Shown: positions 1 to 64,000 of the stretch, one piece after another | Numbering within the stretch: position 1 is the stretch's first letter | How the letters are laid out: each line of letters starts with the position of its first letter | Source: a virus | Taxonomy: Duplodnaviria; Heunggongvirae; Uroviricota; Caudoviricetes | IMG/VR virus record: IMGVR_UViG_2740892442_000004 | Direction: 5' to 3' (one strand) | DNA: 64,000 bases | The notes under the pieces: generated by a model | Told to the model about the DNA's origin: nothing | Seen by the model: the letters and a program-made list of their open reading frames with translations, nothing else | Databases searched by the model: none | Made by a program: the position numbers and the translations under genes

Positions 1-3000
1 GCGGAAGGTGAAAAAAGCGTTGGCATTAAGCTAACAGCAAAGAAGACCGGCGTTTATTACCGTAGCTACGAGCTGAAGCTGCCTAAGCCTGGACGCGCAT
101 ACAAGGTTCGTGTAGTCCGTATTACCGATGATAACAGTAGCCAGTATCTCTATAACGATACATGGGTGGATTCAATCGGGGAAATTGTCGATACACCGAT
201 GAACTATCCAAACTCTGTTTTGGTTGGATTGAAGGTAAACTCTGAGCAATTCGGCAGCACCATGCCATCTCGCTCTTATCTGGTGCGTGGCCTAAAAATT
301 CGAGTACCTTCAAACTATAACGAGTCCAGTAACACTTACGCTGGGGTATGGGATGGCACTTTTAAGCTGTTGTCTTCTTCGAACCCCGCGTGGATTCTCT
401 TTGATTTGCTGACCAATGCTCGATATGGCCTTGGTCAGTATGTGTCGGAATCTATGATTGACCTTGGCCAGTTGTACCAGATTGGTCGATATTGTGACGA
501 GGAGGTCGATGATGGCTTTGGTGGCAAAGAGAAACGCTTTGCAATCAATACGCAGATCACCAGTCGACAGGACGCATACCGACTAATTCAGGATATTGCT
601 GGAGCATTCCGCGGCATGGTGTTTTGGGCTGGTGGGATGGTTAACATCATGCAGGATAGCCCATCAGATCCGGTAATGATGTTTACCAACTCTAACGTCA
701 AAGATGGATTGTTTACCTATAAAGGTTCTGCGCGTAAAGATCGCCCATCCGTTGCGCTCGTAACCTACAACAACAAGGAGGACGGTTATAAGCAAAACAT
801 CGAGTACGTTGAAGATCAGGACGCAATGCGCCGTTATGGTGAGCGTAAGACAGAAGTCGTAGCATTTGGCTGTACAAGCCGAGGGCAGGCTCACCGAGTT
901 GGTTTGTGGCTTTTATATACCGCCAGAATGGAGTCGGATGTAATTACATTTACTGCCGGCTTAGACGCGTCATTTCTGATGCCTGGTGAAACCGTTCTGA
1001 TTCAGAACAAATATCGCGCAGGCAAACGTAACTCAGGTCGAATTGTGGCGTTTACCAAAAACAGCGTCACACTCGATGCGCCTGTGTCGTTAGCCAAAGG
1101 CGGCTGCTTTATTCGAATACTGAATCAGGAAGGCAAAATCGTTGAACGCGATGTTCTTGAAACTGGCGAAAATATAACAAAAGTTACGTTTTCAAAAGCC
1201 CTGTCTTCGGCTGAAACGCCTGTTTTGAACGGCGTCTGGACTATTACAGAACCAGACCTCGAACCTATGCGCGTTCGCATCGTTAACATCGCGCAGGGGG
1301 AAACGCCGGGTAGCTTTGACATCACCGCTGTTGAGAACAATCCGTCTAAATATGAGGCGATCGACAATGGTGCAACGCTTATCCCGCAAAATACGACGGT
1401 ATTGGACCCGACTTACTCCAAGCCGTCTAATTTGCAAATCACCGAAGGGACTTATCTCTCAAGCCCTGGCAACCTGTCAGTAAAACTGACTGCAACATGG
1501 GAAGGGAAATCTCCAGAGTATTGGATCAGTTGGCGACGTTCTGATGAAAACAATGTATCGAACTGGCAATCGGCGCGTGTAACCGAAGAGCAATACGAAA
1601 TCGTTAATGTTGCGGAGAATGGACGCTACGACTTCCAGCTGTATGCGGTTTCATTCAACGGTAAAAAAACAGAGATTATCAGTACCGTTTATCAGGTGCT
1701 GGGCACAATGACACCGCCAGATGCCCCAACGTCATTAACGGCCGTTGGAGACTATCGTAATGTGATACTGAATTGGGTTAATCCAGATTCGGTAGACCTT
1801 GATCACATTAATGTTTACGCGTCCCAGACCAATAATCTGGATACGGCGAAACTGATCGCAGAGTCTGCAAGCACCACCTTTACACATGCTGGTCTTGGGG
1901 ATAGCGAAACGTGGTATTACTGGGTTCGAGCATCGAACAAGCGAGGTATGTTAAGTCCTCCGAACTCAAACTTGGGTACAGAGGCGACAACTCGCGATGT
2001 ACTGTCGTTCCTGACTGGCAAAATTACATCTTCCGAGCTTGGTCAGGCTCTGCTTGAGGACATCAACAGCAAAGCCTCTCAAGAAGCCGTTGACGAGTTA
2101 AATGAGCATATCAACCAGAGCGTCGAATCTTTGGAGGGGGCGGTAAACGACGTTAAGGAAGATATAGCTGAATTAGATAAGCAGTTCAGCGATAACCTCG
2201 CGGATTTTGAAATAAAATTCAACGAGCGTAGCGATGCTTTGGAGAACGCACAAACCGAGCTTAAAGGTGAGGTTTCGGCAACGATCGACAAGGTCAATGA
2301 AGCGTTTGAAAAAATTGATGCTACTGATGCTGCAATTGTTGAAATCGAAAATACCGTATCTGAACACGATAAAGCTCTCGCTAATACAGTCGAGGCAATA
2401 AAGGCTGCAAGAGATGAAGCGGCGGCTCTTATTGCTAAGGAAAGCGAGGCTCGTGTTGAAGGCGATGCTGCAAACGCTAAACAACTGGAAGTGTTGCAGT
2501 CAACGGTAGAGGAAAGCTCCGCTGCCGTTGAAGAAATGAAAAAGACGGTTGCAGAGGTCGATCGTGCAAGTGCAGAACTGACTACGAACATTGAGGCGTT
2601 AGCCAAAACAAATATTGACCTGGCTCTTCGTCAAGATGAAGACCAGCACAAGCAGATGGTCAATAACGCGAAGATCGCAACAACACAGAAAACCTTTGCT
2701 GATGATATGTCTGCAATGGCTACGAAGGTTGAAGAAATTCGCGTAGAAATTGGCGAAGACATTAAGGCCAGTATTCTGGAAGAGTCCACCGCGCGTGCCG
2801 ATGGCGATGAAGCGTTAGCAAAGCGTGTCACTCAGCTGCAATCTAAGTTTGAAGGAGATATCAGCGCGGCGATTAGTACAGAACAGGAGGCTCGTACATC
2901 TGCCGATGAAGCTTTGACGAAACAAATAACTCAGCTTGAGTCGAAAGTAAGCAACGATATTGTCGCAGCCATTAAGGAAGAGCAAGAAGCCCGAGCAACG

Positions 3001-4215
3001 GAAGATTCGGCTCTGGCAAGCCAGATCACCCAACTTCAGGCAAAAGTTGATGATGATATTTCTGCTGCAATACGCAGTGAGCAGGAGGCTCGTGCGAGCG
3101 GAGACTCTGCGTTAGCTAAACAAATAAACCAGCTTCAAGCAAAGGTTGACGGTGATATATCCGCCGCCATCACTCAGGAGCAGGAGGCCAGAGCAAGTGC
3201 TGACGAGGCGCTCTCACGAGAAATTAACAGCCTGCGAGCACAGACCGGAACTGATATTGCCGCAGCGGTTGCTGTAGAGACAAAGGCAAGGACTGATGCC
3301 GATAGTGCATTGTCCACTCAGATTACGTCTCTTACAGCAAAAGCTAATGATCTCGAGGCATCTCTTGCCAGAGAAACAACGGCTCGTGCAGATGGTGATA
3401 CCGCTTTAACAAAAGAGGTTTCAAGTTTAAAAGCACAGACTGCGAAAGATATTAGTGCGGCCGTTGCAGTTGAAACGCAGGCTCGAACTGATGCTGACTC
3501 GGCGTTGTCATCTCAGATCACCAAGCTGACCTCTCAATACAAAGAGGATATTAAAGCGGCTGTAGCAACCGAAACGAAAACGCGTACAGAGCAAGATGCT
3601 GCATTGGCGACTCAAATCACAAACTTAGAGTCTCAAACGGCAGCCAACATTTCCGCGGCGGTAACAACTGAAACGACAGCGAGAACGCAGGCAGATAATG
3701 CTCTGAGTGGGCGAATCGATACTCTGAAAGCAGAGGTGGATGGAAATACCGCGATAATTCAACAGCAGGCAACAGCTATTGCTGATACCAACAAAAAAGT
3801 ATCAACCGCGTGGACGTTGAAAATGGAGACTTCAACGAGCGGAGGGCAGAAGTATGTTGCCGGTATTGCGCTTGGTATTGACACCACTGGGCTATCTCAG
3901 TTTTTGGTTCAGGCGGACAGGTTTGGTTTGGTCAACTCTGTTAACGGGAAGATCACAACGCCATTTGTTATCGAAAACAGTATCGCCTATATGAATGGAG
4001 CGTATATCAAGGATGGCACAATCACCAATGCAAAAGTAGGCGATCTGCAATCTACCAATTTTGTTAGCGGTAGATCTGGATGGCGGTTCGGCAAAAATGG
4101 AACGCTTGAGATCAACGGTAATAGCGGCGGCAATGGGCGATTGGTTATAAATGGTCAGCGGATTGACGTTTATGACGATAACAACGTCCTACGAGTAAGA
4201 ATTGGCCGTCTGTGA
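1..4215 (+). CDS. Tail tip / host-specificity protein, lambda gpJ-like (5' end cut by window edge)
   Basis: Frame is open from nt 1 into the 166-4215 ORF. Segment WDGTFKLLSSSNPAWILFDLLTNARYGLGQY...AFGCTSRGQAHRVGLWLLYT matches the conserved core of lambda J-type central fibre proteins (recalled, not searched). C-terminal third is tandem 33-36 aa repeats. Confidence 0.8.
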   Translation, partial: AEGEKSVGIKLTAKKTGVYYRSYELKLPKPGRAYKVRVVRITDDNSSQYLYNDTWVDSIGEIVDTPMNYPNSVLVGLKVNSEQFGSTMPSRSYLVRGLKIRVPSNYNESSNTYAGVWDGTFKLLSSSNPAWILFDLLTNARYGLGQYVSESMIDLGQLYQIGRYCDEEVDDGFGGKEKRFAINTQITSRQDAYRLIQDIAGAFRGMVFWAGGMVNIMQDSPSDPVMMFTNSNVKDGLFTYKGSARKDRPSVALVTYNNKEDGYKQNIEYVEDQDAMRRYGERKTEVVAFGCTSRGQAHRVGLWLLYTARMESDVITFTAGLDASFLMPGETVLIQNKYRAGKRNSGRIVAFTKNSVTLDAPVSLAKGGCFIRILNQEGKIVERDVLETGENITKVTFSKALSSAETPVLNGVWTITEPDLEPMRVRIVNIAQGETPGSFDITAVENNPSKYEAIDNGATLIPQNTTVLDPTYSKPSNLQITEGTYLSSPGNLSVKLTATWEGKSPEYWISWRRSDENNVSNWQSARVTEEQYEIVNVAENGRYDFQLYAVSFNGKKTEIISTVYQVLGTMTPPDAPTSLTAVGDYRNVILNWVNPDSVDLDHINVYASQTNNLDTAKLIAESASTTFTHAGLGDSETWYYWVRASNKRGMLSPPNSNLGTEATTRDVLSFLTGKITSSELGQALLEDINSKASQEAVDELNEHINQSVESLEGAVNDVKEDIAELDKQFSDNLADFEIKFNERSDALENAQTELKGEVSATIDKVNEAFEKIDATDAAIVEIENTVSEHDKALANTVEAIKAARDEAAALIAKESEARVEGDAANAKQLEVLQSTVEESSAAVEEMKKTVAEVDRASAELTTNIEALAKTNIDLALRQDEDQHKQMVNNAKIATTQKTFADDMSAMATKVEEIRVEIGEDIKASILEESTARADGDEALAKRVTQLQSKFEGDISAAISTEQEARTSADEALTKQITQLESKVSNDIVAAIKEEQEARATEDSALASQITQLQAKVDDDISAAIRSEQEARASGDSALAKQINQLQAKVDGDISAAITQEQEARASADEALSREINSLRAQTGTDIAAAVAVETKARTDADSALSTQITSLTAKANDLEASLARETTARADGDTALTKEVSSLKAQTAKDISAAVAVETQARTDADSALSSQITKLTSQYKEDIKAAVATETKTRTEQDAALATQITNLESQTAANISAAVTTETTARTQADNALSGRIDTLKAEVDGNTAIIQQQATAIADTNKKVSTAWTLKMETSTSGGQKYVAGIALGIDTTGLSQFLVQADRFGLVNSVNGKITTPFVIENSIAYMNGAYIKDGTITNAKVGDLQSTNFVSGRSGWRFGKNGTLEINGNSGGNGRLVINGQRIDVYDDNNVLRVRIGRL
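2855..3745 (+). repeat. Tandem ~99-108 bp in-frame repeats (about 9 units) inside the J-like gene
   Basis: Units begin GATAT(T/C) at about 2855, 2947, 3055, 3154, 3253, 3439, 3547, 3646; they encode DISAAI..EQEAR(A/T)SADxAL..QI(T/N)QLQAKVD coiled-coil-like units. Confidence 0.7.
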
Positions 4216-4397
4216 TGGTGGAAAAAAATTTTTATATCGGTAAAAATAGGTAAGTATTTACCTAATGGCGGGCAAGGATAGCCCGCCAAATCAAGGAGCA
4301 TATTCAACATGTGGTACAGGGAAGGTACTATCACATTTACACAGGGTAGCAATACTCTGGTTGGGGCAGGGACAGCTGGAACGTAACAGCTAATGGT

Positions 4398-7300
4398 GTG
4401 TTGCCGGGGATGATCGTCATTGGCCCCGACAATAAGCTGTATGAGATCAAGCGCGTAACCAGTGATACGAACATTGTTCTCTCAGAACCTTATACCGGCG
4501 AAACTCAGTCTGAAGTTCCGTGCCGAATCATTACGACCTATGAAGGCGACTTAACACAGTTTAGCGCGCGCTTTACTGCGCTAATGTCGCGTATGTCGGC
4601 TGATTCCAAGTCCATGCGCAGTTGGTTGACTGCGCTGGATGAGGTGACAATCGAGCGTGAAGACGGTACAGAAGTGACCGTTAAGCCGCTAATGCAGATC
4701 GTCAACGAGCACAACGAAAACGTTGAGTGGTATAAAAATAACACTGACGCGATTGATGCTGCTGGCGACAAAGCTCGTGAGGCGGCGGCCAGTGCTGCCG
4801 CAGCAGCAGAAAGCGCCAATACCGCTGGAGAAAAAGCCTCTCAAGCGTCTCAAAGTGCATCCGCTGCGGCATCCTCACAAAGTGCCGCAAGTGCGAGTGC
4901 AACTGCTGCGAAAAAATCTGAAACGAATGCCGCAGCGTCACAACAATCAGCAGCCACTTCTGCATCCACCGCGACCACGAAAGCGTCAGAAGCTGCCACC
5001 TCAGCCCGGGATGCGGCGGCCTCAAAAGAGGCAGCGAAATCATCAGAAACGAACGCATCCTTGAGCGCCAGTAGCGCAGCTTCCTCGGCAACGGCGGCAG
5101 GAAATTCCGCGAAGGCGGCAAAAACGTCCGAGACGAACGCCAGGTCTTCTGAGACGGCAGCGGGACAGAGCGCCTCAGCTGCGGCAGGCTCAAAAACAGC
5201 GGCTGCGTCGTCTGCCAGTGCCGCGTCAACAAGTGCCGGGCAGGCCTCAGCCAGTGCCACCGCCGCCGGAAAATCGGCAGAAAGCGCCGCATCATCCGCT
5301 TCAACAGCCACAACGAAGGCTGGCGAAGCCACTGAACAGGCCAGCTCAGCAGCGAGGTCTGCTTCCGCAGCGAAGACATCCGAAACGAACGCGAAAGCGT
5401 CGGAAACCAGCGCAGAATCCTCAAAAACGGCTGCCGCATCGTCCGCCAGTTCGGCGGCGTCATCGGCATCATCTGCGTCTGCTTCAAAAGATGAGGCGAC
5501 CAGACAGGCGTCAGCAGCGAAGGGCAGTGCCACGACGGCATCCACGAAAGCAACAGAGGCGGCAGGCAGTGCGACGGCAGCATCTCAGAGCAAAACTGCT
5601 GCTGAATCCGCTGCGACCCGTGCGGAAGCTGCTGCTGATCGTGCTGAAGAGATTGCCGGTGCAGTTGCGATGGAAGACGCAAGCCTTACAACTAAAGGTG
5701 TTGTGAAACTTAGCAGTGCTGTCGACAGCACCAGTGAATCGCTGGCCGCAACGCCAAAAGCAGTTAAAGCAGCCAATGACAATGCGAATAGCAGGGTGCC
5801 ATCTAACCGAAAAGTTAACGGTAAAGCACTGACTGCGGATATCACATTAACGCCGAAAGATATTGGTACTTTAAATTCAGTAACGATGTCTTTCTCTGGC
5901 GGGGCTGGGTGGTTCAAACTGGCTACGGTTACCATGCCACAAGCGAGTTCCATCGTTTACATCGCATTGATTGGTGGCGCTGGTTACAACGTCGGCTCCC
6001 CACATCAGGCAGGCATTTCAGAACTGGTTCTACGAGCAGGCAATGGAAACCCCAAAGGGATTACAGGTGCTTTGTGGAAGCGTACAGCTGTCGGATTAAC
6101 GAATTTCGCCTGGATCAACACATCCGGCGATACATATGATATTTACGTTGAGATTGGCAATTATGCGACGAGTGTAAATATCCATTGGGATTGTACTGCA
6201 AATGCGACAGTTTCTATTTATACATCGCCAACATATTCAGCGAGTAAGCCTTCCAGCGTTACCGATGGTGTTGTTTATACGATGTATAGCACACATCAGA
6301 AACCGACGCCGTTAGATATTGGTGCACTGCCAACAACCGGAGGAACAGTTTCAGGTCCGTTGTCTGTTACTGGTGGGATCACCGGAACATTAAATGGTAA
6401 TGCAAGTACAGCAACGAAATTGCAGACGGCAAGATCTATCGGTGGAGTTGGTTTCGACGGTTCTGCAAATATCAACCTTCCAGGTGTAAATACTACGGGT
6501 AATCAGAACACCACTGGTAATGCTGCAACTGCTACAAAACTTCAGACGGCAAGAACTATCGGCGGCGTGAGCTTTGATGGTACTGCGAATATTAATTTGC
6601 CAGGTGTTAATACGACTGGTAATCAGAATACAACGGGCAACGCGGCTACTGCTACGAAGTTGCAGACTGCGCGTACTATTAATGGGGTGTCGTTTGACGG
6701 CTCGGCAAATATTTCCTTGTCGCCAGCAAATATAGGTTGCCCGGCATCTCCTACTGGTTGGTTAACTACAGGAAGTAATGGCGGAGCAATAACAACAGCA
6801 CAGTTAGTGACGTTATTGCAAAATAATGGAGCATTTAACACAAAGTCATGGATTGCTCGATGTGCGTGGGCCTATGCCAATAGTGCAACCATACCAAATA
6901 GTGAAACTGGTTGTGGCGTTATTCCATTGGCAGGAGCTGTTATAGAGGTATTTAATAACGGTAGTAGCTCAAACAATTATACGATCCGTATAACAACGGC
7001 CACAACGACGAGTGTCTCTGGTGCTCTCACTAATGCGGAGTTTATCTATGTATTTAATGGCACAGATTATTCTCCAGGATGGCGAAGAGTATATAACACG
7101 AAAAACAAACCAACAGCCTCTGATGTCGGTGCATTACCTCTTACCGGTGGTACATTATCTGGAGGTTTGACATCTTCTGGCGAGATCATTTCAAAATATG
7201 CAAATGGTTTCCGCATTGCTTACGGTAGCTTTGGGTTCTTTATCCGTAATGATGGATCGAACACATATTTCATGCTAACAGCATCAGGAGACACATTAGG

Positions 7301-7886
7301 TTCATGGAACGGTTTGCGACCTATTACAATTAATAATACCAGCGGTGCTGTATCAATTGGTAATGGACTAAATGTGACTGGTGGCGTAAATGGTAGTTTG
7401 AACGGTAATGCTTCAACAGCTACGAAGTTGCAAACAGCGAGAAACATCAATGGTGTTAAGTTTGATGGCTCAGGCGATATCAACATTAATACATTGGTAT
7501 CTCGTGGCCGAGTTACGGCGTTAAGCGGTTCTGCTCAAGGTACTGCTGGCATTCAAATGTACGAGGCGTACAGCAATAGCTACCCGACCACGTATGGCAA
7601 CGTATTGCACATGAAAGGTGCGAGTGCTGCTGGTGAGGGCGAGTTGCTTATTGGCTGGAGTGGTACGAGCGGTGCACATGCGCCGGTTTTCATTCGCTCC
7701 CGAAGAGATACCACTGGTGCGGCATGGTCAGCGTGGGCGCAGGTATATACCGCTAAGGATTCAATACCTGGTGTGAATACAACCGGTAATCAGAACACTA
7801 CTGGTAATGCTGCCACCGCCACAAAATTGCAGACAGCAAGGAAAATTGCTGGTGTGGCGTTTGATGCTCTGCCGATATTACTTTGA
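4398..7886 (+). CDS. Side tail fibre protein (Stf-like), main part; reading frame breaks near 7865
   Basis: Ala/Ser-rich KxSETNA low-complexity N-terminal region typical of lambdoid side tail fibres; repeated fibre motif (GNASTATKLQTAR.I.GV.FDG.ANI) several times. ORF ends ...GVAFDALPILL* where the repeat consensus expects GVAFDGSADI, indicating a 1-nt deletion. Confidence 0.75.
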   Translation: MLPGMIVIGPDNKLYEIKRVTSDTNIVLSEPYTGETQSEVPCRIITTYEGDLTQFSARFTALMSRMSADSKSMRSWLTALDEVTIEREDGTEVTVKPLMQIVNEHNENVEWYKNNTDAIDAAGDKAREAAASAAAAAESANTAGEKASQASQSASAAASSQSAASASATAAKKSETNAAASQQSAATSASTATTKASEAATSARDAAASKEAAKSSETNASLSASSAASSATAAGNSAKAAKTSETNARSSETAAGQSASAAAGSKTAAASSASAASTSAGQASASATAAGKSAESAASSASTATTKAGEATEQASSAARSASAAKTSETNAKASETSAESSKTAAASSASSAASSASSASASKDEATRQASAAKGSATTASTKATEAAGSATAASQSKTAAESAATRAEAAADRAEEIAGAVAMEDASLTTKGVVKLSSAVDSTSESLAATPKAVKAANDNANSRVPSNRKVNGKALTADITLTPKDIGTLNSVTMSFSGGAGWFKLATVTMPQASSIVYIALIGGAGYNVGSPHQAGISELVLRAGNGNPKGITGALWKRTAVGLTNFAWINTSGDTYDIYVEIGNYATSVNIHWDCTANATVSIYTSPTYSASKPSSVTDGVVYTMYSTHQKPTPLDIGALPTTGGTVSGPLSVTGGITGTLNGNASTATKLQTARSIGGVGFDGSANINLPGVNTTGNQNTTGNAATATKLQTARTIGGVSFDGTANINLPGVNTTGNQNTTGNAATATKLQTARTINGVSFDGSANISLSPANIGCPASPTGWLTTGSNGGAITTAQLVTLLQNNGAFNTKSWIARCAWAYANSATIPNSETGCGVIPLAGAVIEVFNNGSSSNNYTIRITTATTTSVSGALTNAEFIYVFNGTDYSPGWRRVYNTKNKPTASDVGALPLTGGTLSGGLTSSGEIISKYANGFRIAYGSFGFFIRNDGSNTYFMLTASGDTLGSWNGLRPITINNTSGAVSIGNGLNVTGGVNGSLNGNASTATKLQTARNINGVKFDGSGDININTLVSRGRVTALSGSAQGTAGIQMYEAYSNSYPTTYGNVLHMKGASAAGEGELLIGWSGTSGAHAPVFIRSRRDTTGAAWSAWAQVYTAKDSIPGVNTTGNQNTTGNAATATKLQTARKIAGVAFDALPILL

Positions 7887-8335
7887 CTGCGGCTAACCTT
7901 AATGCCTATACGAAAACAGAGGTAACAAACCTTCTAAGTTCCTATGTGAAGAGCAGTGCTCTTCCAAGTATGACTGTGCGAACTTCCTCTGTTTCAGGTG
8001 GGGATATGGGCATGAGTTTGTCCACATTCATTAGCCACCTAAAATCAAATGGGGCGTTTAGCAAAAGTTATTGGATTGGCTTTGGCGATGCTATGGGATT
8101 CAATGCTGGCAGTATCAACAATATAACGGGATTTGGTGCTGTAGAATTAGCAGAATCTATAATCGAAGTTTTTAATCTACCTAACGGTGATTATACAATT
8201 CGTTTAACAACGTCACATAAAGCTGACTACGGTGGAGTTACAAACGCAATCCTCGTTTATCACTACCGTAGTAATAGAAGTCCGTCAGGTCAATGGCTGA
8301 AATTTGCAGGTACTGTTGGGGCAACAAGTAACTGA
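7883..8335 (+). CDS. Tail fibre distal (putative receptor-binding) domain, out-of-frame continuation of 4398-7886
   Basis: Starts LTAANLNAY, the expected continuation after the broken repeat. Body NGAFSKSYWIGFG...IEVFNLPNGDYTIRLTT is paralogous to an internal segment of the upstream ORF (NGAFNTKSWIARC...IEVFNNGSSSNNYTIRITT). Confidence 0.55.
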   Translation: MTAANLNAYTKTEVTNLLSSYVKSSALPSMTVRTSSVSGGDMGMSLSTFISHLKSNGAFSKSYWIGFGDAMGFNAGSINNITGFGAVELAESIIEVFNLPNGDYTIRLTTSHKADYGGVTNAILVYHYRSNRSPSGQWLKFAGTVGATSN

Positions 8336-8525
8336 TTTAGACATTATTTATATGGCTGTGAGGTTTAAAATGCGATCTCACAGCCGCAATCATAGGGATA
8401 TATTAGTGAGTTACTAGATACGAATTTGAACAGCCGTTAAACGGTATATGCATAGGTAGGTAAGTATATACCTATAATTGAAAGGAGAAGTGTGATATAA
8501 ATCCGCCATCCCGATTTGACTTTTC

Positions 8526-8861
8526 ATGGAGGAAAACATGTCGAACGAGATGGCGGGCGTTACAACAGAGCAAGTTGAGCGTATTGCCGCGATCGTTGCT
8601 CGGGAGGTTGTTGGCAAATTAGGTAAAGAGCTACGTGAAGAAATTGGCCAGGAGGTCAATGATCAGCTGAAAACCTACTTTGGTGATATGACCCCGGCGC
8701 AACATAGTATTCAACACTCCAATCTGGACAAACTCCTTAACCGGTTAGATTCCATCTCAAGTGGGTTCTTTGGCGGCATTGTTTCTAAAATAACGTCGTT
8801 CATTATTACCGCACTGCTTTTGGGGTTAGCCGCGTATGGCGTAAAAAGTGGACTGCAATAA
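8526..8861 (+). CDS. Small membrane protein, candidate holin
   Basis: 111 aa with a single hydrophobic C-terminal segment ITSFIITALLLGLAAYGV; first gene of a block followed by a hydrolase-like ORF and an Rz/Rz1-like pair. No family recognised. Confidence 0.3.
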   Translation: MEENMSNEMAGVTTEQVERIAAIVAREVVGKLGKELREEIGQEVNDQLKTYFGDMTPAQHSIQHSNLDKLLNRLDSISSGFFGGIVSKITSFIITALLLGLAAYGVKSGLQ

Positions 8862-8874
8862 CAGGAGATCAAGG

Positions 8875-9567
8875 ATGAAGACTCCGAGAGGCATTCGTAA
8901 TAATAACCCCGGTAATCTTGATAAAGGATCACCGTGGCAAGGTCTGGTTGCGAATCCAGACGAACCGCGCTTTTGCACGTTTAAAGACCCTGTTTGGGGG
9001 ATTCGTGCGCTGGCGGTGACTCTAATTACCTACCACGATAAACGTCGCGCAAAAGACGGCACAAGTATCGATACCATTCGTGAAGTTATTGAACGCTGGG
9101 CACCGCCGAATGAAAACAATACTGACGCCTACATTAATGAGGTGTCTAAAGCCGTTGGTGTAACCGCAGACATGATCATCGATCTGCATGATTACGACAT
9201 CCTTCGACCTTTGGTTGAGGCAATCATTCGCCACGAGAATGGCCGAGGCCCGCTAAAAACGCTGAACACCTGGTATGCGGCAGAAGTTATTGAGGAAGGT
9301 CTGCGTCGAGCTGGCGTTGTTAAGCCGGTGAAAACCGTGAAGGCTGTTCCTGTAACTAAAGAAACCGCAGGCGCAACTGTTACAGCAGGTATTGGTCTGG
9401 CGCAGCTGGCCGATGTTATGCCGCAGGTTTCCGCTGCTATGGATAAAGCACAAGGTCATATCTCTAGCGGGGATACAGTACGCATCATCTTCGGTATTGC
9501 CACTATTGTTGTGGCAGGATTCATTGCCTGGTCGCAGGTAAGAAAACACCAGAAAGGGATGGTCTAA
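8875..9567 (+). CDS. Putative endolysin / cell-wall hydrolase (family not assigned)
   Basis: AGGAG ribosome-binding site upstream of ATG 8875; N-terminal GIRNNNPGNL motif; lysis-cassette position between holin-like ORF and spanins; C-terminal hydrophobic helix. Confidence 0.35.
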   Translation: MKTPRGIRNNNPGNLDKGSPWQGLVANPDEPRFCTFKDPVWGIRALAVTLITYHDKRRAKDGTSIDTIREVIERWAPPNENNTDAYINEVSKAVGVTADMIIDLHDYDILRPLVEAIIRHENGRGPLKTLNTWYAAEVIEEGLRRAGVVKPVKTVKAVPVTKETAGATVTAGIGLAQLADVMPQVSAAMDKAQGHISSGDTVRIIFGIATIVVAGFIAWSQVRKHQKGMV

Positions 9568-9568
9568 T

Positions 9569-9820
9569 ATGCTAGGCAGCCTGATGACAAAGCTAAAAGT
9601 TGCTTTGATTACGCTGGCTGCCGTTCTTTTCGTTCTTGTCGGCGCTTACACGATGGGCGGGAATGCGGCGCGACGAGCAATGGAAGAGAAGGCAAAACAG
9701 GAAGACAGAAAACGACTTCAAAACACAGTGAAAGTGGTGAATGAGACGAGCAGTAAAATACGTCAGAAAGATGCTTCTGCCGTTCATCGTGAGTTGTATG
9801 ATAAGTGGGTGCGTCATTAA
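9569..9820 (+). CDS. Inner-membrane spanin (Rz-like)
   Basis: 83 aa; N-terminal TM helix ALITLAAVLFVLVGAY then a charged periplasmic region; contains an embedded lipoprotein ORF in another frame. Confidence 0.6.
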   Translation: MLGSLMTKLKVALITLAAVLFVLVGAYTMGGNAARRAMEEKAKQEDRKRLQNTVKVVNETSSKIRQKDASAVHRELYDKWVRH

Positions 9821-9956
9821 ACCACAAACAGCCAGCGTGTTGTTCTGCGATGGGGCTGAGCCTATCTATATCAGCAATAATGATGTAATGACTGAAGAAA
9901 CCGAACGCCAAATCCTTTTTCACAATACGATGGGAGAGAGGGTTTGTGGTTGGTGA
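9771..9956 (+). CDS. Outer-membrane lipoprotein spanin (Rz1-like), overlapping the Rz-like gene
   Basis: Signal peptide MLLPFIVSCMISG/C with lipobox Cys; short Cys-containing mature peptide; overlapped Rz/Rz1 architecture (longest ORF 9741-9956). Confidence 0.55.
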   Translation: MLLPFIVSCMISGCVIKPQTASVLFCDGAEPIYISNNDVMTEETERQILFHNTMGERVCGW

Positions 9957-9972
9957 TGTCGAAGTTCCCCTC

Positions 9973-9998
9973 AAATGAGGGGAACACATTATTCTTCG
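9973..9998 (+). terminator. Rho-independent terminator after lysis cassette
   Basis: GTTCCCCTCA-aat-GAGGGGAAC hairpin followed by a T-rich tract. Confidence 0.5.
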
Positions 9999-10510
9999 AA
10001 CAATTTTTCGATAGATTTTGTAGGATAGAACAAAGAACGCTCGTTGTTACCAACCAGCTGGATAAAGCCTAAACTTTTATAAAACGCCTTGGCTTTGTCA
10101 TTTAACGCCTCAACGAAAAGTCCATGAATGCCTACAGCAAGAGATGCATTGTACACAACGCGCATTGCATGTGTTACAAGCATTGAGCCAAATCCTTGAC
10201 CTTGAAGGGACTTGTCCAAAGCCAGCCTACCCAAAGTAACACTTGGAACATTCCGATAAGGAACCTTCTTTTGTTTGCTTCTTGAAGGTAAGGACTCCTT
10301 TTCAAAACAACTACCTGACAAAGTGTAATATCCTAACACTTTTGGCCTTTCTTCTTGAGTGCAAAGCACATAAGCACGAAGAATTTTTCCCTCATGCTGC
10401 CTTTTTAAGTGGTTGGCTAAAAAGGCGTTTAGTGACTCTTCGCCGCAATCAAAACCGTTTAGATCATAATCTTTCTCTCCAGAGAAAATCTCTATCGTTG
10501 TATTGCTCAC
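9989..10510 (-). CDS. GNAT-family acetyltransferase toxin (TacT/AtaT-like type II TA toxin)
   Basis: 173 aa; GTG start with GGAG ribosome-binding site; motif RLALDKSLQGQGFGSMLV...AVGIHGLFVEALNDKAKAFYKSLGF characteristic of GNAT toxins; directly downstream of a DUF1778-like gene. Confidence 0.8.
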   Translation of the reverse strand: MSNTTIEIFSGEKDYDLNGFDCGEESLNAFLANHLKRQHEGKILRAYVLCTQEERPKVLGYYTLSGSCFEKESLPSRSKQKKVPYRNVPSVTLGRLALDKSLQGQGFGSMLVTHAMRVVYNASLAVGIHGLFVEALNDKAKAFYKSLGFIQLVGNNERSLFYPTKSIEKLFEE

Positions 10511-10517
10511 GAGTAAA

Positions 10518-10787
10518 CTACTCCATGCTTTTCAGACGATCAGCAGCTCGTTTCAGCTTGTCGTTCGGTGCCGGAGGATTGCTTATAGCGTCCATAACCA
10601 GATTCCAGGATTCTTCATTCAGAACTAGTCTACGGTGTTGCTCTATAACTTTCACGGCACGTTCAGATGCACTGCTAACCATAAACTGAGTAATGCTCTG
10701 GTTAGACATTGCGGCAGCTTCCTCGATGATGCTTTTATCGTCATCGGTTAATCTCAAATCGATGCGCTGCTTTTTTAGTGCTGACAT
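10518..10787 (-). CDS. DUF1778-family antitoxin (TacA/AtaR-like)
   Basis: Start ATG 10787 preceded by AGGAGG; MSALKKQRIDLRLTDDDKSIIEEAAAMSNQSITQF... is typical of the ribbon-helix-helix partner of GNAT toxins; 8-nt gap to toxin gene. Confidence 0.75.
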   Translation of the reverse strand: MSALKKQRIDLRLTDDDKSIIEEAAAMSNQSITQFMVSSASERAVKVIEQHRRLVLNEESWNLVMDAISNPPAPNDKLKRAADRLKSME

Positions 10788-11105
10788 GTATTCCTCCTGA
10801 TGGCCGTGATGTAGGAAGGCCATCAATCTCCTCTGTTCAAACTGAGTTTTCGACTCAAAAATTACTTTAAAAGGCTATAGCCCATTACGTGTGCATTATC
10901 AAATTGTGTACGGCATATCACCGTACTTGTAATATAGAGGTCATTGTTACTTTTTTCAACAGACAAATACAAGCTATGATTGCCAATTGTTAATCACAAC
11001 CTACCATTTAACCTTTACACCGCAGCCGTAGGCATTTAGGCTATATCACATATAAGAAAACAAGTTGTTTCAGACGATAATTATATACGCAAAGGGAACT
11101 CTCCA

Positions 11106-11774
11106 ATGACCAAGATCTTTGTGGTTGGCGGCACAAAGGGCGGGCCTGGCAAATCCACCGTTGCCCAGCAAATTGCCGTTTGCCTGAAAGTCAAAAAGAA
11201 GAAGAAGGTTTATATTACCGATATAGATATTCAGCGCACGACAACGAGCTGGTGTGAAGACCGTCGACAGAACGAAGACCTTGAGCTGATTCCTTTTGCA
11301 TACGTTCAGGATGACATCATTAAGCACCTAAAATCGCTTCAGGGTAGAGCTGAGTTTGTAGTGGTAGATGCTGGTGGCTTCGACTCCGAAATTCAGCGAC
11401 AAGCGATGCTGATGGCTGACGTTATCATTATCCCGCTGCGTCCTAAGCGTCGTGATTTGAAATCTTTACGTGACATCGATCCTATTATCGACAATGTTCG
11501 CAATGTAAACGATAAAGTGAAGGTCCGCGCGGTCATGAACCAGTGCCCGGCTTTGCCATCACAAGTGTCTCGCATTCTGGCGGCTAAAGAGATTGTTGAG
11601 ACGTTTGGAATCGAGTCTGCGCCAGTCAATCTATATAACCGCAACGTCTATGATGATGCGGAAGAGTCTGGTCGTTCTATCTTTGAAATGACCGGTAGCG
11701 AGCGCGACAAAAAGGCGGAAGCCGAGTTTGAAGAATTTGTAGATTATCTGTTGAGTCTGGAGGAAGAAGAATAA
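11106..11774 (+). CDS. parA: ParA-family partition ATPase (small type)
   Basis: Deviant Walker A GGTKGGPGKST at N-terminus; 222 aa; followed by a small basic protein gene with overlapping stop/start. Confidence 0.85.
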   Translation: MTKIFVVGGTKGGPGKSTVAQQIAVCLKVKKKKKVYITDIDIQRTTTSWCEDRRQNEDLELIPFAYVQDDIIKHLKSLQGRAEFVVVDAGGFDSEIQRQAMLMADVIIIPLRPKRRDLKSLRDIDPIIDNVRNVNDKVKVRAVMNQCPALPSQVSRILAAKEIVETFGIESAPVNLYNRNVYDDAEESGRSIFEMTGSERDKKAEAEFEEFVDYLLSLEEEE

Positions 11775-12133
11775 TGTCCATGAAAATGGGTGACCTAGCA
11801 AAGCGCAAAGAGCCTGATGCACCGGCTAAGAACACAACTCCTTTGCGCCAACCAGTCAGACCACAGGGACGCCCGACTCGTGGCAAAGAGAAAATTAAAA
11901 GCCGCACAATGTCACTGGAGGACGAATACTTCGAACTGCTGGAGATGATGAAGTTCATCCCTCGCTTCGAGAAGTTCACTCGTTCTGACGTGATTCGAGC
12001 AGCCATTTTCCATCTGGCAGAGAAGTCACCGCAGGAAATCGAGGACATCGTGAAATTGAATGAGGCGATCACCGCTGCCGATGTCACGATGCGTACCGAT
12101 GAAATCAAACGAGAGTTGATGAAGAAAGGTTAA
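11774..12133 (+). CDS. Small partition partner protein (ParG/ParB-like, putative centromere binder)
   Basis: 119 aa, basic N-terminus, translationally coupled to parA (ATAATG overlap); assignment by position only. Confidence 0.4.
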   Translation: MSMKMGDLAKRKEPDAPAKNTTPLRQPVRPQGRPTRGKEKIKSRTMSLEDEYFELLEMMKFIPRFEKFTRSDVIRAAIFHLAEKSPQEIEDIVKLNEAITAADVTMRTDEIKRELMKKG

Positions 12134-12137
12134 AAAT

Positions 12138-12170
12138 CATGCATTGGCGCGTACATTGCGCCAATGCATA
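12138..12170. terminator. Bidirectional hairpin between ParG-like gene and GIY-YIG gene
   Basis: ATGCATTGGCGCG-tacat-TGCGCCAATGCAT 13-bp inverted repeat; a T-run follows on the minus strand. Confidence 0.45.
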
Positions 12171-12185
12171 ACTACAGTGTCAGCT

Positions 12186-12953
12186 TTATGCCGCGCTAAC
12201 ACTATGTTCAGTCCTAACCACCCCAACCTTCACAAAAGGGCTACCGTAGCTTGGTGGCTTCTTGATTAATTTGCCTACATACAGTTTTCTAATATGCTCA
12301 TCGGCTATTCTGCCAACAAATTCATAACGTTTTGTGTCGGGGCCAAGAGCTATATCCCTTGTAAAGTACTGCTGAGAACCGGCTTTGACCCAGCATTCAA
12401 TCTGATAAACTTCCATTATTAGCCCACCATATGTAGCGTAGGCATATTTGAGATTCTCGTCTCTTGGAACCTTTGCCCATACGCCACGCGTAGCTTCATA
12501 TAATGCCAGAGCGGACATTCCTGACTTGTAGGTGCTGTTTAGCAGGAAGGCAAGACCGGCGTGCTCAGGAGCAATTTCAGTTTCCTCTTGCAGCACTAAG
12601 TGATGGTAGGCGTCCAGTGATATTCTGCCCATCATGGAACCACTTCCTCGTACCTTATTCGTAAGCTCTCCGACCCCCATAAGGTCGATGCATGTCGCCT
12701 CAACAAGTTTGGCTGTGGTTTCATCCATACCATGACGAAGAATATCTATGCCTAATTTTTTATTAGCCAAAAGTTCTTTGATCCGCATGGATTTGGGAGA
12801 GTCATCGGGATACTTGATGTGATCGAGACAACGAGTCGATTTGCCTTTTCCTATGTAAAACGGTCTTTTCATCTTGTCTTCTGTATCATAGAGACAGTAA
12901 ACATAGTATTTAGCCTTATCCAATGATCTCGCGTATACCGATAAATCGTCCAT
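12186..12953 (-). CDS. GIY-YIG domain nuclease (free-standing, homing-endonuclease-like)
   Basis: N-terminus YYVYCLYDTEDKMKRPFYIGKGKSTRCLDHI...E matches the GIY-YIG catalytic motif with conserved Arg/His/Glu; about 160-aa C-terminal domain of unknown type. Confidence 0.6.
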   Translation of the reverse strand: MDDLSVYARSLDKAKYYVYCLYDTEDKMKRPFYIGKGKSTRCLDHIKYPDDSPKSMRIKELLANKKLGIDILRHGMDETTAKLVEATCIDLMGVGELTNKVRGSGSMMGRISLDAYHHLVLQEETEIAPEHAGLAFLLNSTYKSGMSALALYEATRGVWAKVPRDENLKYAYATYGGLIMEVYQIECWVKAGSQQYFTRDIALGPDTKRYEFVGRIADEHIRKLYVGKLIKKPPSYGSPFVKVGVVRTEHSVSAA

Positions 12954-13063
12954 TATTGCATCTCTTAGCTACTGACTAATGCGTTCTATTTTACACATAA
13001 GTTTTTAATCAATTTAACAGGCTCAAAGTGTAGAGCTTCTGGGCGTCTAAGACGACAAGTTAT

Positions 13064-13120
13064 GCCTGCTTCTGTATATATAAATAATAAGTAACTTATT
13101 AAATATATACGGAAGCAGGT
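13064..13120 (+). repeat. 57-bp near-perfect palindrome, copy 1 (second copy at 60037-60096)
   Basis: GCCTGCTTCTGTATATAT...ATATATACGGAAGCAGG; arms pair with one U-G wobble when read as plus-strand RNA; AT-rich loop is itself palindromic (AATAAGTaACTTATT). Confidence 0.6.
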
Positions 13121-13235
13121 CTTTTAAAAGACACCACCAGAACAACTCCCTTCCGTTTCCACTTCCAAAAACTGCCACCAGTCGCTATCATCCGCTCATT
13201 GTGATAAGTAAGTAACTACCTACCAGGTGAGACAC

Positions 13236-13976
13236 ATGAGCCAAATCTTTTTCGATACCATCGACAACGACCAGTACGACTTCATGACAGAGTGGAATAC
13301 CGCTGTTATGGACAAGTGGGTCGCTGAAAACATTGGTTTGTCGCGCTGTAAAGACGAGGCTGAACTCTTCGAGACGAAGTGGTTTGATTACCGCGACATG
13401 CATCCTCTCATGGCCACCTGTCTTTTTACGGAGGCATACAAACGTCAGTACTCAAATATCATGCTGACGCACGGTCGTGAACACTTTGAAACAGCTCCGT
13501 TCACCACCGGGTTAAAACGCTTGCCTTATCAGGAGTTGTCGACTGCTAATAAAACGTCGCTATGGAAAGCACGCCAGTTTGCGGATCGCTATTGCTGCTC
13601 ATACGACTACTTTATCTCCACTGTTCTTTCCGCAGCTGCACGACGTCTGTGGGACAAGCTGCCTCGCCCACAGCATTTGTGGCAGCCAGAACTGATTGAG
13701 ATATTTGAAGAGAAATTAGCCAGACGCGCAACAACCCGTCTGGATGACTCTCTGGTTAGCTTTAAGCATATGGGAGACATGCAGTTCAACCCGATTCAGG
13801 AAAGCTATTTTGAGTGGATTCTGGAGCGTTTGCGCACCATCCCTCGCAGTAAGCGCATACGCGCAATTTTCTCCGCTATCTGGCTAATGGAAATCGTTCC
13901 AGAGCGCCTTATTTCCGCCCACTTTCCAGAAGAACTGGAAGAAGCACGGCGGTTTATTGATCCCCTATCTAATTAA
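13236..13976 (+). CDS. Hypothetical protein
   Basis: ATG 13236 with AGGTGA ribosome-binding site; 246 aa; no recognisable motifs. Confidence 0.5.
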   Translation: MSQIFFDTIDNDQYDFMTEWNTAVMDKWVAENIGLSRCKDEAELFETKWFDYRDMHPLMATCLFTEAYKRQYSNIMLTHGREHFETAPFTTGLKRLPYQELSTANKTSLWKARQFADRYCCSYDYFISTVLSAAARRLWDKLPRPQHLWQPELIEIFEEKLARRATTRLDDSLVSFKHMGDMQFNPIQESYFEWILERLRTIPRSKRIRAIFSAIWLMEIVPERLISAHFPEELEEARRFIDPLSN

Positions 13977-14019
13977 CTAATACTAGAAAACAATTTGTTT
14001 AAAAAACAAAGGAAAGCAC

Positions 14020-15360
14020 ATGACCGAACTTTGCCATACAGGACGCGGGCTGTCCGAAGAGTTTGATGAAGATTTCCAGAACAGACTGACGGCATATTTT
14101 TGTCGTGATCACGAGTTTCTTACTCGTGCGGGAGATCTGGTTGTGCCTAGCCAATTTGCCAATGCGGCCAATGCCATATTGGTTAATATGGTTTCGGGCT
14201 ATTACCGTATGTACAAGAGCGCGCCCTCTTCATCTGCAATTCTGGATATGCTTAAGCGTGCGAAACGCGATAAGACTATCCGTGAGGAACTATTCGCCGA
14301 TGTTGTTGCTGCGTTTAAGCGCATCCTTGCAGAAAAATTGTCCGATACCTCGTACATGGTTGACCAGGTATCAACCTTCGCAAAAAGCGTAGCGTTTGAT
14401 GATGCTCTGATTAAGGCTGCTGAACTGAAAGAGAAAGGCGACTTTCAGGGGGCGATGGCAATCATGGCCAAGGTTCAGCAGATTGGATCGAACGAAGCGA
14501 CCGGAATCTATGACTACTACACCTCCGCAAGTGAGCGATTGAAAGCGCGTGAATATGAGGCTTCAGAGGAGTATGTACCAAACAGTATTACAACTGGACT
14601 CCCTCTTCTCGATAGGTTGCTGTACCAAAAAGGCTGGGCAAAGCGCGAAATGGTGCTCTTCATGGGGTTCGCTAAATCCGGTAAATCGACCGCAATGGGT
14701 GAGTTTTCCATAAACGCAACGCTTGCTGGCTACAATGTTCTGTATCTCTCGCTGGAGGTTCACACCACCATTTTATCCGACCGTTTTGATGCAAGATTGT
14801 CGGAGACGGAAATGTCCAAGCTGGTGGAACGGCGCGATGAGGTTCATCGTAAGTTGGCAGAGTTGGGAGCCACGAAGGGGATTGGTAGTTTGTGGGTTGT
14901 CGAGCGTCCGTCAGGAAGTATGTCACCGGCAGACCTGGATCGTATGCTTAACAGCATGAAAGCCAATGGCATGGTGCCTGACATGGTTGTTGTCGACTAC
15001 GCAGATTTGATGCGTGCCAGTTATGACCTTCGTGATGATCGCGCCAACATTCGTAGTATCTACACCGATTTACGTGCTCTTTATGACAAGCATAACGTTG
15101 CTGGTATCACGGCGTCGCAAACAAACCGTGAAGGTGGCGCGTCAGAAGTTGCCACAATGATGCACGCTGCCGACAACATCGAAAAAGTACGTATTGCTGA
15201 CCTGGTAATAACGATCAACAAAACCGAAGAAGAAGAAGCGAAAGGAGAGGCTCGTCTCTACTTTGCTGGTTCGCGTAACCAGCAGGGAGGGATCAGCATT
15301 CGCGTTAAACAAAACCTCGAACAAATGCGCTTCATTGAGCGAATCTTAGACGTTACCTAA
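14020..15360 (+). CDS. Replicative DNA helicase, DnaB-like
   Basis: Walker A GFAKSGKST, Walker B VVVDYADLM, RecA-like C-terminal domain; preceded by the AAACAATTTGTTT dyad and the AAAGGAAAGCACATG initiation context. Confidence 0.8.
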   Translation: MTELCHTGRGLSEEFDEDFQNRLTAYFCRDHEFLTRAGDLVVPSQFANAANAILVNMVSGYYRMYKSAPSSSAILDMLKRAKRDKTIREELFADVVAAFKRILAEKLSDTSYMVDQVSTFAKSVAFDDALIKAAELKEKGDFQGAMAIMAKVQQIGSNEATGIYDYYTSASERLKAREYEASEEYVPNSITTGLPLLDRLLYQKGWAKREMVLFMGFAKSGKSTAMGEFSINATLAGYNVLYLSLEVHTTILSDRFDARLSETEMSKLVERRDEVHRKLAELGATKGIGSLWVVERPSGSMSPADLDRMLNSMKANGMVPDMVVVDYADLMRASYDLRDDRANIRSIYTDLRALYDKHNVAGITASQTNREGGASEVATMMHAADNIEKVRIADLVITINKTEEEEAKGEARLYFAGSRNQQGGISIRVKQNLEQMRFIERILDVT

Positions 15361-15441
15361 AAAATAAGCGTGGAGAACACCTCCACGCTTGATTCATTGG
15401 TGAAACAACTTTTCTTTTGCCAAACCACAAAAGAAAAACAC

Positions 15442-16623
15442 ATGAGCCTTTATGTTATATCAACATTTAGGTTGGTCACAATATTGCCTGTTAAAAGTGG
15501 AATTATCGTGAGCGAGCTGAAAGAGCTAATTACCGAATTAGATTTTGAACAATGGTTGGATACTGAAGGTATCGTTTATCGACGTGGAAGCGTGAGTGCT
15601 CGCGGTCGTGAAGTGAATATCAAGGAGTGTCCGGTATGCGGCAGCTCCAACTGGAAGGTATATTTCAATCTGACCAGCGGCGTAGGCAAATGCTTCGCTG
15701 GTGATCATCCCGAAGAGATTCAGTTCAATAAGCTGGTTTTCCTCAAGCACTACAGCGGCAAATCACGACGACAGTTCGAGGAATATGTGCAGAACGCTCT
15801 TCTTTCGCAGGGGTGGGCACCAAAGAAAGAAGAAATAGTGCTTGCAAGCACAGTCGAGTTAGAGGGGCCACTTGCACTCCCTCGTCATTACGAACTTCCT
15901 ATAGATGGCCGTCTTCCAGACTATCTGGTTGAACGAAACATATCGCCTGAAATGGCAAAGTATTTTGACCTACGATACTGCGTCGAAGGTAAGCACGCCT
16001 ATGTAGATCCGTATACAGATCAGGTTAAAGGACAGATATTCGATATGCGAATACTGATACCGGTTTACGATCTGGATGGGGTAATGAAGACATTTCAGGG
16101 ACGAGACATTACCGGTACAGCAGAACGCCGCTACCTCTTCCCTATGCAGCTGCCGGCGTCGGGTAAGTTTCTCTACAACGGCCACAACGCAGTCGGGAAA
16201 CAAACAGTCGTTGTGTGTGAAGGGGCATTTGACGTAATGGGCGTGAAGCGAGCCATCTTCGACGAAAAGACGCTGAGGGATTATGTAGAGCCAATTGGCA
16301 CGTTCGGGATGCACTTGTCCGGAAATATGAATGAGGACGCTGAAGATCAGTTGGGCGCGTTCCTGACGCTCAAGGCGCGTGGATTACGCAACGTCATCAT
16401 GATGTGGGATAGCGAGAAGCAAGCGATCCGCAACACCATGTCGGCGGCCAAACGCCTCACCAGCATCGGACTAAATGTCAAAGTGGCCTGTCTGGGCGAA
16501 GAAGGTCTCGACCCCGGCGACGCGACGCCAGAGCAGATCCTCAAAGCCTATTATCGTGCCAAGCCTTACTCCAAACAGCTGGAGTTAAAATGCAAAGTGC
16601 TCGGTATCAAGTCACTCGTGTAG
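15442..16623 (+). CDS. DNA primase (zinc-ribbon + TOPRIM)
   Basis: CPVCGSSNWKVYFNLTSGVGKCFAGDH zinc-binding motif; TOPRIM-like VVVCEGAFDVMG; start moved to ATG 15442 (AAAGAAAAACACATG context) because the track's longest ORF begins inside the upstream terminator hairpin. Confidence 0.8.
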   Translation: MSLYVISTFRLVTILPVKSGIIVSELKELITELDFEQWLDTEGIVYRRGSVSARGREVNIKECPVCGSSNWKVYFNLTSGVGKCFAGDHPEEIQFNKLVFLKHYSGKSRRQFEEYVQNALLSQGWAPKKEEIVLASTVELEGPLALPRHYELPIDGRLPDYLVERNISPEMAKYFDLRYCVEGKHAYVDPYTDQVKGQIFDMRILIPVYDLDGVMKTFQGRDITGTAERRYLFPMQLPASGKFLYNGHNAVGKQTVVVCEGAFDVMGVKRAIFDEKTLRDYVEPIGTFGMHLSGNMNEDAEDQLGAFLTLKARGLRNVIMMWDSEKQAIRNTMSAAKRLTSIGLNVKVACLGEEGLDPGDATPEQILKAYYRAKPYSKQLELKCKVLGIKSLV

Positions 16624-16624
16624 T

Positions 16625-17677
16625 TTAAGTTGTGGGAGACAGACGGTTCAGGACAAACGCTGCGATATTATTTAGTGCTATATTTAGCAAACTTGCATCA
16701 TATGTTTGGTCGTTATCCTTAGGTTTAAAATTGCTGATACTGACTGTCTCACTGTGCTCATTTTCATAGAAACGTTTACTGCTTGAATCTAGGCGTTTGA
16801 GGACGTAAATTTGCCCAAATTCAATCCACTCACCTTCACCATTGAGTCCGCTCCCTGTTTTGACTGAGATGAAGTACTTTGCCAGCTTGGTTGTAATGCA
16901 GTCTTCATTTTTTTCTATGCAAACCTTAATGCCGGCGGCTTTCAAACTACGATAAATGCTGTTTGGATATGCCCCACTATAGATTTCGCTGCTTTCAATG
17001 ATAATGACGTCGTATTCTTCCTTTGGCTCAATAGATAAAGCTTCAGGCTCCAAATCATCCTTGTGAAAAATAAATCCTAAAAGACGCTCAAGTTCATCTG
17101 TTAATTTGAACATGGGGTTCGCTTGGATCTCGCCAGCCCTGTCTTCGTAGACGAGACCCGAGGTTATGAGCTTATTTAGCGATCTCAGAGCCATTCCACT
17201 TTTTTGTGATGTGAGGCTAACTTGGGCTAATACAGTTGATTTATAGCCTTTTATTGGCGAGCTTGTTGTGATGTAAAGTTTGCGCGCATATTCAATATCA
17301 AAGCAGGTTAACCCACTCAGTATGTGGATAAAAAATAGTTTTTCATCGTCGTTAAGGCTGCTGCGGGCTAGGCTTACCGTCAAGCGAATGTAGTATTCTG
17401 TTTTCTTGTCTTCATCATCAAGCACGAGCTTTTTGACTAACGCCGAAAAGTGTTCTCTTGAGATATCGACCTCATCGTCGCAAATTTCACCAATGCCCAT
17501 AATGTAACGGTTGAATCGATCACGACAAGTCGTCGCATTTATCTCTGAGAACAACGTGAACATTTTTTCCGCTGCCTCAATATGAGGTCCAACAAGCGGT
17601 ATAGATTTGGCAAACGCCAAACCAGTTTCTTTCAATACCTTCCTGTGTTGCATCACGTTTTTGGACAACGTTGTCAT
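16625..17677 (-). CDS. Hypothetical protein (orphan minus-strand gene inside the replication module)
   Basis: 350 aa, no TM segments, no motif recognised; convergent with primase (2-nt gap); GC appears somewhat lower than flanking genes. Confidence 0.5.
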   Translation of the reverse strand: MTTLSKNVMQHRKVLKETGLAFAKSIPLVGPHIEAAEKMFTLFSEINATTCRDRFNRYIMGIGEICDDEVDISREHFSALVKKLVLDDEDKKTEYYIRLTVSLARSSLNDDEKLFFIHILSGLTCFDIEYARKLYITTSSPIKGYKSTVLAQVSLTSQKSGMALRSLNKLITSGLVYEDRAGEIQANPMFKLTDELERLLGFIFHKDDLEPEALSIEPKEEYDVIIIESSEIYSGAYPNSIYRSLKAAGIKVCIEKNEDCITTKLAKYFISVKTGSGLNGEGEWIEFGQIYVLKRLDSSSKRFYENEHSETVSISNFKPKDNDQTYDASLLNIALNNIAAFVLNRLSPTT

Positions 17678-17860
17678 AGACCTAAGCCTTGTGTGTTTAA
17701 CGTATTAGTTAAGTGAAATCATATAGAAGTGACCTGACAGCTACAACTGGACAAGATTAAGAGCATTTTTTATAAACGAAAATAAACGCCTACATTGATA
17801 AGTAGATACATACTTATATTTCTGTAAGAATATGCTCGACGAAGGAATTGAGGAACCTTT

Positions 17861-18655
17861 ATGAAAGCAGATATTCAGAAGTCCGTTACCGAAATCATCG
17901 ACAAATCAGGCGTAGAAATTGATACAGAAGAGCGCCAGAAGATTATCGATGAGGCGATCCAGACTGCGCTGGAGCACATCGCCACGTCTGTGAGCACCGC
18001 ACCTCTTTCGGAAGGCTCGAAATACATGCGGGTCTGGGTTCGTTTTGGGGAGTCCCCGGAGCTGCCTGGTGTTAAACAGAAACGCGCGGCACTCGTGGCG
18101 TTCACTCGCAAAATGAAGGACGCAACGGTCGAAGTACGCGCCGGTGCATGGTACGACGGTCGCGTTGTCTACACCAATCAGGCAGTGTGCGATGAAGGTG
18201 AACGGTTTGAGGAAATTGTCGACGCGACTCTTCGCGCGATCAAAGGCAGGGCTGGCGTAGAGGATGATCCTTCTATCGCGGCGTTCCTGAGCATTGTCGA
18301 ACTGCCTGAAGTTACCGAACGCGTTACAGATCTGACAACCCCACCTGGTTTGCTGGAGTTGGTGGTCAGTGGCGATACCAAAAAAGCCGTTGAGCGCATT
18401 CGTGAGGTGGAATACGGCATCATCTGCGATATGTGCCGCAGCGACTTAGACCTGGTGCGCATCATTGTCGACGCGGGTCAGACATGTGACGGTGTGCTCG
18501 CCAGTTTTGCAGGGCAGGTGGCACGCCTGGCCAACGAGCTGCCGATGATTAAACAGGAGGCAAAATCCTACGCCGTCCACCATGCCAACGATTTACTGGA
18601 ACCATACCGGTTCGAAGCCGCTCAGGACAAAATGACTGGCTGGGCTACCTGGTAA
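17861..18655 (+). CDS. Hypothetical protein
   Basis: 264-aa ORF with AGGAAC-type ribosome-binding site; followed by a terminator. Confidence 0.5.
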   Translation: MKADIQKSVTEIIDKSGVEIDTEERQKIIDEAIQTALEHIATSVSTAPLSEGSKYMRVWVRFGESPELPGVKQKRAALVAFTRKMKDATVEVRAGAWYDGRVVYTNQAVCDEGERFEEIVDATLRAIKGRAGVEDDPSIAAFLSIVELPEVTERVTDLTTPPGLLELVVSGDTKKAVERIREVEYGIICDMCRSDLDLVRIIVDAGQTCDGVLASFAGQVARLANELPMIKQEAKSYAVHHANDLLEPYRFEAAQDKMTGWATW

Positions 18656-18672
18656 GCCTTGATAAACCATTT

Positions 18673-18695
18673 AGCCCCCTGGTGGGGCTTTTTTA
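18673..18695 (+). terminator. Rho-independent terminator
   Basis: AGCCCC-ctggt-GGGGCT followed by TTTTTT. Confidence 0.7.
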
Positions 18696-18736
18696 AACTG
18701 CGCTCAATAAGTAAGTACACGACTACGGTTAGAAGC

Positions 18737-19201
18737 ATGTCCACAAAAACAGATTTGTCGAAAATCCCGTCTATCTCCGGAAACAACGGTTATTCGCTGC
18801 GCTGTCAGGAAGTGAAGATCAACGGCCATGAGGCCCATTGCAGCTATACAGTCTGCCAGCACACCATCCTCGCCTACAAAGAGAAGCGTCTCCCAGCGAC
18901 ATCGTTCCAGTCCTGCGCTGCGGCCATTGCTGCTGGAAAATGCCAGGCGCTGAAGATGATGGTCGAAGAGATCCGCAAAGGCGAACAGCTCTACTTCATC
19001 GATATGGCTGCGCTTATCAAAGAAGTGGAAGAGCAAAACGACCACGCCAGAACGCTTACCCGGAAGCGCAACACCATGACGATTCAACGCACGAAGAAAA
19101 CAGAACCAGCCAAACCCGAAACCACGTCCACCGATTCACTGGCGCCTGTCACTGACGTGTACGCGGCACTCATTGAAGAAGCAACCAAAGAAAACACATG
19201 A
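18737..19201 (+). CDS. Hypothetical protein (Cys/His-containing N-terminus)
   Basis: Start at ATG 18737 chosen because the longer track ORF reads through the terminator; HCSYTVCQHT...C..C cluster could be a zinc ribbon. Confidence 0.4.
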   Translation: MSTKTDLSKIPSISGNNGYSLRCQEVKINGHEAHCSYTVCQHTILAYKEKRLPATSFQSCAAAIAAGKCQALKMMVEEIRKGEQLYFIDMAALIKEVEEQNDHARTLTRKRNTMTIQRTKKTEPAKPETTSTDSLAPVTDVYAALIEEATKENT

Positions 19202-19235
19202 AAACTCCCGAGCGACCGATGGAAGTTAAACACTA

Positions 19236-26770: not shown

Positions 26771-28879
26771 ATGTCTAAAAAACGTTCCATCAAAGAGGTT
26801 CAGGACTTCCGTGACAGTGTAAAACGAGTAGTCGCTCTCCTTTCAGGTAAAAACATCCCTGTTGCAGAACGAGGGGACGACGCTTATGTACGCTATAACG
26901 ATGATGGAGAGCCAATTCTCGTAAACATCCCATCAATCCCGGATAACGCAACACCGGCATTGATGAATGCTGTGCGCGGATTTCTCGATCATGAGGTTGC
27001 TCACATTTTGTTTACCGATATTCGTGTGTCCAACAAAATGAGAGAAAAAGGACGCGTTCCTTCCTGGTCGCTATGGAATGCCTTAGAAGACGTGTTCATC
27101 GAGCGAAAAATGGGTCAGGTCTTTAACGGAACAAGACGTAATCTGATGGCAACTCAGCGCCTTATAATCGAAAAAGTCTTTAAACCAAAGGCTTCAGAGG
27201 CTATTGCTTATTGTGGCAAAGATCAGCGCGCGCTTTTTCTAAACTTCTTTCTCTGTCCGGTTGTAAGAGCCTGGGATGGCCAAGCACCGTTCGTAGATTT
27301 CATGGATGAATATTGGCCTGTCATTGAGAAACCAATTTCATTATTAAAAGAACATGGTATCGATGTGGCCGTGCGTAACATGTCTTGCACCGAGGATTGT
27401 GTAAAGGTGGCTGCGACCATAGCTAAGATCCTCAAAGACACTGAAAGTGAAAGCAAAGGTAAGGAGTCAGCTCCGGGAAAAACTTCCGATCCTTCAGACG
27501 CTGACCAGACGGATGCCTCTGGAGAAAACAATGAAGACAACGAAGATCATGAGACACCCTCAGCGTTAGATAATCACAAATCTATCAAATCAGAATCACA
27601 CAGTAAGCACAAACATGATAATAACGACGGTGATGATTCAGATAATTCTGAATCATCAGAAACAATATTCGATGATACAGAAAATGATAAAGAGGTATCA
27701 GATTCTGATGCTTCTGATAACGCGGTGTCAGAATCATTTACCGCTGACCACGAAAAAAGAAAAACGACAGAAGACGGCTCTTCAGATATCCCAACTCCGT
27801 CAAAAATGAGTCTGGAAGAGGCTTTAGAGGAGCTGGATAGCATAGAAGATGAAGTCGGAGGCATGACAGAAGATGCTCTATCCGAAACGATTAAAAGCGA
27901 GTTAACAGAAAGCTCGAAAAGCGAATACAGGCCATACAATCGCTCATACGACTTCATCGGCTCGATTGATCAGGCAGAAGCCCATATCAAACGGCTTATT
28001 AAAACATTCTCCGATATTGATTTAGGTGGATATCCAATCAGCCGTTATCGCATCGTTCCTGAAGGCAACCAACTCTTCGACAAATATATTGAAAAGCACC
28101 TTTCGTCAGGTGTTTCGTCGACGCTGGCAAAAGACCTGGAGCGAGCAATAGCAAGCAGAAACAGAGTTCAGTTTATACCTGGCCAGCGTCGGGGGCGCAT
28201 TCATGGTTCAAGTATCTACAGATTAACAATGAATGATGATCGCGTGTTTCGTAAAAAAGAAGAATCTAAAGCCGTTAACGCCTGTGTTCAACAAGTGATT
28301 GATTTATCGGGTTCAATGAGTGGCGAAACGATAAAACTAGCTCTTGCAAGTGCATATACCATCGCCGATGCACTTGATCGAATAAATGTTCCCAACATTA
28401 TCACCGGCTTCACTACATTTGGTAGTCATATGGCGGCAGGAGAACTTAAGGCTGTCAAGTATGAGTTCTCTCGCTTTGAATCTTTAATGCTACCTATCAT
28501 CAAAAATTGGAATGAAAAGGTAAATTCTCGCGAAGTTCGCTCACGTATGGGGTGCGTAGGCTACACATTCCCACTTCTTAATAACGTGGATGGTGAAAGC
28601 ATAGCCAGCCTTGCATCGTTATTTTCCGGTCGCATGGAGGACAGGAAGATCATGCTTGTTCTGAGTGATGGCGCGCCGTGGGCTGTTGGGAGAGGTTTTG
28701 ACGCTCATTTGCGTTCAGTTGCGAAGCAAATTGAAACGCAGACTGATATTGATTTGATGGCAATTGGCATCATGACTGACGCACCGGAGAGATTTTACTC
28801 AAATCATGCCCTGGTAACGAGCGTTGATAGTCTTGGTTCATCTGTAGTTACTGAACTATCTCGTATCATTTTAAAGTGA
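26771..28879 (+). CDS. CobT-like protein with C-terminal von Willebrand factor A domain
   Basis: 702 aa; long acidic Ser/Asp/Glu-rich linker; C-terminal VWA-like region (DLSGSMSG MIDAS-like motif); immediately upstream of a CobS-like AAA+ ATPase gene. Confidence 0.7.
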   Translation: MSKKRSIKEVQDFRDSVKRVVALLSGKNIPVAERGDDAYVRYNDDGEPILVNIPSIPDNATPALMNAVRGFLDHEVAHILFTDIRVSNKMREKGRVPSWSLWNALEDVFIERKMGQVFNGTRRNLMATQRLIIEKVFKPKASEAIAYCGKDQRALFLNFFLCPVVRAWDGQAPFVDFMDEYWPVIEKPISLLKEHGIDVAVRNMSCTEDCVKVAATIAKILKDTESESKGKESAPGKTSDPSDADQTDASGENNEDNEDHETPSALDNHKSIKSESHSKHKHDNNDGDDSDNSESSETIFDDTENDKEVSDSDASDNAVSESFTADHEKRKTTEDGSSDIPTPSKMSLEEALEELDSIEDEVGGMTEDALSETIKSELTESSKSEYRPYNRSYDFIGSIDQAEAHIKRLIKTFSDIDLGGYPISRYRIVPEGNQLFDKYIEKHLSSGVSSTLAKDLERAIASRNRVQFIPGQRRGRIHGSSIYRLTMNDDRVFRKKEESKAVNACVQQVIDLSGSMSGETIKLALASAYTIADALDRINVPNIITGFTTFGSHMAAGELKAVKYEFSRFESLMLPIIKNWNEKVNSREVRSRMGCVGYTFPLLNNVDGESIASLASLFSGRMEDRKIMLVLSDGAPWAVGRGFDAHLRSVAKQIETQTDIDLMAIGIMTDAPERFYSNHALVTSVDSLGSSVVTELSRIILK

Positions 28880-28974
28880 ACAAAACAGCCTTAACGATAA
28901 GTAACCACTTACGATAGATAATGATATATTTATATAAGAAGTTGAACGCTCATTAGAAAACAAAGGAAAAACGC

Positions 28975-30210
28975 ATGACTACTACTGCACTGCAAAATGA
29001 AAAAAATCCTTCTGATTACCTTGTTTGCAAGTGGTGCGGAAAATCATTTCACTATTTTAAGTCCCATGTAGCCAATGGTAATTGCGAGGGCATTCCTGAG
29101 TCAGTAAAAGATGCCGATCCTGACACCGTACTGAAAATGTACACAACACAGTTTCCAGATGAGCCAACGCTATCGAAAAAGGCACTTGATGCAATTCAAG
29201 CTAAACGTGCCGAGCAAAAAAGCGAAATGGCCAAATCATCTGGCGTGACCAGTAGCCCAGGCTACACAGGCACAGTTGAGTACAAGACAGATCTGGTCGC
29301 AGCTCACGAACTGCTAAATGTAACGGTGAAAGAACTCGGAACAAAACGTGGGACGCCGCTCATGGTTAGCGTCAACGTCAATACGCCGTTTCCAGAGTTC
29401 GTTCCTGAAGTGAAGAAGGGATACGTATATGGCGACTTCGAACTGATCAAAGACATTTTCATGATGCTTGAACTTGGCATACCTGGCTATTTGTGGGGTC
29501 ATGCAGGAACAGGCAAATCTTCATTGCCTACACAACTATGTGCTTTGCTCAATCGTCCGTTAATCCGTGCCCAACATACAGCATCAATGGAAGAGGCTCA
29601 TGTTACGGGACAAATTCTGGCGCGTGATGGCTCTACGTATTTCGAGCCTGGCTTGCTTGCGCTCGCAATGAAGCATGGCTGGGTTTACCTCGCGGATGAA
29701 TACGACTTTGCGTTTCCACAGATTCTTGGCGTGTATCAGCCAGTGCTGGAAGGTGAAGCGTTGGTCATCAAAGAGGCGACTCCAGAATGGCGTCGCATTA
29801 CTCCGCATGAACGGTTTGCTTTCATTGGCACTGGCAACACGAACGGATCTGGTGATGAAACCGGCTTGTACCAGGGTACAAACATCCAGAACGCCGCGAA
29901 CTTTTCGCGTTTTGGCATCGTTTCGAATGTGAAATACATGAGCAAAGAGGCAGAGATCAACATGTTGATAAATGCCGGTATCGTGGATGAATACGCAGAA
30001 AAGATGGTTAAGTTTGCCGGTATCGTTCGCGATGGATACGAAGAACACCTTATCAGTCAGCCAATTGGCCCTCGTGAACTTTTGTTGTCGGCCAAGATTG
30101 GAATGATGCGAGGCGACTTTGTGACAGGTATTGAGCGTTCTTTCATTAACAAACTCCCTTCAGCTTCTGCACAAGCGGCTCGTGAAGTTGTTCAAAAAAT
30201 ATTTGGTTAA
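28975..30210 (+). CDS. CobS-like AAA+ ATPase (MoxR-type)
   Basis: Walker A HAGTGKSSL, Walker B WVYLADEYD; 411 aa; pairing with the CobT-like VWA gene. Confidence 0.75.
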   Translation: MTTTALQNEKNPSDYLVCKWCGKSFHYFKSHVANGNCEGIPESVKDADPDTVLKMYTTQFPDEPTLSKKALDAIQAKRAEQKSEMAKSSGVTSSPGYTGTVEYKTDLVAAHELLNVTVKELGTKRGTPLMVSVNVNTPFPEFVPEVKKGYVYGDFELIKDIFMMLELGIPGYLWGHAGTGKSSLPTQLCALLNRPLIRAQHTASMEEAHVTGQILARDGSTYFEPGLLALAMKHGWVYLADEYDFAFPQILGVYQPVLEGEALVIKEATPEWRRITPHERFAFIGTGNTNGSGDETGLYQGTNIQNAANFSRFGIVSNVKYMSKEAEINMLINAGIVDEYAEKMVKFAGIVRDGYEEHLISQPIGPRELLLSAKIGMMRGDFVTGIERSFINKLPSASAQAAREVVQKIFG

Positions 30211-30212
30211 TC

Positions 30213-30416
30213 GTGCGTAAAGGATGTTTCGGCTCTCTTATCGCTGCTTCTGAAACTGGTAAGGCTTGTCTGGTGTGTCCAGACAAGCCCGATTGTCACC
30301 AATCAGCAAAAGAAGTTGCGATTTCGATGCATGGGAAGTTCGTAGGCTTCCCCAATGACAAAATCAAAAAAACCAGAAAGGTAAAAACACATGAAGGCAC
30401 TGATGGTTCGAACTGA
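30213..30416 (+). CDS. Hypothetical small Cys-rich protein (uncertain)
   Basis: 67-aa ORF with GTG start and CLVCPDKPDC motif; overlaps polymerase start by 26 nt. Confidence 0.25.
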   Translation: MRKGCFGSLIAASETGKACLVCPDKPDCHQSAKEVAISMHGKFVGFPNDKIKKTRKVKTHEGTDGSN

Positions 30417-33400
30417 CTTCTCACTTGGGGAGTCGGCTCTAAAAGCAGAAAACGCGGTGAAGATTGCCAGAGAAGCTGGCTACACCGCTGTAATTTCAGC
30501 AGATAGCATGAATATTGCGAGCGTTATTCCACTACAACGTGCCGCTGGTGACGACATGGCGGTTATTTGTGGTGTGAAACTAAACATTGTTGATGATCCC
30601 ACATACGAGCACCGGGCTAAACTTGCTAAAGAATCTATGAGATGTATGGAATCATTAGAGCGGGGACGTAACTACTCGTTTACCGCTCTAATTAAAAATG
30701 AGCAAGGATATCGCGACATCTGCGAACTAATGACGGCGGCCAACACACGAGAACAGTTCTACTTTGTACCGCGTCTCTCGCTCGAACAGTTGGTTTCTAC
30801 ATATGCCAAAGGCAACATCATCCTGCTTACTTCCGACATCGGTAGCGTGTTCCAACGCAACGATTTTGCAAAAATCATAAGCACACTGATTACAGCGGGT
30901 GGAAAAGACAACTTCTATAGTGTGGTTTATCCGCACCCTACTCCATTCTACGACCAGATTAACGTCCGGGCGATGAAAGTCGCCAGCGCATTGAAAATAG
31001 AGCCAGTGGCGTTCTATCCCGCTTATTACGAATCGATCGACGATGCAGACATTAAAGACATTGCGCACATGGTTACGAACAACATCAAAATCGACCAGCC
31101 GCATCGTCTGCGTATCCCCCACCAGCGAGATAACGCCGTCAATGGTCGCCGCCATCTCCTTGAGGCGCTTAAAGCCTTCTCCGTTCGCATGGATGTGCCG
31201 GTAACAGCTGCAATGGCCTCAACAACGCAGGATACCATTATCGATGCCTGCACATGGCGCTGGCATGAATTGCCGCCAGCACTGCCAAAGATGGCAGACG
31301 ACGAGCCTGCAACGCTTATGAAACTGGCTGTTGCAGGGCTGCGTAAACGTCTTACCACAAAAGAGTTTGGCTACACACCACCTGCTTCTGAGAACAGGGT
31401 TTATGTTGAGCGGCTAAAGTACGAAATGGACACGCTGACTCGCCTGGGATTTTGTGGTTACTTCCTGATGGTACGCGATCTGATGAATCATAGTCGTGAA
31501 ACTGGCATTCCCGTTGGGCCTGGTCGTGGTTCCTCTGCCGGTTCTCTGGTGGCGTGGTGCATAGGCATAACCAACGTCGACCCAATCCGTCACGGTCTTC
31601 TGTTTGAGCGTTTCATCAACCCTGAGCGTCTCGACTTGCCGGATGCGGACTTGGACTTCAGCCAGGCACGTCGCCATGAGGTGATCGAGTATCTGAATGA
31701 ACGCTACGGCGAAGATTACGTTGCGGGTATTCCGAACTTCACCTACCTGGGCGCAGCCTCTGCACTACGTGATACCGCTCGTATTTATGGTGTGGAGTCC
31801 GCAGATATGGCGGTATCAAAAGAACTGAAGAACGTCGAGGATGATAGCCTTCCATTGGAAGAGCTGCGCGAACAACTGGCAAGTCTCGACAAATACGCAA
31901 CAAAATATCCTGATGCATTCAATGCAGCCTGCAAGTTACAAAGCCTTATGCGTGGCTTTGGTAGACATGCGGCAGGGATGATCGTAGCAGGTGTTCCTCT
32001 GACAGAACGTACACCGGTTGAGCGCCGTGGTGACGCGCGTTGTATCGCATTTGACAAGCGTTACTGCGAGGCTATGGGCCTAATTAAGCTGGACGTGCTT
32101 GGCCTGGCAACTCTCGATTTGCTCGATAGTGCAAAACTCTACATAAAAGAGAACACAGGTGAAGATATCAATCTTGATGCCATTTCTCTTGAAGATCGCA
32201 AGGTGCTGGATGGTTTTGCTGCTGGGTACAGTCAAGGTGTTTTCCAGCTTGAATCAGGCCCAATGCGCAAGCTGCTTAAAGATTTAGGTGGTGGAATTGA
32301 GCCAATGAGCTTTAAAACGGTCGTCGCTACAACTGCGCTCTTCCGGCCGGGGCCAATTCAATCAGGCATGTTGGATGACTATGTTTCTGTCGCCAAAGGC
32401 TTTATGACGCCGGAATCATTACACCCCGTTCTTGATGAACTTACCGCGGAAACAAATGGCGTGATTCTCTATCAGGAACAGACGATGAACGCGACTCGAT
32501 TGCTTGCCGGCTTCACAATGGCTGAAGCTGACGCTGTGCGTTCCGCAATCGGTAAGAAGAACATGGAAAAAATGAAGAGCATGGGCGAGAAGTTCATCGT
32601 TCAGGCTCAAGCTGGCTGGATAGACGTTGAGCTGGAAGATGGCACTACACAGCGCATTCACCGTGCGGAACATTTTAAATGCGAAGACGGAACTCTGAAA
32701 ACTGTCGAAGAGGCACTTGAGCACGGCGCAAAACTACCTATAAACGCAGTACGCGTTACAGCGTCACATCCAGGGCTATCAGAGATGAAAGCGAAGGAGA
32801 TCTGGACCGCATTTGAGAAAAACGGAGCCTATCAGTTCAATAAATCACACTCCGTTGCTTATTCTTTAATCAGTTATCAGTCTATGTGGCTAAAGACGCA
32901 CTACCCTGCTGAGTTCTTCGCAGCTGCGCTCACCATTCTGGGCGAGGATAAGCATCAGGGGCTGGTGAAGGATGCGCTGACCTATGGCATTCGCGTATTG
33001 CCACCAGACGTTAATGTGTCATCTAACCGAATTGAGATCCGCACACTCGAAGACGGCAGTCAGGCACTGTATGCGCCATTCTCTGCTGTGAAAGGCTGTT
33101 CTGAAAATGGTTGTCAGGCAATTATGCGTGCGCGTGAGAAAGTTGGTGGCAAATTCGAGTCAGTGGCACAATTCGATGAAGCGGTCGAGAAGCGTGCATG
33201 TAACAGTCGTGTACGCGAGTCGCTTCATAAAGTAGGGGCTTTTGCGTCAATTGAGCCAGGCAGTCTGCCAGCAACTGATCCTGAACGACTGCGCGACCAG
33301 GCTGAGCTGATGGGCAATCTCATCATTGACGCTGTTAAAGCATCACGTCCGTTCGAAATGAATCCTAAGCGTTCTGCCGAAATCAACGTACTCATGACAC

Positions 33401-33909
33401 GTATGGCGGCTGAAATGGGCTTGGGTGAGGAGTTGATACGCCCGACTATTGGTATTAAACCCAAAATCATGATCATTCTGGACAATGCGAACGGCAATGA
33501 CGCTCGTACCGGCTACTTCATGGAGAACGGATACGACGACTTTAAGGCAAAACTACTGACAGTTGGAGATCTGCGCATGGGCGATCTTTATGTCACGGGT
33601 GTTTGTAAGAAGGTTAAGGACAAAGAGAAAGACTATACCAAAGACGAGATAGGCCAGTTCACAGACTTTATGCGGGAAGAAATTAATCTTGTACGACCAA
33701 CCTACATTTTGACGTGTGGTAGTCGTTCAACCGCACTATTTAACAATAAGAGTAAACCATCAGATCTGATTGGTCGTAAGGAGTACTTCCCAGAGCTTGA
33801 TGCAACCGTCTTCTACGGATTTAACCCGAATATCCTGTACTTCCGACCGGAAGAAGGAGAGCGACTGGAGGCCATTCTGGCTGATATCGCGGAGACAATA
33901 AATAAGTAA
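30391..33909 (+). CDS. DNA polymerase III alpha-subunit-like replicative polymerase (DnaE family, PHP domain)
   Basis: VGPGRGSSAGSLVAWCIGITNVDPIRHGLLFERFINPER...PDADLDF closely parallels the DnaE catalytic core; 1172 aa. Confidence 0.85.
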   Translation: MKALMVRTDFSLGESALKAENAVKIAREAGYTAVISADSMNIASVIPLQRAAGDDMAVICGVKLNIVDDPTYEHRAKLAKESMRCMESLERGRNYSFTALIKNEQGYRDICELMTAANTREQFYFVPRLSLEQLVSTYAKGNIILLTSDIGSVFQRNDFAKIISTLITAGGKDNFYSVVYPHPTPFYDQINVRAMKVASALKIEPVAFYPAYYESIDDADIKDIAHMVTNNIKIDQPHRLRIPHQRDNAVNGRRHLLEALKAFSVRMDVPVTAAMASTTQDTIIDACTWRWHELPPALPKMADDEPATLMKLAVAGLRKRLTTKEFGYTPPASENRVYVERLKYEMDTLTRLGFCGYFLMVRDLMNHSRETGIPVGPGRGSSAGSLVAWCIGITNVDPIRHGLLFERFINPERLDLPDADLDFSQARRHEVIEYLNERYGEDYVAGIPNFTYLGAASALRDTARIYGVESADMAVSKELKNVEDDSLPLEELREQLASLDKYATKYPDAFNAACKLQSLMRGFGRHAAGMIVAGVPLTERTPVERRGDARCIAFDKRYCEAMGLIKLDVLGLATLDLLDSAKLYIKENTGEDINLDAISLEDRKVLDGFAAGYSQGVFQLESGPMRKLLKDLGGGIEPMSFKTVVATTALFRPGPIQSGMLDDYVSVAKGFMTPESLHPVLDELTAETNGVILYQEQTMNATRLLAGFTMAEADAVRSAIGKKNMEKMKSMGEKFIVQAQAGWIDVELEDGTTQRIHRAEHFKCEDGTLKTVEEALEHGAKLPINAVRVTASHPGLSEMKAKEIWTAFEKNGAYQFNKSHSVAYSLISYQSMWLKTHYPAEFFAAALTILGEDKHQGLVKDALTYGIRVLPPDVNVSSNRIEIRTLEDGSQALYAPFSAVKGCSENGCQAIMRAREKVGGKFESVAQFDEAVEKRACNSRVRESLHKVGAFASIEPGSLPATDPERLRDQAELMGNLIIDAVKASRPFEMNPKRSAEINVLMTRMAAEMGLGEELIRPTIGIKPKIMIILDNANGNDARTGYFMENGYDDFKAKLLTVGDLRMGDLYVTGVCKKVKDKEKDYTKDEIGQFTDFMREEINLVRPTYILTCGSRSTALFNNKSKPSDLIGRKEYFPELDATVFYGFNPNILYFRPEEGERLEAILADIAETINK

Positions 33910-33916
33910 TAAAGAA

Positions 33917-33938
33917 AACCCGCCTGTTGGCGGGTTTA
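33917..33938 (+). terminator. Rho-independent terminator after polymerase gene
   Basis: AACCCGCC-tgtt-GGCGGGTT followed by TAT. Confidence 0.65.
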
Positions 33939-34212
33939 TAAAGAATTATGGCGCTTGTTGAGGAAGTCACTCCTCTTACGCACTTTGTTTTGCCATGCCG
34001 GCAGTTAGCTTCTGCCTTTGACTATTCATGCGGCAACCCCGCATTTCGCCACAATGGGCAATTCACTTTTATGGAATAAACTGGCCGTTGTGTCGATTTA
34101 ATTAGCATGGCCTTACCATGCTAATTTATTCAACTTGTACAATCCTACAAATCTATCCACTCAGGCTTACACCGTCTTCGTTATTGTAGAAATGAGGATC
34201 ATCAGCGTTGAA

Positions 34213-34428
34213 TCAGCTTAGAGCAACGACATTTGCTGCTGCTGGGCCTTTAGCCCCATTCTCGATAGAGAATTCGACCTGCTGGCCTTCTTCCAAAGTG
34301 CGGAAATTATTACTCTGAATTGCCGAAAAATGTACAAAAACATCTTTACTGCCATCAGCAGGAGAAATAAAGCCAAAGCCTTTATCAGAGTTAAACCATT
34401 TTACTAAACCAGTCATTTTATTAGACAT
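34213..34428 (-). CDS. Cold-shock protein, CspA family
   Basis: [38 protein letters not shown]... with RNP motifs; start ATG 34428 with AAGAAGG ribosome-binding site; long 5' leader. Confidence 0.85.
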
Positions 34429-34757
34429 AGATATTACCTTCTTAATTTTGTGAGCCACATAGTGCGGCGAGAATTTGATCTGTATAGATTGGGACTTACT
34501 TAGGCACTTAAGGAGGAGACTCACGAAGAAGGGAAATCAGAAGATAACACTGAACTGAGACTGCTTTACTAAAACTGCTTACATAAGGTCTGTCTTGCAA
34601 ACCAACGATGCTATTAACGCATACCCCTTCTTTTCATGCAACCTTTATTTTTCAAAGATAACTAATTTTTGTCACCATTGGTTTAGTAAACGTTAACGAA
34701 CCAGACGATGCCAGACACCTTTACAGAGAACAGATGCCCGCCAATTGGCGGGCATCA

Positions 34758-35321
34758 TTATGCGCATTTCGCAATATCTTTGCGGCGTTTAATCAGTTTC
34801 TCCGCAATTTGCTCTATTTCGTTGAAATCTTTCGAGACGCTGTTTCGAAGCGCCAGATTCCATTTACTCAAAGTTCGGGCATTTTGGACAATTTGATCGC
34901 CCTCTTTAAGTCGTCCGTTATTCATGAGCCATTCAGCCACATCAGCCCAATCCCAGAGAGGAGACTGGCCTTTTATGCGTTGTACAGGGCAAGGGAAGTC
35001 GCCGCTTCCGCGCTTACCGTCTTTGAGCAACGCCACTGCCTGGCGAGACAGGTCTGTCAGTTCCGCGATATCGCTTAAGCCCACAAGAGCCGAGTCGACG
35101 GATTCAACAATTGCACCGATACCGGCTGATTCAATATTGTCGACCGCAGATGCGATAGCTGCATCAAGTGATTGTGCTTCGCGGTCAAATTCTACATAGA
35201 CGGAGTTTCCATATGCGCAAATTAGCGCATCGTCACAGCCGTTTTGGTACAGCGCGTCTTCCAGTCCTTCCGTCTCATACGATACGCCTGAGAGCGTCAG
35301 AGTGAAGTTATAAAGCGCCAT
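34758..35321 (-). CDS. DNA-binding protein with AlpA/Xis-like HTH; candidate HicB-like antitoxin
   Basis: Central FPCPVQRIKGQSPLWDWADVAEWL matches the AlpA-type HTH pattern; N-terminal domain of unknown fold; translationally close to upstream small gene. Confidence 0.4.
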   Translation of the reverse strand: MALYNFTLTLSGVSYETEGLEDALYQNGCDDALICAYGNSVYVEFDREAQSLDAAIASAVDNIESAGIGAIVESVDSALVGLSDIAELTDLSRQAVALLKDGKRGSGDFPCPVQRIKGQSPLWDWADVAEWLMNNGRLKEGDQIVQNARTLSKWNLALRNSVSKDFNEIEQIAEKLIKRRKDIAKCA

Positions 35322-35381
35322 AGTTTTCCTTTGAAGATAGTTGGACAGTTTCTGCAAAAGGCGGCTAATGCCGCCTTGAAA

Positions 35382-35606
35382 TCATTTACAACGATCAACC
35401 ATTCGTTTGATCTGTTTGGCATGGTTTTCGGGATTACCCGGAGTCGACCATACGCTCATTTGGTGAGTTTTGTGTTCACCTTCTGGATTACCGCATCGCA
35501 GTCTGCAAAAACAATGTGCAGCACCACCAGCTGCTACCCAGATCCAGCCTTTACTTAATGCATAGTCAATGGCTGCTTGAATATGCTTATTCGGATGTTG
35601 CTTCAT
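35382..35606 (-). CDS. Small protein, candidate HicA-like toxin
   Basis: 74 aa; SKGWIWVAAGGAAHCFC resembles the HicA GW..V...GSH.F core; GGAGG ribosome-binding site; 24-nt gap to downstream gene. Confidence 0.35.
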   Translation of the reverse strand: MKQHPNKHIQAAIDYALSKGWIWVAAGGAAHCFCRLRCGNPEGEHKTHQMSVWSTPGNPENHAKQIKRMVDRCK

Positions 35607-35860
35607 TCGCCTCCGATAATAGTATTCTATTCACAGTGTTGACATCTGTCAACGGCGACTGAATTTCATCCGTTCATGCCACACCCCCATCCATCTCATG
35701 TATGTGACCTAAAGATGGTCAGCACAGCTTACCAAAATAAGACAACTAATTATCTTCGGTGATCTCAATATTTTCCCCTGAACAAAGTTGACATGACGCC
35801 ATAAACCCGTTCTCTGTTTGATATAATTGATACAGATTTTATAAGTAGGAACCTATTAGA

Positions 35861-36292
35861 GTGAACACTGATATTTTTTCTAAAATCATGGCCGATCTGG
35901 AGTTCGACCGCGACAACCTTGAGGAAGTATGGCGTAAACAGCCACGGCTTTTAATGGAGTATGGGTCAAAACTAGCGCAGGCAGATCGAGATGTCGCAGA
36001 GGCAAAACTTAACCTTGAAGCTGTTGAAGCAAAGCTATACGACACAGAGCGTAAGAACTTGAGTATGAACGGCATTAAGTTCAACGAGTCTGTACTGGAC
36101 GCTAAGGTTAAAACAAACCCACAGTATCTGTCTAAACGGCAGAAGTTGGATGAAGCACGGCACATCGCAGACATATACAAACATGCTGTCGCCGCCTTTT
36201 CGCATCGCCGAGACATGATCGTTCAGGCGTCAAAGATGGCCATCGTTGAATTAGAGCGATTAGGCTCTGAACGCTTTATTACTCCCCGTTGA
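35861..36292 (+). CDS. Hypothetical protein (possible UvsY-like recombination mediator)
   Basis: 143 aa, predicted helical; lies just upstream of the SSB; similarity to UvsY is weak and positional. Confidence 0.3.
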   Translation: MNTDIFSKIMADLEFDRDNLEEVWRKQPRLLMEYGSKLAQADRDVAEAKLNLEAVEAKLYDTERKNLSMNGIKFNESVLDAKVKTNPQYLSKRQKLDEARHIADIYKHAVAAFSHRRDMIVQASKMAIVELERLGSERFITPR

Positions 36293-36409
36293 TTTTTGAT
36301 AGATAATAAGTAAGCACTGATCTATCATTTAACAGCTCGAAAGAGCCACGAATGAACGAAAGCCCAACGCGCATAGCGCCATCGGCCAAATCACAACAAG
36401 GAGAAACAC

Positions 36410-37438
36410 ATGTCTAAGACATTACTTGATTTGCTTAACAAAACTCGTGAAGACATTGCCGCCAAACGTGGCAACAACGTTGATCTGACTCGCTTAAAAG
36501 ACGGCGTCAACTATATCCGCATCTTCCCGAATAAAGACGACCCAAACGGTAAGTTCTTCCAGACTTTCGGTATGCACTACGTTAAGTATCAGAACGAGGA
36601 AGGTAAAGAAGCAACCAACGCTTATATTTGTGAGCAACATACTCACGGTCGCGCTTGTCAGCTATGCGAAATGGTTATGGAAGGTCGCGCTCGTCACAAG
36701 GGTAACAAAGCAATGGAAGAACGCATCGGTCAAATGCGTGCCACTCCTCGCTACCTGGTCAACGGCATTCTTTCTGCTCGTGAGGATTTCGCAGATGCTG
36801 AGAAATGCCAGTTAATCGAGCTGCCGTCTACTGTATTCGATGATATCTGCAAAGCAATCACCGAAGACATCGCTGATGATATCGGCAATCCACTGAGCAA
36901 AGAGGAAGGCTACGCATTCCTGATTAAACGTACTGGCTCTGGTCGCGATACCAAATATGACGTCTCGCCTAAGCGTAAAGTCTACAAAGGCGATATCGAA
37001 GATAAATTCTGGAACACCCAGCATGATCTGATCGCATACGCAAATCAGGCTGATGAAACTCGTCTTCTGTCGACAGTTCGCACTATGGGTCGTCTGATTG
37101 GCATCGCTGCACCAACTGCCGCAGCATCTGCACCAGCAATTTCCTCAACCGCGAAAACATCGGCTGCGGCACTACCTGGATTTGGCTCTGTCACTGGTCA
37201 TACAGAAGGAGCGACGGCTGTAGCAACCGCGCACACACCGGCTTCTGAACCAACCAGTCTGGTTGATGAAGAAATCCTCCGTGCCGTTGAAACTGAATTT
37301 AAACCAGAGGCAAGTTCCGCTGCCGTTGCCGTATCAGTCAAAGAGTCTGAAGCAGTCGCAGCGACATCTGTAGCAACCGCATCTGCGACGGAAGATGAAG
37401 GTCTGGATGACCTACTGAGAGAGCTGGACTCTCTGTAA
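36410..37438 (+). CDS. Single-stranded DNA-binding protein, T4 gp32-like
   Basis: IRIFPNKDDPNGKFFQTFGMHYV OB-fold start, zinc ligands CEQHTHGRACQLC, acidic C-terminal tail DDLLRELDSL. Confidence 0.6.
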   Translation: MSKTLLDLLNKTREDIAAKRGNNVDLTRLKDGVNYIRIFPNKDDPNGKFFQTFGMHYVKYQNEEGKEATNAYICEQHTHGRACQLCEMVMEGRARHKGNKAMEERIGQMRATPRYLVNGILSAREDFADAEKCQLIELPSTVFDDICKAITEDIADDIGNPLSKEEGYAFLIKRTGSGRDTKYDVSPKRKVYKGDIEDKFWNTQHDLIAYANQADETRLLSTVRTMGRLIGIAAPTAAASAPAISSTAKTSAAALPGFGSVTGHTEGATAVATAHTPASEPTSLVDEEILRAVETEFKPEASSAAVAVSVKESEAVAATSVATASATEDEGLDDLLRELDSL

Positions 37439-37454
37439 TCCCATTACGTGACCA

Positions 37455-37483
37455 GTAAGGCGTCTACGGACGCCTTACTTTTT
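37455..37483 (+). terminator. Rho-independent terminator after SSB gene
   Basis: GTAAGGCGTC-tacg-GACGCCTTAC followed by TTTTT. Confidence 0.7.
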
Positions 37484-37498
37484 GGAAGGAATGTACCG

Positions 37499-38442
37499 GT
37501 GAATTATCTCTTCGTAGATGGCAATAGCTGGGTTATTACCATCAACAATCTGACAAATTGCACAACGGCGAAATGGAAGTACAGGCTGCTTTCGGCTTTG
37601 TTAAGAACGTCCGTCGTTATGCCTCCATCCTCCATGCCCGACCTATGATTCTTTGGGATGGATTTAGTGACAAGCGTCGCGACTTTTACCCGGACTACAA
37701 AGCAAATCGCGACGACGATCCTGATATGAAAAAGATGAAGGAAGGCTTTGCTATCCAGAAGCCATACATCCTCAAAATGATGACCGCGCTTGGAGTTACC
37801 CAACTCATTGCAAAAGATGCAGAAGCGGATGATCTGGCCGGGCTGCTGGTATCCCGCATGGCACCGCAGCCAACCGTTGAACACATCTATCTGTTAACAG
37901 GCGATAGCGACTGGCTTCAGTTAGTTCGTGAAAACGTAAGCTGGGTAAGCCTGCGTGAAGACGCCAAAAACAAGCAGGTTAATTTTGAGCAATTTGCGGA
38001 GCTGACAGGATTCGCCACGCCTCGCGCATTTTTGGAAGCAAAAGCATTACAAGGAGATAACTCGGACAACATTAGCGGTGTTGGTGGCATTGGTGCTGGC
38101 GGTGCGAAAGAGCTGCTGCATGAATGGGGAAGTGTCGCAACGATGGTACGCGGCATCAACGACGGCTCAATCGTGGTTAATAAAGGGCGTCATAAGACCG
38201 CCTTCAACAAACTAGCGAAGAATGCCTTCAACGAGAAAACAGGCTGTCGAATGCTCGAAGCGTTCAAGAGAAACATCACGCTAATGAACCTGATTGAGAC
38301 GAAGTTTCCGCCTACCGAAATCGAAACAATCAAAGGCAATCGTGACGTGAAAGCATTCGAGCAACTGTGCTACGAGCTGAATTTCCGTTCGTTCCTTGAA
38401 GACCTTGAAGTGTTTGTTCTTCCATTCGAAAGGTATTGCTAA
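37499..38442 (+). CDS. 5'-3' exonuclease / flap endonuclease; frame interrupted near 37528
   Basis: N-terminus VNYLFVDGNS (metal-binding Asp) is in one frame; the rest (YYHQQ...FYPDYKANRDD...LLTGDSDWLQLV...GVGGIGAGGAKELL) is in the -1 frame; GGAAGG ribosome-binding site before GTG 37499. Confidence 0.7.
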
Positions 38443-38708
38443 TGCTTAAATCGATTATCAATGGCGCTACAACCACCCCTGCCCAACTGGCAAAAGAGAT
38501 TGTCTTTTATCACGGTGAGTACGCTGTCATCGCACTGCCGTCAATTCTAGGCGCTGCCGGAATGAAAGCGACAGATCGCGAGTTTGGATTAGTCAGCGAG
38601 CAGGTCGTAAAAATCCTCGCTCGTGTATCCAGACTCCTTAACCACGATGCGATTGTATTCGATGAATCCGCCGCTTTAAAACGAATCAACGAAACAAAAG
38701 GAGCCTGA
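38436..38708 (+). CDS. Hypothetical protein
   Basis: 90-aa ORF between FEN and recombinase genes. Confidence 0.4.
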   Translation: MLMLKSIINGATTTPAQLAKEIVFYHGEYAVIALPSILGAAGMKATDREFGLVSEQVVKILARVSRLLNHDAIVFDESAALKRINETKGA

Positions 38709-38710
38709 TC

Positions 38711-39784
38711 ATGGCAAAAGGAAAATCCGCACTGGCACTTGCTCTGAAAAAGAAAATCGGTAGCAACGACGAAATTCAGAAAGTAACTCATTGGATTGAT
38801 ACAGGCTTTCCACCGTTAAACAAAGCTATTTCTGGTCGTTACGATGGCGGCTTCCCATGTGGTCGTATCGTCGAAGTATTCGGTCCTCCAAGTGCAGGGA
38901 AAACGTTCCTTGCAACAGCAGCGATGATCTCCGCTCAAAAACAAGATGGTCTGGCGGTATTCCTCGATCATGAAAACAGTTTTGACGTTGGCCTGGCTGT
39001 CGCCAATGGCCTGAACGCAGATGAGGATGACGGTCAGTGGGTATACAAGCAGCCAGATACCTTCGAAGACTCTGTAGAGTTGATCGGCACAATACTTAAA
39101 TTGGTTCGTGATGAAGAGCTTATCCCCGAATCAGCACCAATCTGTATCGTGGCTGACTCTCTTGCGTCTATGGTTCCGAACTCCAAAGCCGAGAAGTTCG
39201 AAAAGATGGCTGAAGGCACTGCCAAAGACAAAGATCAGCTAAACATGAACGACAATACGGCACTGGCTCGTGCGACGAGTGCGAACTTCCCTACTCTGGC
39301 TTTGTGGGCACGCAAATACAACGCCTGCATCATCTTCTTGAATCAGGTTCGCACAAAAATCGGTGTAATGTTTGGCGACCCTACTACGTCGCCAGGTGGA
39401 GATTCACCGAAGTTCTACGCTTCTGTACGTATCCGTCTTGGTGCATCGGTGATGAAGGATGGTAAAGAGAAGATCGGCCAGGACGTAGGCGCAGAATGCA
39501 TCAAAAACAAAGTTGCACCACCGTATGGCAAATGCACCTGGAAATTCTACTTCGATCCTACTCGTGGCCTCGACGTTATCGAATCGCTCGTCGAGTACAT
39601 GCTGGAAGAAGGATACCTGCCAAAGAACGCCAGCGGGCGAGTTGAAATTGGTGACAAGAAATACACCAAATCGCAGATCGTCGAGATGTATCGGGAGAAG
39701 CCACTGGCTGAAATCATTGCGGCTTTGCAGGCAATCGACGACCGAAGAGCAAAAGACAACCCCACCGAGTCAGTAGAAGAGTAA
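38711..39784 (+). CDS. RecA/UvsX-family recombinase
   Basis: Walker A GPPSAGKTFLA in a RecA-like core; 357 aa. Confidence 0.8.
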   Translation: MAKGKSALALALKKKIGSNDEIQKVTHWIDTGFPPLNKAISGRYDGGFPCGRIVEVFGPPSAGKTFLATAAMISAQKQDGLAVFLDHENSFDVGLAVANGLNADEDDGQWVYKQPDTFEDSVELIGTILKLVRDEELIPESAPICIVADSLASMVPNSKAEKFEKMAEGTAKDKDQLNMNDNTALARATSANFPTLALWARKYNACIIFLNQVRTKIGVMFGDPTTSPGGDSPKFYASVRIRLGASVMKDGKEKIGQDVGAECIKNKVAPPYGKCTWKFYFDPTRGLDVIESLVEYMLEEGYLPKNASGRVEIGDKKYTKSQIVEMYREKPLAEIIAALQAIDDRRAKDNPTESVEE

Positions 39785-39788
39785 ACAC

Positions 39789-39815
39789 AAGGCGTCCTGT
39801 GGACGCCTTTTTTAT
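39789..39815 (+). terminator. Rho-independent terminator
   Basis: AAGGCGTCC-tgtg-GACGCCTT followed by TTTTTAT. Confidence 0.7.
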
Positions 39816-39876
39816 CTCTTGAAAATATATAAGCACTTACTTATTATTTTCGCATAACAACCACATAGGAAAACAC

Positions 39877-40077
39877 ATGATCAAAATCTATCTATTGGCA
39901 GTAGCCACAGGCCTTTCAGTGGCTCTCATCTACGGTTTACTGGTTCCGTCGCTGATTTCTACCAAGAGTGATTTAGCCGTCATGTTTGGAGTTATCGTTG
40001 GTTTTGGTGCTCCTGTAATCGGTCTTATTGCTGGTCGTAAGTTTATCAACTCATTAATCAAAGCAAAGGGGAAATAA
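39877..40077 (+). CDS. Small two-helix membrane protein
   Basis: 66 aa, two hydrophobic segments. Confidence 0.4.
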   Translation: MIKIYLLAVATGLSVALIYGLLVPSLISTKSDLAVMFGVIVGFGAPVIGLIAGRKFINSLIKAKGK

Positions 40078-40080
40078 GTA

Positions 40081-40910
40081 ATGAAGAAAGGTTTACTTGC
40101 AGTTGCTCTGGCGGCTATTTGCACAATGGGTCTTACTGGCTGTGATCGCGTGGAGCTGGATACGTTGGCATCAAAGTAAACAAATTAGGTGAAGACAAAG
40201 GGATTGGTGAAGTGGTTGGCGTTGGTCGCCAATGGACAGGTCTTAACACCGAACTTTACGTATTCCCGACCTTCAAACAAATGAAGACCTACGACGAGCC
40301 GTTCACATTCCAGATGAGTGACGGTACTGCTATTGGTCACAAAATTGGCGTTGCGTATCTGGTTAATCGTGACAAGGTAACGACGGTGTTCCAGACCTAT
40401 CGCAAAGGCGTAGACGATATCACCGAATCAGATCTGCGTCAGAAAATTGCCGACTCTCTAAACCGTTTGGCCAGCCGTATGACCACTGACTCATTTATCG
40501 ACGGTGGTAAGGCACAATTGCTGGACAACGCACTGAAAGATATTCAGAAAGAGATGTCTCCGGTTGGTATTGAGGTACTGAGCCTGTCATGGGTTGGAAA
40601 GCCTGATTACCCAAAAACTGTCATTGAATCTATTAACGCCAAAGTAACGGCTAACCAGCGTACTCTGCAACGTCAGCAGGAAGTTGAACAACGTAAAGCT
40701 GAGGCGAATATGCTACGTGAACAGGCTAATGGTGAAGCTGATGCTATCCGTGCTCGTGCGCAAGCAGAAGCAGACGCCATTCGTCTGCGCGGTGAAGCTC
40801 TGCGTCAAAACCCGAACGTTATGGAACTGGAAGCCATCAATAAATGGAATGGCCAGTTACCGCAGTACATGACTCAAGGGGCTAACACTCCTTTCATTAC
40901 AGTGAAATAA
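40081..40910 (+). CDS. SPFH (band-7/prohibitin-like) domain lipoprotein; frame interrupted near 40165
   Basis: Lipoprotein signal MKKGLLAVALAAICTMGLTG/C in one frame (stop 40179); SPFH body ...GIKVNKLGEDKGIGEVV...coiled-coil QRQQEVEQRKAEANMLREQ... continues in the -1 frame from about 40146. Confidence 0.6.
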
Positions 40911-40926
40911 CTCCCCTAAAAAGTTC

Positions 40927-40952
40927 AGGCGTCCAGTTGGACGCCTTTTTTA
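40927..40952 (+). terminator. Rho-independent terminator
   Basis: AGGCGTCC-agtt-GGACGCCT followed by TTTTTTAT. Confidence 0.7.
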
Positions 40953-41001
40953 TCGCAATTATCTTATTAAGAAAACAATTTGTTTAAAAGGATAAGAAAA
41001 C

Positions 41002-41427
41002 ATGACAGCTATTAAGAAACTCTACGATGCCGCAAACGTGGCTCTGGATGTTATTGATGATGAAGCAGCAAAAGGCTTTCCTGAACCTGATTGGGCGCAT
41101 CAGCTACGAAACGCTATCGCCGAAATGAATCCACCAGATCCGACCACCGACGAGACAGACTGGCAGCGATTTATCCGTATGTACGCTCAGGAAATAGGTC
41201 CAACGCCAACGGCAGAGCAAGCAATGCTGCTGAAATACTTCAAAGAGGCGGGAGAGGATTTACCAATTGATGACTCAGCATATTGGTTCCACTGCGCATG
41301 GCGTAAGTATGACGTGATATTCACACAAGGCATGGGGAGCAAAGATATGGTTGTGTGGCATCTACTCCATATAGACACAGCCGTTGACAGAGTTATTGAA
41401 CAGTTTTTCCCTAAACAAGAAGATTGA
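41002..41427 (+). CDS. Hypothetical protein
   Basis: 141 aa; preceded by the AAACAATTTGTTT dyad and conserved initiation context. Confidence 0.45.
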   Translation: MTAIKKLYDAANVALDVIDDEAAKGFPEPDWAHQLRNAIAEMNPPDPTTDETDWQRFIRMYAQEIGPTPTAEQAMLLKYFKEAGEDLPIDDSAYWFHCAWRKYDVIFTQGMGSKDMVVWHLLHIDTAVDRVIEQFFPKQED

Positions 41428-41482
41428 TCGCCTATTCATAACTAACAAAATAAGTAAACACTAACCACAAAAGGAAAAACAC

Positions 41483-41758
41483 ATGAGAGTTTTAGTTCGA
41501 ATCGTTACCAGCACTGTCTATGACGTGTTTCCGCTTTTTATGGTCAAAGCCGATGGCCTTAACGACGAAGAAACTGACGCGCTGATCCAGCGTATTCTCG
41601 TTGAATATACAGGTCATGACGCTGATTCAGTGATGGTTGATGATGATGGTGTTTGTTGGCATAACGGCAACTGTTGGTACGTAGAAGAGACTCAACAAAT
41701 CAGTGATGAAGATGCCGCACATCTTGAGCGTATTTTAAGCATCAGCACTTTTGAGTGA
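41483..41758 (+). CDS. Hypothetical protein
   Basis: 91-aa acidic ORF with AAAGGAAAAACACATG context. Confidence 0.45.
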   Translation: MRVLVRIVTSTVYDVFPLFMVKADGLNDEETDALIQRILVEYTGHDADSVMVDDDGVCWHNGNCWYVEETQQISDEDAAHLERILSISTFE

Positions 41759-41973
41759 GTTTACAGTAAAATTTATATAAGTTAGTATCTACCTATCATG
41801 AAGATTTTTATTGAATACTTGTTACTCATCGTTTCAATAGCTTTTGTCATCGACTGCATTTTCACCGGTGTCATTCGTAAAGTCTTTTCCCCGGTGAACG
41901 ACGTAGTCATAAACGCTTTGGCTATCGTGCTCGTATTTAATTCAGCATTTGATGTAATCAAAGAGGTGGCAGC

Positions 41974-42309
41974 ATGAAGGCCATCCCATTCGCGCTGTTG
42001 TTCCTTTCTTCGATCGTTGTGGCCGACACCACTGTTTATCAGTGTGAAATGTCTGTAGCCGACGTTAAGAATGGCGCTCTTACCGACGTCATAAAAGCAC
42101 CATATGGAGCGATGGTCGTAGACAGCGGCGACCAGTTCTATGTTGTGCGTGACGATCGAGTGTTGTCATCCCCATATCTCACAAATCGTAATGGCAAATT
42201 AACCGGCGTCGGAGAAGACCACTTCGTATACAACAAATACAAGGGCTTCTATGGTGTTCACGCTTCTCAGCAAAGCTACCTTTTCGATGACTGCAAGGAG
42301 GTTGGATAA
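41974..42309 (+). CDS. Hypothetical secreted protein
   Basis: Signal-peptide-like N-terminus MKAIPFALLFLSSIVVA. Confidence 0.45.
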   Translation: MKAIPFALLFLSSIVVADTTVYQCEMSVADVKNGALTDVIKAPYGAMVVDSGDQFYVVRDDRVLSSPYLTNRNGKLTGVGEDHFVYNKYKGFYGVHASQQSYLFDDCKEVG

Positions 42310-42506
42310 TGGCATTAACACTGGCAGGTCTGGAAATCGAGAAAACAAGCGGCTACTGGCGTGCTAAGGGTTTCAAGCAGCCTGGCATTCTTGAGCGTCT
42401 GGAACGTGAAGATGGGTATATCGTCCACCAGCGGCGTGAATGGCGTATGTACGATCCAGAAACAGGAAAACTGACTACAAAAGCCGGAACACTTTGGGTC
42501 TGTTAA
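42309..42506 (+). CDS. Hypothetical small protein
   Basis: 65-aa ORF translationally coupled to the upstream gene. Confidence 0.35.
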   Translation: MALTLAGLEIEKTSGYWRAKGFKQPGILERLEREDGYIVHQRREWRMYDPETGKLTTKAGTLWVC

Positions 42507-42566
42507 AGAAAATACACTAAATGCAAACTGACTGCGGCACGTTCCGCAGTCATATTTCATAGTCGT

Positions 42567-42976
42567 CACCGCTGACAGCATACACAATCAACTACCGCTG
42601 ATAGCATATCGAGAGTCTATCTCACCGCTCACAGCATACTTTACTCGATTTTTTACCGCTGACAGCATACTTAAGACATTGCATGAATAATGTGTACCGG
42701 TATGGGTATAACCAGAACAAAATTACCGCTGGCAGCATACGAAGGTCTGACATATACCATTAATTACCGCTGATAGCATATCCAAACTGGAATGCACTCT
42801 TCGAGGTTAGTAACCACTGGGGAGGTATGACAGAGCATTGAGTGGTGATAGATGATTTACCGCCCACAGCATACGTTCATCTCACTATACCGCTGGTAGC
42901 ATATATTTAACCGTTTACAGCATACTTTTCAGAAAAATAGCCGCTGATAGCATACATTTCACCGCTGACAGCATAT
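42567..42976. repeat. Iteron array, 11 copies of a 17-bp repeat, downstream of repA (incA-like)
   Basis: (T/C)ACCGCTGACAGCATAC and variants at 42567, 42593, 42623, 42654, 42724, 42765, 42858, 42888, 42909, 42939, 42960, with irregular spacing. Confidence 0.85.
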
Positions 42977-44070
42977 CAAAGCAGTTTGAGACTATTGGAA
43001 AGGATCTCAATCATCTTGATATTTTCAGGCGTCAAATTCTGCGAAAGTTCGGTTATCTTGTTGATAATGTTCTGTTTGGCATCAATTTCCCCAGCTTTCT
43101 CATCTAGTTTTTTGGGTTCGATGTCTTCAGGTTTTGGCGGTGCGACTTTGAGTTTTGGATTGCGGCTGTGAATCTGGATATAGATCGACCGCCCTCGCTT
43201 AATCTCGCTGTATTCGAGATAACCCAAATCTTGGAGAGCTTTTAAGCCGTTGCGTATAGTCTGATTCTGCGAGCTGACATTCCTGCTACTCAAATTGAGT
43301 CGCGCACGCAATCGAGCAAGCGATACCGGCGCAGGCTTGGTTGGAAGACTTTCGATGAAGGTGTACAGAGCCTGTGCTGTTTCTTTGCGTGGTAGCTTAT
43401 TGATAACCTTTAACTGCAAAAGAACCTTATGGTCAAAGCGATATAGTTCGGCCAGCTTCGGTTCTGCATAGAACACCACCGTATCTTTCTGCTCGTTGTA
43501 GTCCACGCTATTGATGAGGTGCACCATCAGAAGCGAGATCTTGTTAGAGCCGTCGACGTTCTTTTCTTCATACGTTCTCTGGAAAGACAGAGTTGTACGC
43601 ATGATCTTCAAAAGACTGTTTGTAAGCCGGTCGCGGAGTGTTTTGCGGATCTGTGACGATGGATAGCCACAAAACTTCGCAAATTTCGTGATGCTTAACT
43701 CGACACGACCGTTAGGTTCGCCGTATTCTGCCAGCGAACGCACAACGCCCACCCACGTTTTGAAATCATGATCCATGTCGAGACGAGGACCGGTTATCTT
43801 GATATCGGAATAGCCTTCAGAACGGGCTACTTCGAGCTGAACAAGCTCCTTTGAAGCATCGATCTCATTTGGCTTGTTACGCTTGCTGTATTTTGTCCCC
43901 TTGAGCGTGGGCACGAACAATCCCAGCCGCATCAACGCAATTGGTTGGACTGTATTGTTGCTATTAGGGACAAGTTCCCCTGTGTACAATTCAAGGGAAC
44001 CTTCTTCAAAGTTGTCGAGATTATCTTCTACTTCTTTGTTATTTTTACCTTTTTTATTTTTTGTGGACAT
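42976..44070 (-). CDS. repA: Plasmid replication initiator RepA (iteron-binding)
   Basis: Gene bracketed by iteron arrays on both sides; start set at ATG 44070 (MSTKNKKGK...) so the upstream iterons fall in the promoter region; basic N-terminus. Confidence 0.7.
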   Translation of the reverse strand: MSTKNKKGKNNKEVEDNLDNFEEGSLELYTGELVPNSNNTVQPIALMRLGLFVPTLKGTKYSKRNKPNEIDASKELVQLEVARSEGYSDIKITGPRLDMDHDFKTWVGVVRSLAEYGEPNGRVELSITKFAKFCGYPSSQIRKTLRDRLTNSLLKIMRTTLSFQRTYEEKNVDGSNKISLLMVHLINSVDYNEQKDTVVFYAEPKLAELYRFDHKVLLQLKVINKLPRKETAQALYTFIESLPTKPAPVSLARLRARLNLSSRNVSSQNQTIRNGLKALQDLGYLEYSEIKRGRSIYIQIHSRNPKLKVAPPKPEDIEPKKLDEKAGEIDAKQNIINKITELSQNLTPENIKMIEILSNSLKLL

Positions 44071-44089
44071 GTGGACACCTTTGTCATTC

Positions 44090-44192
44090 AACCGCTGACA
44101 GCATACTTGATTTGCCGCTGACAGAATACCAAAAACAGTTGGCAGCATACGGTGAACCGCTGACAGACTATCAATTACCGCTGACAGCATAC
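44090..44192. repeat. Iteron array upstream of repA (incC/origin-like), 4 full and 1 partial copy
   Basis: AACCGCTGACAGCATAC (44090), TGCCGCTGACAGAATAC (44113), partial GGCAGCATAC (44141), AACCGCTGACAGACTAT (44155), TACCGCTGACAGCATAC (44176). Confidence 0.8.
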
Positions 44193-44233
44193 ATGAACAT
44201 GGCTTCAGACCAGTCGTGGCGCGGCTTACAGCG

Positions 44234-44306
44234 ATCGGGGATCTTATTTGATCTATACAAGGATCTATCTATGGATCTCTTTATTAGGATCTATCCTGTG
44301 GATATG
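44234..44306. promoter_or_regulatory. Origin-like region: six GATC sites in about 60 bp plus DnaA-box-like TGTGGATAT
   Basis: GATC at 44234, 44241, 44251, 44263, 44275, 44289 inside GGATCTA-type heptamers; DnaA-box-like sequence at 44298-44306; adjacent to the upstream iterons. Confidence 0.6.
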
Positions 44307-44391
44307 TGAATAATTAAAACAGGCATTTACTACCTTCGGCGCACCTGGTGGGTTATCGTTGCCTCGGCTAACAATCACAGAAAAATGACAT

Positions 44392-45036
44392 ATGGATCTA
44401 AAACGCACGCGCTGGGTTCGTCGTCTTGAAGACGGCTCCTACACTATCGAATCAAATTCCAACCTGAATAAGCAGAAGTTGCTTTGTGACATCTGCGGTA
44501 TAGCGGCGAAGTGCCCGATCTACGAAACCAGAATTAAACTTGATAAGGCTGGTGTGAATTTTCATTTAAACAGTTGCATCAGGTACGTTCCATTACTCGC
44601 ATTTCGTAAACCGATCATCGGATTGGATGCTCCCTACTTCAACACACTCCGTTCAGGTGTGACGTGGCGAGATCGTTTATCACCAGACAAGCTGATTTGC
44701 CTCGTATCCGCAGACACAGGGAAAATCATCCGTTTTGGGAAAGTAGACAAGGTTTACTCAGGCCCAGTAGACGAAATGTTGCGGAAACACAGCCGGTTTA
44801 ATCATCTCTGTATGGGTGGTGAGAAAATCGAGAAGGTAGAAGAAGTGATCCGCAAATCCTACGGACACTTTCTGACCAAAGATAGCCTGCTCACCGCAAT
44901 CTACATCAGACATGTAAAACGTGAGTTCGACCTCGAATACCACAGCGAAGAAGAGCTTAACCTTGTTGACCCACGTCCAAAAGCTGGCGTCATAAGCATA
45001 AACGCAGCGCGTAAAAAGCCCACTGACGCGCTGTAA
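44392..45036 (+). CDS. Hypothetical protein
   Basis: 214-aa ORF next to the origin region. Confidence 0.45.
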   Translation: MDLKRTRWVRRLEDGSYTIESNSNLNKQKLLCDICGIAAKCPIYETRIKLDKAGVNFHLNSCIRYVPLLAFRKPIIGLDAPYFNTLRSGVTWRDRLSPDKLICLVSADTGKIIRFGKVDKVYSGPVDEMLRKHSRFNHLCMGGEKIEKVEEVIRKSYGHFLTKDSLLTAIYIRHVKREFDLEYHSEEELNLVDPRPKAGVISINAARKKPTDAL

Positions 45037-45290
45037 CCCTCCAGATCGTATATTGGCGTAGATAGAATCTACGCCCCCTCAAAATAGCTCTCATAGCGTT
45101 CTACAGTGATCCTGTCTTATTTTTAGTCATACAGACAAGCAAAGTTGCGCCACGATAAATAGGTATATACTTACTTATAAATTTTGTATATTAAGGCGCT
45201 CGTTTCATTCCTAACATACCGTTATGCATAGTTGTTTACCTCCTCATTGCTCTTAGAATTTGTATCAAAATAACCACAAAGGAAAAATAC

Positions 45291-46376
45291 ATGACTTTGC
45301 CATACGGCGTCATTTCTGACTGCCACTACCACAAATGGGATGCGTTCTCCACGACGAACGCTGAGGGGCTTAACTCCAGACTTGAAATACAGTTGGAAGC
45401 AACGAAAGAAGCAGCCATCGCCATGAAGAAGGCCGGTTGTAAGTACATGTTGGTTGCCGGTGATACATTTCACGTCCGAGGAACTGTGTCCCCTTCTGTT
45501 TTGCATTACGTAACTGAAACGTACAAGTGGATTATCAACGAGCTTGATCTGACAGTAGTAATGCTGGCCGGTAATCACGATCTTGAAACCAACGATTCAG
45601 TATATAGCGCCAACGCAGCAGCATCGCTGAGTTCTATCGGCGTGGTAATCGTATGTGGCAAGCGCCCACACTCAATAAAAATTGGTGATGTGACTGTCCA
45701 CCTGATTAGCTGGCGTAACAATCATGCGGAGCTTATCAGCGATCTGAAAGCATTACGTAAGAGCGTAGAAGGTGATAATCATGACGTTGTTATCCATACA
45801 TCCATTAACAAAGCCATTCCAACAATGCCTGACGTCGGTATCGATGCGCAGGAGTTAAAGGATATCGGCTTTCGTCTCGTGCTTAGTGGGCATTACCACA
45901 ACCACAAAGAGGTCATTCCTGGAGTTATCAGTGTCGGTGCACTGACTCATCAAAATTGGGGAGATGTTGGATCTCTGGCTGGCTACATGATCGTAAACCC
46001 GGACGGCAGTTTCAGTCACTACGAAACCAGTGCGCCTAAATTCATTAACCTGGAAGATGATGTTGCTGATGACCAAATTCGCGGCAACTACGTGCGTTTC
46101 CGCGCCGTAATTGAGAACGATGAAGAAGGCATTAAGTACCAGAACATCCTCAAAACAATGGGTGCAAAAGGTGTCGTGTGCAACTTCATCCGTAAGTCAT
46201 CAATGATGGAAGGGACAGCCAGCACAACTGAAACCAGCAAAATCGATAGCCTGGGAGAGTCGGTATCTGCTTATTGCAAGATTGTCCACGATACTGACGG
46301 CGGATTTGATCTGAGCAAATTGGATATTTTGTGTCAGGAAATCCTCACCGAAGCGGAGAGTTCGGAGGCTGTGTGA
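45291..46376 (+). CDS. SbcD/Mre11-like nuclease (calcineurin-like phosphoesterase)
   Basis: Phosphoesterase motifs DCHYH, GDTFH, GNHD; immediately upstream of a Rad50/SbcC-like ATPase gene. Confidence 0.8.
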   Translation: MTLPYGVISDCHYHKWDAFSTTNAEGLNSRLEIQLEATKEAAIAMKKAGCKYMLVAGDTFHVRGTVSPSVLHYVTETYKWIINELDLTVVMLAGNHDLETNDSVYSANAAASLSSIGVVIVCGKRPHSIKIGDVTVHLISWRNNHAELISDLKALRKSVEGDNHDVVIHTSINKAIPTMPDVGIDAQELKDIGFRLVLSGHYHNHKEVIPGVISVGALTHQNWGDVGSLAGYMIVNPDGSFSHYETSAPKFINLEDDVADDQIRGNYVRFRAVIENDEEGIKYQNILKTMGAKGVVCNFIRKSSMMEGTASTTETSKIDSLGESVSAYCKIVHDTDGGFDLSKLDILCQEILTEAESSEAV

Positions 46377-46605
46377 AGCAAAGTCGTTATGGGAGCTTTC
46401 GAGACTTTGCCATCACGATGAAAAGACTTGAACGAGGCCAGACGGTGATGTTTCACAAGCCCTACCCGCCACAAGGAAATCCCGTAGCGTTTTATCTTGG
46501 AAGGTTAACAAGAAAAGGCGTATTGAGGCGCAGATCCTTCCCGGCGCATACGGAGTTCAGATTGAAAGAAGGCCAAAAGCTAACACACGGTATCAGAGGT
46601 GTTAT

Positions 46606-48522
46606 ATGAAGTTTTTAAAGCTCCAGGTTGAGAATTTTATGGCTATCGCCAGCGCGGAGGTCGAGTTAGATCAGCGTGGTTTAGTGCTTATTCAGGGTGT
46701 TAATAGTGATGATAGTTCCGCATCAAGTAATGGCTCTGGAAAGTCAACTCTAATGAATAGCCTGATGTGGTGTCTTTATGGCGAAACAGCTCATGGTGTG
46801 AAGGGTGACGATGTGTTGTCTACCGACCATGAAAAGAACTGTCGTGTTGCAGTAACCATCGAGGATGAAGGCAAGAGATACGCAATCATTCGTCACCGTA
46901 AACACAAAGAGTTCAAAAATCGTCTTATCGTTCGTGGTGAAGATGGCGATATGACGAAAGGCAAAGATGCGCTGACGCAGGAGTTCGTCGAGCGTCTGAT
47001 CGGTGCATCTAAAGAGGTTTTCATGGCTTCCATCTATGCGAGCCAAGAAGCTATGCCAGATTTACCTGGAATGTCCGACAAAAACCTCAAAACCATCGTA
47101 GAAGAAGCCGCTGGCGTTGACAGACTGACACGCGCCTACGCTATTGCTCGTGAGCGAGCTAATGCAGCTGCCGCACGTATGGATGTGGTTAAAACCAAAT
47201 TGGAGTCGACAATCTCGACCATTGAGGCAACACAGTCAGAAATTGAGTCAGCGAAAGCCTCCTCTGAATCATGGGAGCAAGAGCGTTCTAAACGTTATGA
47301 CGATGCCCTGGCTGGGCTGGCCAGTGCCGAAGTTGAGTTAACGGAAGTTGAACTTGAGATCCGCACTCTTCCCGAACAGATACGTGATACCGAGAAGGCA
47401 ATCGAAAGTGAGCGCAAAAAGTTAGCCTCAAAAGAAGAACATGACGCCAAGTTGCTCAAAGTTCGTGGTGCGATAACTGATATTCGGGCAAGCATCAAAG
47501 CTACAGAAAATAGTCAGGCTGATGCAATGAGCCGCGCGCGCAATTTTAAGACCAAAGCAGAAGAGGTTGGTACTAAAGTAGGATCACCATGCCCTACTTG
47601 TGGCAAAGCCTACTGCGAAGAAGATCTATCAACGGTGAAGGAGAATTTCATTGAACAAGCACGTCAGGAAATTGGTCAGGCGAAGACACTTGCAGAGGCA
47701 ATGGCTAAACACAAAACGAATCTTGAGAAAGCGTTAAGCATTGAGTCTGCCCTTGTTAAAACGACACCTGATGTAACGGCTATCATTGCCCGGATTGAAG
47801 AGCTTACGAAACAACTCTCATCTTTGCGTCATCGTGAGAAGGAGGTTGTTGCTATTGAGTCTCTTGTGACTCGTGCTCGTACTGAGGTCGATCGTATATC
47901 AAAAGAGATTAATCCGTTTATTGCTCTTATCGCCAGACACGAAGATAACTTGGTATCCAGTAAGTCTACCTTCAAGTCCTTAAAAGATGAGTTGAAGGCT
48001 ATTCAGGAACAAACGTTGCTATTGGAAAAAGCTCGTCAGGTCTACTCTCCTGCCGGGGTGCGTTCTCATATTTTGACGTCTGTTACGCCTTTCCTGAATA
48101 CACGCACTGCCGAGTATCTCAATACGTTGTCTGACGGGAATATTACTGCTGAGTGGTCGACGATGGATGTCACTAAAAAAGGTGAGTATCGCGACAAATT
48201 CAACATTAGTGTGCAGAAGAAAGGTTCAAGTAAGTCGTTCCAGACCCTCTCTGGTGGTGAGAAGCGGAAGGTTCGCATTGCGTGTTCTTTGGCATTGCAG
48301 GATCTGGTTAGTAACCGGGCGAGTAAAAACATCGATTTGTTTATCGGCGACGAAATTGACGATGCACTCGATACAGCCGGTCTTGAACGCCTCATGGGTA
48401 TTCTGGAGTCCAAAGCTCGCGAGCGAGGTACTGTGCTGATTATCTCCCATAAAGAGATGAAGTCATGGTTCCGGGAAACTATTACGCTGGAAGTTAAAGA
48501 GGGGCGCAGCTATGTCGTTTAA
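46606..48522 (+). CDS. SbcC/Rad50-like ATPase
   Basis: Walker A NGSGKSTL, coiled-coil middle with CPTCGKAYC zinc hook, signature LSGGEKRKVRIA, Walker B LFIGDEIDDALD. Confidence 0.8.
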   Translation: MKFLKLQVENFMAIASAEVELDQRGLVLIQGVNSDDSSASSNGSGKSTLMNSLMWCLYGETAHGVKGDDVLSTDHEKNCRVAVTIEDEGKRYAIIRHRKHKEFKNRLIVRGEDGDMTKGKDALTQEFVERLIGASKEVFMASIYASQEAMPDLPGMSDKNLKTIVEEAAGVDRLTRAYAIARERANAAAARMDVVKTKLESTISTIEATQSEIESAKASSESWEQERSKRYDDALAGLASAEVELTEVELEIRTLPEQIRDTEKAIESERKKLASKEEHDAKLLKVRGAITDIRASIKATENSQADAMSRARNFKTKAEEVGTKVGSPCPTCGKAYCEEDLSTVKENFIEQARQEIGQAKTLAEAMAKHKTNLEKALSIESALVKTTPDVTAIIARIEELTKQLSSLRHREKEVVAIESLVTRARTEVDRISKEINPFIALIARHEDNLVSSKSTFKSLKDELKAIQEQTLLLEKARQVYSPAGVRSHILTSVTPFLNTRTAEYLNTLSDGNITAEWSTMDVTKKGEYRDKFNISVQKKGSSKSFQTLSGGEKRKVRIACSLALQDLVSNRASKNIDLFIGDEIDDALDTAGLERLMGILESKARERGTVLIISHKEMKSWFRETITLEVKEGRSYVV

Positions 48523-49255
48523 ATTAAGCCGCTCGCAGTTTTTGCAGGTATTTGCAGTGATGCAGTCGATAAAACTGATCAATGGGCATACTTCCAATGG
48601 TGCGGCTCCACGTATTCTGTGGGGCAGCAACAATATTGACGGAGTACAATTCGCCGCGTTGCTTGGTCTAATATCCGAGACGCCATTGATGCAAAGTTTG
48701 AAATCACTACCACCTGGATGTATTGCGCCGATCCTGATTAATCCTTTTGTTGAGGGGGGATATCTTCCCAACGTCGGGCCTGGGTTTATTGCATCCCATG
48801 AAACTGAAGATCTTAACATTAATAGCGAAGGGTTCTTTGGGGGAATGGGTGCGCATCACTGTATGGCTTTCACGAACCTTATTCGACTTGCCAATAAGCG
48901 GGTGGATAGTTTGGCATCGCCAGGTGATGCTTTTACTGGTTTCCTTATCCAAAGGAGGGATAAAAAGTACAGTGCGGACAAACTACAGTTTGTTGGTAAG
49001 TATGGAGAAATGGTAGAAATCGAACTTCAGCTCCCTCATGTTTTAGCAAACGATAGTGCAGACAGTCGGAGGCTATTGGGCATCATGCGTCATTTCATAG
49101 CAAGTGGTGTTAAACATGCCGCAGATAAACGTGTCACGCAGGAAAATGAGTATTCAGACTTTGCAAACTATCCCCAACCAACGTTGCAAACGGCAATAGT
49201 AGCCAATTCGTTGGAGGCGAGATTATTGGAAAACCCTATATGGGGAACATGGTAA
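48512..49255 (+). CDS. Hypothetical protein
   Basis: 247-aa ORF between the SbcC-like and RuvC-like genes. Confidence 0.45.
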   Translation: MSFKLSRSQFLQVFAVMQSIKLINGHTSNGAAPRILWGSNNIDGVQFAALLGLISETPLMQSLKSLPPGCIAPILINPFVEGGYLPNVGPGFIASHETEDLNINSEGFFGGMGAHHCMAFTNLIRLANKRVDSLASPGDAFTGFLIQRRDKKYSADKLQFVGKYGEMVEIELQLPHVLANDSADSRRLLGIMRHFIASGVKHAADKRVTQENEYSDFANYPQPTLQTAIVANSLEARLLENPIWGTW

Positions 49256-49264
49256 GGAGACTAT

Positions 49265-49834
49265 ATGAGTAAAAAAATCAGCGTAGTTGGTGTTGATCCC
49301 TCAATGAGCAACTTTGGGCTTGCTGTGGGCACTTTAGACCTTGAGACGGACGAACTTGAGATTCACGGCCTTACTCTTGTTGAGACTAAAGCGGGGAGTA
49401 ACAAAAAGACCGTTCGTGTGAACAGTGACGATCTGCGCCGCGCCAGTGAAATATGGCGTGTTGCGAAGCCAATCATTGATAAGGCAAATATGGTTTTTTG
49501 TGAGCTACCGGTTGGGAGCCAAAACTCTCGTTCGCAGACGTCTTACGGTATTTGTATCGGTGTACTTGCGTGTGTGGATAAGCCATTGATCCAGGTTACT
49601 CCAAACGAAATCAAGCATTTTGTCGGCAATAAACTTACTACATCGAAAGAAGAGATTATCCAGTGGGCTACGAAAAAACACCCTAAAGCACCGTGGCTGC
49701 GTCGTAAGCAATCTGGACAGGATGTTCTCGTGAACAAAAACGAACATTTGGCTGATGCGGTGGCTGCCATCCATACCGGTATGCAAACAGATCAGTTCCG
49801 CCAGGTGCGCGATGTTCTTAAGTCTCTCATTTGA
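49265..49834 (+). CDS. RuvC-like Holliday junction resolvase
   Basis: N-terminus ISVVGVDPSMSNFGLAV and HLADAVAAIHTG fit the RuvC/RNase H-fold resolvase pattern. Confidence 0.6.
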   Translation: MSKKISVVGVDPSMSNFGLAVGTLDLETDELEIHGLTLVETKAGSNKKTVRVNSDDLRRASEIWRVAKPIIDKANMVFCELPVGSQNSRSQTSYGICIGVLACVDKPLIQVTPNEIKHFVGNKLTTSKEEIIQWATKKHPKAPWLRRKQSGQDVLVNKNEHLADAVAAIHTGMQTDQFRQVRDVLKSLI

Positions 49835-49862
49835 TTTCATTGATAGGTAAGTGCTTATCTAT

Positions 49863-49893
49863 TAACATGGGCCACTATATTTAGTGGCCCTCT
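49863..49893 (+). terminator. Rho-independent terminator
   Basis: GGGCCACTA-tattt-AGTGGCCC followed by TCTTTATTT. Confidence 0.6.
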
Positions 49894-49907
49894 TTATTTG
49901 GTGATAC

Positions 49908-52221
49908 ATGATAAGCATCGTAAAACGTAACGGCCAAACAGAGCCGTTATCCGAAGAAAAATACAACCGCGTCGTAATGTATGGCGTAGAAGGCATTCGT
50001 GGTGTAAGCGCATCCGCTGTAGCAATGGGAGCTGCGGCCAGCATTTTTGATGGGATTACCACCAGCCAGTTGCATGAGGCTTTGGTTAAATCTGCCGCTG
50101 ATTTGATCTCACCAGAAGCACCAAATTACTCACAGGTGCTGCCCGCCTGAACATTTTTAAAATCCGCAAAGATGCCTTCGGTCGTTACGACTATCCGAAC
50201 TTCTACCAACACATTGTCAAGAACGTTAACAAGGGCGTTTATGACAAGGATTTGCTGACACATTATTCGTTTGAAGAGATCGAAGAACTCGGCAATTACA
50301 TTAAGCCGAAACGTGACGATCTTTTTGGCTATGCAGCTACGGTGCAGTTGCAAAGCAAATACCTCGTTCAAAACCGTGTTACTGGTGAGATTCATGAGGG
50401 GCCGCAACATATCTATATGCTGGTAGGCATGTGTCTGTTCCAGAATTGGGAAGACGACTGCGCTGGCAAAACACGTATGGAGATGGTCAAAGGTTTCTAT
50501 GACGTTACAAGTACGTTCAAACTGTCTCTGCCCACACCAATCATGGCCGGCGTCCGTACTCCAACCCGTCAGTTCTCCAGTTGTGTGCTGATTGAGTCTG
50601 GCGATAGTCTGAAAGGGATTAGTGCAGCTTCAGCCGCAATTATCGACTACGTTTCACGTCGTGCTGGAATTGGTATTGGTTTTGGCCGTATCCGTGCGCT
50701 GGGCAGCGAGATCCGCAATGGTGAAGCCACCCATACCGGAGTTATTCCATTCCTGAAGCATTTCCAGACGGCTGTTAAATCTTGTTCGCAAGGTGGTGTT
50801 CGTGGTGGCGCAGCAACAGCGTTTTACCCGATCTGGCATCTTGAAGTTGAAAGTCTGCTGGTGGTGAAAAATAACCGTGGTATTGATGAAAACCGCGTTC
50901 GCCATCTTGATTACGGCGTCATGAGTAACCGTCTAATGTACCGTCGACTCGTCAGAAGCGAGAACATCACTCTGTTCAGCCGCATGATGTGCCTGATATG
51001 TACGAAGCCTTCTTCACAGACCAGGAGCTGTTTGAAAAGCTGTACCATAAATACGAAGCCGATGATTCAATTCGCAAGAAGCCAGTACCTGCCATTGAGC
51101 TGTTCTCATCTCTGATGCAGGAACGAGCGTCCACGGGCCGAATTTATATTGCGAACGTAGATCATATTAACGAGCATGGCGCTTTCATTCCTGCTCTTGC
51201 ACCTGTTCGCCAGTCAAACCTGTGCATGGAGATCACTCTACCCACTCGTCCACTGGCATTTACCGACGACCCGAACGGTGAGATCGCGCTATGCACTTTA
51301 TCCGCTTTTAACCTCGGAGCCATCCGTTCACTGGAGTCTCTTAAAGAGGTGGCGTTCTATGCCGTTGCTGCACTGGATTCGTTACTGGATTATCAAGACT
51401 ATCCGATGGAGGCAGCCGAAGTGCCTGCCAAAGCTCGTCGTAGCTTGGGAATTGGTGTAACCAACTTTGCTTATTACCTGGCAAAGAATGGCGTTCGTTA
51501 TTCTGATACCGCTGGCAATAAACTGGTGCATGAAACGTTCGAAGCTATCCAGTATTACCTTCTTGATGCCAGCTGCCGACTTGCTGAAGCAAAAGGTGAG
51601 TGTGACTGGTTTGAGCAGACCAAGTACGCAATTGGTCAGTTGCCGATCGACCATTACCGTTCTTCATTAGACGAAAGTGGCGAAACCAACTTTGAGTTAA
51701 AGATGCCGTGGGAAGAACTGCGTGAACGTATTGCAAAATACGGCCTTCGCAACTCCACACTGACGGCACAAATGCCATGCGAGACTTCCAGCCAGATCAC
51801 TAATTCCACCAACGGCATCGAACCGCCTCGTGGCCCGGTGTCGGTGAAATCTTCTAAGGACGGCATCGTTAAGATGGTCGTGCCTGAGTTTGAAAAACTG
51901 AAGGAACAGTATGAATACCTGTGGGATATGCCGGACAACCGCGGCTATCTGACAAAGGTGGCGATCATCCAGAAGTTCTTTGACCAGGCTATTTCAGCCA
52001 ATACCAACTATGACCCTTCTCGCTTTGAAGGCGATAAAGTCCCAATGATGACGCTACTGTCAGATTTGCTTCTCGCCTACAAGATGGGAGTTAAAACGCT
52101 TTACTACCACAACACCAGAGATGGGGCAGGAAAGCGTGATGACGACGAACCGCAGAATCCACTGACGCAAGCTGTAGCCGTCGAGCCAGAAGATGAGTGC
52201 GACGGAGCCTGCAAAATCTGA
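49908..52221 (+). CDS. nrdA: Ribonucleotide reductase class Ia large subunit NrdA; frame interrupted twice (near 50140 and 50965)
   Basis: Three track ORFs (49908-50150, 50252-51115, 50989-52221) read consecutively as NrdA, tracking the E. coli enzyme: ATP cone, ...VRTPTRQFSSCVLIE..., ...SNLCMEI..., C-terminal CDGACKI. Each junction is restored by adding one base. Confidence 0.85.
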
Positions 52222-52223
52222 CA

Positions 52224-52255
52224 TATGGTGGGGGATATCCCCACCTTCTCTTTGA
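52224..52255 (+). terminator. Rho-independent terminator after nrdA
   Basis: GGTGGGGGATATCCCCACC followed by a T-rich tract. Confidence 0.65.
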
Positions 52256-52327
52256 TTTGTAAGCCTTGTTTAAACACATAAGATAACAACTTGTTTAAAC
52301 GCACCAAAAAAGAAAAAGGAAAAACAC

Positions 52328-53470
52328 ATGTCATATTCAACGTTCCGTTTGGGTGCTAATGATGCAACCAAAGAGCCTATGTTCCTCGGACAATCTGTCA
52401 ACGTGGCACGTTACGATCAGCAAAAATACCGTGATTTTGAAAAGTTGATTGAACGTCAATTGTCTTTCTTCTGGCGGCCGGAAGAAGTTGATATTTCGAG
52501 CGATCGTATCGACTTCAACACGAAGCTGCGGGACCACGAACGTCACATTTTTCTGAGCAATCTCCGTTATCAAACGTTACTCGATTCAGTTCAGGGACGT
52601 AGCCCAAATGCAACGCTGCTGCCGCTTATCTCTATTCCTGAACTGGAAACGTGGGTTGAAACATGGTCTTTCTCTGAGACTATCCATAGCCGCAGCTACA
52701 CCCACATTATTCGTGGCATGGTGGACGATCCGAGCATTGTTTTTGACGGTATTGTTACGGATGAAGAAATCATCAACCGAGCGATCAGTATCTCTGCTGA
52801 ATATGACAGGCTTTATGGGATGACCTGCGAGCGCCAGTCGTTAGGTGAGAAAGAGTTTGAACGTCTGTACGTAAATGAATATGGCTGGGAGCCATACCCT
52901 TTGCATCGTCAGCTTTTCCGCACGTTGGTGTCCATTAATGCGCTTGAGGCGATCCGTTTCTATGTAAGTTTTGCATGTACGTTTGCCTTTGGCGAACGGA
53001 AGTTGCTTGAGGGTAACACCAAAATTATGCGCTTTATTGCCCGTGATGAAGCTCTGCATTGCGAAGGAACTGAACGCATGATCCGCTTCATGCGTACCGG
53101 TCGCGAAGGTTTATTGTGGAAAGAGATTGCTGCTGATGAAGAAAACGTCATTTACGACACCATGAAATCAGTCGCCGAACAAGAAATGAACTGGGCAGAC
53201 TATCTCTTCAAAGACGGTTCGATGATTGGTTTAAACGCGGATATTCTGAAGACCTATGTAAAATACCGAACCAATCTGGCTATGAATCGTCTTGGCCTGA
53301 AGGCTTTATTTCCAGAAGTTACCACTGATCCGCTGGTCTGGATGAACAAGTGGTTGTTAACCGACACACTGCAAATTGCACCACAAGAGGCAGAGCAAAG
53401 CACATATCTGGTAGGTCAGATCGATTCTACCGTGGATAAGGCTTCTCTAAGCCAGTTTGCAGACCTGTAA
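52328..53470 (+). CDS. nrdB: Ribonucleotide reductase class Ia small subunit NrdB
   Basis: [55 protein letters not shown] is near-colinear with the E. coli NrdB N-terminus; 380 aa. Confidence 0.9.
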
Positions 53471-53547
53471 ACCGATACAAAGCATTATGTGGCCTGGCAA
53501 CGCTGGGCCACAATGGATCACAAGAATTAAGAAGGAACAAAACTAGC

Positions 53548-54417
53548 ATGAACTTTACCAAACTGACTGACCACCTGAAACTTGCCACCGATCGACTCAT
53601 TGGATTTAAGCCAGAACCATATGAGTTGCATGAAGGCCATGGTGTAGCCACTGAAAGTATTTACAAGATGGTCGATCAGTTTCATGAACTCTTCCAGCAT
53701 CCGAGACGCGTTATGCCGACACCAGAGCTGCTTCGTCTCCGTGCAAGCCTGATTCATGAAGAAGCTGTAGTGGAAGGTATTCCAGCTGCAATGAATGGGG
53801 ATATTGAGCAACTGCTGGATGCAATGGCCGACTTTTTATACGTTGGTGTTGGTACGATGGTCGCCATCAAAGGTGGTATTTCTACCGGCATGACCTATTA
53901 CACGCAGGAACAGAGCATTGATCGCTTTATGCAGACAATTTTTGTGCCCGGTAACACTGTTTTCGATGATATGGCAATGCCATTTCAGGAAGCTCGTGAG
54001 GCGTCATGTATGCTCGAAGAGCTGGCAGATAAACTTGAGAACAAGACTGTTAAGGATTCTGAGCTGATTCAGGAACTGCGCCGTGTCATGAACAAAATCT
54101 ATGTGGCGTGCATGATGACCTATCGACTGGCTGATTTCCTCGGTATCAATGTAGTCGAGCTGGTTGGCGAAATTCATCGGTCTAACATGACAAAATTATG
54201 GCCTGCTGATGTAGAGGAACGTCACCAGGCTGTGGCCAACTGCAAATACGACTCTTCAGACCTGGGATTTCGCCATGCTGATGGTACCGATAAGATGATC
54301 GGTTTTCGAATTTCCGATGGAAAGATTCTGAAGTCTCCAACCTATAGTGATGTCGATTTATCCTCCTTTGTTGAGCAAGCTAAAGCCTCAGCAATGTACG
54401 GAATGATCAAAAAATAA
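53548..54417 (+). CDS. Putative all-alpha NTP pyrophosphohydrolase (MazG/dimeric dUTPase-like)
   Basis: IHEEAVVEGIPAAMNGDIEQLLDAMADFLYV resembles the EExxE...D metal-binding helix pair of MazG-type enzymes; sits in the nucleotide-metabolism block. Confidence 0.4.
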   Translation: MNFTKLTDHLKLATDRLIGFKPEPYELHEGHGVATESIYKMVDQFHELFQHPRRVMPTPELLRLRASLIHEEAVVEGIPAAMNGDIEQLLDAMADFLYVGVGTMVAIKGGISTGMTYYTQEQSIDRFMQTIFVPGNTVFDDMAMPFQEAREASCMLEELADKLENKTVKDSELIQELRRVMNKIYVACMMTYRLADFLGINVVELVGEIHRSNMTKLWPADVEERHQAVANCKYDSSDLGFRHADGTDKMIGFRISDGKILKSPTYSDVDLSSFVEQAKASAMYGMIKK

Positions 54418-54485
54418 TTGTAGGTAGTTATCTATCTATGTATATTGTGTTGGCGCGTTAAATTCCTGAAACAACTATTCGTTTT

Positions 54486-54510
54486 TGGTGGCCTATGGCC
54501 ACCATTTTTT
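54486..54510 (+). terminator. Rho-independent terminator
   Basis: GGTGGCC-tat-GGCCACC followed by ATTTTTTTAT. Confidence 0.7.
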
Positions 54511-54588
54511 TATCTATCTGGCCTTGTTCTCTCAATAAATGTAAACTCACGTAATGAATAAGTGGTTACTTATCTTTGTGAGGTTTTT

Positions 54589-55692
54589 GTGTCACTCCTT
54601 TTGAATCGTGAGCATACGAACGGTCAGGTAACAAACGCATCGTATGCAAAAGTTATTGAGACGGTGCTTAAAAGCGGCGTGCAGGCTGATGATCGCACAG
54701 GCACTGGTACTTTAAGCACCTGCTACGTTCCCTCTTACTACATGCTTACTGGTGGGACTGTGCCGCTTATTTCTGGAAAGGCGGTAAATCTTAAGCCACT
54801 GCTTGTCGAACTTGAGTGGTATCTGAAAGGCACGGGCAACATCCAATTTCTCAAGGATAACGGCGTTAAGATTTGGGATGCATGGGCCGATGAGAATGGC
54901 GATTTGGGGCCGGTTTACGGTAAGCAGTGGCGTCGATGGGAAGATACCCGCATCGTGAGCCATAGTGAATATCTGAGCAAGATCGCTACTTTCCGTGAAC
55001 GCGGGTACAAAGTCGAGGGATACCTGGGTATCAGTGAAGATCGCGTAGTGCTGTCCCGTGAAATCGATCAGCTACAGCGTATTGTCGATACACTGCGCAC
55101 GAACCCTACCGATCGTCGCATCATGCTTAACGCATGGAACGTAGGCGAGCTTGAGGATATGAAACTGCCACCTTGCCACTTTGTCTTCTCTTTGTGGAGT
55201 CGTGAGCTGGATTTTGAAACCCGTTTAACGATGGCAACTGACATTGGTCTTCAACACAGTCGCCTCGGTTACGAGTCTATCTACACCAAGATGCTATACG
55301 ATCTGGAGATGGACGGCAGTGTTACTGAAGCTGAACTGGATGAACTTGGAATCCCCAAACGCATCCTCAACTCCTGCCTCGTACAGCGTAGCGTAGACAC
55401 TTTTGTTGGTATGCCATTCAATATTGCTGGCTATGGCATTCTCACTCATTTTCTCGCGAAGATTACGGGTCACATGGCCGGTGCATTTGTGCATTTTGGC
55501 TTTGACGTGCATTTGTACAACAACCACATGGAAGGTGTGTGTGAGCTAATGAAACGACAGGCTCCAGAGCATTCAGATCCGGTCGTTATTTTCCCTCATG
55601 AATGGTCAGAGTTGGATGATTTCAAATGGGACGAGGTTTTAATTCTTGGCTATGACCCTCTATCGTGGATCAAGGTTCCAGTGGCGGTGTGA
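54589..55692 (+). CDS. thyA: Thymidylate synthase (ThyA) with insertions
   Basis: DDRTGTGTLS, LELEWYLKG, IWDAWADENGDLGPVYGKQWRRW and catalytic LPPCHFVFSLW; GTG 54589 follows GAGG ribosome-binding site (track's longer ORF starts inside a promoter-like motif). Confidence 0.85.
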   Translation: MSLLLNREHTNGQVTNASYAKVIETVLKSGVQADDRTGTGTLSTCYVPSYYMLTGGTVPLISGKAVNLKPLLVELEWYLKGTGNIQFLKDNGVKIWDAWADENGDLGPVYGKQWRRWEDTRIVSHSEYLSKIATFRERGYKVEGYLGISEDRVVLSREIDQLQRIVDTLRTNPTDRRIMLNAWNVGELEDMKLPPCHFVFSLWSRELDFETRLTMATDIGLQHSRLGYESIYTKMLYDLEMDGSVTEAELDELGIPKRILNSCLVQRSVDTFVGMPFNIAGYGILTHFLAKITGHMAGAFVHFGFDVHLYNNHMEGVCELMKRQAPEHSDPVVIFPHEWSELDDFKWDEVLILGYDPLSWIKVPVAV

Positions 55693-55693
55693 T

Positions 55694-56107
55694 ATGGCAA
55701 GAGGTATGTATGTCTTATGCGAAATTGAAGGTGTGCTGGCAAATGCCAGCCATCGTAAATCAGTATCTGACGCGGATGCAGGCCAGCTCATTGCCGGTGA
55801 TGAACTCATTTTCCCCACCAGCCGTATGTTGCGTGGTTTTGCTCGCTCAGGGGCTGAAGTGGTGCTTATCAGTAGCCGCTCTGAAACTCTTGAAGCGCCA
55901 ACTAAACGATGGCTGAAAGATTTTGGCGTTGATTATGACTGGCTTCATCTCGTACCGAATGGCACCAGTTATGAGAAGCATATTAAGCGCACATTAGCGG
56001 AGCATAAAGGCGATCTGCTTATCGCTGCGCTGGTGCACGATCCTCGACTCCGTGCCGCTTTAGCCGACTCTCACCATCGACCGGTCATCTATGAGGTGAG
56101 CAAATGA
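55694..56107 (+). CDS. Hypothetical protein
   Basis: Start ATG 55694 overlaps the thyA stop (TGATATG); 137 aa; no confident motif. Confidence 0.4.
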   Translation: MARGMYVLCEIEGVLANASHRKSVSDADAGQLIAGDELIFPTSRMLRGFARSGAEVVLISSRSETLEAPTKRWLKDFGVDYDWLHLVPNGTSYEKHIKRTLAEHKGDLLIAALVHDPRLRAALADSHHRPVIYEVSK

Positions 56108-56580
56108 AGATGATCGCTGCTGTTGGCCGTAACTATGAGATCGGCATAGCGAATGAACTCCCCTGGCGTTGTTCTACCGATCTGAAGCTATTTAAGAGAC
56201 TCACCAAAAACGCCACTGTCGTTATGGGGCGTAAAACGATGGAAAGTCTCAAACGCCCTCTTCCAGAGCGTCATAACCTCGTTTTGACGCGCTCTCATGG
56301 CTTTGTACCAAATGGATTCTACCCTGCTGGTGTGGATGATGTGTTGCGATTACCAGAGCCTGTGTGGGTGATTGGCGGGGAACAAATTTACTCGCTATTC
56401 ATGCCGCATGTTGAAGAGATTTGGCTCTCCCACATCGGCGTTGATGTGCCAAACGCCGATGCATTCTTCCCGGCAAGCATGATGCGTAATTTAGGCTTTG
56501 TGCCTGTTGAAACAGCTTATACCCAACGAGCCAGCGAGGAAGAGCCTGGCTTTTCGCAGATCGTATACAGAAGGTCGTAA
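56104..56580 (+). CDS. folA: Dihydrofolate reductase
   Basis: MKMIAAVGRNYEIGIANELPWRCSTDLKLFKRLTKNATVVMGRKTMESL...VWVIGGEQIYSLFMP parallels DHFR motifs; coupled to upstream gene (ATGA overlap). Confidence 0.85.
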   Translation: MKMIAAVGRNYEIGIANELPWRCSTDLKLFKRLTKNATVVMGRKTMESLKRPLPERHNLVLTRSHGFVPNGFYPAGVDDVLRLPEPVWVIGGEQIYSLFMPHVEEIWLSHIGVDVPNADAFFPASMMRNLGFVPVETAYTQRASEEEPGFSQIVYRRS

Positions 56581-57014
56581 TGGATTACCGGATTGGGATC
56601 ACTGGTGCTCAGGGCAGTGGGAAAACAACCCTGGCTAAATATATCGACAAACATTACGGAATCCCTTACGTGGATGCTGGTGTCGGAAGTTTGATGAGCC
56701 GCCTCGGTGTTCGAGTAGGTGATTCTATGCCTCTATATGAGCGGCTTCAGATTCAAATGGAAATAGCAAAGCATATAGAGCTACTTACGCGTGGTGTTGA
56801 AGGCTTTGTTATCGATCGCACACCTGCTGATGTTATGGCCTACACGTTGGATTTGGTCGGCCATACAAATGAAGATCGGTGTATTGAGTTAGCCCTCGAT
56901 ATCGAAAAGTTTTGCCACAAAACTGCTATTTCAAACTTTAACGCCATTGCTGCTTACGCCCGGGAGTCGCTCTCTCAGAGCGAGATTACTTGCGATCACA
57001 ACGAGCATCATTAG
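56580..57014 (+). CDS. P-loop NTPase, putative nucleotide kinase
   Basis: Walker A GITGAQGSGKTTLA at N-terminus, 144 aa; nucleotide-metabolism context. Confidence 0.5.
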   Translation: MDYRIGITGAQGSGKTTLAKYIDKHYGIPYVDAGVGSLMSRLGVRVGDSMPLYERLQIQMEIAKHIELLTRGVEGFVIDRTPADVMAYTLDLVGHTNEDRCIELALDIEKFCHKTAISNFNAIAAYARESLSQSEITCDHNEHH

Positions 57015-57284
57015 ACCGTCTGTATGTCGCTCGTATTGATGCGTTGATGTGCGGGGAACTGACAAAAATTCACCTGCATCCGCAAAGGGGAGATCTGCAA
57101 ACCTTCGTCGTTTCCAACCGATATCGCACGGTTGAAGCAAGAGCCAGATCAGTGATGAGAATGCTAGATAACGCTGTAGAAAAGATAGAAAACCGGTTCT
57201 GTGGCCGAGTGACCGTTCATTAGAAATTGTTCGCCTCTTCGACATTGCGACAATAAAACTCTCAAAATGGGTTAAGGATAAAAA

Positions 57285-57703
57285 ATGTTTAGTGAAATGT
57301 TGCTTGAAGATGAACTGGATCGGAAAACAACAGAGGCTTTGATTCGTGTAGCGGACGAACATTCCCGGTCGCTTATGAGCGATCGAGAGGCTCGTCTGGC
57401 TATTCGTGCCATATTCGAACTGCGCAGGGGCTTGTTGGTACACAAGTGGGTGAAGCCATTAACATCGCCATGTCTCAGTTCAGTGAAGGCAGTAAAAAGC
57501 CTCTGTTTCCTATGCATTTGATGCTGGCTGGTGGCACGGTGCTTTATATCTCTGTTTGTCTGGATAGCAACCAAATCAATATTCTCAACACTGTGTCAGG
57601 TAAGTGGAAAGATCCGATTGTCTGTGAAACCAGTGAAGAAACTTTGAAAAAAGCGGCTCAATTTGTACGTAGCGCACTACTTAAGGGCGCTAAGAAGTTG
57701 TAA
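57285..57703 (+). CDS. Hypothetical protein(s); two overlapping ORFs possibly one gene with another -1 frame break
   Basis: ORFs 57285-57521 and 57446-57703 overlap with a -1 frame relationship like the other interrupted genes; no motif. Confidence 0.3.
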
Positions 57704-57712
57704 GGAGTTCTG

Positions 57713-58270
57713 ATGACAACGATTGTTGCAGGCATCGATATCGAGTCTACGGGACTGGATTTCCTTGCTGGTCATAAAATTATTGAAATCGCAATTACCC
57801 GCTATGAACTGGAGACACAGAGACATATTGATAGTCTGGAGATGCGTTTTAACCCTCGCAGAAACATAGATCCGAAAGCTCAAGCCGTTCATGGCATTTC
57901 ATTGGAACAGCTCGCAGCTGAACCTTTGTTGTCAAATCATGCCAGCGAAATTGGCGCTTATATGGGGGCATGTAGTGTGTGGGTTGCTCATAACGGCGAA
58001 GCATTTGATATACCATTTATTCGACACGAGTTTTCAGGGTATGGAGTAAGACTGCCAGAAGTTCCTGTTATAGATACTATGTTATCGGGATTGTGGGCCA
58101 CAGAAGACGGTAAACGTCCCCGCCTTGAAGAGTTGGCCTTCTCTCTTGGCTTTATATACGATCATGCCAAAGCACATAGTGCCTTATATGACACAAACTT
58201 AATGATGCAATGCTTCTTTAAGGCACGTAATAAGTACGGATTTTTTAAATTACCCTCTGAAATTGTGTAA
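57713..58270 (+). CDS. DnaQ-like 3'-5' exonuclease (DEDDh family)
   Basis: Exo I GIDIESTGL, Exo II VAHNGEAFDIPF, Exo III HSALYDT. Confidence 0.8.
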   Translation: MTTIVAGIDIESTGLDFLAGHKIIEIAITRYELETQRHIDSLEMRFNPRRNIDPKAQAVHGISLEQLAAEPLLSNHASEIGAYMGACSVWVAHNGEAFDIPFIRHEFSGYGVRLPEVPVIDTMLSGLWATEDGKRPRLEELAFSLGFIYDHAKAHSALYDTNLMMQCFFKARNKYGFFKLPSEIV

Positions 58271-58273
58271 AAC

Positions 58274-58315
58274 AAAAGCCTACTTTAAAAAGTTTAAAGT
58301 AGGCTTTCTTTTAAA
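58274..58315 (+). terminator. Rho-independent terminator
   Basis: AAGCCTACTTTAAA-aagt-TTAAAGTAGGCTT followed by TCTTTTAAAG. Confidence 0.65.
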
Positions 58316-58428
58316 GAACAGTCGCCTTTCAATCATTTCCTGCCTGTATTTAATACTTTTCCGCCTGATAGGTTTAGTCAAAATGTAGCCATCGAAACGC
58401 AAATGTAACCAAACAGAAGGAGACTTAC

Positions 58429-59238
58429 ATGAGTTCGGTTGAAAATGTAATGACAAATGATGATCTGGACGAGCTGGCAGCCATGTTGCAATCACTTGAT
58501 GAACCAGTAAAAAAAGCTGCACAGGTTGAAAATACTGATGATATTGACGATCTGCTGCTCGGCCTAGATGCTGGCGTAGCCATGAGTTCTGATGATGTTG
58601 CCGAAGAACTGTTCAATGAAGAAAAAGCAGGTGATTTCAGCTCAGCTTTAAATGAGTTGGAGTTAGCGCATGAGCCTATAAACGTAATTAACGCTGAAAG
58701 TGGTGAAGCTGCCGAAAACGAACCAGAACAGTTGGGGATCATCGAGGTTGAAGGGTGTGTTGAGATTAATGATGAATTAAAAGTTCAACAGTCAAATGAT
58801 AGCAACACAAATAAAAAAGCGCGTACTGCAAGAGGTCCTCGTTTTGCTCTAAGTGATAAAGATGATGCGTTTTTCAATAAAGCGGGTTTAGAGAAAGATA
58901 TTTTTTTAGACGCTTACGATAACGCGCCTGTCAAAGCAAAGGATAAGATATTAAACCTTCTTAATTGGTTTAGCGGAGGTCCAGATATTAGTGTTTACAC
59001 GGTAATTTCCATGAGACACCTTCTCACAGAAAAGAAGGCTACAAGTAATAGTATTAAGATTGCTTTAATGAGCAATCCAGAAAAACCGTATCCGCTTAAC
59101 ACTGCGTCAACTCAGGCTGGGCAAATGATGGCTGTATTTCCAGCGACAGGAATTGCCGTTAGAGACGGTGGAAATCTAACATTGAACGAAGAATCACCGA
59201 TCGTTAAGAAGTTTGTCGCGGAGTACACTATTGGATGA
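58429..59238 (+). CDS. Hypothetical acidic protein
   Basis: 269 aa, very acidic N-terminal half (DDLDELAAMLQSLDEP...). Confidence 0.45.
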   Translation: MSSVENVMTNDDLDELAAMLQSLDEPVKKAAQVENTDDIDDLLLGLDAGVAMSSDDVAEELFNEEKAGDFSSALNELELAHEPINVINAESGEAAENEPEQLGIIEVEGCVEINDELKVQQSNDSNTNKKARTARGPRFALSDKDDAFFNKAGLEKDIFLDAYDNAPVKAKDKILNLLNWFSGGPDISVYTVISMRHLLTEKKATSNSIKIALMSNPEKPYPLNTASTQAGQMMAVFPATGIAVRDGGNLTLNEESPIVKKFVAEYTIG

Positions 59239-59421
59239 CGTTCCCCTACTGAAAATAAAGCCCATAGAGAGCTTTATAGTGCTGGGTAAGCCAATCACAT
59301 ACCCAGCACCACAAAAACGCGCCAGAGAGCTTCTCGTTTGCATTTCTGGCGCGTTTTATTTGATTGCCAGACATAAAATCAAATGCAAAAATAGGTATTT
59401 ACTTACCTATCGAGAAAGAAG

Positions 59422-60015
59422 ATGATTGCAGCCGAAAAAATCAAACAGCGAAAGCGCGACAACTCTCTTCGTGACCTCTGGAGAACACCTGACTGGCTGT
59501 TTTCTGCCATTCAACGTTATCTTGGAGTGACATTTGATGTTGACGTTGCCTGCAACAAGGACAATGCAAAGCTGCCTAATTTCATAGGCGTTGAGCGTGA
59601 TGCTTTGAAATCTGAATGGGGACAGCCAGGTACAATTGCCTTCCTCAATCCACCCTACTCCAAAATCTCCCCCTGGATTGATGCGGCTATACGTGAGCAG
59701 GCTCGCGGAGTTACAACAGTGATGCTAATTCCTCAATCCCTAGATACAAAGTGGTATGAGCGTGCAACAGAGTGTGCGAATGAGACGATTATTCTGTCTG
59801 GTGGCCGCGTAGCGTTTGTCGAGCCTGACGTCAATCTGGGTCAGGTAGAAGTAAACATCAACCCAGGTGGCAGTATGCTCGTTGTTTTTCGAGGATTCTG
59901 TCAGGACGCTGGGCACTCTATAAGCAAGATCCCTTTGGACGTCATGAAAAGTCTGGGAGGGTATGATCCTGCGAATGTGATCAGGAAAAAAAGACCATCA
60001 AAGAAGGCTGCTTAG
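59422..60015 (+). CDS. Phage-type DNA N6-adenine methyltransferase (orphan, no cognate endonuclease seen)
   Basis: Catalytic motif NPPY (AFLNPPYSK) in a ~197-aa protein; preceded by palindromic ATAGGTATTTACTTACCTAT motif. Confidence 0.75.
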   Translation: MIAAEKIKQRKRDNSLRDLWRTPDWLFSAIQRYLGVTFDVDVACNKDNAKLPNFIGVERDALKSEWGQPGTIAFLNPPYSKISPWIDAAIREQARGVTTVMLIPQSLDTKWYERATECANETIILSGGRVAFVEPDVNLGQVEVNINPGGSMLVVFRGFCQDAGHSISKIPLDVMKSLGGYDPANVIRKKRPSKKAA

Positions 60016-60036
60016 TTTGTTCTGGCGTCTGTAATT

Positions 60037-60096
60037 AGCCTGCTTCTGTATATATAAATAACTACATATTAATTATTAATATACGGAAGCAGGCTG
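60037..60096 (+). repeat. About 60-bp palindrome, copy 2 of the element at 13064-13120
   Basis: AGCCTGCTTCTGTATATATAAATA...ATATACGGAAGCAGGCT; same arms and same single A/G asymmetry as copy 1; likely long-stem terminator after the methyltransferase gene. Confidence 0.6.
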
Positions 60097-60176
60097 TTTT
60101 GTATCAGAGACTCCAGACCTGAACATCACTACAGAATCCACTAGAACCCCTTCCCAGACGCTTTAAAATCGATTTT

Positions 60177-60431
60177 ATGAATCACTTTAAGGAAACTAAC
60201 ATGTCATACCCGACTAATGTCGTTGCGCTCGTAGAGAGCGATTTTCTGGCCCAGGCCCGTGAAATGATGAAAGACCGCGAGCAGGCTTTCAACTTGTACG
60301 AATGGGCAATTAAGTGCTTGCATCTTGGGGAGCATCGCGAACTTGTTGAACAGCTTTTAGGTGAGTTGATCAACGAGGTGTTTGCCTTGAATGTTCAACT
60401 ACATGGTCGAGAAAATAATCAATCGAAATGA
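60177..60431 (+). CDS. Hypothetical small protein
   Basis: 84-aa ORF with AAGGAAACTAACATG context. Confidence 0.4.
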   Translation: MNHFKETNMSYPTNVVALVESDFLAQAREMMKDREQAFNLYEWAIKCLHLGEHRELVEQLLGELINEVFALNVQLHGRENNQSK

Positions 60432-60439
60432 TAGATAAG

Positions 60440-61016
60440 TACAAACTATTCATAAAATGAATTGTAAGTGCTAAGATCTGATAGTTTCCAGTCGTAGACT
60501 GGAGACTCGACCTGATGGGTGGGGGTAAGCGTCACTGGCGTCAGGTTTAAAAAAGCTCACTACCAGCGTAGAACCGGTGCCGTTTAGGTGTCGGGGAAGG
60601 GGGAACCAAAGTGAGCGGAGACAAGGGTCACTTTATGATTGTCGAGTCTGGGGTGTTTCGAGAGGTTGAATCCAGTACTCCCCTTCATAAAGTGTGGGAA
60701 GATCTCGGTTCTGGGGTGCTGTCATCCATAACTTCCCAAGTCTAAGCTGGCAGTAGACTTAGGCCATAACTTTTCAGGTTATGAAACGACCAGGTTGGTG
60801 AGGGATTTTTATACTCACCTCCCTGGGAGAGTATTACCTGAAAAGACAACCTCTCACTTCGTTCGAGGTGAACTTCACTCACTTCGTTCGTTCAGTTCAG
60901 GTTTATAAAAACCTGTTCTGGGAAGTAATTTGTTTATTTTAATAATTATTAACACGCACGCGTGTGCGCACGCGCGAGGAAAAAAAATCGGCGCGGCGCT
61001 TGATTCAGGAGTTTAT
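60440..61016. other. About 580-bp ORF-free, hairpin-dense region with an alternating CG/CA tract; candidate structured RNA or cis element
   Basis: No ORF of 60 aa or more on either strand apart from a spurious extension of rnhA; local hairpins (CCAGTC-gta-GACTGG, GGTGAG..CTCACC), long-range complements (GACTCGAC/GTCGAGTC, GAAGGGG/CCCCTTC), direct repeat CACTTCGTTCG x2, tract ACACGCACGCGTGTGCGCACGCGCG at 60952-60978. Confidence 0.3.
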
Positions 61017-61607
61017 ATGACGACGAAGACACCAGCCCGATCGCAAGAAAAAACTCGCAAAAAAGCCAAAAACAAAAATTCTCCCCGCACCAATTCCACA
61101 ACGCCTGTCGTAGAGTTCAATCCCCAGCTTAAAACCGTGAAAATCTTCAGTGATGGCTCTTGCCTTAAAAATCCGGGTGGCCCGGGCGGTTACGGTATCG
61201 TTCTTCAGTATCGTGGAGAGGAACGCGAGTTCTCAGATGGTTTTCATAGCACCACCAATAACCGCATGGAGATGATGGGGGCACTTATCGGGCTGGAGCG
61301 TTTGAAATATCCATGCAACGTTATTTTGCACTCTGATAGCCAGTATCTGAAAAACGGCATGACACAGTGGATGAAATGGTGGAAACGCAATGGATGGGTG
61401 ACTTCTGACAAAAAACCGGTAAAGAATGTTGATCTGTGGAAGCGTCTGGATGAGGCTGCAAGTCGACATAATGTTCGCTGGAAGTGGGTTAAAGGTCACG
61501 CCGGGCATCGTGAAAATGAAATATGTGATCGACTCGCGAAGATCGCAGCTTTTTCCGCAGCAGATATGCCTCACAAGAAAGATATTGGTTTTGTTTACAA
61601 CAAGTAG
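61017..61607 (+). CDS. rnhA: Ribonuclease HI with about 40-aa basic N-terminal extension
   Basis: [49 protein letters not shown]...[23 protein letters not shown]...[22 protein letters not shown] parallels E. coli RNase HI; AGGAG ribosome-binding site before ATG 61017. Confidence 0.85.
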
Positions 61608-61755
61608 TAAGTAAGTGTTTACCTATCATTTTAAATCATGTATCTTATCGGCGTCAGGATGACAATGTGTCGGTAAGACACAGTTCCAGGATGGAACGAG
61701 AAAGGCGGCTGGCAATCGCCAGCCGCAACTCTTTCTGACACTGGATGGAGTCCAC

Positions 61756-62250
61756 ATGGCACGTCAAACCTATTTCACTTCTGCAACTAAACGTCCTCGT
61801 TCACTACGTCAAATTTTGGCCGAATTATTTAGCGGTCGTGTTCTGTCACGTCTTGATGAACTAGAGACTGCCGTTCGGTTGATGAATGAACGTTTAGATA
61901 AGCAAGCGTCAGTTGTTGCGAACGTGGGGGCGATTGTTACCTCTGGTTCTTCACGCGAAGCGAAAAGTACACGGCCTTTAGTGAAGGAGAAAAACAACAA
62001 GGACAGTTCGAATGGAAAATTTTCAAAGAAAGAGGCTGAAACCAATGGCCTACGTTCTCATTATAGTTTCACTGGCGACGGTAGCCGTTCCAGCCGGCCA
62101 GAGCCTTTTGATGCCGGGTTCATCCATCACCACACCTCCGTCGACGACAATTACCACCACTCCAGTAGAGCGTCCTGTCACTCTGGATGGGATGACGGTG
62201 GATGCGATACCTCAAGTTCATCCAGTTACTCAGGATCATGCTGTGACTAA
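61756..62250 (+). CDS. Hypothetical protein (C-terminal half low-complexity; an overlapping frame encodes a TM segment)
   Basis: 164-aa ORF; alternative frame 62012-62263 encodes MAYVLIIVSLATVAVPAG plus a Thr/Pro-rich tail; which frame is expressed is unclear. Confidence 0.3.
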   Translation: MARQTYFTSATKRPRSLRQILAELFSGRVLSRLDELETAVRLMNERLDKQASVVANVGAIVTSGSSREAKSTRPLVKEKNNKDSSNGKFSKKEAETNGLRSHYSFTGDGSRSSRPEPFDAGFIHHHTSVDDNYHHSSRASCHSGWDDGGCDTSSSSSYSGSCCD

Positions 62251-62259
62251 GGCGGTTGT

Positions 62260-62457
62260 ATGAACTGGTTTTCAAATCACTTTGGAAAAACTTGGCTGGC
62301 GATTCTGGCTTTCATAGCTCTCATGGCCGCCGGTTGGGTATCGAACATTGTAAAACTCGTTTGCTCTGGTGATCTCCAGTTTCAGGCTGGTATGACCTTG
62401 GCTCGTGTTGTTGGGATTTTTGTTTTTCCAGTCGGTTCGGTACTTGGTTATTTCTGA
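62260..62457 (+). CDS. Small two-helix membrane protein
   Basis: 65 aa, two hydrophobic helices; ATGA overlap with the upstream ORF. Confidence 0.4.
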   Translation: MNWFSNHFGKTWLAILAFIALMAAGWVSNIVKLVCSGDLQFQAGMTLARVVGIFVFPVGSVLGYF

Positions 62458-62550
62458 CGGTTGTTAGTGCATATGCATTGACCGTCTTTTCGTAAGCAAT
62501 TCATGTAACTAGAAAACAACTTGTTTTAACAAATAACAAAAGGAAAGCAC

Positions 62551-62976
62551 ATGTTAGGTTTATTCAAAAAGAAAACTCGTAAAGCTGTTATCGAGGTCAA
62601 AAAAATGGAGAACCGAGATGCGGTTGAAGCCACCGTGTGGGGCGCGTACATGATCTCCTATGCCGATGGCACATGCGACGCAAAGGAAATTTCCATTCTT
62701 GAGAAAACAATTGCAGCTCTGCCTGCGTTTTCTCCGTTTGCTGGTGAGATTGCCCAAATGAGCGCCAATATCCGTGCTCAATACGAAGCCTCACCGCGCC
62801 GCGCTAATGCCCAGGCTTTACGTGAGCTGGCTGATGTGGCCGGGACTAATGATGCAGTAGATGTACTGTGTCTGTGCCTTGATATTGCCGACCAAGACGG
62901 TATTGGCGAACAAGAAGAGCTGGCCCTGAAAAAGATCGCACAGGCGCTTCAGTTGTCACTGGATGCTTATCTCTAA
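62551..62976 (+). CDS. TerB-like domain protein (tentative)
   Basis: 141 aa; pattern ATVWGAYMISYADGTCDAKEISILEKTIAAL...ALKKIAQALQLS resembles TerB-type helical domains; dyad motif upstream. Confidence 0.4.
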   Translation: MLGLFKKKTRKAVIEVKKMENRDAVEATVWGAYMISYADGTCDAKEISILEKTIAALPAFSPFAGEIAQMSANIRAQYEASPRRANAQALRELADVAGTNDAVDVLCLCLDIADQDGIGEQEELALKKIAQALQLSLDAYL

Positions 62977-63134
62977 TGCTTGAGAGATTCCGGCTTGTGA
63001 CCGTCATTGCTCTTCTGGTGATGGCGGTGTTGGTGGATTTTACGGGAAAGATGATGTCTGTCATTTCTGATGGCGTCCTCATTGGTCTGGCGATCTACTT
63101 CGCTTATCCGCTAGTCCGTAAAGCAACGTGTTAA
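62976..63134 (+). CDS. Small membrane protein (below the ORF-track size cutoff)
   Basis: 52 aa, two hydrophobic segments; TAATG overlap with upstream gene. Confidence 0.3.
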   Translation: MLERFRLVTVIALLVMAVLVDFTGKMMSVISDGVLIGLAIYFAYPLVRKATC

Positions 63135-63273
63135 TGACAAGGGCCAAATGGCCCTTGTGTTTCGTTGACCGAAATAGAGAGTTTGCACCTTTACGTTTAG
63201 CTTGCTCCCCTTTTATGCCACATCACAATAAAGCCAATAAGAAAACAACTTGTTTAAGCATTAGGAAAAACAC

Positions 63274-63843
63274 ATGTGCAAGAAATGCAAAGCGATAGCT
63301 GATGAACAAAACGCCTTATTCGAAGAAATGGATGCTAATGAACTGGTCAAAATGTTAGCCATTCTTCGAGGAATAGAAGACGTTTCCATATTTGAGAGAG
63401 TGGTTACAGCACTTAATTTTGAGTCCACCTTTGAAGAGCCAACTCAGGTTGTAGCTTTAGCACATCATTTCGGTGTTCATTATCTTGCTGAAAAAGAGCG
63501 CGCTGATAAGTTGCAGGCGACTTTGGATATGGTGAGCGAGACTCAACGAACTGATGACACTAACAAGAGTGAGGCGATTATTGCCAGCAAAGATCGTGAA
63601 ATTGCTGGGCTTAAATCCTCTCTAACGATGTTGATGTCTGCGTTCAATCTTATGTCTTCTCAGGCGGGTTATAAAATGCCATCACTAAACAGCGATGATC
63701 CGATGGCCGTTCGTCAGCTTTTGGGAGCAATGGCCGACCAACTCGACGACACAAAGAGTCGGCTTGAAGACATGATGCGTGAGTTAAGCCATCGACATAA
63801 CCTCGCAACACAGCCACACAAAGCCTTTCAAAGCTCTAATTGA
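63274..63843 (+). CDS. Hypothetical protein
   Basis: 189 aa; preceded by AAACAACTTGTTT dyad and AGGAAAAACACATG context. Confidence 0.45.
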   Translation: MCKKCKAIADEQNALFEEMDANELVKMLAILRGIEDVSIFERVVTALNFESTFEEPTQVVALAHHFGVHYLAEKERADKLQATLDMVSETQRTDDTNKSEAIIASKDREIAGLKSSLTMLMSAFNLMSSQAGYKMPSLNSDDPMAVRQLLGAMADQLDDTKSRLEDMMRELSHRHNLATQPHKAFQSSN

Positions 63844-63898
63844 TCTGATATGGCCGCATGATCGGCCATATTGTGTTGATAAAAAACAAGGATGAAAA

Positions 63899-64000
63899 AT
63901 GGCATACGGTACAGGGATTTACAACAATAAAGGAATTAACGTTACTGGCTTCCTTACTCCTATTTTTTTTCTTGATCGATTTACTGCGTCATCAGGCTCT
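63899..64000 (+). CDS. Hypothetical protein, 5' fragment (runs off window end)
   Basis: ATG 63899 after AAGGA ribosome-binding site, MAYGTGIYNNKGINVTGF...; open to the end of the window. Confidence 0.35.
   Translation, partial: MAYGTGIYNNKGINVTGFLTPIFFLDRFTASSGS

Follow-up and report, generated by a model that had tools for sequence, protein, structure and literature searches.

The window that we analyzed, a stretch of 64,000 nucleotides from a viral sequence record, appears to encode a phage with broken genes. A preliminary description reported that at least six of its genes are split by single-base deletions. Annotated as recorded, the window would look like a defective element without a tail fiber, an integrase, a flap endonuclease, or a ribonucleotide reductase, and surveys might count the uncorrected record as a "decayed" phage-plasmid. 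Are these genes truly broken, or are the bases missing from the record instead?

Identity of the element

The element in the window is an E. coli phage-plasmid of the pLF82/Cyrano type (SSU5-like), and its gene order is collinear with that of described members. The shared parts of the window are 97-99.9% identical to pLF82/Cyrano-type phage-plasmids, with divergent blocks at ~83%. No entry in the phage, plasmid, or E. coli complete-genome collections matched the window at 100%. We compared the window to a set of SSU5-like elements (OV696614, NC_011917, and CP099286.1; see PMC9928086 and PMC7969092), and the structural, replication, and partition genes of the phage-plasmid were all matched. The shared genes include the tail fiber, lysis, par, helicase/primase, ligase, tRNA, integrase, CobT/CobS-like, DnaE, SSB, flap endonuclease (FEN), RecA, SPFH, RepA, SbcCD, NrdAB, ThyX, and DHFR genes. 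The genes that are broken in the window are intact in these relatives.

For full-length alignments, we used three relatives: Cyrano (OV696614), pAMPD01 (NZ_CP058309), and CP099286.1. The nearest of these is CP099286.1, which is 99.75-99.86% identical to the window, with one 1283-bp stretch at 100%.

Single-base deletions in coding sequence

Compared to the three full-length relatives, the window has 10 single-base deletions in coding sequence (Table 1). They affect eight or nine genes, eight of which are named here. A deletion was confirmed at every place named in the preliminary description, which understated their number: the sites at 4376 (tail fiber), 42496-42498 (Cra-like, G4 to G3), and 56952 (AAA ATPase) are additional. 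For the tail fiber (reported at about 7865, and found at 7866), for FEN (37528), and for the first site in nrdA (reported at about 50140, and found at 50138), the reported positions needed no correction. At four other places, the deletion is real but its position needed correction. The integrase deletion, reported at about 25535, lies within the run of C at 25503-25504, and 25535-25540 is the end of the old frame (its stop codon is at 25538-25540). Similarly, the correct position is 40156 instead of 40165 for the SPFH deletion, and 50980-50981 instead of 50965 for the second site in nrdA. The split that was considered possible at 57285/57446 is due to a deletion at 57418-57419 (A3 to A2).

The tail fiber gene starts with the ATG at 4309, not with the GTG at 4398. 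The FEN deletion lies ten codons into the gene, the SPFH deletion directly follows the lipobox (LTGC), and the deletion in the Cra-like gene alters its final codons.

Table 1. Genes with single-base deletions in the window, and the changes relative to intact homologs.
Feature	Coordinates	Strand	Deletion
Tail fiber, in three pieces	4309..8335	+	C absent at 4376 (AGCCTGG to AGCTGG, Dcm site); gaps vs. three relatives
Tail fiber, second deletion	7866	+	G absent (TGGCT to TGCT); gaps vs. three relatives
Tyrosine integrase	24725..25827	+	C run 25503-25504 one C short (AGCCCAGG to AGCCAGG, adjoins Dcm site)
5'-3' exonuclease / flap endonuclease (FEN)	37499..38442	+	C absent at 37528 (AGCCTGG to AGCTGG, Dcm site)
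SPFH/stomatin-like lipoprotein	40081..40910	+	C absent at 40156 (AGCCTGG to AGCTGG, Dcm site)
P1 Cra-like small gene, 70 aa	42309..42520	+	G run 42496-42498 one short (G4 to G3)
nrdA (class Ia ribonucleotide reductase alpha), in three pieces	49908..52221	+	G absent at 50138 (TGGCT to TGCT)
nrdA, second deletion	50980-50981	+	C run one short (AGCCCGC to AGCCGC)
AAA-family ATPase, 214 aa in relatives	56580..57223	+	G absent at 56952 (TGGCT to TGCT)
Hypothetical 139-aa gene (CYRAN_76 homolog)	57285..57703	+	A run 57418-57419 one short (A3 to A2)

There are 13 one-base gaps relative to CP099286.1, and not all of them are private to the window. Three intergenic differences, at 24542 (T5), 24548 (C3), and 54512 (T7), are common to other relatives. 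These are ordinary length polymorphisms and lie outside the deletion phenomenon.

Repair of the reading frames

We put back one base per deletion site and compared the products to the proteins of CP099286.1. Full-length reading frames were regained, with no further damage, and six of the eight proteins were 100% identical to their counterparts: FEN (314/314), the SPFH protein (276/276), the Cra-like protein (70/70), NrdA (771/771, although it is frameshifted twice), the AAA ATPase (214/214), and the 139-aa protein (139/139). The repaired integrase (367 aa) is identical at 366/367 positions. The repaired tail fiber is a 1342-aa open reading frame from 4309, with 1192/1194 residues identical to the fiber of CP099286.1.

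Outside these genes, each CP099286.1 coding sequence with an end-to-end alignment is undamaged in the window. The single flag was a stop variant of rnhA. This variant occurs in Cyrano too.

Distribution of the deletion alleles

None of the ten deletion alleles is present in the three full-length relatives. In particular, the closest member of the lineage (CP099286.1) lacks all of them, so there is no sign that they were inherited. Among viral and metagenome contigs, which gave allele-typed matches for seven of the sites, 0 of 108 matches had the deletion. In IMG/VR contigs, the intact allele was found at the tail fiber site at 7866-7867 (11/11), in the integrase (32/32), FEN (2/2), the SPFH gene (21/21), and the AAA ATPase (8/8); for nrdA, there were 19 intact alleles and no deletions, and metagenome contigs were intact as well (15/15). 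The pattern that combined the junctions in the AAA ATPase and the 139-aa gene had no match in IMG/VR, and the AAA junction was then typed alone. The loci that we fetched were intact for FEN (17/17), the Cra-like gene (10/10), and the 139-aa gene (15/15). Across the fetched loci for all ten sites, we found no deletion allele except in one unrelated IMG/VR contig (L023), which carries the same deletion at nrdA 50980. Either the same error or the same mutation may have recurred there. A search of 153 billion gene positions found no record of the truncated products that the window appears to encode for the integrase and NrdA.

Among the matches listed, the nrdA span is 2602-2603 nt in relatives, as compared to 2601 nt in the window. 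We rejected the idea that relatives with the 2602-nt span have an nrdA deletion: their nrdA is intact at 2316 nt, and therefore the difference in span length is in the flanking spacers, outside nrdA.

Natural variation and the possibility of decay

From 24280 to 64000, the window differs from CP099286.1 by 63 mismatches and 11 gaps, and each gap is one base deleted in the window. The ratio of private deletions to private substitution events across these 39.7 kb is about 8:9. In the ~16 kb from 44071 to 60000, there are four private coding deletions and three substitutions in all. Natural indels, which we collected from 880 kb of aligned relatives, are mostly in longer A/T or G/C runs. Many of them are non-coding (according to the relatives' annotation), and they include insertions as well as deletions, or have lengths divisible by three.

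If the deletions were real, then the window might be a decaying phage-plasmid that is kept solely as a plasmid, with its phage and nucleotide-metabolism genes becoming pseudogenes. The replication and partition genes are intact (the repA-side region, and parA at 11106-11774), whereas a plasmid can be maintained without the broken genes. An element that persists only as a plasmid could bear the loss of every one of them, which makes real decay biologically conceivable. Also, the literature describes defective derivatives of phage-plasmids (PMC12977533).

Nevertheless, we consider decay to be improbable. Decay should produce a mixed spectrum of lesions, but we found no nonsense mutations, larger indels, or insertion sequences, only one-base deletions in runs of 2-4 bases. 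The repaired proteins match those of the relative, without the extra substitutions that would be expected in dead genes, and no near relative carries a deletion allele. Finally, 8 private deletions alongside 9 private substitution events would require an indel rate far above the natural variation of the relatives.

Spectrum and sequence context

The one-base length changes in coding sequence are all in one direction, with 10 deletions and 0 insertions. The preliminary description placed the missing bases in short runs of G or C, which holds for 9 of the 10 (these runs are of length 2, 2, 3, 2, 2, 4, 2, 3, and 2 in the relatives). The tenth, the A3 run at 57418-57419 in the 139-aa gene, is the sole A/T site.

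Eight of the ten sites share a strand-symmetric context, AG-C(n) (AGCC or GGCT). We spotted this context by inspecting the data, and the permutation test corrects for the choice of context (family-wise P ~5e-6). To our knowledge, exactly this k-mer has not been described in print as an error context. Also, four of the ten sites overlap the Dcm motif CCWGG (P ~2e-4, with matching for base class and run length). The pattern of deletions is far beyond chance. Just 4 of the 96 Dcm sites in the window and 8 of the 539 AGCC/GGCT sites are affected. This counts against an error process, whose rate would have to be low, as in a partly polished assembly. Among the private substitutions from 24280 to 64000, which cover just 11 positions, only the one at 54224 adjoins CCAGG.

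The deletion sites do not resemble phase-variable (contingency) homopolymers, which we took to be tracts of at least ~7 bases that differ in length from one relative to another. In the relatives, the runs at the deletion sites are 2-4 bases long, and their lengths are invariant. A poly-A tract at 60980 does vary in length (A5-A10), unlike those runs.

The sequence context bears on decay as well, as we know of no counterpart to this k-mer and Dcm bias in spontaneous frameshift mutagenesis. Spontaneous frameshifts favor long runs, as seen in mutation-accumulation studies of E. coli.

Could a real, context-specific mutational process act at AGCC and CCWGG, such as Dcm methylation combined with Vsr short-patch repair, or a mutator host? 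The eight sites with AGCC and the four sites with the Dcm motif would fit, and so would the nrdA deletion in the unrelated contig L023, which would be the sign of a true hotspot for mutation. However, damage at Dcm sites is known to lead to C-to-T transitions, not to deletions, and there is no excess of transitions in the window (three substitutions in 16 kb relative to CP099286.1). At the other nine sites, no other relative has a deletion, with dozens sampled, and the L023 coincidence is explained no less well by an error that recurs at this k-mer. We regard such a process as very improbable. The combined scenario, in which a real AG-CC/CCWGG frameshift process inactivated the broken genes of an element that now survives as a plasmid alone, is just as hard to credit. 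Real deletions would indicate an unusual, context-specific form of frameshift mutagenesis, and nothing here favors that reading.

Expression of the split genes by programmed -1 ribosomal frameshifting or by transcriptional slippage at the junctions is effectively refuted: although all ten shifts are -1 and the old and new frames overlap by 22-208 nt, much like programmed frameshifts (such as those of the G/GT type in tail assembly chaperones), none of the ten overlap zones contains a slippery heptamer (X_XXY_YYZ), transcriptional slippage would need longer runs, and the shift stems from a base that is missing relative to every relative. Every relative encodes these proteins in one uninterrupted frame, without recoding, and therefore there is no conserved recoding site.

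Consensus errors as the best explanation

We propose, with a probability of roughly 90%, that the ten frameshifts are sequencing or assembly consensus errors and are not features of the phage-plasmid's DNA. We observed directly that the alleles are private, that repair is perfect, that the spectrum is deletion-only, and that the context is biased; we infer the technical cause and the sequencing platform. Along with the contrast to natural indels, these observations support the preliminary description's preference for sequencing error over true pseudogenes. Its suggestion that homopolymers are the cause was right in part, but the AGCC/GGCT and CCWGG context is the stronger signal. As would be expected of an artifact, the deletions are absent from independent, near-identical assemblies (L023 excepted), each is repaired by a single base, and they are deletion-biased in a systematic context.

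The deletion-only spectrum, the short G/C runs, the sequence context, and the privacy of the alleles match long-read consensus errors. Judging from this pattern, the source is most likely a long-read assembly, probably from Oxford Nanopore. The assembly would have been polished incompletely or not at all. Single bases would have been dropped at particular k-mers, namely AG-CC(n) or its complement, including Dcm-methylated CCWGG, with a few further drops in short homopolymers.

In nanopore consensus sequences from Enterobacteriaceae, errors at Dcm motifs dominate, and homopolymer length comes second (Wick et al. 2019, PMC6591954). Long-read errors are also known to give rise to false pseudogenes (Kastor, PMC12007338). 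The window is similar in that it is enterobacterial DNA whose errors are gathered at CCWGG and homopolymers, and in that single-base deletions, which close relatives reveal, fragment otherwise perfect genes. Unlike in those descriptions, just four of the ten sites are Dcm motifs, and the dominant AGCC/GGCT context of the window does not appear in them (PMC6591954, PMC12007338). Six sites are runs of 2 bases; as PMC6591954 counts homopolymers from 3 bases up, its scheme would list these under plain "deletion". The error rate, at ~1 per 6.4 kb, is far below that of unpolished assemblies.

If the deletions are consensus errors, then the true element probably has an intact tail fiber, integrase, FEN, SPFH protein, Cra-like protein, NrdA, AAA ATPase, and 139-aa protein, and we infer that they are virtually the same as the proteins of plasmid CP099286.1. 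In other words, its sequence suggests that it is probably an intact and ordinary pLF82-type phage-plasmid. The apparent frameshifts are almost certainly not a real feature, and the biological interest of the deletions is low. The main value of this result is quality control of the sequence record, and the recurring context (AGCC/GGCT together with CCWGG) offers a practical way to spot further instances of the artifact in this assembly or data set.

Other differences from SSU5-like relatives

The window's RecA is without the Hint/intein insertion of the SSU5-like relatives. Compared to them, the window has an extra tRNA-Tyr, and it carries different cargo at 16.6-18.4 kb and at 22.3-24.3 kb.

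Ten private one-base deletions

Over its 64 kb, the window is collinear with Cyrano (OV696614), an E. coli phage-plasmid, at ~97-98% identity. Cyrano is equal in length to plasmid pLF82 (NC_011917). The window has a less similar match in Salmonella phage SSU5. The nrdA region has relatives in ~200 complete E. coli genomes and >600 PLSDB plasmids. We retrieved three relatives over the whole window: Cyrano, pAMPD01 (NZ_CP058309), and CP099286.1 (E. coli RHB03-SO-C05). CP099286.1 is the nearest, with 99.75-99.86% identity across 24280-64000, including a 1283-bp stretch at 100%.

In gapped alignments, the window lacks exactly one base at each of ten sites, all inside genes that are uninterrupted ORFs in the relatives; the three relatives agree at every site (see table). 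The preliminary description had reported genes split by -1 deletions, and these alignments bear that out, with small corrections to the coordinates. Three sites (4376, 42496, and 56952) were not on its list, and its start coordinate, 4398, marks only the first GTG in the middle fragment of the fibre gene; the fibre truly starts at ATG 4309.

One-base deletions in the window, public contigs matching the intact junction, and repaired proteins (residues identical to CP099286.1)
Gene	Position	Relatives	Window	Dcm site (CCWGG)	Intact junctions	Repaired protein
Tail fibre	4376	AGCCTGG	AGCTGG	yes		1192/1194; 1342-aa ORF from 4309
Tail fibre	7866	TGGCT	TGCT		11/11 (IMG/VR; junction 7867)	as above
Integrase	25503-25504	AGCCCAGG	AGCCAGG	adjoins	32/32 (IMG/VR)	366/367
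5'-3' exonuclease/flap endonuclease (FEN)	37528	AGCCTGG	AGCTGG	yes	2/2 (IMG/VR)	314/314
SPFH lipoprotein	40156	AGCCTGG	AGCTGG	yes	21/21 (IMG/VR)	276/276
Cra-like protein	42496-42498	G4	G3			70/70
nrdA	50138	TGGCT	TGCT		19/19 (IMG/VR); deletion pattern 0	771/771
nrdA	50980-50981	AGCCCGC	AGCCGC		15/15 (metagenome contigs)	as above
AAA ATPase	56952	TGGCT	TGCT		8/8 (IMG/VR)	214/214
139-aa hypothetical	57418-57419	A3 (sole A/T site)	A2			139/139

We searched public contigs with junction-spanning patterns in which the base was optional, and all of the contigs that matched carry the extra base. We also typed 113 fetched loci at all ten sites and found a deletion allele in just one, at the second nrdA site of contig IMGVR_UViG_2617271087_000005. 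This contig is from another lineage (99.2% identity, with 62 mismatches in 8.3 kb). At the equivalent of 50980-50981 it has the identical deletion (CAGCCCGC to CAGCCGC), and its alleles are intact at the first nrdA site and at the SPFH and integrase sites. The shared deletion might reflect a true hotspot, or else an error that recurs at this k-mer. In a large gene-position index, we found no record of the truncated integrase or the NrdA fragments as gene products. Three one-base differences from CP099286.1 (24542 in T5, 24548 in C3, and 54512 in T7) were left out as ordinary polymorphism: they are intergenic, and other relatives have the window's allele.

We put back the single missing base at each site and compared the resulting ORFs with CP099286.1 (see table). 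In the raw window, all other coding sequences of CP099286.1 that align at full length are intact, and the majority are 100% identical at the nucleotide level. The sole flag was rnhA: at 61605 the window and Cyrano have T, and pAMPD01 and CP099286.1 have C. This substitution falls within the stop codon of the window's ORF, which ends at 61607; the aligned end is three bases on, at 61610. Because repair restores the ORFs and the other full-length coding sequences are intact, the missing base is the only damage to the nine affected genes.

Comparison with natural variation

Between 24280 and 64000, the window has eight private coding deletions, as against nine private substitution events (11 positions), where private substitutions were judged only at positions covered by at least 5 relatives. 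From 44071 to 60000, the window has only three substitutions relative to CP099286.1, yet it has four private coding deletions.

To survey natural indels, we aligned 880 kb of relatives to the repaired window. Natural indels lie mostly in longer A/T or G/C runs (T6-T8, A5-A10, G6, C5), and many are between genes as annotated in the relatives. Bases are both gained and lost; divergent blocks contain some compensated pairs, and some indels have lengths divisible by three. In other public assemblies, a short coding run seldom has an isolated one-base change, and such changes are singletons. Counting by eye, we found roughly two dozen singleton indels, whatever their kind, in the 880 kb, with insertions about as frequent as deletions. 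By this comparison, the window's indels are of a different kind and occur at a much higher density.

The poly-A tract at 60980-60987, upstream of rnhA (61017-61607), is A8 in the window and CP099286.1, A6 in Cyrano, and A10 in pAMPD01, whose rnhA is annotated as frameshifted; other relatives have anything from A5 to A10. This tract is genuinely hypervariable, in contrast to the ten private sites. Isolated homopolymer frameshifts are also present in other public assemblies of this element. For instance, a 744-nt gene (48512-49255) has a G6 run at ~48755; the run is shortened to G5 in one metagenome contig and to G4 in plasmid p2 of E. coli E03 (NZ_JBUZKL010000003.1), whose annotation splits the gene into two fragments.

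Sequence context of the deletions

The private changes comprise 10 deletions and 0 insertions. Nine of the deletions are in G/C runs, and the run length in the relatives is 2 at six sites, 3 at three sites, and 4 at one site. Eight of the ten share a strand-symmetric context: the deleted C lies in a C run that follows AG, which reads as AGCC on the + strand at five sites and as the complement, GGCT, at the other three. Taking all of the window's homopolymer runs, only 4.4% have this context. In a permutation test that drew ten runs of matching base class and length and took the best of all two-base flanking contexts, eight was reached only once in 200,000 trials (family-wise P ~5e-6). Four of the ten sites overlap Dcm motifs, of which the repaired window has 96 (matched P ~2e-4). 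The AGCC/GGCT context is our own observation; we did not find it described in the literature.

At 54224, the window has a private substitution (A, versus G in 27 relatives) immediately 5' of a CCAGGCT Dcm site. On the complementary strand this site reads AGCCTGG, the context in which deletions occur, and the substitution may be a further error of the same kind.

Probable sequencing error and its alternatives

The preliminary description suspected sequencing error, and our results support this. The changes are private, deletion-only, and context-specific, without collateral damage, which points to long-read consensus error; decay, hotspot mutation, or recoding would not produce such a set. We put the probability that the ten frameshifts are artefacts at roughly 90%.

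Biologically, a plasmid-only derivative could really be decaying, as plasmid maintenance needs none of the nine genes. But decay predicts a mixed spectrum of lesions, extra substitutions, and lesions shared with the nearest lineage, and we saw none of these. A real mutational process with this context specificity would account for the coincident nrdA deletion in the other lineage, but no excess of transitions accompanies the deletions, and we know of no mechanism that gives deletions at Dcm sites. Programmed frameshifting at the junctions is excluded: the frames are intact in all relatives and we found no signals for it, with no canonical slippery heptamer in any frame-overlap zone.

As for consensus error, Wick et al. 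reported that Dcm motifs accounted for ~70% of the errors in nanopore consensus sequences of Enterobacteriaceae when default models were used, with homopolymer-length errors next, and that polishing removed only ~70-80% of the Dcm errors (PMC6591954). False pseudogenes due to long-read indels are a recognised problem (PMC12007338). The window has ~1 deletion per 6.4 kb, with 4/96 Dcm sites affected, which is in keeping with a long-read assembly that was partly polished or of a later generation; we infer the platform. We judge the feature not to be biological, and its sole value is as a quality flag for the window's sequence and its source assembly.

Other features of the window

In the window and CP099286.1, recA (38711-39784 in the window) encodes a plain 357-aa RecA (Pfam RecA). 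The equivalent in Cyrano and pAMPD01 is a 2340-nt gene annotated as "hint domain-containing protein": their recA has an intein-like insertion of ~1.26 kb, with its junction near window position 38900. Just after recA is a GC-rich hairpin (GGCGTCC-TGT-GGACGCC) whose 3-base loop (39798-39800) is TGT in the window and ACA (or AAA) in relatives. The difference would fit inversion of the loop in a terminator-like hairpin.

The window has four tRNA genes (Asn, Tyr, Thr, and Ser; 21985-22638). The annotations of Cyrano and pAMPD01 list three, for Asn, Thr, and Ser; tRNA-Tyr (22065-22151) is extra relative to those two. Two variable cargo spots (16583-18425 and 22273-24280) are unaligned to all three full relatives, and Pfam gave no match for the ORFs there, two on the - strand (350 aa and 420 aa) and one on the + strand (264 aa). 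In the primase gene, the block at 15508-16583 has dense differences, mostly at third codon positions (~88% identity, versus 98-100% around it), which suggests that it was acquired by recombination from a more distant relative.

The dihydrofolate reductase gene (56104-56580) is 100% identical at the nucleotide level to its counterpart in CP099286.1. RefSeq annotates the pAMPD01 homologue as trimethoprim-resistant DfrA51 (see also PMC12217456).

Follow-up and report, generated by a model that had tools for sequence, protein, structure and literature searches.

The locus considered here raises the question of what a 13-bp palindrome, AAACAA-N-TTGTTT, does at positions 13988-14000, shortly upstream of a DnaB-like helicase gene, and why the same element recurs in front of other genes. 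In the original prediction it had been taken for an operator of a dimeric regulator, with an XRE-family protein as the possible binder and a co-regulated set of replication and metabolism genes as its target. The DNA analysed (64,000 nucleotides in full length, referred to below as the window) belongs to an SSU5-like phage-plasmid of Escherichia coli: it is 97% identical to phage Cyrano, in which its counterpart occupies roughly 18-82 kb, 82% identical to Salmonella phage SSU5, and 77% identical to Klebsiella phage-plasmids. Tail genes are followed in it by lysis, parA, replication, recombination, and nucleotide-metabolism genes, and the gene labels given earlier were backed by Pfam matches (ParA/MipZ ATPase, DnaB-like helicase, CobT, NrdB, and TerB). 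Complete genomes of three relatives (Cyrano, SSU5, and Klebsiella pJN2-26) were assembled. The conserved proteins used here match 800-1000 sequenced plasmids of Klebsiella, E. coli, Enterobacter, and Citrobacter, and further matches are found in pHCM2 of Salmonella Typhi and pMT1 of Yersinia pestis. Phage-plasmids as a class are described as carriers of antibiotic-resistance genes in PMC9600943.

The sequence AAACAANTTGTTT is present in five exact copies in the window (11058, 13988, 40973, 62514, and 63243) against 0.03 expected, and none of 100 shuffled sequences attained five copies; the repeated palindrome upstream of genes is thus real and above chance. Two copies with one mismatch carry the same 5' flank, at 26739 (AAATAATTTGTTT, before cobT) and at 52284 (TAACAACTTGTTT, before nrdB), which gives seven dyads at up to one mismatch. 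The extra matches obtained with two mismatches (8193, 15403, and 60923) are at chance level (10 matches versus 6.3 expected). When both strands were scanned with a weight matrix built from the seven sites, these scored 34-40 bits and everything else 8 bits or less. The sites, each consisting of a hexamer, 10 nt, and the dyad with its 5' flank, are collated below.

11039-11070, + strand: site 1, upstream of parA (ATG at 11106), dyad at 11058-11070; GGCTAT, 10 nt, AGAAAACAAGTTGTTT
13969-14000, + strand: site 2, upstream of the DnaB-like helicase gene (ATG at 14020); TCTAAT, 10 nt, AGAAAACAATTTGTTT
26720-26751, + strand: site 3, upstream of cobT (ATG at 26771); CTACAT, 10 nt, AGTAAATAATTTGTTT
40954-40985, + strand: site 4, upstream of a DUF7238 gene (ATG at 41002); CGCAAT, 10 nt, AGAAAACAATTTGTTT
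52265-52296, + strand: site 5, upstream of nrdB (ATG at 52328); CTTGTT, 10 nt, AGATAACAACTTGTTT
62495-62526, + strand: site 6, upstream of the TerB-like gene (ATG at 62551); AGCAAT, 10 nt, AGAAAACAACTTGTTT
63224-63255, + strand: site 7, upstream of a 189-aa gene of unknown function (ATG at 63274); CACAAT, 10 nt, AGAAAACAACTTGTTT

All seven dyads are non-coding, lie on the + strand, and are followed by the ATG of a + strand gene after 16-35 nt (a gap of 20-30 had been given); the zone of up to 60 nt upstream of + strand gene starts, in which all of them fall, makes up 6.9% of the window. The repeated sequence around the palindrome comprises 16 bases. A 5' extension is common to all seven sites (A-Y-W-AGA-AAACAA-N-TTGTTT), and the conserved unit as a whole is both longer than the dyad and asymmetric: (A)AT-N10-AGAAAACAA-N-TTGTTT-a. 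Site 4 has a terminator-like hairpin immediately 5' of it, and site 5 is placed 3' of the hairpin that comes after nrdA. Several details of the earlier description were corrected in the process. The coordinates held for the helicase, 40973, and 63243 copies and were off by one at parA, terB, and nrdB; the central base, described as T or C, is G as well (at parA); and the supposed half-site before cobT is a full dyad with one mismatch. The initiation context GGAAANCACATG, said to follow each dyad, was found at only four of the seven sites and at four genes that have no dyad; it is itself enriched (8 matches versus 1.4 expected) and is not coupled to the dyad.

In the whole genomes of Cyrano, SSU5, pJN2-26, and a divergent K. 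ozaenae plasmid, 9-14 exact copies were counted per genome; with up to one mismatch allowed there are 18 in Cyrano, 20 in SSU5, and a similar set in pJN2-26. An unbiased count of every 6+6 dyad with spacers of 0-5 nt, carried out in three genomes, ranked AAACAA-N1-TTGTTT first genome-wide in each (11 in SSU5, 9 in Cyrano, and 14 in the K. ozaenae plasmid; next dyad 4-7). Sites outside the window include two tandem copies upstream of the small terminase gene, as well as copies that precede about ten small, densely clustered genes (93-98.5 kb in Cyrano). A regulon restricted to replication and metabolism is therefore too narrow, since the whole genomes bring in two operons, one for partition and one for the terminase/late functions, as well as about ten small genes of the early group.

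When the orthologous upstream regions of the E. coli, Salmonella, and Klebsiella elements were aligned (parA, helicase, cobT, nrdB, terB-like, and orf63274), the dyad proved to be the best-conserved block, with drifting flanks. The dyad block of site 1 is kept in Cyrano, SSU5, pJN2-26, and the K. ozaenae plasmid, and site 2 is kept in all five genomes compared, with diverged flanks. Site 3 is the weakest of the seven copies (34 bits); its orthologues in SSU5 and pJN2-26 are nearer the consensus, and the K. ozaenae plasmid has a different palindrome instead. Y. pestis pMT1 has likewise kept dyad copies. In Moellerella, a distant SSU5-like plasmid has no dyad at its lytic genes, its sole intergenic near-match being a degenerate copy (AGAAAACAATATATTT) upstream of parA. 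A 16-mer scan of viral contigs gave, among the matches listed, mostly single chance matches and no phyletic resolution.

The anatomy of the element was determined from 40 gene-proximal sites of three genomes, aligned on the dyad. The two 6-nt arms are equal in conservation, and the central base carries zero information. The AGA on the 5' side is as conserved as the arms, and a matching TCT is missing on the 3' side; this conserved AGA, which has no symmetric partner and always faces the -10-like element, is unexplained by a simple symmetric dimer. All 40 sites have an invariant T 11 nt 5' of the AGA, and matches to TATAAT peak at that one spacing only (3.3 of 6 positions versus a background of about 1.6); A2 and T6 of the -10-like hexamer are both present at 16 of the 40 sites (background about 2). 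A -10-like element accompanies every dyad copy, and at several sites it is an extended -10 (TGnGATAAT or TGGTATTAT). The window hexamers are weaker (GGCTAT, TCTAAT, CTACAT, CGCAAT, CTTGTT, AGCAAT, and CACAAT). Because these seven hexamers are weak and the -35 regions are poor, with a simple promoter scan failing to call the helicase site, the promoter assignment is a prediction. The seven window sites and the 40 sites in relatives are all co-oriented with the downstream gene.

Given the fixed -10 spacing and a standard start 7 nt past the hexamer, the AGA would lie at about +5 and the dyad would span about +8 to +20. At several promoters in the relatives, an additional copy with reversed orientation (AAACAANTTGTTTTCT) is located 51 bp upstream, centred near -38. 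About ten such inverted copies were found in the relatives, often directly 3' of a terminator hairpin and with the AGA extension on the opposite strand. A distance of 51 bp is close to five helical turns, and both copies would therefore face the same side of the helix. To our knowledge, the dyad spacing is fitted by none of the consensus sites of PurR, KdgR, LacI-family proteins, Fur, or IHF.

Expression in the lysogenic state was taken from RNA-seq values available for every Cyrano gene in LF82 lysogens (PMC9928086, S1 Table; median background 9.8). Genes directly after dyads read about 5-25, with the parA operon excepted; the individual values are as follows.

terS, directly after a dyad: 7.1
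helicase, directly after a dyad: 21
cobT, directly after a dyad: 7.8
CYRAN_58, directly after a dyad: 5.7
nrdB, directly after a dyad: 12.9
CYRAN_85, directly after a dyad: 7.0
CYRAN_87, directly after a dyad: 7.1
CYRAN_101, directly after a dyad: 7.5
CYRAN_105, directly after a dyad: 12.8
CYRAN_106, directly after a dyad: 12.2
CYRAN_110, directly after a dyad: 6.7
CYRAN_111, directly after a dyad: 25.5

The three genes of the parA operon read 50, 89, and 55 in the same table, as expected if this operon is autoregulated. Some of the silent genes stand behind near-consensus extended -10 elements, and something must therefore hold them off. The silence in the lysogen is equally compatible with a missing activator.

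The dyad is probably a DNA operator for a symmetric repressor. What has to be accommodated is the observed enrichment, placement, orientation, -10 spacing, deep conservation, and related-lysogen silence of the downstream genes; protein binding, the position of the start sites, the repressive direction of the effect, and the identity of the binder are what we infer from it. A phage-plasmid-encoded repressor with two-fold symmetry (dimeric or tetrameric) would bind AGAAAACAA-N-TTGTTT at about +5 to +20, downstream of weak-to-strong promoters of the sigma-70 type, and at some promoters in the relatives it would also bind the second, inverted operator copy centred near -38. Once bound, it would occlude RNA polymerase or block promoter escape, so that about 15-20 separate transcription units (partition, helicase, cobT, nrdB, terB-like, small early genes, and, outside the window, the terminase operon) would be silent during plasmid maintenance. 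The earlier idea of an operator for a dimeric regulator with a co-regulated gene set is still the best fit, given the perfect symmetry, the free central base, the inverted copies, the fixed -10 spacing, the conservation, and the lysogen silence; it is in the scope of the regulon and in the choice of binder that it had to be changed. Neither start sites, footprints, or binding data for SSU5-like elements nor a description of the motif, of operators, or of lysis-lysogeny circuitry in these elements was found in the searchable literature.

As to the repressor itself, the best candidate, and a tentative one, is the protein encoded directly after the small ParA.

11774-12133, + strand: candidate binder, 119-aa putative RHH-like protein, directly after the small ParA

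Its position after a small ParA-type ATPase is that of the centromere/operator-binding proteins of type Ib systems. Neither the segment RPQGRPTRGK..IKSRTMS.EDE nor the helix start FTRSDVIRAAI varies among 12 aligned homologues, down to 47-48% identity, which parallels the invariant dyad; the pattern is RHH-like and one family member gave a sub-threshold match to RHH_1, by which an RHH fold is weakly supported. The operon of this protein carries a perfect dyad, and of all the units linked to a dyad this one alone is expressed in the lysogen, which is what autoregulation by a repressor would lead one to expect. In Moellerella, where only the degenerate parA dyad is left, the putative DNA-reading segment of the ParA partner is altered; the covariation is suggestive, the segment being invariant wherever the dyad is kept and the contrast being a single one. 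A ParA partner of 48% identity goes with an unchanged dyad, and pMT1 has kept dyads while the ParA partner and the par module are missing. The protein family is very narrow, with 18 representatives obtained in a profile search of 1.84 billion proteins, from which no further, independent genomic context emerged.

Other proteins were considered as binders as well. A CYRAN_117-like small protein with an RHH-like pattern, although expressed in the lysogen, was set aside because its putative strand residues differ between genomes in which the dyad is identical. CYRAN_37 and CYRAN_123 (weak winged-helix-like Pfam matches) and the ParB-like CYRAN_119 and CYRAN_120 outside the window (5-9.5 in the lysogen) were set aside because they are at background level in the lysogen. 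All early-cluster proteins fall into PHROGs families of unknown function. None of the candidate binders gave a clean phyletic or covariation signal.

Should the ParA partner be the binder, the dyads may serve as a combined centromere and operator, with this partition adaptor doubling as a global silencer of 15-20 lytic promoters; we regard this as possible but on the whole unlikely. With about 20 sites per copy of the element, a rise in copy number would then titrate the ParA partner and help to flip the element to lytic expression.

Some of the promoter anatomy would also suit an arrangement that involves no dedicated repressor, in which a block of about 35 bp (-10, AACAC, AGAAAACAANTTGTTT) is a promoter/initial-transcribed-region cassette spread by duplication and read, as a temporal promoter class, by the RNA polymerase of the host, either on its own or together with an activator or specificity factor from the phage. 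The rigid -10 spacing, the further conserved positions between the -10 and the dyad (AAT, A, C, and AA), and the invariable orientation of the asymmetric AGA towards the -10 are in keeping with such a cassette, but palindromy and orientation-independent copies at -38 are unexpected for a core-promoter element, and +8 to +20 is an atypical position for an activator. The early-cluster copies do resemble paralogous cassettes, with about 70 bp in common including the -35 region (TTTTnnGCCTTTT), and Moellerella has a backbone of the AACACACATAAG type upstream of one gene (23721 in L134) from which the dyad is missing; at orthologous sites, however, the dyad is far better conserved than the remaining cassette. 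The lysogen silence would fit the lack of an activator too, yet promoters with TGnGATAAT extended -10 elements should fire unaided, and no genes for an RNA polymerase, sigma factor, or activator were noticed in the annotations of the window or its relatives. We consider this explanation improbable.

It is a little harder still to regard the dyads as primarily dispersed centromere (parS-like) sites of a type Ib ParA system, to which the ParA partner binds in order to segregate the plasmid, with any transcriptional effect being secondary. A perfect copy does precede parA, at the place to which the centromere-binding proteins of type Ib systems bind, the putative DNA-reading segment of the ParA partner is very strongly conserved, and the only intergenic near-match of Moellerella is again the one upstream of parA. 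Centromere sites are dispersed among phage promoters in the phage-plasmid N15, and partition and global repression are combined in KorB of RK2 and omega of pSM19035. Type Ib centromeres are clustered repeats, however, and a par-adjacent repeat array is missing here, a single dyad being present upstream of parA and no array of the motif in 10400-14100; another centromere candidate is available beside par in the form of a large inverted repeat (13065-13119, repeated at 60039-60093). A fixed distance to -10-like elements and start codons is unnecessary for segregation, and pMT1 has the dyads without this par module. The proposal is accordingly given a low probability.

A similarly low probability is assigned to an element that acts at the RNA level, in which the A-rich/U-rich AGAAAACAANUUGUUU, at the 5' ends of mRNAs and a short way before the Shine-Dalgarno sequence, would be the target of the element's FljA-family protein, and this protein would block translation and destabilise the message, as FljA does with fliC mRNA in the flagellar phase variation of Salmonella. 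A bona fide member of the FljA family (PF03614, E 1e-80) is encoded in the relatives, the predicted location of the motif is in 5' leaders, adjoining the ribosome-binding site, and the family is modelled as a tandem Hfq-like fold, which suits RNA binding and not a DNA dyad. A protein of two-fold symmetry that recognises double-stranded DNA is nevertheless favoured, because the arms are symmetric, the central base is free, the inverted copies bear the AGA, and compensatory changes are absent. Reverse-complement symmetry would be purposeless for the recognition of single-stranded RNA, and the inverted copies, with the AGA on the other strand, sit upstream of promoters. In every listed single-arm variant (AAACATG.., ..CATGTTT, ..CGTGTTT, ..TTATTT, ..TTGGTT, and AAACTAC..) the opposite arm was unchanged. 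The RNA hairpin is unstable, with no gain in stability over shuffled sequence in three of the four leaders tested; at the gathering threshold of Rfam 15 nothing was found at the sites, the matches in the window being tRNAs and a cspA thermoregulator elsewhere. The 5'UTR of E. coli fliC contains no sequence resembling the dyad element. In the lysogen the target mRNAs are at background and the FljA-like gene is barely expressed (18 versus a background of 9.8). The dyad is identical where the FljA-like protein is 66% and just 34% identical and absent where it is 25% identical, so covariation with this protein is ambiguous.

The XRE-family regulator encoded at 25822-26208 has a different dyad in its surroundings. 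TAAGTA-NN-TACTTA is strongly enriched in the window (28 matches versus 1.6 expected), and among the 46 intergenic gaps it is found in 14 and the AAACAA dyad in seven, with no gap containing both. The divergent control region of the XRE gene (26209-26459) contains GGTAAGTGCTTACC and TAGGTAAG/CTTACC half-sites and no AAACAA dyad, and the control regions of the Klebsiella and Moellerella versions are similar. The simplest reading is that of two regulons, the second dyad being served by the XRE protein. That the AAACAA dyad is the operator of this CI-like regulator, as had been suggested, is very improbable, because the control region of the regulator has a different dyad and the two dyads never share a gap, even though the gene is expressed in the lysogen (96 versus a background of 9.8), lies about 530 bp from site 3, and forms part of an integrase-repressor module that occurs in 995 plasmids, pHCM2 and pMT1 among them (and is lacking in SSU5). 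Half-site centres only 7 bp apart are, moreover, unusual for helix-turn-helix dimers.

With a symmetric repressor acting at a DNA operator as the preferred reading, several known systems invite comparison, none of which (P1 C1, L5, KorB/omega, N15, and FljA) is a sequence or protein homologue of the present one. The scattered operators of P1 C1 would be the match in logic: P1 is likewise a plasmid-prophage in which a short site recurs at many separate promoters, including those of a DnaB-type helicase and of replication and accessory genes, and in which dispersed lytic units are kept off in the plasmid state. The operators of P1 are 17-bp, asymmetric, and bound by a monomer, whereas the core here is a perfect 13-bp dyad that stands at a set distance past the -10; the sequences are not similar, a C1 homologue was not observed, and the work is divided with a second dyad class that is independent of the first. 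The stoperators of gp71 in mycobacteriophage L5 would correspond more loosely, with dozens of transcription-oriented copies in short intergenic spaces and an implied genome-wide silencing. These are asymmetric sites, situated away from promoters, at which elongation is blocked, in contrast to the symmetric core, fixed -10 distance, and inverted copies at about -38 described here.

If the partition partner is the binder, the system would resemble the global regulons of KorB (13-bp O_B palindromes) and omega (RHH, heptads) together with the dispersed centromeres of N15. In the former, an odd palindrome or short repeats are found at many promoters of the replicon, with one copy upstream of the par operon, and the binder can partner a ParA ATPase; the present system differs in that the ParB-like genes of the relatives are unexpressed in the lysogen, that the targets are phage lytic genes, and that the candidate binder is small, of a very narrow family, and with a weakly supported RHH fold. 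N15 is itself a phage-plasmid, and the palindromic partition-protein sites of its sopC are scattered among phage genes and can influence expression. Its sites number four and are bound by SopB (ParB-type), in contrast to the 15-20 sites with strict promoter-proximal placement and a putative partition role considered here. In the case of FljA and fliC, the encoded family member and the predicted leader position are the points in common, and the dyad symmetry and inverted copies speak for recognition of DNA.

SSU5-like phage-plasmids are very common and clinically relevant, and their cis-regulatory map has now become concrete: two mutually exclusive dyad classes account for 21 of the 46 intergenic gaps of the window, one of these classes lies at a fixed distance from promoters, and the lists of candidate binders are short. 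Regulation in the SSU5-like family is therefore directly testable, and the map offers starting points for the induction or curing of these elements. Should the partition partner prove to be the binder, the maintenance of the plasmid would be linked to the silencing of the phage genes.

A second dyad-symmetric element, TAAGTA-NN-TACTTA, is found in intergenic sequence of the window and is commoner there than the AAACAA dyad (AAACAA-N-TTGTTT); longer versions of it exist, for example TAGGTAAGTATTTACCTA. When up to two mismatches were allowed, 28 matches were obtained in the window (1.6 expected). The element occupies 14 intergenic gaps, none of which contains the AAACAA dyad. Its sites are collated below:

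4251, 8461, 13209, 17799, 21218, 24207, 28898, 35842, 36307: TAAGTA dyad
39830, 41451, 41782, 45160, 49844, 54559, 59392, 61608: TAAGTA dyad
26239-26254: TAAGTA-type dyad in the control region of the XRE regulator gene

The divergent XRE control region with its TAAGTA dyad was found in the window and also in the Klebsiella and Moellerella relatives, and the dyad is probably the operator of the XRE repressor. The module composed of integrase, XRE and a small ORF (window 24725-26672) is present in the window, in Cyrano, pHCM2 and pMT1, and in the Klebsiella and Moellerella relatives. Phage SSU5 (NC_018843), compared at about 42.6-42.8 kb, is without this module, and the sequenced phage may be a deletion derivative that lacks the XRE repressor.

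At window 15403-15415 the left arm AAACAA is intact and the right arm degenerate; a terminator lies directly before it, and the ATG at 15441, with GAAAAACACATG context, follows 25 nt downstream. This partial dyad, which falls within the listed ORF 15370-16623 (the counterpart of the primase gene), is by statistics not distinguishable from chance; it may have arisen by decay of an AAACAA dyad. In the K. ozaenae plasmid CP027615, the stretch orthologous to window 26673-26770 (about 35640-35725 of L132, the CP027615 sequence analysed) carries an unrelated long palindrome, CATACCCATAAATAATAAGCATTTATTTATGGGTATG, in place of the cobT-proximal AAACAA dyad. The replacement suggests that putative operators have been swapped at one promoter. 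The DUF7238 gene starts with ATG at window 41002, versus ATA at Cyrano 58633, where the annotated start sits further downstream than the window ATG; a start-codon difference and an annotation shift are both possible.

In the original prediction, each AAACAA dyad was followed by a conserved initiation context. A translation-start context, (G)GAAA-N-CACATG, is conserved at eight plus-strand genes (8 matches, 1.4 expected), and it is not tied to the AAACAA dyad:

14011, 15433, 19189, 39868, 41474, 52319, 62542, 63265, plus strand: (G)GAAA-N-CACATG

A large inverted repeat, whose arms CCTGCTTCTGTATATA and TATATACGGAAGCAGG are separated by some 21 bp of AT-rich sequence, occurs in two copies in the window:

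13065-13119: large inverted repeat
60039-60093: large inverted repeat

One of the copies adjoins the par region, and in Cyrano and pJN2-26 the terminase-proximal dyads are directly preceded by the right arm. The repeat may serve as a centromere, in packaging or as a bending site.

The gene after parA (11774-12133) is annotated in Cyrano as a "RelE/ParE putative toxin". Its product gave neither a toxin domain nor a Pfam match, and belongs to PHROG 5111, a group of unknown function. By position and pattern, the protein looks like a partition partner or a protein that binds operators. It belongs to a very small family: clustering at 90% identity gave 25 clusters, and a search of 1.84 billion proteins yielded 18 representatives.

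Inside the early-gene cluster of the relatives, about 1-1.5 kb is poor in genes:

Cyrano, about 94.3-95.2 kb (about 35900-36800 of L004, the Cyrano stretch analysed): gene-poor stretch
SSU5, about 90.4-91.5 kb: gene-poor stretch
pJN2-26, about 25.5-27.1 kb: gene-poor stretch

Within this stretch lie an AAACAA dyad in inverted orientation, additional TTGTTTT/AAAACAA half-sites and the segment CGCTCCCGTTGCGTTAT, which is conserved. No Rfam match was obtained in this stretch of the relatives; its role may be that of an origin or of a locus for non-coding RNA.

RNA genes and elements were located in the window itself:

21985-22638: four-tRNA cluster (Asn-GTT, Tyr-GTA, Thr-TGT, Ser-TGA)
34188-34606, minus strand: cspA thermoregulator

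The tRNA cluster region is 83-90% identical to the tRNA regions of P1/P7/D6-type phages. The cspA thermoregulator is a full-length Rfam match (185.7 bits), which indicates that the phage-plasmid carries a predicted cold-shock-protein gene together with its 5'UTR thermosensor.

What the first reader, a model, noticed from the sequence alone, without database searches (positions are those of the whole stretch)
42567..44306. P1-type iteron replicon carried by a tailed phage genome
repA (42976-44070, minus strand) lies between 11 iterons downstream and about 5 iterons in its promoter region, followed by six GATC sites in about 60 bp and a DnaA-box-like TGTGGATAT. This is the P1 incC-repA-incA/oriR arrangement. 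Together with ParA, a GNAT/DUF1778 TA pair and an XRE repressor, it indicates the element is maintained as a low-copy plasmid prophage rather than integrating.
Basis: partly seen in the sequence, partly recalled or inferred. Interest (0 to 1): 0.5.

Follow-up and report, generated by a model that had tools for sequence, protein, structure and literature searches.

The report
P1/RepFIB-type plasmid replicon in phage-plasmid

Summary
There are 11 direct iterons (42564-42976), repA on the minus strand (42976-44070, 364 aa), 5 iterons spaced 23/21/21/21 bp (44087-44192), six GATC sites in 59 bp (44233-44291), and two tandem DnaA-box-like 9-mers (44297-44313).

RepA is 46% identical to P1 RepA (E 4e-86) and about 50% identical to IncF RepFIB initiators. 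The non-iteron origin core is 77% identical to P1 oriR over 118 nt, in the same order and orientation.

The element is a pECOH89-type, SSU5-supergroup phage-plasmid, a type the literature calls IncFIB(H89-PhagePlasmid). The replicon is found in 119 of 5,426 complete E. coli genomes, always on plasmids and never on a chromosome.

- All downstream iterons point one way.
- The iteron sequence differs.
- RepA has the RepFIB C-terminal tail.
- Partition uses a small ParA 31 kb away.

This is already known biology. The useful extras are that the RefSeq 404-aa "RepB" start is probably wrong, hiding four to five origin iterons inside a CDS. One paper places oriV in the downstream control array, and this copy carries a 124-bp deletion that removes one control iteron.

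The parts
42529..42552 (.). G+C-rich hairpin (9-bp stem) just outside the last iteron. It looks like a terminator on both strands and is the probable boundary between the replicon and the upstream + strand operon.
   Evidence: terminator-like on both strands; inverted repeat I1
42564..42976 (.). Downstream (incA-like) control array of 11 direct iterons. Consensus on the + strand is wwTwACCGCTGACAGCATAC. Start-to-start spacing is 26/30/31/70/41/93/30/21/30/21 bp. All iterons have the same orientation as the origin iterons, and the last one abuts the repA stop codon. The array has no GATC and no DnaA box.
   Evidence: The copy number varies among near-identical relatives (9, 11, 12).
42782..42783 (.). 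Junction of a 124-bp deletion, relative to pECOH89-type plasmids, that removes one control iteron (12 become 11). None of the relatives listed shares it.
   Evidence: alignment A2; every listed relative aligns in two pieces with 124 nt extra
42976..44070 (-). repA, a 364-aa initiator of the RepFIB/P1 family (Rep_3 WH1 domain). The C-terminal ~55 aa tail is shared with RepFIB and SSU5 RepA and is absent from P1 RepA.
44087..44192 (.). Origin (incC-like) array of five direct iterons spaced 23/21/21/21 bp (P1 incC: 22/21/21/21). The repA promoter is presumed to lie within it. The RefSeq 404-aa 'RepB' CDS reads through this array.
   Evidence: promoter candidates are weak
44210..44232 (.). G+C-rich spacer CCAGTCGTGGCGCGGCTTACAGC, conserved almost base for base with P1 oriR.
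44233..44291 (.). Six GATC (Dam) sites in heptamer-like repeats (GGATCTA type). They correspond one to one with the P1 heptamers; in P1 the fifth is GGACC.
44297..44313 (.). Two tandem DnaA-box-like 9-mers, TGTGGATAT and TGTGAATAA, each 8/9. They are the positional equivalents of the P1 tandem DnaA boxes AGTGGATAA and TGTGGATAA.
   Evidence: P1 DnaA protein_bind feature
11106..12133 (+). Partition candidates 31 kb from repA: a small ParA-type ATPase (222 aa, KGGPGKS Walker A) and an overlapping 119-aa basic partner with no family match.
9989..10826 (-). GNAT toxin (173 aa) and TacA/DUF1778 antitoxin (102 aa), an addiction pair.
59422..60015 (+). The element's own Dam-family N6-adenine methyltransferase. 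It may be relevant to the GATC-rich origin; its GATC specificity is inferred from the Pfam family and was not tested.
   Evidence: PF05869, E 2.5e-38

Best explanation
The region 42.53-44.32 kb is the plasmid-prophage maintenance replicon of a pECOH89-type, SSU5-supergroup E. coli phage-plasmid. It is a member of the RepFIB/P1 family of iteron replicons.

Proposed mechanism:
1. RepA monomers bind the five in-phase iterons at 44087-44192.
2. Host DnaA binds the tandem boxes at 44297-44313.
3. The intervening GATC-heptamer segment is the opening and sequestration region, dependent on Dam methylation and subject to SeqA.
4. Host DnaB and Pol III then carry out theta replication.
5. RepA bound to the origin iterons also represses repA transcription.
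6. The 11 downstream iterons titrate RepA and pair with ('handcuff') the origin iterons, holding the copy number low.
7. Stable inheritance is completed by a distant small ParA system, a GNAT/TacA addiction pair and a tyrosine recombinase.

Shown here: the anatomy, the protein and DNA homology to the experimentally defined P1 replicon, and the exclusively extrachromosomal location of this replicon in complete genomes.

Inferred from P1 and RepFIB: RepA-iteron binding, dependence on DnaA and Dam, autoregulation, handcuffing and low copy number.
For: - Iteron enrichment and arrangement.
- RepA is 46% identical to P1 RepA, E 4e-86. It is 48% identical to SSU5 RepA and 85% to Klebsiella SSU5-like RepA, and about 47-50% to RepFIB in more than 5,000 plasmids. 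It matches Pfam Rep3_N WH1 and phrog_775 at 4.6e-133.
- The P1 record annotates oriR, incC, incA, five Dam sites, DnaA boxes and PrepA in the same order.
- The origin core is 77% identical to P1 oriR over 118 nt and to SSU5 over 109 nt, and is conserved in a five-way alignment. IncF RepFIB replicons use the same plan.
- The upstream array is fixed at five iterons with identical spacing in four relatives, while the downstream array varies between 9 and 12. That fits an essential origin and a dispensable control locus.
- GATC clusters and DnaA boxes flank only the upstream array. There is only one origin core in the window.
- 0 chromosomal versus 185 plasmid locations in 5,426 complete E. coli genomes.
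- The element encodes its own Dam-family methyltransferase.
- A relative, PhiR41_1, is deposited as a phage with E. coli K-12 MG1655 named as host. The related phage-plasmid Cyrano has a measured copy number of 5.5 (PMC9928086).
Against: - No experiment on this replicon was found in the papers I could read.
- No convincing sigma-70 promoter for repA is detectable in the iterons. The best candidate is TTGATA-19 nt-TATGCT. The positional equivalent of P1 PrepA is only TTGGTA-18 nt-AAGTAT.
- Both DnaA boxes are 8/9 and overlap by one base.
- The GATC region is only moderately A+T-rich: 57% against 54% for the window.
- Cyrano's copy number of 5.5 is not strictly 'low copy', and Cyrano has a different RepA.
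- One paper places oriV in the downstream iterons (PMC13463583).
Confidence: 0.9

Rival explanations
1. The origin (oriV) is the distal cluster of downstream iterons, as proposed for the near-identical plasmid pEc_K1G_A. On this reading the initiator is the 404-aa 'RepB', and the upstream repeats are simply part of its coding sequence.
For: PMC13463583 describes an iteron-type oriV of four 21-bp repeats downstream of a 1,215-nt repB. PMC6735626 likewise reports only downstream iterons for the Klebsiella IncpKPHS1 relatives. RefSeq annotates the 1,215-nt CDS.
Against: - In the homologous, experimentally defined P1 replicon, oriR is the upstream array plus the GATC and DnaA-box core, and the downstream array is incA.
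- That core is conserved at the nucleotide level here, whereas the downstream array has no GATC and no DnaA box.
- The downstream array varies from 9 to 12 copies among near-identical elements, while the upstream five are invariant.
- The 404-aa ORF is open only because the 21-nt iterons are in frame and contain no stop codon. SSU5 and P1 have in-frame stops 18 and 33 nt upstream of the equivalent start. The ATG at 44070 has a Shine-Dalgarno sequence, and the ATG at 44190 lies inside an iteron with none.
Confidence: 0.06
2. The module serves lytic (vegetative) phage DNA replication rather than prophage maintenance.
For: It sits among phage DNA-metabolism genes: DnaB-like helicase, primase, DnaE, ligase, NrdAB, SbcCD-like and RecA-like genes.
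Against: - Iteron replicons with an RepA-titrating control array are copy-limiting by design. In P1 this homologous module is the plasmid replicon, and lytic replication uses a separate origin (own knowledge; for the P1 annotation).
- The same replicon family maintains more than 5,000 ordinary non-phage plasmids.
- The same replicon also sits on 62-76 kb plasmids that are much smaller than the ~110 kb phage-plasmid.
Confidence: 0.03
3. It is a decayed or non-functional remnant, or the repeats arose by chance.
For: This copy has a 124-bp deletion in the control array and a frameshifted recombinase elsewhere in the window.
Against: The repeats exceed every shuffle. repA is intact and 99-100% identical across more than 100 circular plasmids. 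The deletion removes one iteron of a locus that is dispensable in P1.
Confidence: 0.01

Closest known systems
Bacteriophage P1 plasmid replicon (oriR/incC - repA - incA; IncY)
   Same: - Homologous RepA, 46% identical.
- Same order and orientation of parts.
- Five origin iterons at 21-23 bp spacing.
- GATC heptamer positions that correspond one to one.
- The conserved spacer CGTGGCGCGGC.
- Tandem DnaA boxes at the outer end.
- A second iteron array that starts at the repA stop codon.
- Both phages encode their own Dam-type methyltransferase (for this window; own knowledge for P1 dmt).
   Different: - Iteron sequence: TTACCGCTGACAGCATAC here, TTTCCCTCCAGCACACATC in P1.
- 11 (normally 12) downstream iterons in one orientation, against 9 in P1 (3 in the origin orientation plus 6 inverted).
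- Six GATC rather than five.
- RepA has an extra ~12 aa at the N-terminus and a ~55 aa C-terminal tail.
- There is no parAB-parS next to the control array.
- The virion is SSU5-like (siphovirus according to the literature), not the P1 myovirus type.
RepFIB basic replicon of IncF plasmids (e.g. pSLT repA2, pO121 RepFIB)
   Same: This is the closest initiator outside the phage-plasmids: 47-52% identity, including the C-terminal tail. The origin plan is the same, running DnaA box, five GATC sites, iterons, rep.
   Different: The origin core is less similar than P1's (73-74% over 77-93 nt, E about 1e-6). The iteron sequence differs. The carrier is a conjugative plasmid, not a phage.
SSU5 / pHCM2 / pLF82 (Cyrano) / pKPHS1 phage-plasmid replicons; PlasmidFinder types IncFIB(pHCM2), IncFIB(pKPHS1), IncFIB(H89-PhagePlasmid)
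   Same: Same phage backbone and the same position of the replicon between conserved genes. The Klebsiella relatives use the same iteron and have 85% identical RepA. pECOH89 (NC_023916) carries the same sequence, and its paper reports RepA 48% similar to that of pLF82, as found here for Cyrano.
   Different: SSU5 and Cyrano RepA are only 48% identical and use a different iteron (AACCACTGTAGAGAGTAG). SSU5 has two tandem copies of the origin core plus iteron cluster, and downstream iterons in both orientations. This window has 11 control iterons, where pECOH89-type plasmids have 12.

Membership tests
P1/RepFIB-family iteron replicon | Initiator homologous to P1 RepA / RepFIB RepA | tested here: met
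   BLASTP gives 46% identity over 278 aa, E 4e-86, to P1 RepA. tblastn gives 47-50% to RepFIB. The multiple alignment has 80+ invariant columns.
P1/RepFIB-family iteron replicon | Origin with about five direct iterons spaced two helical turns apart, immediately upstream of rep | tested here: met
   Five iterons at 44087-44192, spaced 23/21/21/21 bp, against P1's 22/21/21/21. The arrangement is conserved in four relatives.
P1/RepFIB-family iteron replicon | Cluster of GATC-containing heptamers plus DnaA boxes on the rep-distal side of the origin iterons | tested here: met
   Six GATC in 59 bp and two 8/9 DnaA boxes. The segment is alignable with P1 oriR at 77% over 118 nt.
P1/RepFIB-family iteron replicon | Second iteron array downstream of rep (incA-type control locus) | tested here: met
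   11 iterons at 42564-42976, abutting the stop codon. Orientation differs from P1, where 6 of 9 are inverted.
P1/RepFIB-family iteron replicon | rep promoter embedded in the origin iterons (autorepression) | tested here: inconclusive
   No sigma-70 match on the minus strand at the scan threshold. A looser scan gives only TTGATA-19-TATGCT. The positional equivalent of P1 PrepA is TTGGTA-18-AAGTAT.
P1/RepFIB-family iteron replicon | Autonomous replication; iteron-mediated incompatibility and copy control; dependence on DnaA, Dam and DnaK | not testable with these tools
   Indirect only: the replicon is always on plasmids (0 chromosomal places in 5,426 genomes).
Rep_3 (WH1-WH2) initiator superfamily | Match to the Rep_3 WH1 domain model above the curated threshold | tested here: met
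   PF01051 Rep3_N, 37.5 bits against a cutoff of 22.4, aa 118-239. There was no PDB sequence match and no structure was predicted.
SSU5-supergroup phage-plasmid | SSU5-like backbone (tail genes, DnaE, helicase, primase, NrdAB, Dam) combined with a plasmid replicon, carried as a ~100-115 kb circle | tested here: met
   The window is 94-99.6% identical, block by block, to NZ_CP027358 (110 kb circular plasmid). It is related to phages PhiR41_1, CMS-2020a, SSU5 and Cyrano.
P1-type partition module (type Ia parA-parB-parS adjacent to incA) | A large (~400 aa) ParA with N-terminal HTH, plus ParB, encoded next to the control iterons | tested here: not met
   The only deviant-Walker-A ATPase is a 222-aa ParA at 11106-11774, 31 kb away, with a 119-aa partner. 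The 411-aa ATPase at 28975-30210 is CobS-like AAA_5, not ParA.

The most novel reading that the evidence does not exclude
The true origin lies upstream of repA, not where the papers I could read and the RefSeq CDS imply. On this reading the downstream array is a tunable throttle. Its length polymorphism among near-identical phage-plasmids (9, 11 or 12 iterons, produced by deletions within the array) would set prophage copy number and therefore the dosage of cargo genes. This window's 124-bp deletion would then be a natural mild copy-up allele. Separately, the host-factor part of the origin (DnaA boxes, GATC heptamers, GC spacer) is conserved from P1 to SSU5-like elements, while RepA and iteron specificity has diverged. 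That could be what allows P1-like and several SSU5-like phage-plasmids to coexist in one cell.
Probability: 0.3. Interest if true: 0.35.

Novelty: already known. Interest (0 to 1): 0.2.

Why it matters
It matters mostly for annotation and typing. This replicon is in about 2% of complete E. coli genomes. Its relatives carry CTX-M-15 (pECOH89) and other resistance genes.

The RefSeq CDS for the initiator probably starts 120 nt too early and swallows four to five of the five origin iterons. Two papers list only downstream repeats; one of them calls those repeats the oriV, and one states the element is unrelated to P1.

Recognising the P1 oriR homology allows the detailed P1 and RepFIB mechanistic literature to be applied to this group: Dam/SeqA dependence, DnaA, handcuffing and copy-up mutations. 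It also predicts which sequence changes alter copy number, incompatibility and curing. It does not reveal a new kind of system.

Tried and rejected
- NCBIfam gave no family for RepA. The PDB sequence search gave no hit at E up to 1. No structure was predicted, because the homology to P1 RepA and RepFIB already answers the question.
- Rfam found nothing in 42.3-44.5 kb. It found only three tRNAs and a cspA thermoregulator elsewhere in the window.
- The promoter scan found nothing convincing for repA.
- The inverted iteron-like site inside repA (43722-43737; 14/15 match to one iteron) was considered as a regulatory site and rejected as probable chance. At the 14-nt core it has 3 mismatches. Three such off-array hits in 64 kb fall below the shuffle expectation of 4.9. 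The site is absent from the Klebsiella homolog.
- The 411-aa AAA ATPase at 28975-30210 was tested as a P1-like ParA and rejected. It is AAA_5/CobS-like and sits next to a CobT gene.
- The C-terminal tail of RepA was considered as a novelty and rejected. It is shared with RepFIB and SSU5 RepA, and P1 RepA is the odd one out.
- A second origin core in the window was sought and not found.
- Three papers could not be read: Lindler 1998 on pMT1, Gilcrease and Casjens 2018, and the 2026 preprint 10.64898/2026.08.19.745698 on phage-plasmid copy number. I therefore cannot say whether the oriR-level homology of SSU5-group replicons to P1 has been described explicitly. From memory, the P1/P7-like replication and partition genes of pMT1 were noted in 1998-2000.
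Full report

Yes. Reading 42300-44700 shows an obvious repeat. The 14-nt core CCGCTGACAGCATA, allowing up to 3 mismatches, occurs 19 times in the 64 kb window, against 4.9 +/- 2.1 in dinucleotide-preserving shuffles (0 of 100 shuffles reach 19). Eleven hits lie between 42569 and 42975 and five between 42092+2000, that is 44092 and 44191. All sixteen are on the + strand. The three remaining hits are what chance predicts.

The repeat finder groups the copies as 20-nt units. The + strand consensus is wwTwACCGCTGACAGCATAC. The upstream five start 23, 21, 21 and 21 bp apart. The downstream eleven are spaced 26/30/31/70/41/93/30/21/30/21 bp.

The minus-strand ORF between the arrays is repA. Six GATC sites start at 44233, 44240, 44250, 44262, 44274 and 44288. 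This is the only place in the window with more than three GATC in 65 bp, and about 0.015 such clusters are expected from the window's GATC density. TGTGGATAT at 44297 is an 8/9 DnaA box. A second 8/9 box, TGTGAATAA, follows at 44305, overlapping it by one base.

**2. What is the gene?**

With the ATG at 44070, RepA is 364 aa.
- It matches Pfam Rep3_N (the WH1 domain of iteron-plasmid initiators) above threshold.
- It matches phrog_775 at 4.6e-133.
- It aligns with P1 RepA at 46% identity over 278 residues, E 4e-86 (tblastn).
- It is 48% identical to SSU5 and Cyrano RepA and 85% to Klebsiella SSU5-like phage-plasmids.
- It is 47-52% identical to the RepFIB initiators of IncF plasmids, which number more than 5,000 in PLSDB.

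The C-terminal tail of about 55 aa that P1 RepA lacks is shared with RepFIB and SSU5 RepA. The protein is therefore a standard member of the RepFIB/P1 family.

RefSeq annotates a 404-aa 'RepB' that starts at 44190. This is very likely an artefact. The 21-nt iterons are in frame and contain no stop codons, and their TATGCT supplies ATG codons. In SSU5 and P1 there are in-frame stops 18 and 33 nt upstream of the equivalent start. The ATG at 44070 is preceded by AAAGGTG, whereas the ATG at 44190 sits inside an iteron with no Shine-Dalgarno sequence. Other depositors use the 364-aa start.

**3. Comparison with P1, feature by feature**

The P1 GenBank record annotates, in the repA direction: a DnaA site, five Dam sites, incC (five iterons spaced 22/21/21/21, with PrepA embedded), repA, then incA (nine iterons, the first overlapping the repA stop). 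The window has the same order and orientation.

The non-iteron origin core also aligns base by base. Window 44210-44324 against P1 oriR is 77% identical over 118 nt (E 2e-17 in that pairwise search, with the alignment). The aligned segment includes the spacer CGTGGCGCGGC, six heptamer positions that correspond one to one (in P1 the fifth is GGACC rather than GGATC), and the tandem DnaA boxes.

The same core is conserved in SSU5 and in a Klebsiella relative. It is conserved more weakly in IncF RepFIB replicons, which also run DnaA box, five GATC sites, iterons, rep.

In contrast, the iterons have diverged. The window and Klebsiella share TTACCGCTGACAGCATAC, SSU5 has AACCACTGTAGAGAGTAG and P1 has TTTCCCTCCAGCACACATC. 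So the part that binds host factors is conserved, and the part that sets specificity is not.

**4. Which array is the origin?**

The upstream one, with high probability.
- It is the homolog of the experimentally defined P1 oriR.
- It alone is flanked by GATC heptamers and DnaA boxes. The downstream array has no GATC and no DnaA box.
- It is invariant (five iterons, identical spacing) in the window, NZ_CP027358, PhiR41_1 and Klebsiella p4727. The downstream array has 11, 12, 9 and 9 copies respectively.

That pattern is what is expected of an essential origin and a dispensable copy-control locus, as incA is in P1 (own knowledge: Chattoraj, Abeles and Austin laboratories; the handcuffing model is cited via PMC8053113).

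Two papers I could read describe only downstream repeats. PMC13463583 calls four downstream repeats the oriV of the near-identical pEc_K1G_A and says the element is not related to P1. PMC6735626 reports four downstream iterons and no known domain for the Klebsiella IncpKPHS1 RepA. The evidence here disagrees with both on those points.

**5. What is the element?**

The window aligns at 94-99.6% identity, block by block, with the 110-kb circular plasmid NZ_CP027358. The replicon region is 98.7% identical to Escherichia phage PhiR41_1, which has K-12 MG1655 named as host. The same replicon sequence is in pECOH89 (NC_023916). pECOH89 is the SSU5-like CTX-M-15 phage-like plasmid, and the literature types its replicon as IncFIB(H89-PhagePlasmid).

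The window encodes:
- a tail-tip protein and a tail fibre;
- a GNAT toxin with a TacA/DUF1778 antitoxin;
- a 222-aa ParA with a 119-aa partner;
- DnaB-like helicase, primase, DnaE, RecA-like and SbcCD-like proteins;
- NrdAB, according to the annotation of the near-identical relative;
- its own Dam-family methyltransferase.

The 'XRE repressor' is only a weak, sub-threshold HTH_19 match. It is annotated 'transcriptional regulator' in the relative.

**6. Plasmid or integrated?**

In 5,426 complete E. coli genomes the replicon occurs in 119. That is 185 places on plasmids and none on a chromosome. 206 PLSDB plasmids carry it, 199 of them typed non-mobilizable.

The relative Cyrano has a measured copy number of 5.5 per cell (PMC9928086), but it has a different RepA. 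'Low copy' for this element remains an inference.

**7. Differences from P1**

- All downstream iterons share the orientation of the origin iterons. In P1, three of the nine do and six are inverted.
- There are normally 12, here 11, downstream iterons rather than 9.
- There are six GATC sites rather than five.
- RepA has the RepFIB C-terminal tail.
- Partition is not the type Ia parAB-parS found beside incA in P1. It is a small ParA 31 kb away.
- The repA promoter cannot be pinned down from sequence.

**8. Peculiarities of this copy**

A 124-bp deletion (junction 42782/42783) removes one control iteron that is present in every listed relative. By analogy with P1 incA deletions, this predicts a slightly higher copy number. 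That is an inference.

The tyrosine recombinase at 24725-25827 is split by a 1-nt deletion, compared with the intact 367-aa protein of NZ_CP027358. I cannot tell whether this is a real mutation or a sequencing error.

**9. Verdict**

The thing itself is already known. It is a RepFIB/P1-family replicon on an SSU5-supergroup phage-plasmid that is abundant in databases and has its own PlasmidFinder type.

The added value is modest. It consists of a precise anatomy, nucleotide-level homology of the origin core to P1 oriR, a probable correction of the initiator's start codon and of the published oriV location, and the iteron-number polymorphism.

Noticed in passing
window 24725-25827 (+): A tyrosine recombinase ('site-specific integrase', 367 aa in NZ_CP027358) is split here into 271-aa and 95-aa ORFs by a single-base deletion near 25503. 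It is either a real pseudogene or a sequencing error. In a plasmid prophage this enzyme is more likely a multimer resolvase (like Cre) than an integrase.
   Followed up: partly
window 42782/42783: A 124-bp deletion in the downstream iteron array, relative to all listed pECOH89-type plasmids, removes one iteron. PhiR41_1 has a different iteron-to-iteron deletion of 87 bp that removes three.
   Followed up: yes
window 44071-44190 (RefSeq CDS of relatives, e.g. WP_024219435.1): The RefSeq 404-aa 'RepB family' CDS extends 120 nt upstream through four to five of the five origin iterons. The frame is open only because the 21-nt repeats are in frame. The 364-aa start at 44070 is better supported.
   Followed up: yes
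window 38711-39784 (+): The RecA-like gene (357 aa) has no intein here. In NZ_CP027358 the same gene carries 1,269 extra nt and is annotated as a LAGLIDADG homing endonuclease, which indicates an intein insertion.
   Followed up: partly
window 34188-34606 (-): A full-length Rfam cspA thermoregulator match (185.7 bits) lies over a cold-shock-domain protein gene (34213-34524) on the phage-plasmid.
   Followed up: no
window 21985-22231 (+): Three clustered tRNA genes: Asn-GTT, Tyr-GTA and Thr-TGT. The pECOH89 paper reported only two (Thr and Asn).
   Followed up: partly
window 26771-30210 (+): A CobT-like (VWA) and CobS-like (AAA_5) gene pair. The 411-aa ATPase could be mistaken for a large ParA, but it is not one.
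   Followed up: partly
window 59422-60015 (+): The element encodes its own Dam-family N6-adenine methyltransferase (PF05869). This may be relevant to a GATC-dependent origin. P1 also encodes its own Dam (own knowledge).
   Followed up: partly
L004 (SSU5) 745-1000 and 1115-1400; 2500-3105: SSU5 has two tandem copies of the origin core plus iteron cluster upstream of repA. Its downstream iterons run in both orientations, as in P1 incA and unlike this window.
   Followed up: partly
window 43722-43737: An inverted iteron-like sequence lies inside repA (14/15 match to the iteron at 42727). It is conserved in the E. coli relatives but not in Klebsiella. It is statistically compatible with chance.
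   Followed up: partly
window 11774-12133 (+): A 119-aa basic protein overlaps the ParA stop codon (ATGA) and has no Pfam match. It is presumably the centromere-binding partner. No centromere repeats were looked for.
   Followed up: no

Follow-up and report, generated by a model that had tools for sequence, protein, structure and literature searches.

A 585-bp gap at positions 60432–61016 of an SSU5/pHCM2-like phage-plasmid, the longest ORF-free stretch of the 64-kb window (the whole stretch of DNA analysed here), very probably holds the gene for a structured plus-strand RNA. The fold of this RNA is conserved through compensatory changes, and on one strand; the region is non-coding, with no conserved reading frame, and its transcript has an abundance independent of that of its neighbours. 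The RNA is also independent of the adjoining RNase HI gene, rnhA, which occupies a variable slot. We lean, with moderate confidence, towards a discrete non-coding RNA of about 455 nt, encoded on the plus strand at roughly 60484–60940, standing alone and acting in trans. An earlier note on this DNA had listed a large structured non-coding RNA among several readings of the gap, and this is the reading that covariation, a strand-specific covariance-model (CM) signal, a footprinted promoter and public RNA-seq all support.

The gap lies directly before rnhA in an otherwise tightly packed genome, as the earlier note had described. ORFs of at least 60 amino acids are absent from both strands between 60432 and 60929, and the single ORF extending to 60930 is rnhA itself, mechanically lengthened to a TTG codon; its ATG is at 61017. 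No relative examined carries a real gene annotation in the gap, and the PGAP pipeline, which makes use of Rfam, places nothing there in 233 E. coli records. Upstream is orf84 (60177–60431, plus strand; phrog_5343, function not known), annotated in relatives in a 76-amino-acid form starting at 60201 and syntenic with the RNA in nearly all of them. The tRNA cluster of the element is 38 kb distant from the RNA gene. Elements of this family have a repA-type IncFIB replicon (PMC9169379), and the element also encodes partition genes and its own replisome of helicase, primase and polymerase.

Folded as RNA, the plus strand of the gap reaches −212.5 kcal/mol (z = −6.6) and the minus strand a z-score of −5.3, with no shuffled sequence equalling either. 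The local hairpins reported previously are perfect or near-perfect (for example, 60483–93/60497–507 and 60629–38/60685–94), the long-range complementary segments are present (for example, 60503–11/60641–49 and 60660–68/60847–55) and the direct repeat is real and slightly longer than first described (CTCACTTCGTTCG at 60853–65 and 60878–90). Thermodynamic folding combined with conservation across relatives had been proposed as a check of the structured-RNA reading; the gap folds far better than its shuffles, and compensatory changes support the fold.

The fold comprises three domains, each described by its own CM. The 5′ domain (60505–60617, plus strand) consists of P2, a long G-rich hairpin (60509–47), an A-rich linker and P3 (60555–61/60610–16), which encloses the hairpin P4 (60574–94). 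The central domain (60618–60768, plus strand) contains P6 (60629–94), P7 (60695–701/60732–38, with an inner hairpin at 60714–27) and P8 (60740–64), as well as segments that are invariant across the family, AGAGACAAGGG, AUUGUCGA, UCCCCUU, GUGGGAAGAYCUCG and UAACUUCCCAA. The 3′ domain (60766–60926, plus strand) is formed by the long hairpin P9 (60770–845), P11 (60861–89), which carries two copies of the direct repeat CUCACUUCGUUCG, and P12 (60892–921). Two helices of the 3′ domain, P5 (60618–28/60849–55) and P10 (60856–60/60922–26), would close this arrangement on the same strand; they show no variation in the alignment and have a low probability in the single-sequence ensemble, and for these reasons P5 and P10 themselves, the global architecture and the branched terminator discussed below are all tentative.

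Changes on both sides of a pair occur in 21 of 48 pairs of the central domain (model R1, alignment A4), compared with 3.5 ± 1.6 in shuffles and 2–4 in slid controls, in 14 of 33 pairs of the 5′ domain (model R3, alignment A9; 3.8 ± 1.2 in shuffles, 0–2 in slid controls, 98% of cells paired) and in 6 of 48 pairs of the 3′ domain (model R2, alignment A7; 1.5 in shuffles), counts that are somewhat inflated by the fitting of CM-derived alignments to the model. Over the whole region, compensated cells number 92 versus 22. The helices hold many conserved G–U pairs, one-sided changes lead to G–U or A–U, and the 3′-domain CM scores the plus strand at about 200 bits versus about 35 bits for the minus strand. 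A 4-bp long-range pairing between 60505–08 and the rnhA Shine–Dalgarno sequence, present in an alifold consensus, was rejected as too short and lineage-correlated (86% paired). Resemblances noted by eye to CsrB, 6S RNA, T-loops and anti-Shine–Dalgarno elements were dropped because the motifs are not kept in the divergent homologues L160 and L164.

The core of the RNA (60506 to about 60930) is 87–93% identical across Klebsiella, Enterobacter, Salmonella and Citrobacter elements and almost invariant at 60640–60900, whereas the adjacent RNase H protein is just 77–84% identical; conservation of the core exceeds that of the genes on either side. Its carriers are hundreds of plasmids in E. coli, Klebsiella, Enterobacter, Citrobacter and Salmonella, including pHCM2 of S. 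Typhi CT18, and the RNA occurs in 687 plasmid records, in 232 of 5426 complete E. coli genomes (about 4%), in 74 IMG/VR contigs located by an exact 24-mer search and in 52 metagenome contigs located by a two-anchor degenerate pattern search, all of the latter being close relatives by CM score. With one genome per species, a 21-mer search returned only two Kluyvera and one Buttiauxella. The 5426 E. coli genomes contain no similarity to it in the host chromosome beyond carried phage-plasmids.

More divergent homologues (L160, L164 and L168) were reached through relatives of the upstream protein. L160 is unseen by blastn, and yet the central-domain model R1 scores it at 80.7 bits (E = 5 × 10−18); its 5′ domain reaches 17 bits and its 3′ domain is weakly recovered, at 9.9 bits with filters off. 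Two further loci, L162 and L163, share the synteny and have a structured gap of 712 nt, but none of the three CMs matches them and they are therefore not counted in the family. Together with a natural deletion variant (L167), these non-homologous sequences suggest that the element can be carried without the RNA. Searched against Rfam 15 (4227 models), positions 60432–61016 give no match at gathering thresholds and, at E ≤ 10, only chance-level microRNA and viral fragments far below threshold; the RNA matches no catalogued RNA family.

A putative sigma-70-type promoter precedes the RNA on the plus strand (60449–60477), with a −35 hexamer TTCATA (60449–54), a 17-bp spacer and a TGn-extended −10 hexamer TAAGAT (60472–77), from which a transcription start near 60484 is predicted. 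A consensus promoter scan places the window's own hexamers below threshold and does not call this promoter; the phylogenetic footprint does pick it out, as in most lineages the −35 (TTyAmn) and −10 (TAnAAT) hexamers are fixed at 17-bp spacing around freely varying spacer sequence. The most divergent lineage, L160, has the same geometry (TTTACT/17/TATGAT), and in L164 the −35 is hard to identify. Adjoining the −35 hexamer is an operator-like site (60431–60449), a degenerate copy, ATAGATAAGTACAAACTAT, of the 20-bp palindrome ATAGGTAAGTAnTTACCTAT; relatives have near-perfect palindromes at the same position, and the motif, which probably binds a regulator, recurs 11 times across the window versus 1.5 expected, mostly just upstream of genes. 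Downstream, the 5′-terminal hairpin P1 (60483–60507, plus strand; AGUUUCCAGUC-GUA-GACUGGAGACU) has a counterpart at this place in every lineage, 6–9 nt past the −10, although the sequence of the stem changes entirely from one lineage to the next.

The probable 3′ end is a U-rich tract, UUUGUUUAUUUU (60929–60940, plus strand), which with P10–P12 tentatively resembles a branched intrinsic terminator. Read by eye, divergent lineages also set a helix against a U-run (CCAACUC/GAGUUGG followed by AUUUUUU in L160, a hairpin followed by UCUUUU in L164), a reading with which the CM's own alignment of L160 disagrees; a simple consensus terminator scan does not call a terminator at 60929–60940.

Evidence of transcription comes from public RNA-seq of LF82 (GSE154648) and its phage Cyrano (OV696614.1), which is 97% identical to the window and in which an annotated 44-amino-acid ORF, CYRAN_81, falls within the RNA core (window positions 60611–60745); the RNA gene as a whole corresponds to about 78530–78985 of Cyrano. 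In our search for work on non-coding RNAs, origins or transcriptomes of SSU5/pHCM2 elements, the LF82/Cyrano study was the one informative paper. In LB, CYRAN_81 reaches 117 fpkm, compared with 9.5 for the orf84 homologue CYRAN_80 and 8.4 for rnhA, a signal about 12-fold over the upstream gene and about 14-fold over rnhA (PMC9928086); the re-analysed RNA-seq, which may not be strand-specific, gives a single count over 135 nt of the core. Across all ten samples, CYRAN_81 has log2 values of 6.8–10.35 and its neighbours 2.6–5.8 (PMC9928086, Table 1 and S1 Table). In the Cyrano lysogen it is expressed at about the level of the putative repressor (CYRAN_45), CYRAN_80 is at background and the neighbouring replication genes are silent, and expression extends to lysogens within macrophages (PMC9928086). 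Part of the excess in reads could stem from a stable fragment processed out of a longer transcript.

Downstream of the RNA, an AT-rich spacer (60927–60951), the length and sequence of which differ between lineages, may hold a promoter of the downstream slot, to judge from a TAATAT-like −10 in relatives. It is followed, outside the conserved RNA, by a 25-nt alternating purine–pyrimidine CG/CA tract, ACACGCACGCGTGTGCGCACGCGCG (60952–60976). Its length and nature were correctly described before, with an end coordinate (60978) that was 2 too high; and although it had been placed immediately 5′ of the rnhA ribosome-binding site, it is near that site rather than directly before it, because some 30 nt separate it from the Shine–Dalgarno AGGAG (61007–11). 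The tract is the window's longest purine–pyrimidine alternation (the next is 14) and exceeds the maximum of 22 in 200 first-order Markov simulations. Every relative has a tract of the CG/CA kind, variable in order and length (18–28 nt), with a 10-nt deletion in L044 and an expansion in L069, and no covariation was found for an RNA hairpin within it (helices 20 and 21). This unusual and retained tract may be the Z-DNA-prone regulatory site that the earlier note had suggested. Alignments then delimit AGG, an A-run (A8 here, A5–A9 in relatives) and TCGGCGCGGCGC (60977–60999), ahead of rnhA itself (61017–61607, plus strand; PF00075), which has a basic N-terminal extension of about 40 amino acids.

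In rnhA-less relatives, likeness to the rnhA-type sequence stops just past the A-run, and another shared block, TCGCCCATCGTAATGTCTTCAATGTGCCAAAAGC, comes next. The RNA is retained where rnhA is replaced or lost (L136, L148, L149, L157 and L168), the replacements being a TIR-domain gene, a Gabija-like pair, other ORFs and an IS3 element. RNase H is therefore not an obligate partner of the RNA, which relatives keep while swapping rnhA for defence or other cargo; the RNA, CG tract and A-run travel as a unit ahead of different cargo. Contigs of 57–111 kb represent natural variants in which the locus has gained an insertion or suffered a deletion. Unrelated phage RNase H genes (38–49% identity) have tightly packed upstream genes and no comparable gap.

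Four other accounts of the locus have to be set against a stand-alone RNA. That the gap encodes the CYRAN_81 protein, or is the remnant of a lost gene, is scarcely tenable. The E. coli, Salmonella and Enterobacter lineages do have an unbroken 44-amino-acid GTG ORF, and the RNA-seq signal was counted over this annotated unit; a 387-amino-acid metallophosphoesterase ORF of Buttiauxella gaviniae also runs into the same frame, but this fusion is a junction in a remnant without any neighbouring genes. In the Klebsiella lineages L003 and L058, and in L069, L168 and L164, a stop or frameshift breaks the 44-amino-acid ORF while the helices persist through compensatory changes, indel lengths between homologues are not divisible by three, and conservation above the flanking genes is the opposite of decay. 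By the earlier note's own terms, a protein encoded here by homologous phages would refute its reading; the one ORF ever annotated here, CYRAN_81, is a mis-annotation of the RNA core and does not do so. Nearly as improbable is a purely DNA-level element, in which the DNA itself, as cruciforms or Z-DNA, would function in packaging, in recombination or as a binding site for proteins, with the transcript as a by-product. The CG/CA tract, the most extreme alternation of the window, does sit at the left border of the cargo-exchange slot, with the operator-like palindrome at the left end of the gap, but both lie outside the conserved 425-nt core. The many conserved G–U pairs of the helices would be C–A mismatches on the other strand, and poor pairs in DNA; moreover, the CM signal is strongly strand-asymmetric and the region is transcribed well above its neighbours.

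A cis-acting leader or attenuator is a more serious contender, although we consider it unlikely. Here the 3′ domain would terminate transcription by default, an alternative pairing would allow read-through into rnhA or other cargo, and the short RNA would be the terminated 'off' product. The segment CUUCCCA (60732–38) can pair with UGGGAAG either at 60695–701, forming P7, or at 60919–25 in the terminator-like 3′ domain; neither CUUCCCA nor the first UGGGAAG varies, and the 3′ copy is kept except in L164 (GGGAAC). Forcing the alternative helix costs only 1.5 kcal/mol, and its ensemble probability is about 0.23 versus about 0.67 for P7. The joint movement of RNA, CG tract and A-run ahead of different cargo would also suit a leader, as would a terminated to read-through ratio of about 14:1, which is like that of riboswitch loci. 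Against this, the cargo of L148, L157 and L168 is on the opposite strand, and therefore cannot be expressed by read-through, while the RNA is still conserved. The alternative helix has no covariation, because the switch segments never vary; 455 nt and about eleven helices are far above the size of known attenuators and riboswitches; Rfam yields no riboswitch or leader match; and the AT-rich spacer may carry a separate promoter for the slot.

The lytic origin with RNA-primed initiation that the earlier note had tied to RNase H found no positive evidence, and we regard it as quite improbable. An RNA II-like pre-primer would hybridize near the AT-rich spacer, CG tract and A-run, and its end, cut by phage or host RNase H, would prime DNA synthesis as at ColE1 or at oriF/oriG of T4. 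ColE1 RNA II is a conserved, structured RNA of about 550 nt, with an RNA-to-DNA transition at ...ACGCGCAGAAAAAAAGGATC..., a likeness that serves as a lead only. Here, some 500 nt separate the promoter from a downstream A-run situated just after the GC-rich stretch ACGCGCGAGGAAAAAAAATCGG, the RNA 5′ domain contains G-runs (GGGUGGGGG and GGGGAAGGGGG), an AT-rich spacer comes after the RNA, rnhA adjoins in most relatives, and we found no mapped lytic origin of SSU5-type elements in the literature. RNA abundance in Cyrano has fallen at least 14-fold by rnhA, a drop that cleavage at an origin would give too. Against a pre-primer, natural relatives that retain the RNA have replaced or lost rnhA, unrelated RNase H phages have no such gap, and the terminator-like domain and U-tract lie ahead of the CG/CA tract, 40 nt before the A-run. 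There is no RNA I-type antisense promoter, the only minus-strand promoter-like site in the gap (60490–60461) pointing away from the RNA, and the Rfam RNAI model has no match. GC skew keeps its sign at the locus, the second G-run is missing in L160, the RNA is expressed in lysogens at putative-repressor level while nearby replication genes are silent, and the element has its own Rep-type plasmid replicon, Par genes, helicase, primase and polymerase.

For the stand-alone RNA, we propose that host RNA polymerase initiates at the sigma-70-type promoter, where a regulator could act through the adjoining palindrome, that the transcript would start with P1 as a protective 5′ hairpin and fold into three domains with about eleven helices, and that it would stop at the U-tract behind the branched 3′ domain. 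In the plasmid prophage, the product would build up to levels well above those of the flanking mRNAs. Its most likely mode of action is as RNA itself, together with a partner protein (for which it could be scaffold or decoy, or with which it could form a ribonucleoprotein), and not by antisense pairing; this assignment is an argument by exclusion, and a search of the rest of the 64-kb window for antisense targets gave only chance-level complementarity. The CG/CA tract, A-run and rnhA would lie outside the RNA, as the start of the downstream variable gene slot.

Among known systems, GOLLD, ROOL, OLE, raiA and HEARO are likewise non-coding RNAs of more than 400 nt with many covariation-supported helices and very strong conservation, and GOLLD and ROOL are, like this RNA, often carried by temperate phages with a function that cannot be deduced from context. 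In contrast to these RNAs, the present one has no Rfam 15 match, is confined to one group of Enterobacteriaceae phage-plasmids, lies away from the tRNA cluster, and has a recognizable, putative sigma-70 promoter and lysogen expression. With RNA II of ColE1/pMB1 it shares G-runs and Enterobacteriaceae hosts and probably a conserved structured transcript of about 0.5 kb from a constitutive-type promoter, and in both a GC-rich stretch and an A-run come after the RNA, here with an RNase H gene too. It does not, however, resemble ColE1/pMB1 RNA II in sequence or by CM and lacks an antisense RNA I gene; a terminator-like end comes before the A-run, relatives can do without rnhA, and the element brings its own replisome and an initiator-type replicon, with no skew or marker evidence for initiation at the locus.

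The immunity RNAs of phage-plasmids and satellites, c4 of P1/P7, CI of P4 and CA of N15, are similarly encoded by plasmid-prophages and present in the lysogen, and the present genome, like P1, appears to use dispersed operators; those RNAs, however, at only about 70–100 nt, are cut out of an operon leader and recognize sites in that operon by short complementary stretches, whereas this RNA is about 455 nt and has no complementary target in the window. Terminated riboswitch and attenuator leaders offer a short structured RNA at about 14 times the level of the downstream gene and mutually exclusive pairings at a terminator-like region, both seen here, but this RNA is two to four times larger, matches no known aptamer and precedes a downstream gene that is variable and sometimes on the opposite strand.

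It is rare for a bacterial non-coding RNA to exceed 400 nt and to have an elaborate fold backed by covariation, and most such RNAs have opened new biology. This one sits in a very common phage-plasmid family, members of which carry antibiotic-resistance genes (PMC9600943, PMC12217456), where annotation pipelines overlook it or label it a 44-amino-acid hypothetical protein. Two mis-annotations are corrected here, CYRAN_81 and the over-extended start of SSU5_090, and the alignments behind the three CMs could seed an Rfam-style family. The RNA also marks the left border of a slot that exchanges RNase H for anti-phage defence genes, among them the TIR-domain gene and the Gabija-like pair. More speculatively, and with less confidence than we attach to the RNA as such, it may represent a new class of large structured RNA specific to SSU5/pHCM2-type phage-plasmids, in the size and complexity range of OLE, ROOL and GOLLD, that the lysogen produces and that, in concert with a dedicated protein or some cellular partner, controls a life-cycle decision, be it maintenance, lysis–lysogeny or expression of the adjacent defence/accessory slot. 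In its most exotic version, this RNA would be an RNA II-like primer for a second origin, dependent on RNase H, within a phage. As a defined RNA, it provides a testable handle on the regulation of these phage-plasmids.

The gap between orf84 (60177..60431, +) and the RNase HI gene rnhA (61017..61607, +), at 60432–61016, is occupied by a previously uncatalogued gene for a large structured non-coding RNA. An earlier note had described this region as ORF-free, and indeed no ORF of at least 60 aa lies on either strand at 60432–60929, a longer run than any other of its kind in the window. The hairpins and long-range complementary segments it reported are present, the direct repeat CTCACTTCGTTCG lies at 60853 and again at 60878, and the alternating purine–pyrimidine tract of 25 nt was found at 60952–60976; no other in the window is longer than 14 nt, and none of 200 simulations produced one of this length. 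Folding of the gap gave −212.5 kcal/mol on the + strand (z = −6.6) and z = −5.3 on the − strand. A large structured RNA, one of the options then offered, is supported by compensatory pairs across lineages, a + strand covariance-model signal, a conserved core and RNA-seq from Cyrano, a 97%-identical phage-plasmid.

Nucleotide comparison of 60000–61100 assigns the region to the SSU5/pHCM2 group, with Escherichia phage-plasmids as the best matches: identity is 97–98% for CMS-2020a, PhiR41_1 and Cyrano, 83.5% for Salmonella phage SSU5 and about 80% for Klebsiella relatives. Queried alone, the gap matched 687 plasmid records, at least 80% of it being covered in 654 of them; by genus, the matches include Klebsiella (310), Escherichia (195), Enterobacter (88), Salmonella (49, among them pHCM2 of S. 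Typhi CT18), Citrobacter (24) and Cronobacter (10). The element is present in 232 of 5426 complete E. coli genomes, in single copy in each, always full length and never annotated, and the same phage-plasmid group accounts for all matches in IMG/VR (74), metagenomes (52) and species-representative genomes (3). One natural deletion (L167, 2001–2345) extends from within orf84 to position 441 of the gap query and has removed most of the RNA, and a contig of Buttiauxella gaviniae ATCC 51604 (L155:4830–6188) keeps only the 3′ two-thirds, at 96% identity. In a sister lineage from Logan assemblies (L162, 3726–4437, and L163), the same synteny leads from an orf84-like gene through a 712-nt gap to two tandem RNase H genes. 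That gap is non-homologous: it matched none of three covariance models of the RNA and, by blastn, nothing in PLSDB. It folds with z = −5.4, includes about 100 nt of extremely AT-rich sequence and may be an analogous element.

From 60506 onwards, the gap is 87–93% identical between genera and is nearly invariant at 60640–60900, and the RNase H protein beside it, at 77–84% identity in the same elements, falls below this core. The gap varies freely over its first 75 nt and in a short AT-rich spacer past 60930; with variable flanks around a conserved interior, the conserved block is a discrete unit of about 425 nt. Conservation analysis across relatives, as the earlier note had proposed, returned a multi-helix fold with compensatory changes far above shuffles: across the 53 distinct sequences given to RNAalifold, the fold has 98.3% of its cells paired and 92 compensated, where shuffles gave 22 ± 5 compensated cells and slid controls 8–35. 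As this set is shallow, distant relatives were sought through the upstream protein orf84, for which no known function was found, and contigs of its relatives gave three useful divergent sequences: L164 (82% nucleotide identity), L168 (a Buttiauxella plasmid) and L160, for which blastn yielded no alignment with the gap. One covariance model was built for each domain. The 5′ model (R3, alignment A9) scored 103 bits for L164 and 17 bits for L160, with 14 of 33 pairs changed on both sides (shuffles, 3.8; slid controls, 0–2); the central model (R1, A4) scored 160 and 80.7 bits (E = 5e-18), with 21 of 48 pairs so changed (3.5; 2–4); and the 3′ model (R2, A7) scored 76 bits and, with filters off, 9.9 bits, with 6 of 48 pairs changed (1.5; 1–2). 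Alignments fitted to such models lean somewhat toward structure; the margin above slid controls is still large. Conserved G–U pairs are numerous, one-sided substitutions give G–U or A–U, and with the 3′ model the + strand reaches about 200 bits, the − strand only about 35. Judged from these sequence patterns, the conserved core is an RNA read from the + strand. Its long-range helices P5 and P10 show zero variation and are improbable in the single-sequence ensemble; we regard the local helices as solid and their global arrangement as tentative.

An LF82 study re-analysed RNA-seq for Cyrano (PMC9928086), in which CYRAN_81, a 44-aa ‘hypothetical protein’ (OV696614.1, 78657–78791), corresponds to window 60611–60745, within the central domain. 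CYRAN_81 stands 12-fold over local background (PMC9928086, Table 1); in overnight LB it reaches 117 fpkm, compared with 9.5 for the orf84 equivalent CYRAN_80 and 8.4 for the RNase H gene CYRAN_82, and its log2 values are 6.8–10.35 over five conditions in duplicate, against 2.6–5.8 for the neighbours, peaking at 6 h in macrophages (PMC9928086, S1 Table). By these per-gene values, the RNA core greatly exceeds both flanks in abundance in the lysogen, with a level and profile similar to those of the putative repressor CYRAN_45. The small ‘hypothetical’ genes CYRAN_43 and CYRAN_40, 723-fold and 15-fold above background in the same lysogen, could hide ncRNAs or morons.

E. coli, Salmonella and Enterobacter lineages keep the 44-aa ORF intact; in Klebsiella (L003 and L058), L069, L168 and L164 it is interrupted by a stop or a frameshift. 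With the frame broken in these five sequences while the helices persist, we rejected a protein-coding reading, and with it the prospect that relatives encode a protein here. A 387-aa metallophosphoesterase ORF enters this frame in Buttiauxella gaviniae; because that locus is without all the usual neighbour genes and adjoins LysR and MFS genes, the fusion is a remnant junction. CYRAN_81 is probably an ORF call within the ncRNA, an annotation error in the public record. A further probable error is the RNase H start of SSU5_090 (NC_018843.1, 79147–79911), about 170 nt too far upstream, its annotated start region crossing the CG tract and the 3′ end of the RNA.

Simple consensus scans of the window called neither a promoter nor a terminator of the RNA, so we infer both ends. 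The predicted + strand promoter comprises TTCATA (60449–54) and TGcTAAGAT ending at 60477, with hexamers conserved across lineages: most carry TTyAmn 17 bp from TAnAAT around a spacer of variable sequence, L160 has TTTACT and TATGAT, and L164 has no clear −35 hexamer. The P1 hairpin (60483–60507), 6–9 nt past the −10, is present in every lineage with an entirely different stem sequence each time, as would be expected of a 5′-terminal stabilizing hairpin. Distally, domain P10–P12 is followed by UUUGUUUAUUUU at 60929–40, and L160 and L164 likewise set a helix against a U-run (by eye).

A degenerate copy (60431–60449) of a 20-bp palindrome, consensus approximately ATAGGTAAGTAnTTACCTAT, adjoins the −35. 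The window has 11 matches against 1.5 expected (at most three mismatches to the 14-nt core), with cores at 4249, 8459, 13207, 21216, 26240, 36548, 45162, 49846, 59394 and 61610. The copies, mostly just 5′ of genes, resemble a dispersed operator or promoter motif of the sort that phage P1 has in its scattered C1 operators. In the Cyrano lysogen, dam and the ORF following rnhA, which both have good copies upstream, are silent. Elsewhere in the window, an Rfam match to the cspA thermoregulator (34188–34606, −; 185.7 bits) before a CspA-like ORF (34213–34524, −) gives the phage-plasmid a cold-shock protein gene along with the long 5′ UTR that regulates it. Four tRNA genes (Asn-GTT, Tyr-GTA, Thr-TGT and Ser-TGA; 21985–22638) lie within a stretch of about 1.3 kb without an ORF of at least 75 aa, and further ORF-free gaps occur at 42588–42975 and 26209–26459.

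The CG/CA tract, about 12 nt past the U-tract and beyond the conserved core, is an element separate from the RNA. All relatives carry such a tract, 18–28 nt long and variable in order, with a 10-nt deletion in L044 and an expansion in L069; the A-run behind it varies from A5 to A9. Such variability suggests slippage and selection on a property, not a sequence. An RNA hairpin at the tract (helices 20 and 21) showed no covariation in the alignment; the tract may act within the 5′ UTR of the downstream gene, form Z-DNA or be a recombination-prone border.

The earlier note had also considered a lytic origin, and the geometry of the gap does resemble that of ColE1 RNA II, with about 500 nt from promoter to A-run, the A-run behind a GC-rich stretch, G-runs within the RNA and rnhA next door. 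Against this, the gap has no RNA I-type antisense gene and no covariance-model similarity; the terminator-like end lies upstream of the CG/CA tract, GC skew does not switch at the locus, relatives can dispense with rnhA, lysogens express the RNA while the adjoining replication genes stay silent, and the element carries its own repA replicon and full replisome. The origin reading is unsupported, and we consider it quite improbable. The main rival, a cis-acting read-through switch, draws on CUUCCCA (60732–38), which can pair with UGGGAAG at 60695–60701 or at 60919 (within 60919–60929). CUUCCCA and the first partner are invariant (segments 60728–60738 and 60695–60701); the 3′ copy, GGGAAC in L164, belongs to the terminator-like domain, which the alternative pairing would disrupt. 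In the modelled folds, two copies competing for CUUCCCA could form a conformational switch, and a cost of only 1.5 kcal/mol keeps read-through alive; several relatives whose cargo lies on the opposite strand speak against it, and we consider it doubtful. For the discrete ncRNA gene that we favour, complementarity to the rest of the window was not above chance, and segments that stay constant throughout the family, some of them paired and others unpaired (AGAGACAAGGG, AUUGUCGA, UCCCCUU, GUGGGAAGAYCUCG and UAACUUCCCAA), would point to tertiary structure or a protein partner, not antisense action.

The rnhA position (equivalent to window 60990–61580) is a cargo hotspot in relatives. Four of them have kept the RNA together with the CG tract and A-run but carry other genes in place of rnhA: L136 (1566–4034, reverse-complement orientation) has an 822-aa protein whose N terminus is TIR-like by eye, L148 a 182-aa lipoprotein-like ORF, L157 a pair of unknown ORFs on the other strand, and L149 what by eye is an IS3-type transposase gene. 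A C-terminal rnhA remnant of 24–29 residues is left in L136, L148 and L157, and several rnhA-less variants share the block TCGCCCATCGTAATGTCTTCAATGTGCCAAAAGC past the A-run. In L168 the slot (2895–4231) carries a Gabija-like pair, an OLD-TOPRIM ATPase and a UvrD-type helicase. No upstream gap was found at the RNase H genes of unrelated phages. Since rnhA is swapped while the RNA stays, and unrelated phage RNase H genes lack the gap, the RNA is neither a mere rnhA leader nor an RNase H accessory; its link with RNase H is loose, and it sits at the left edge of a slot for variable cargo.
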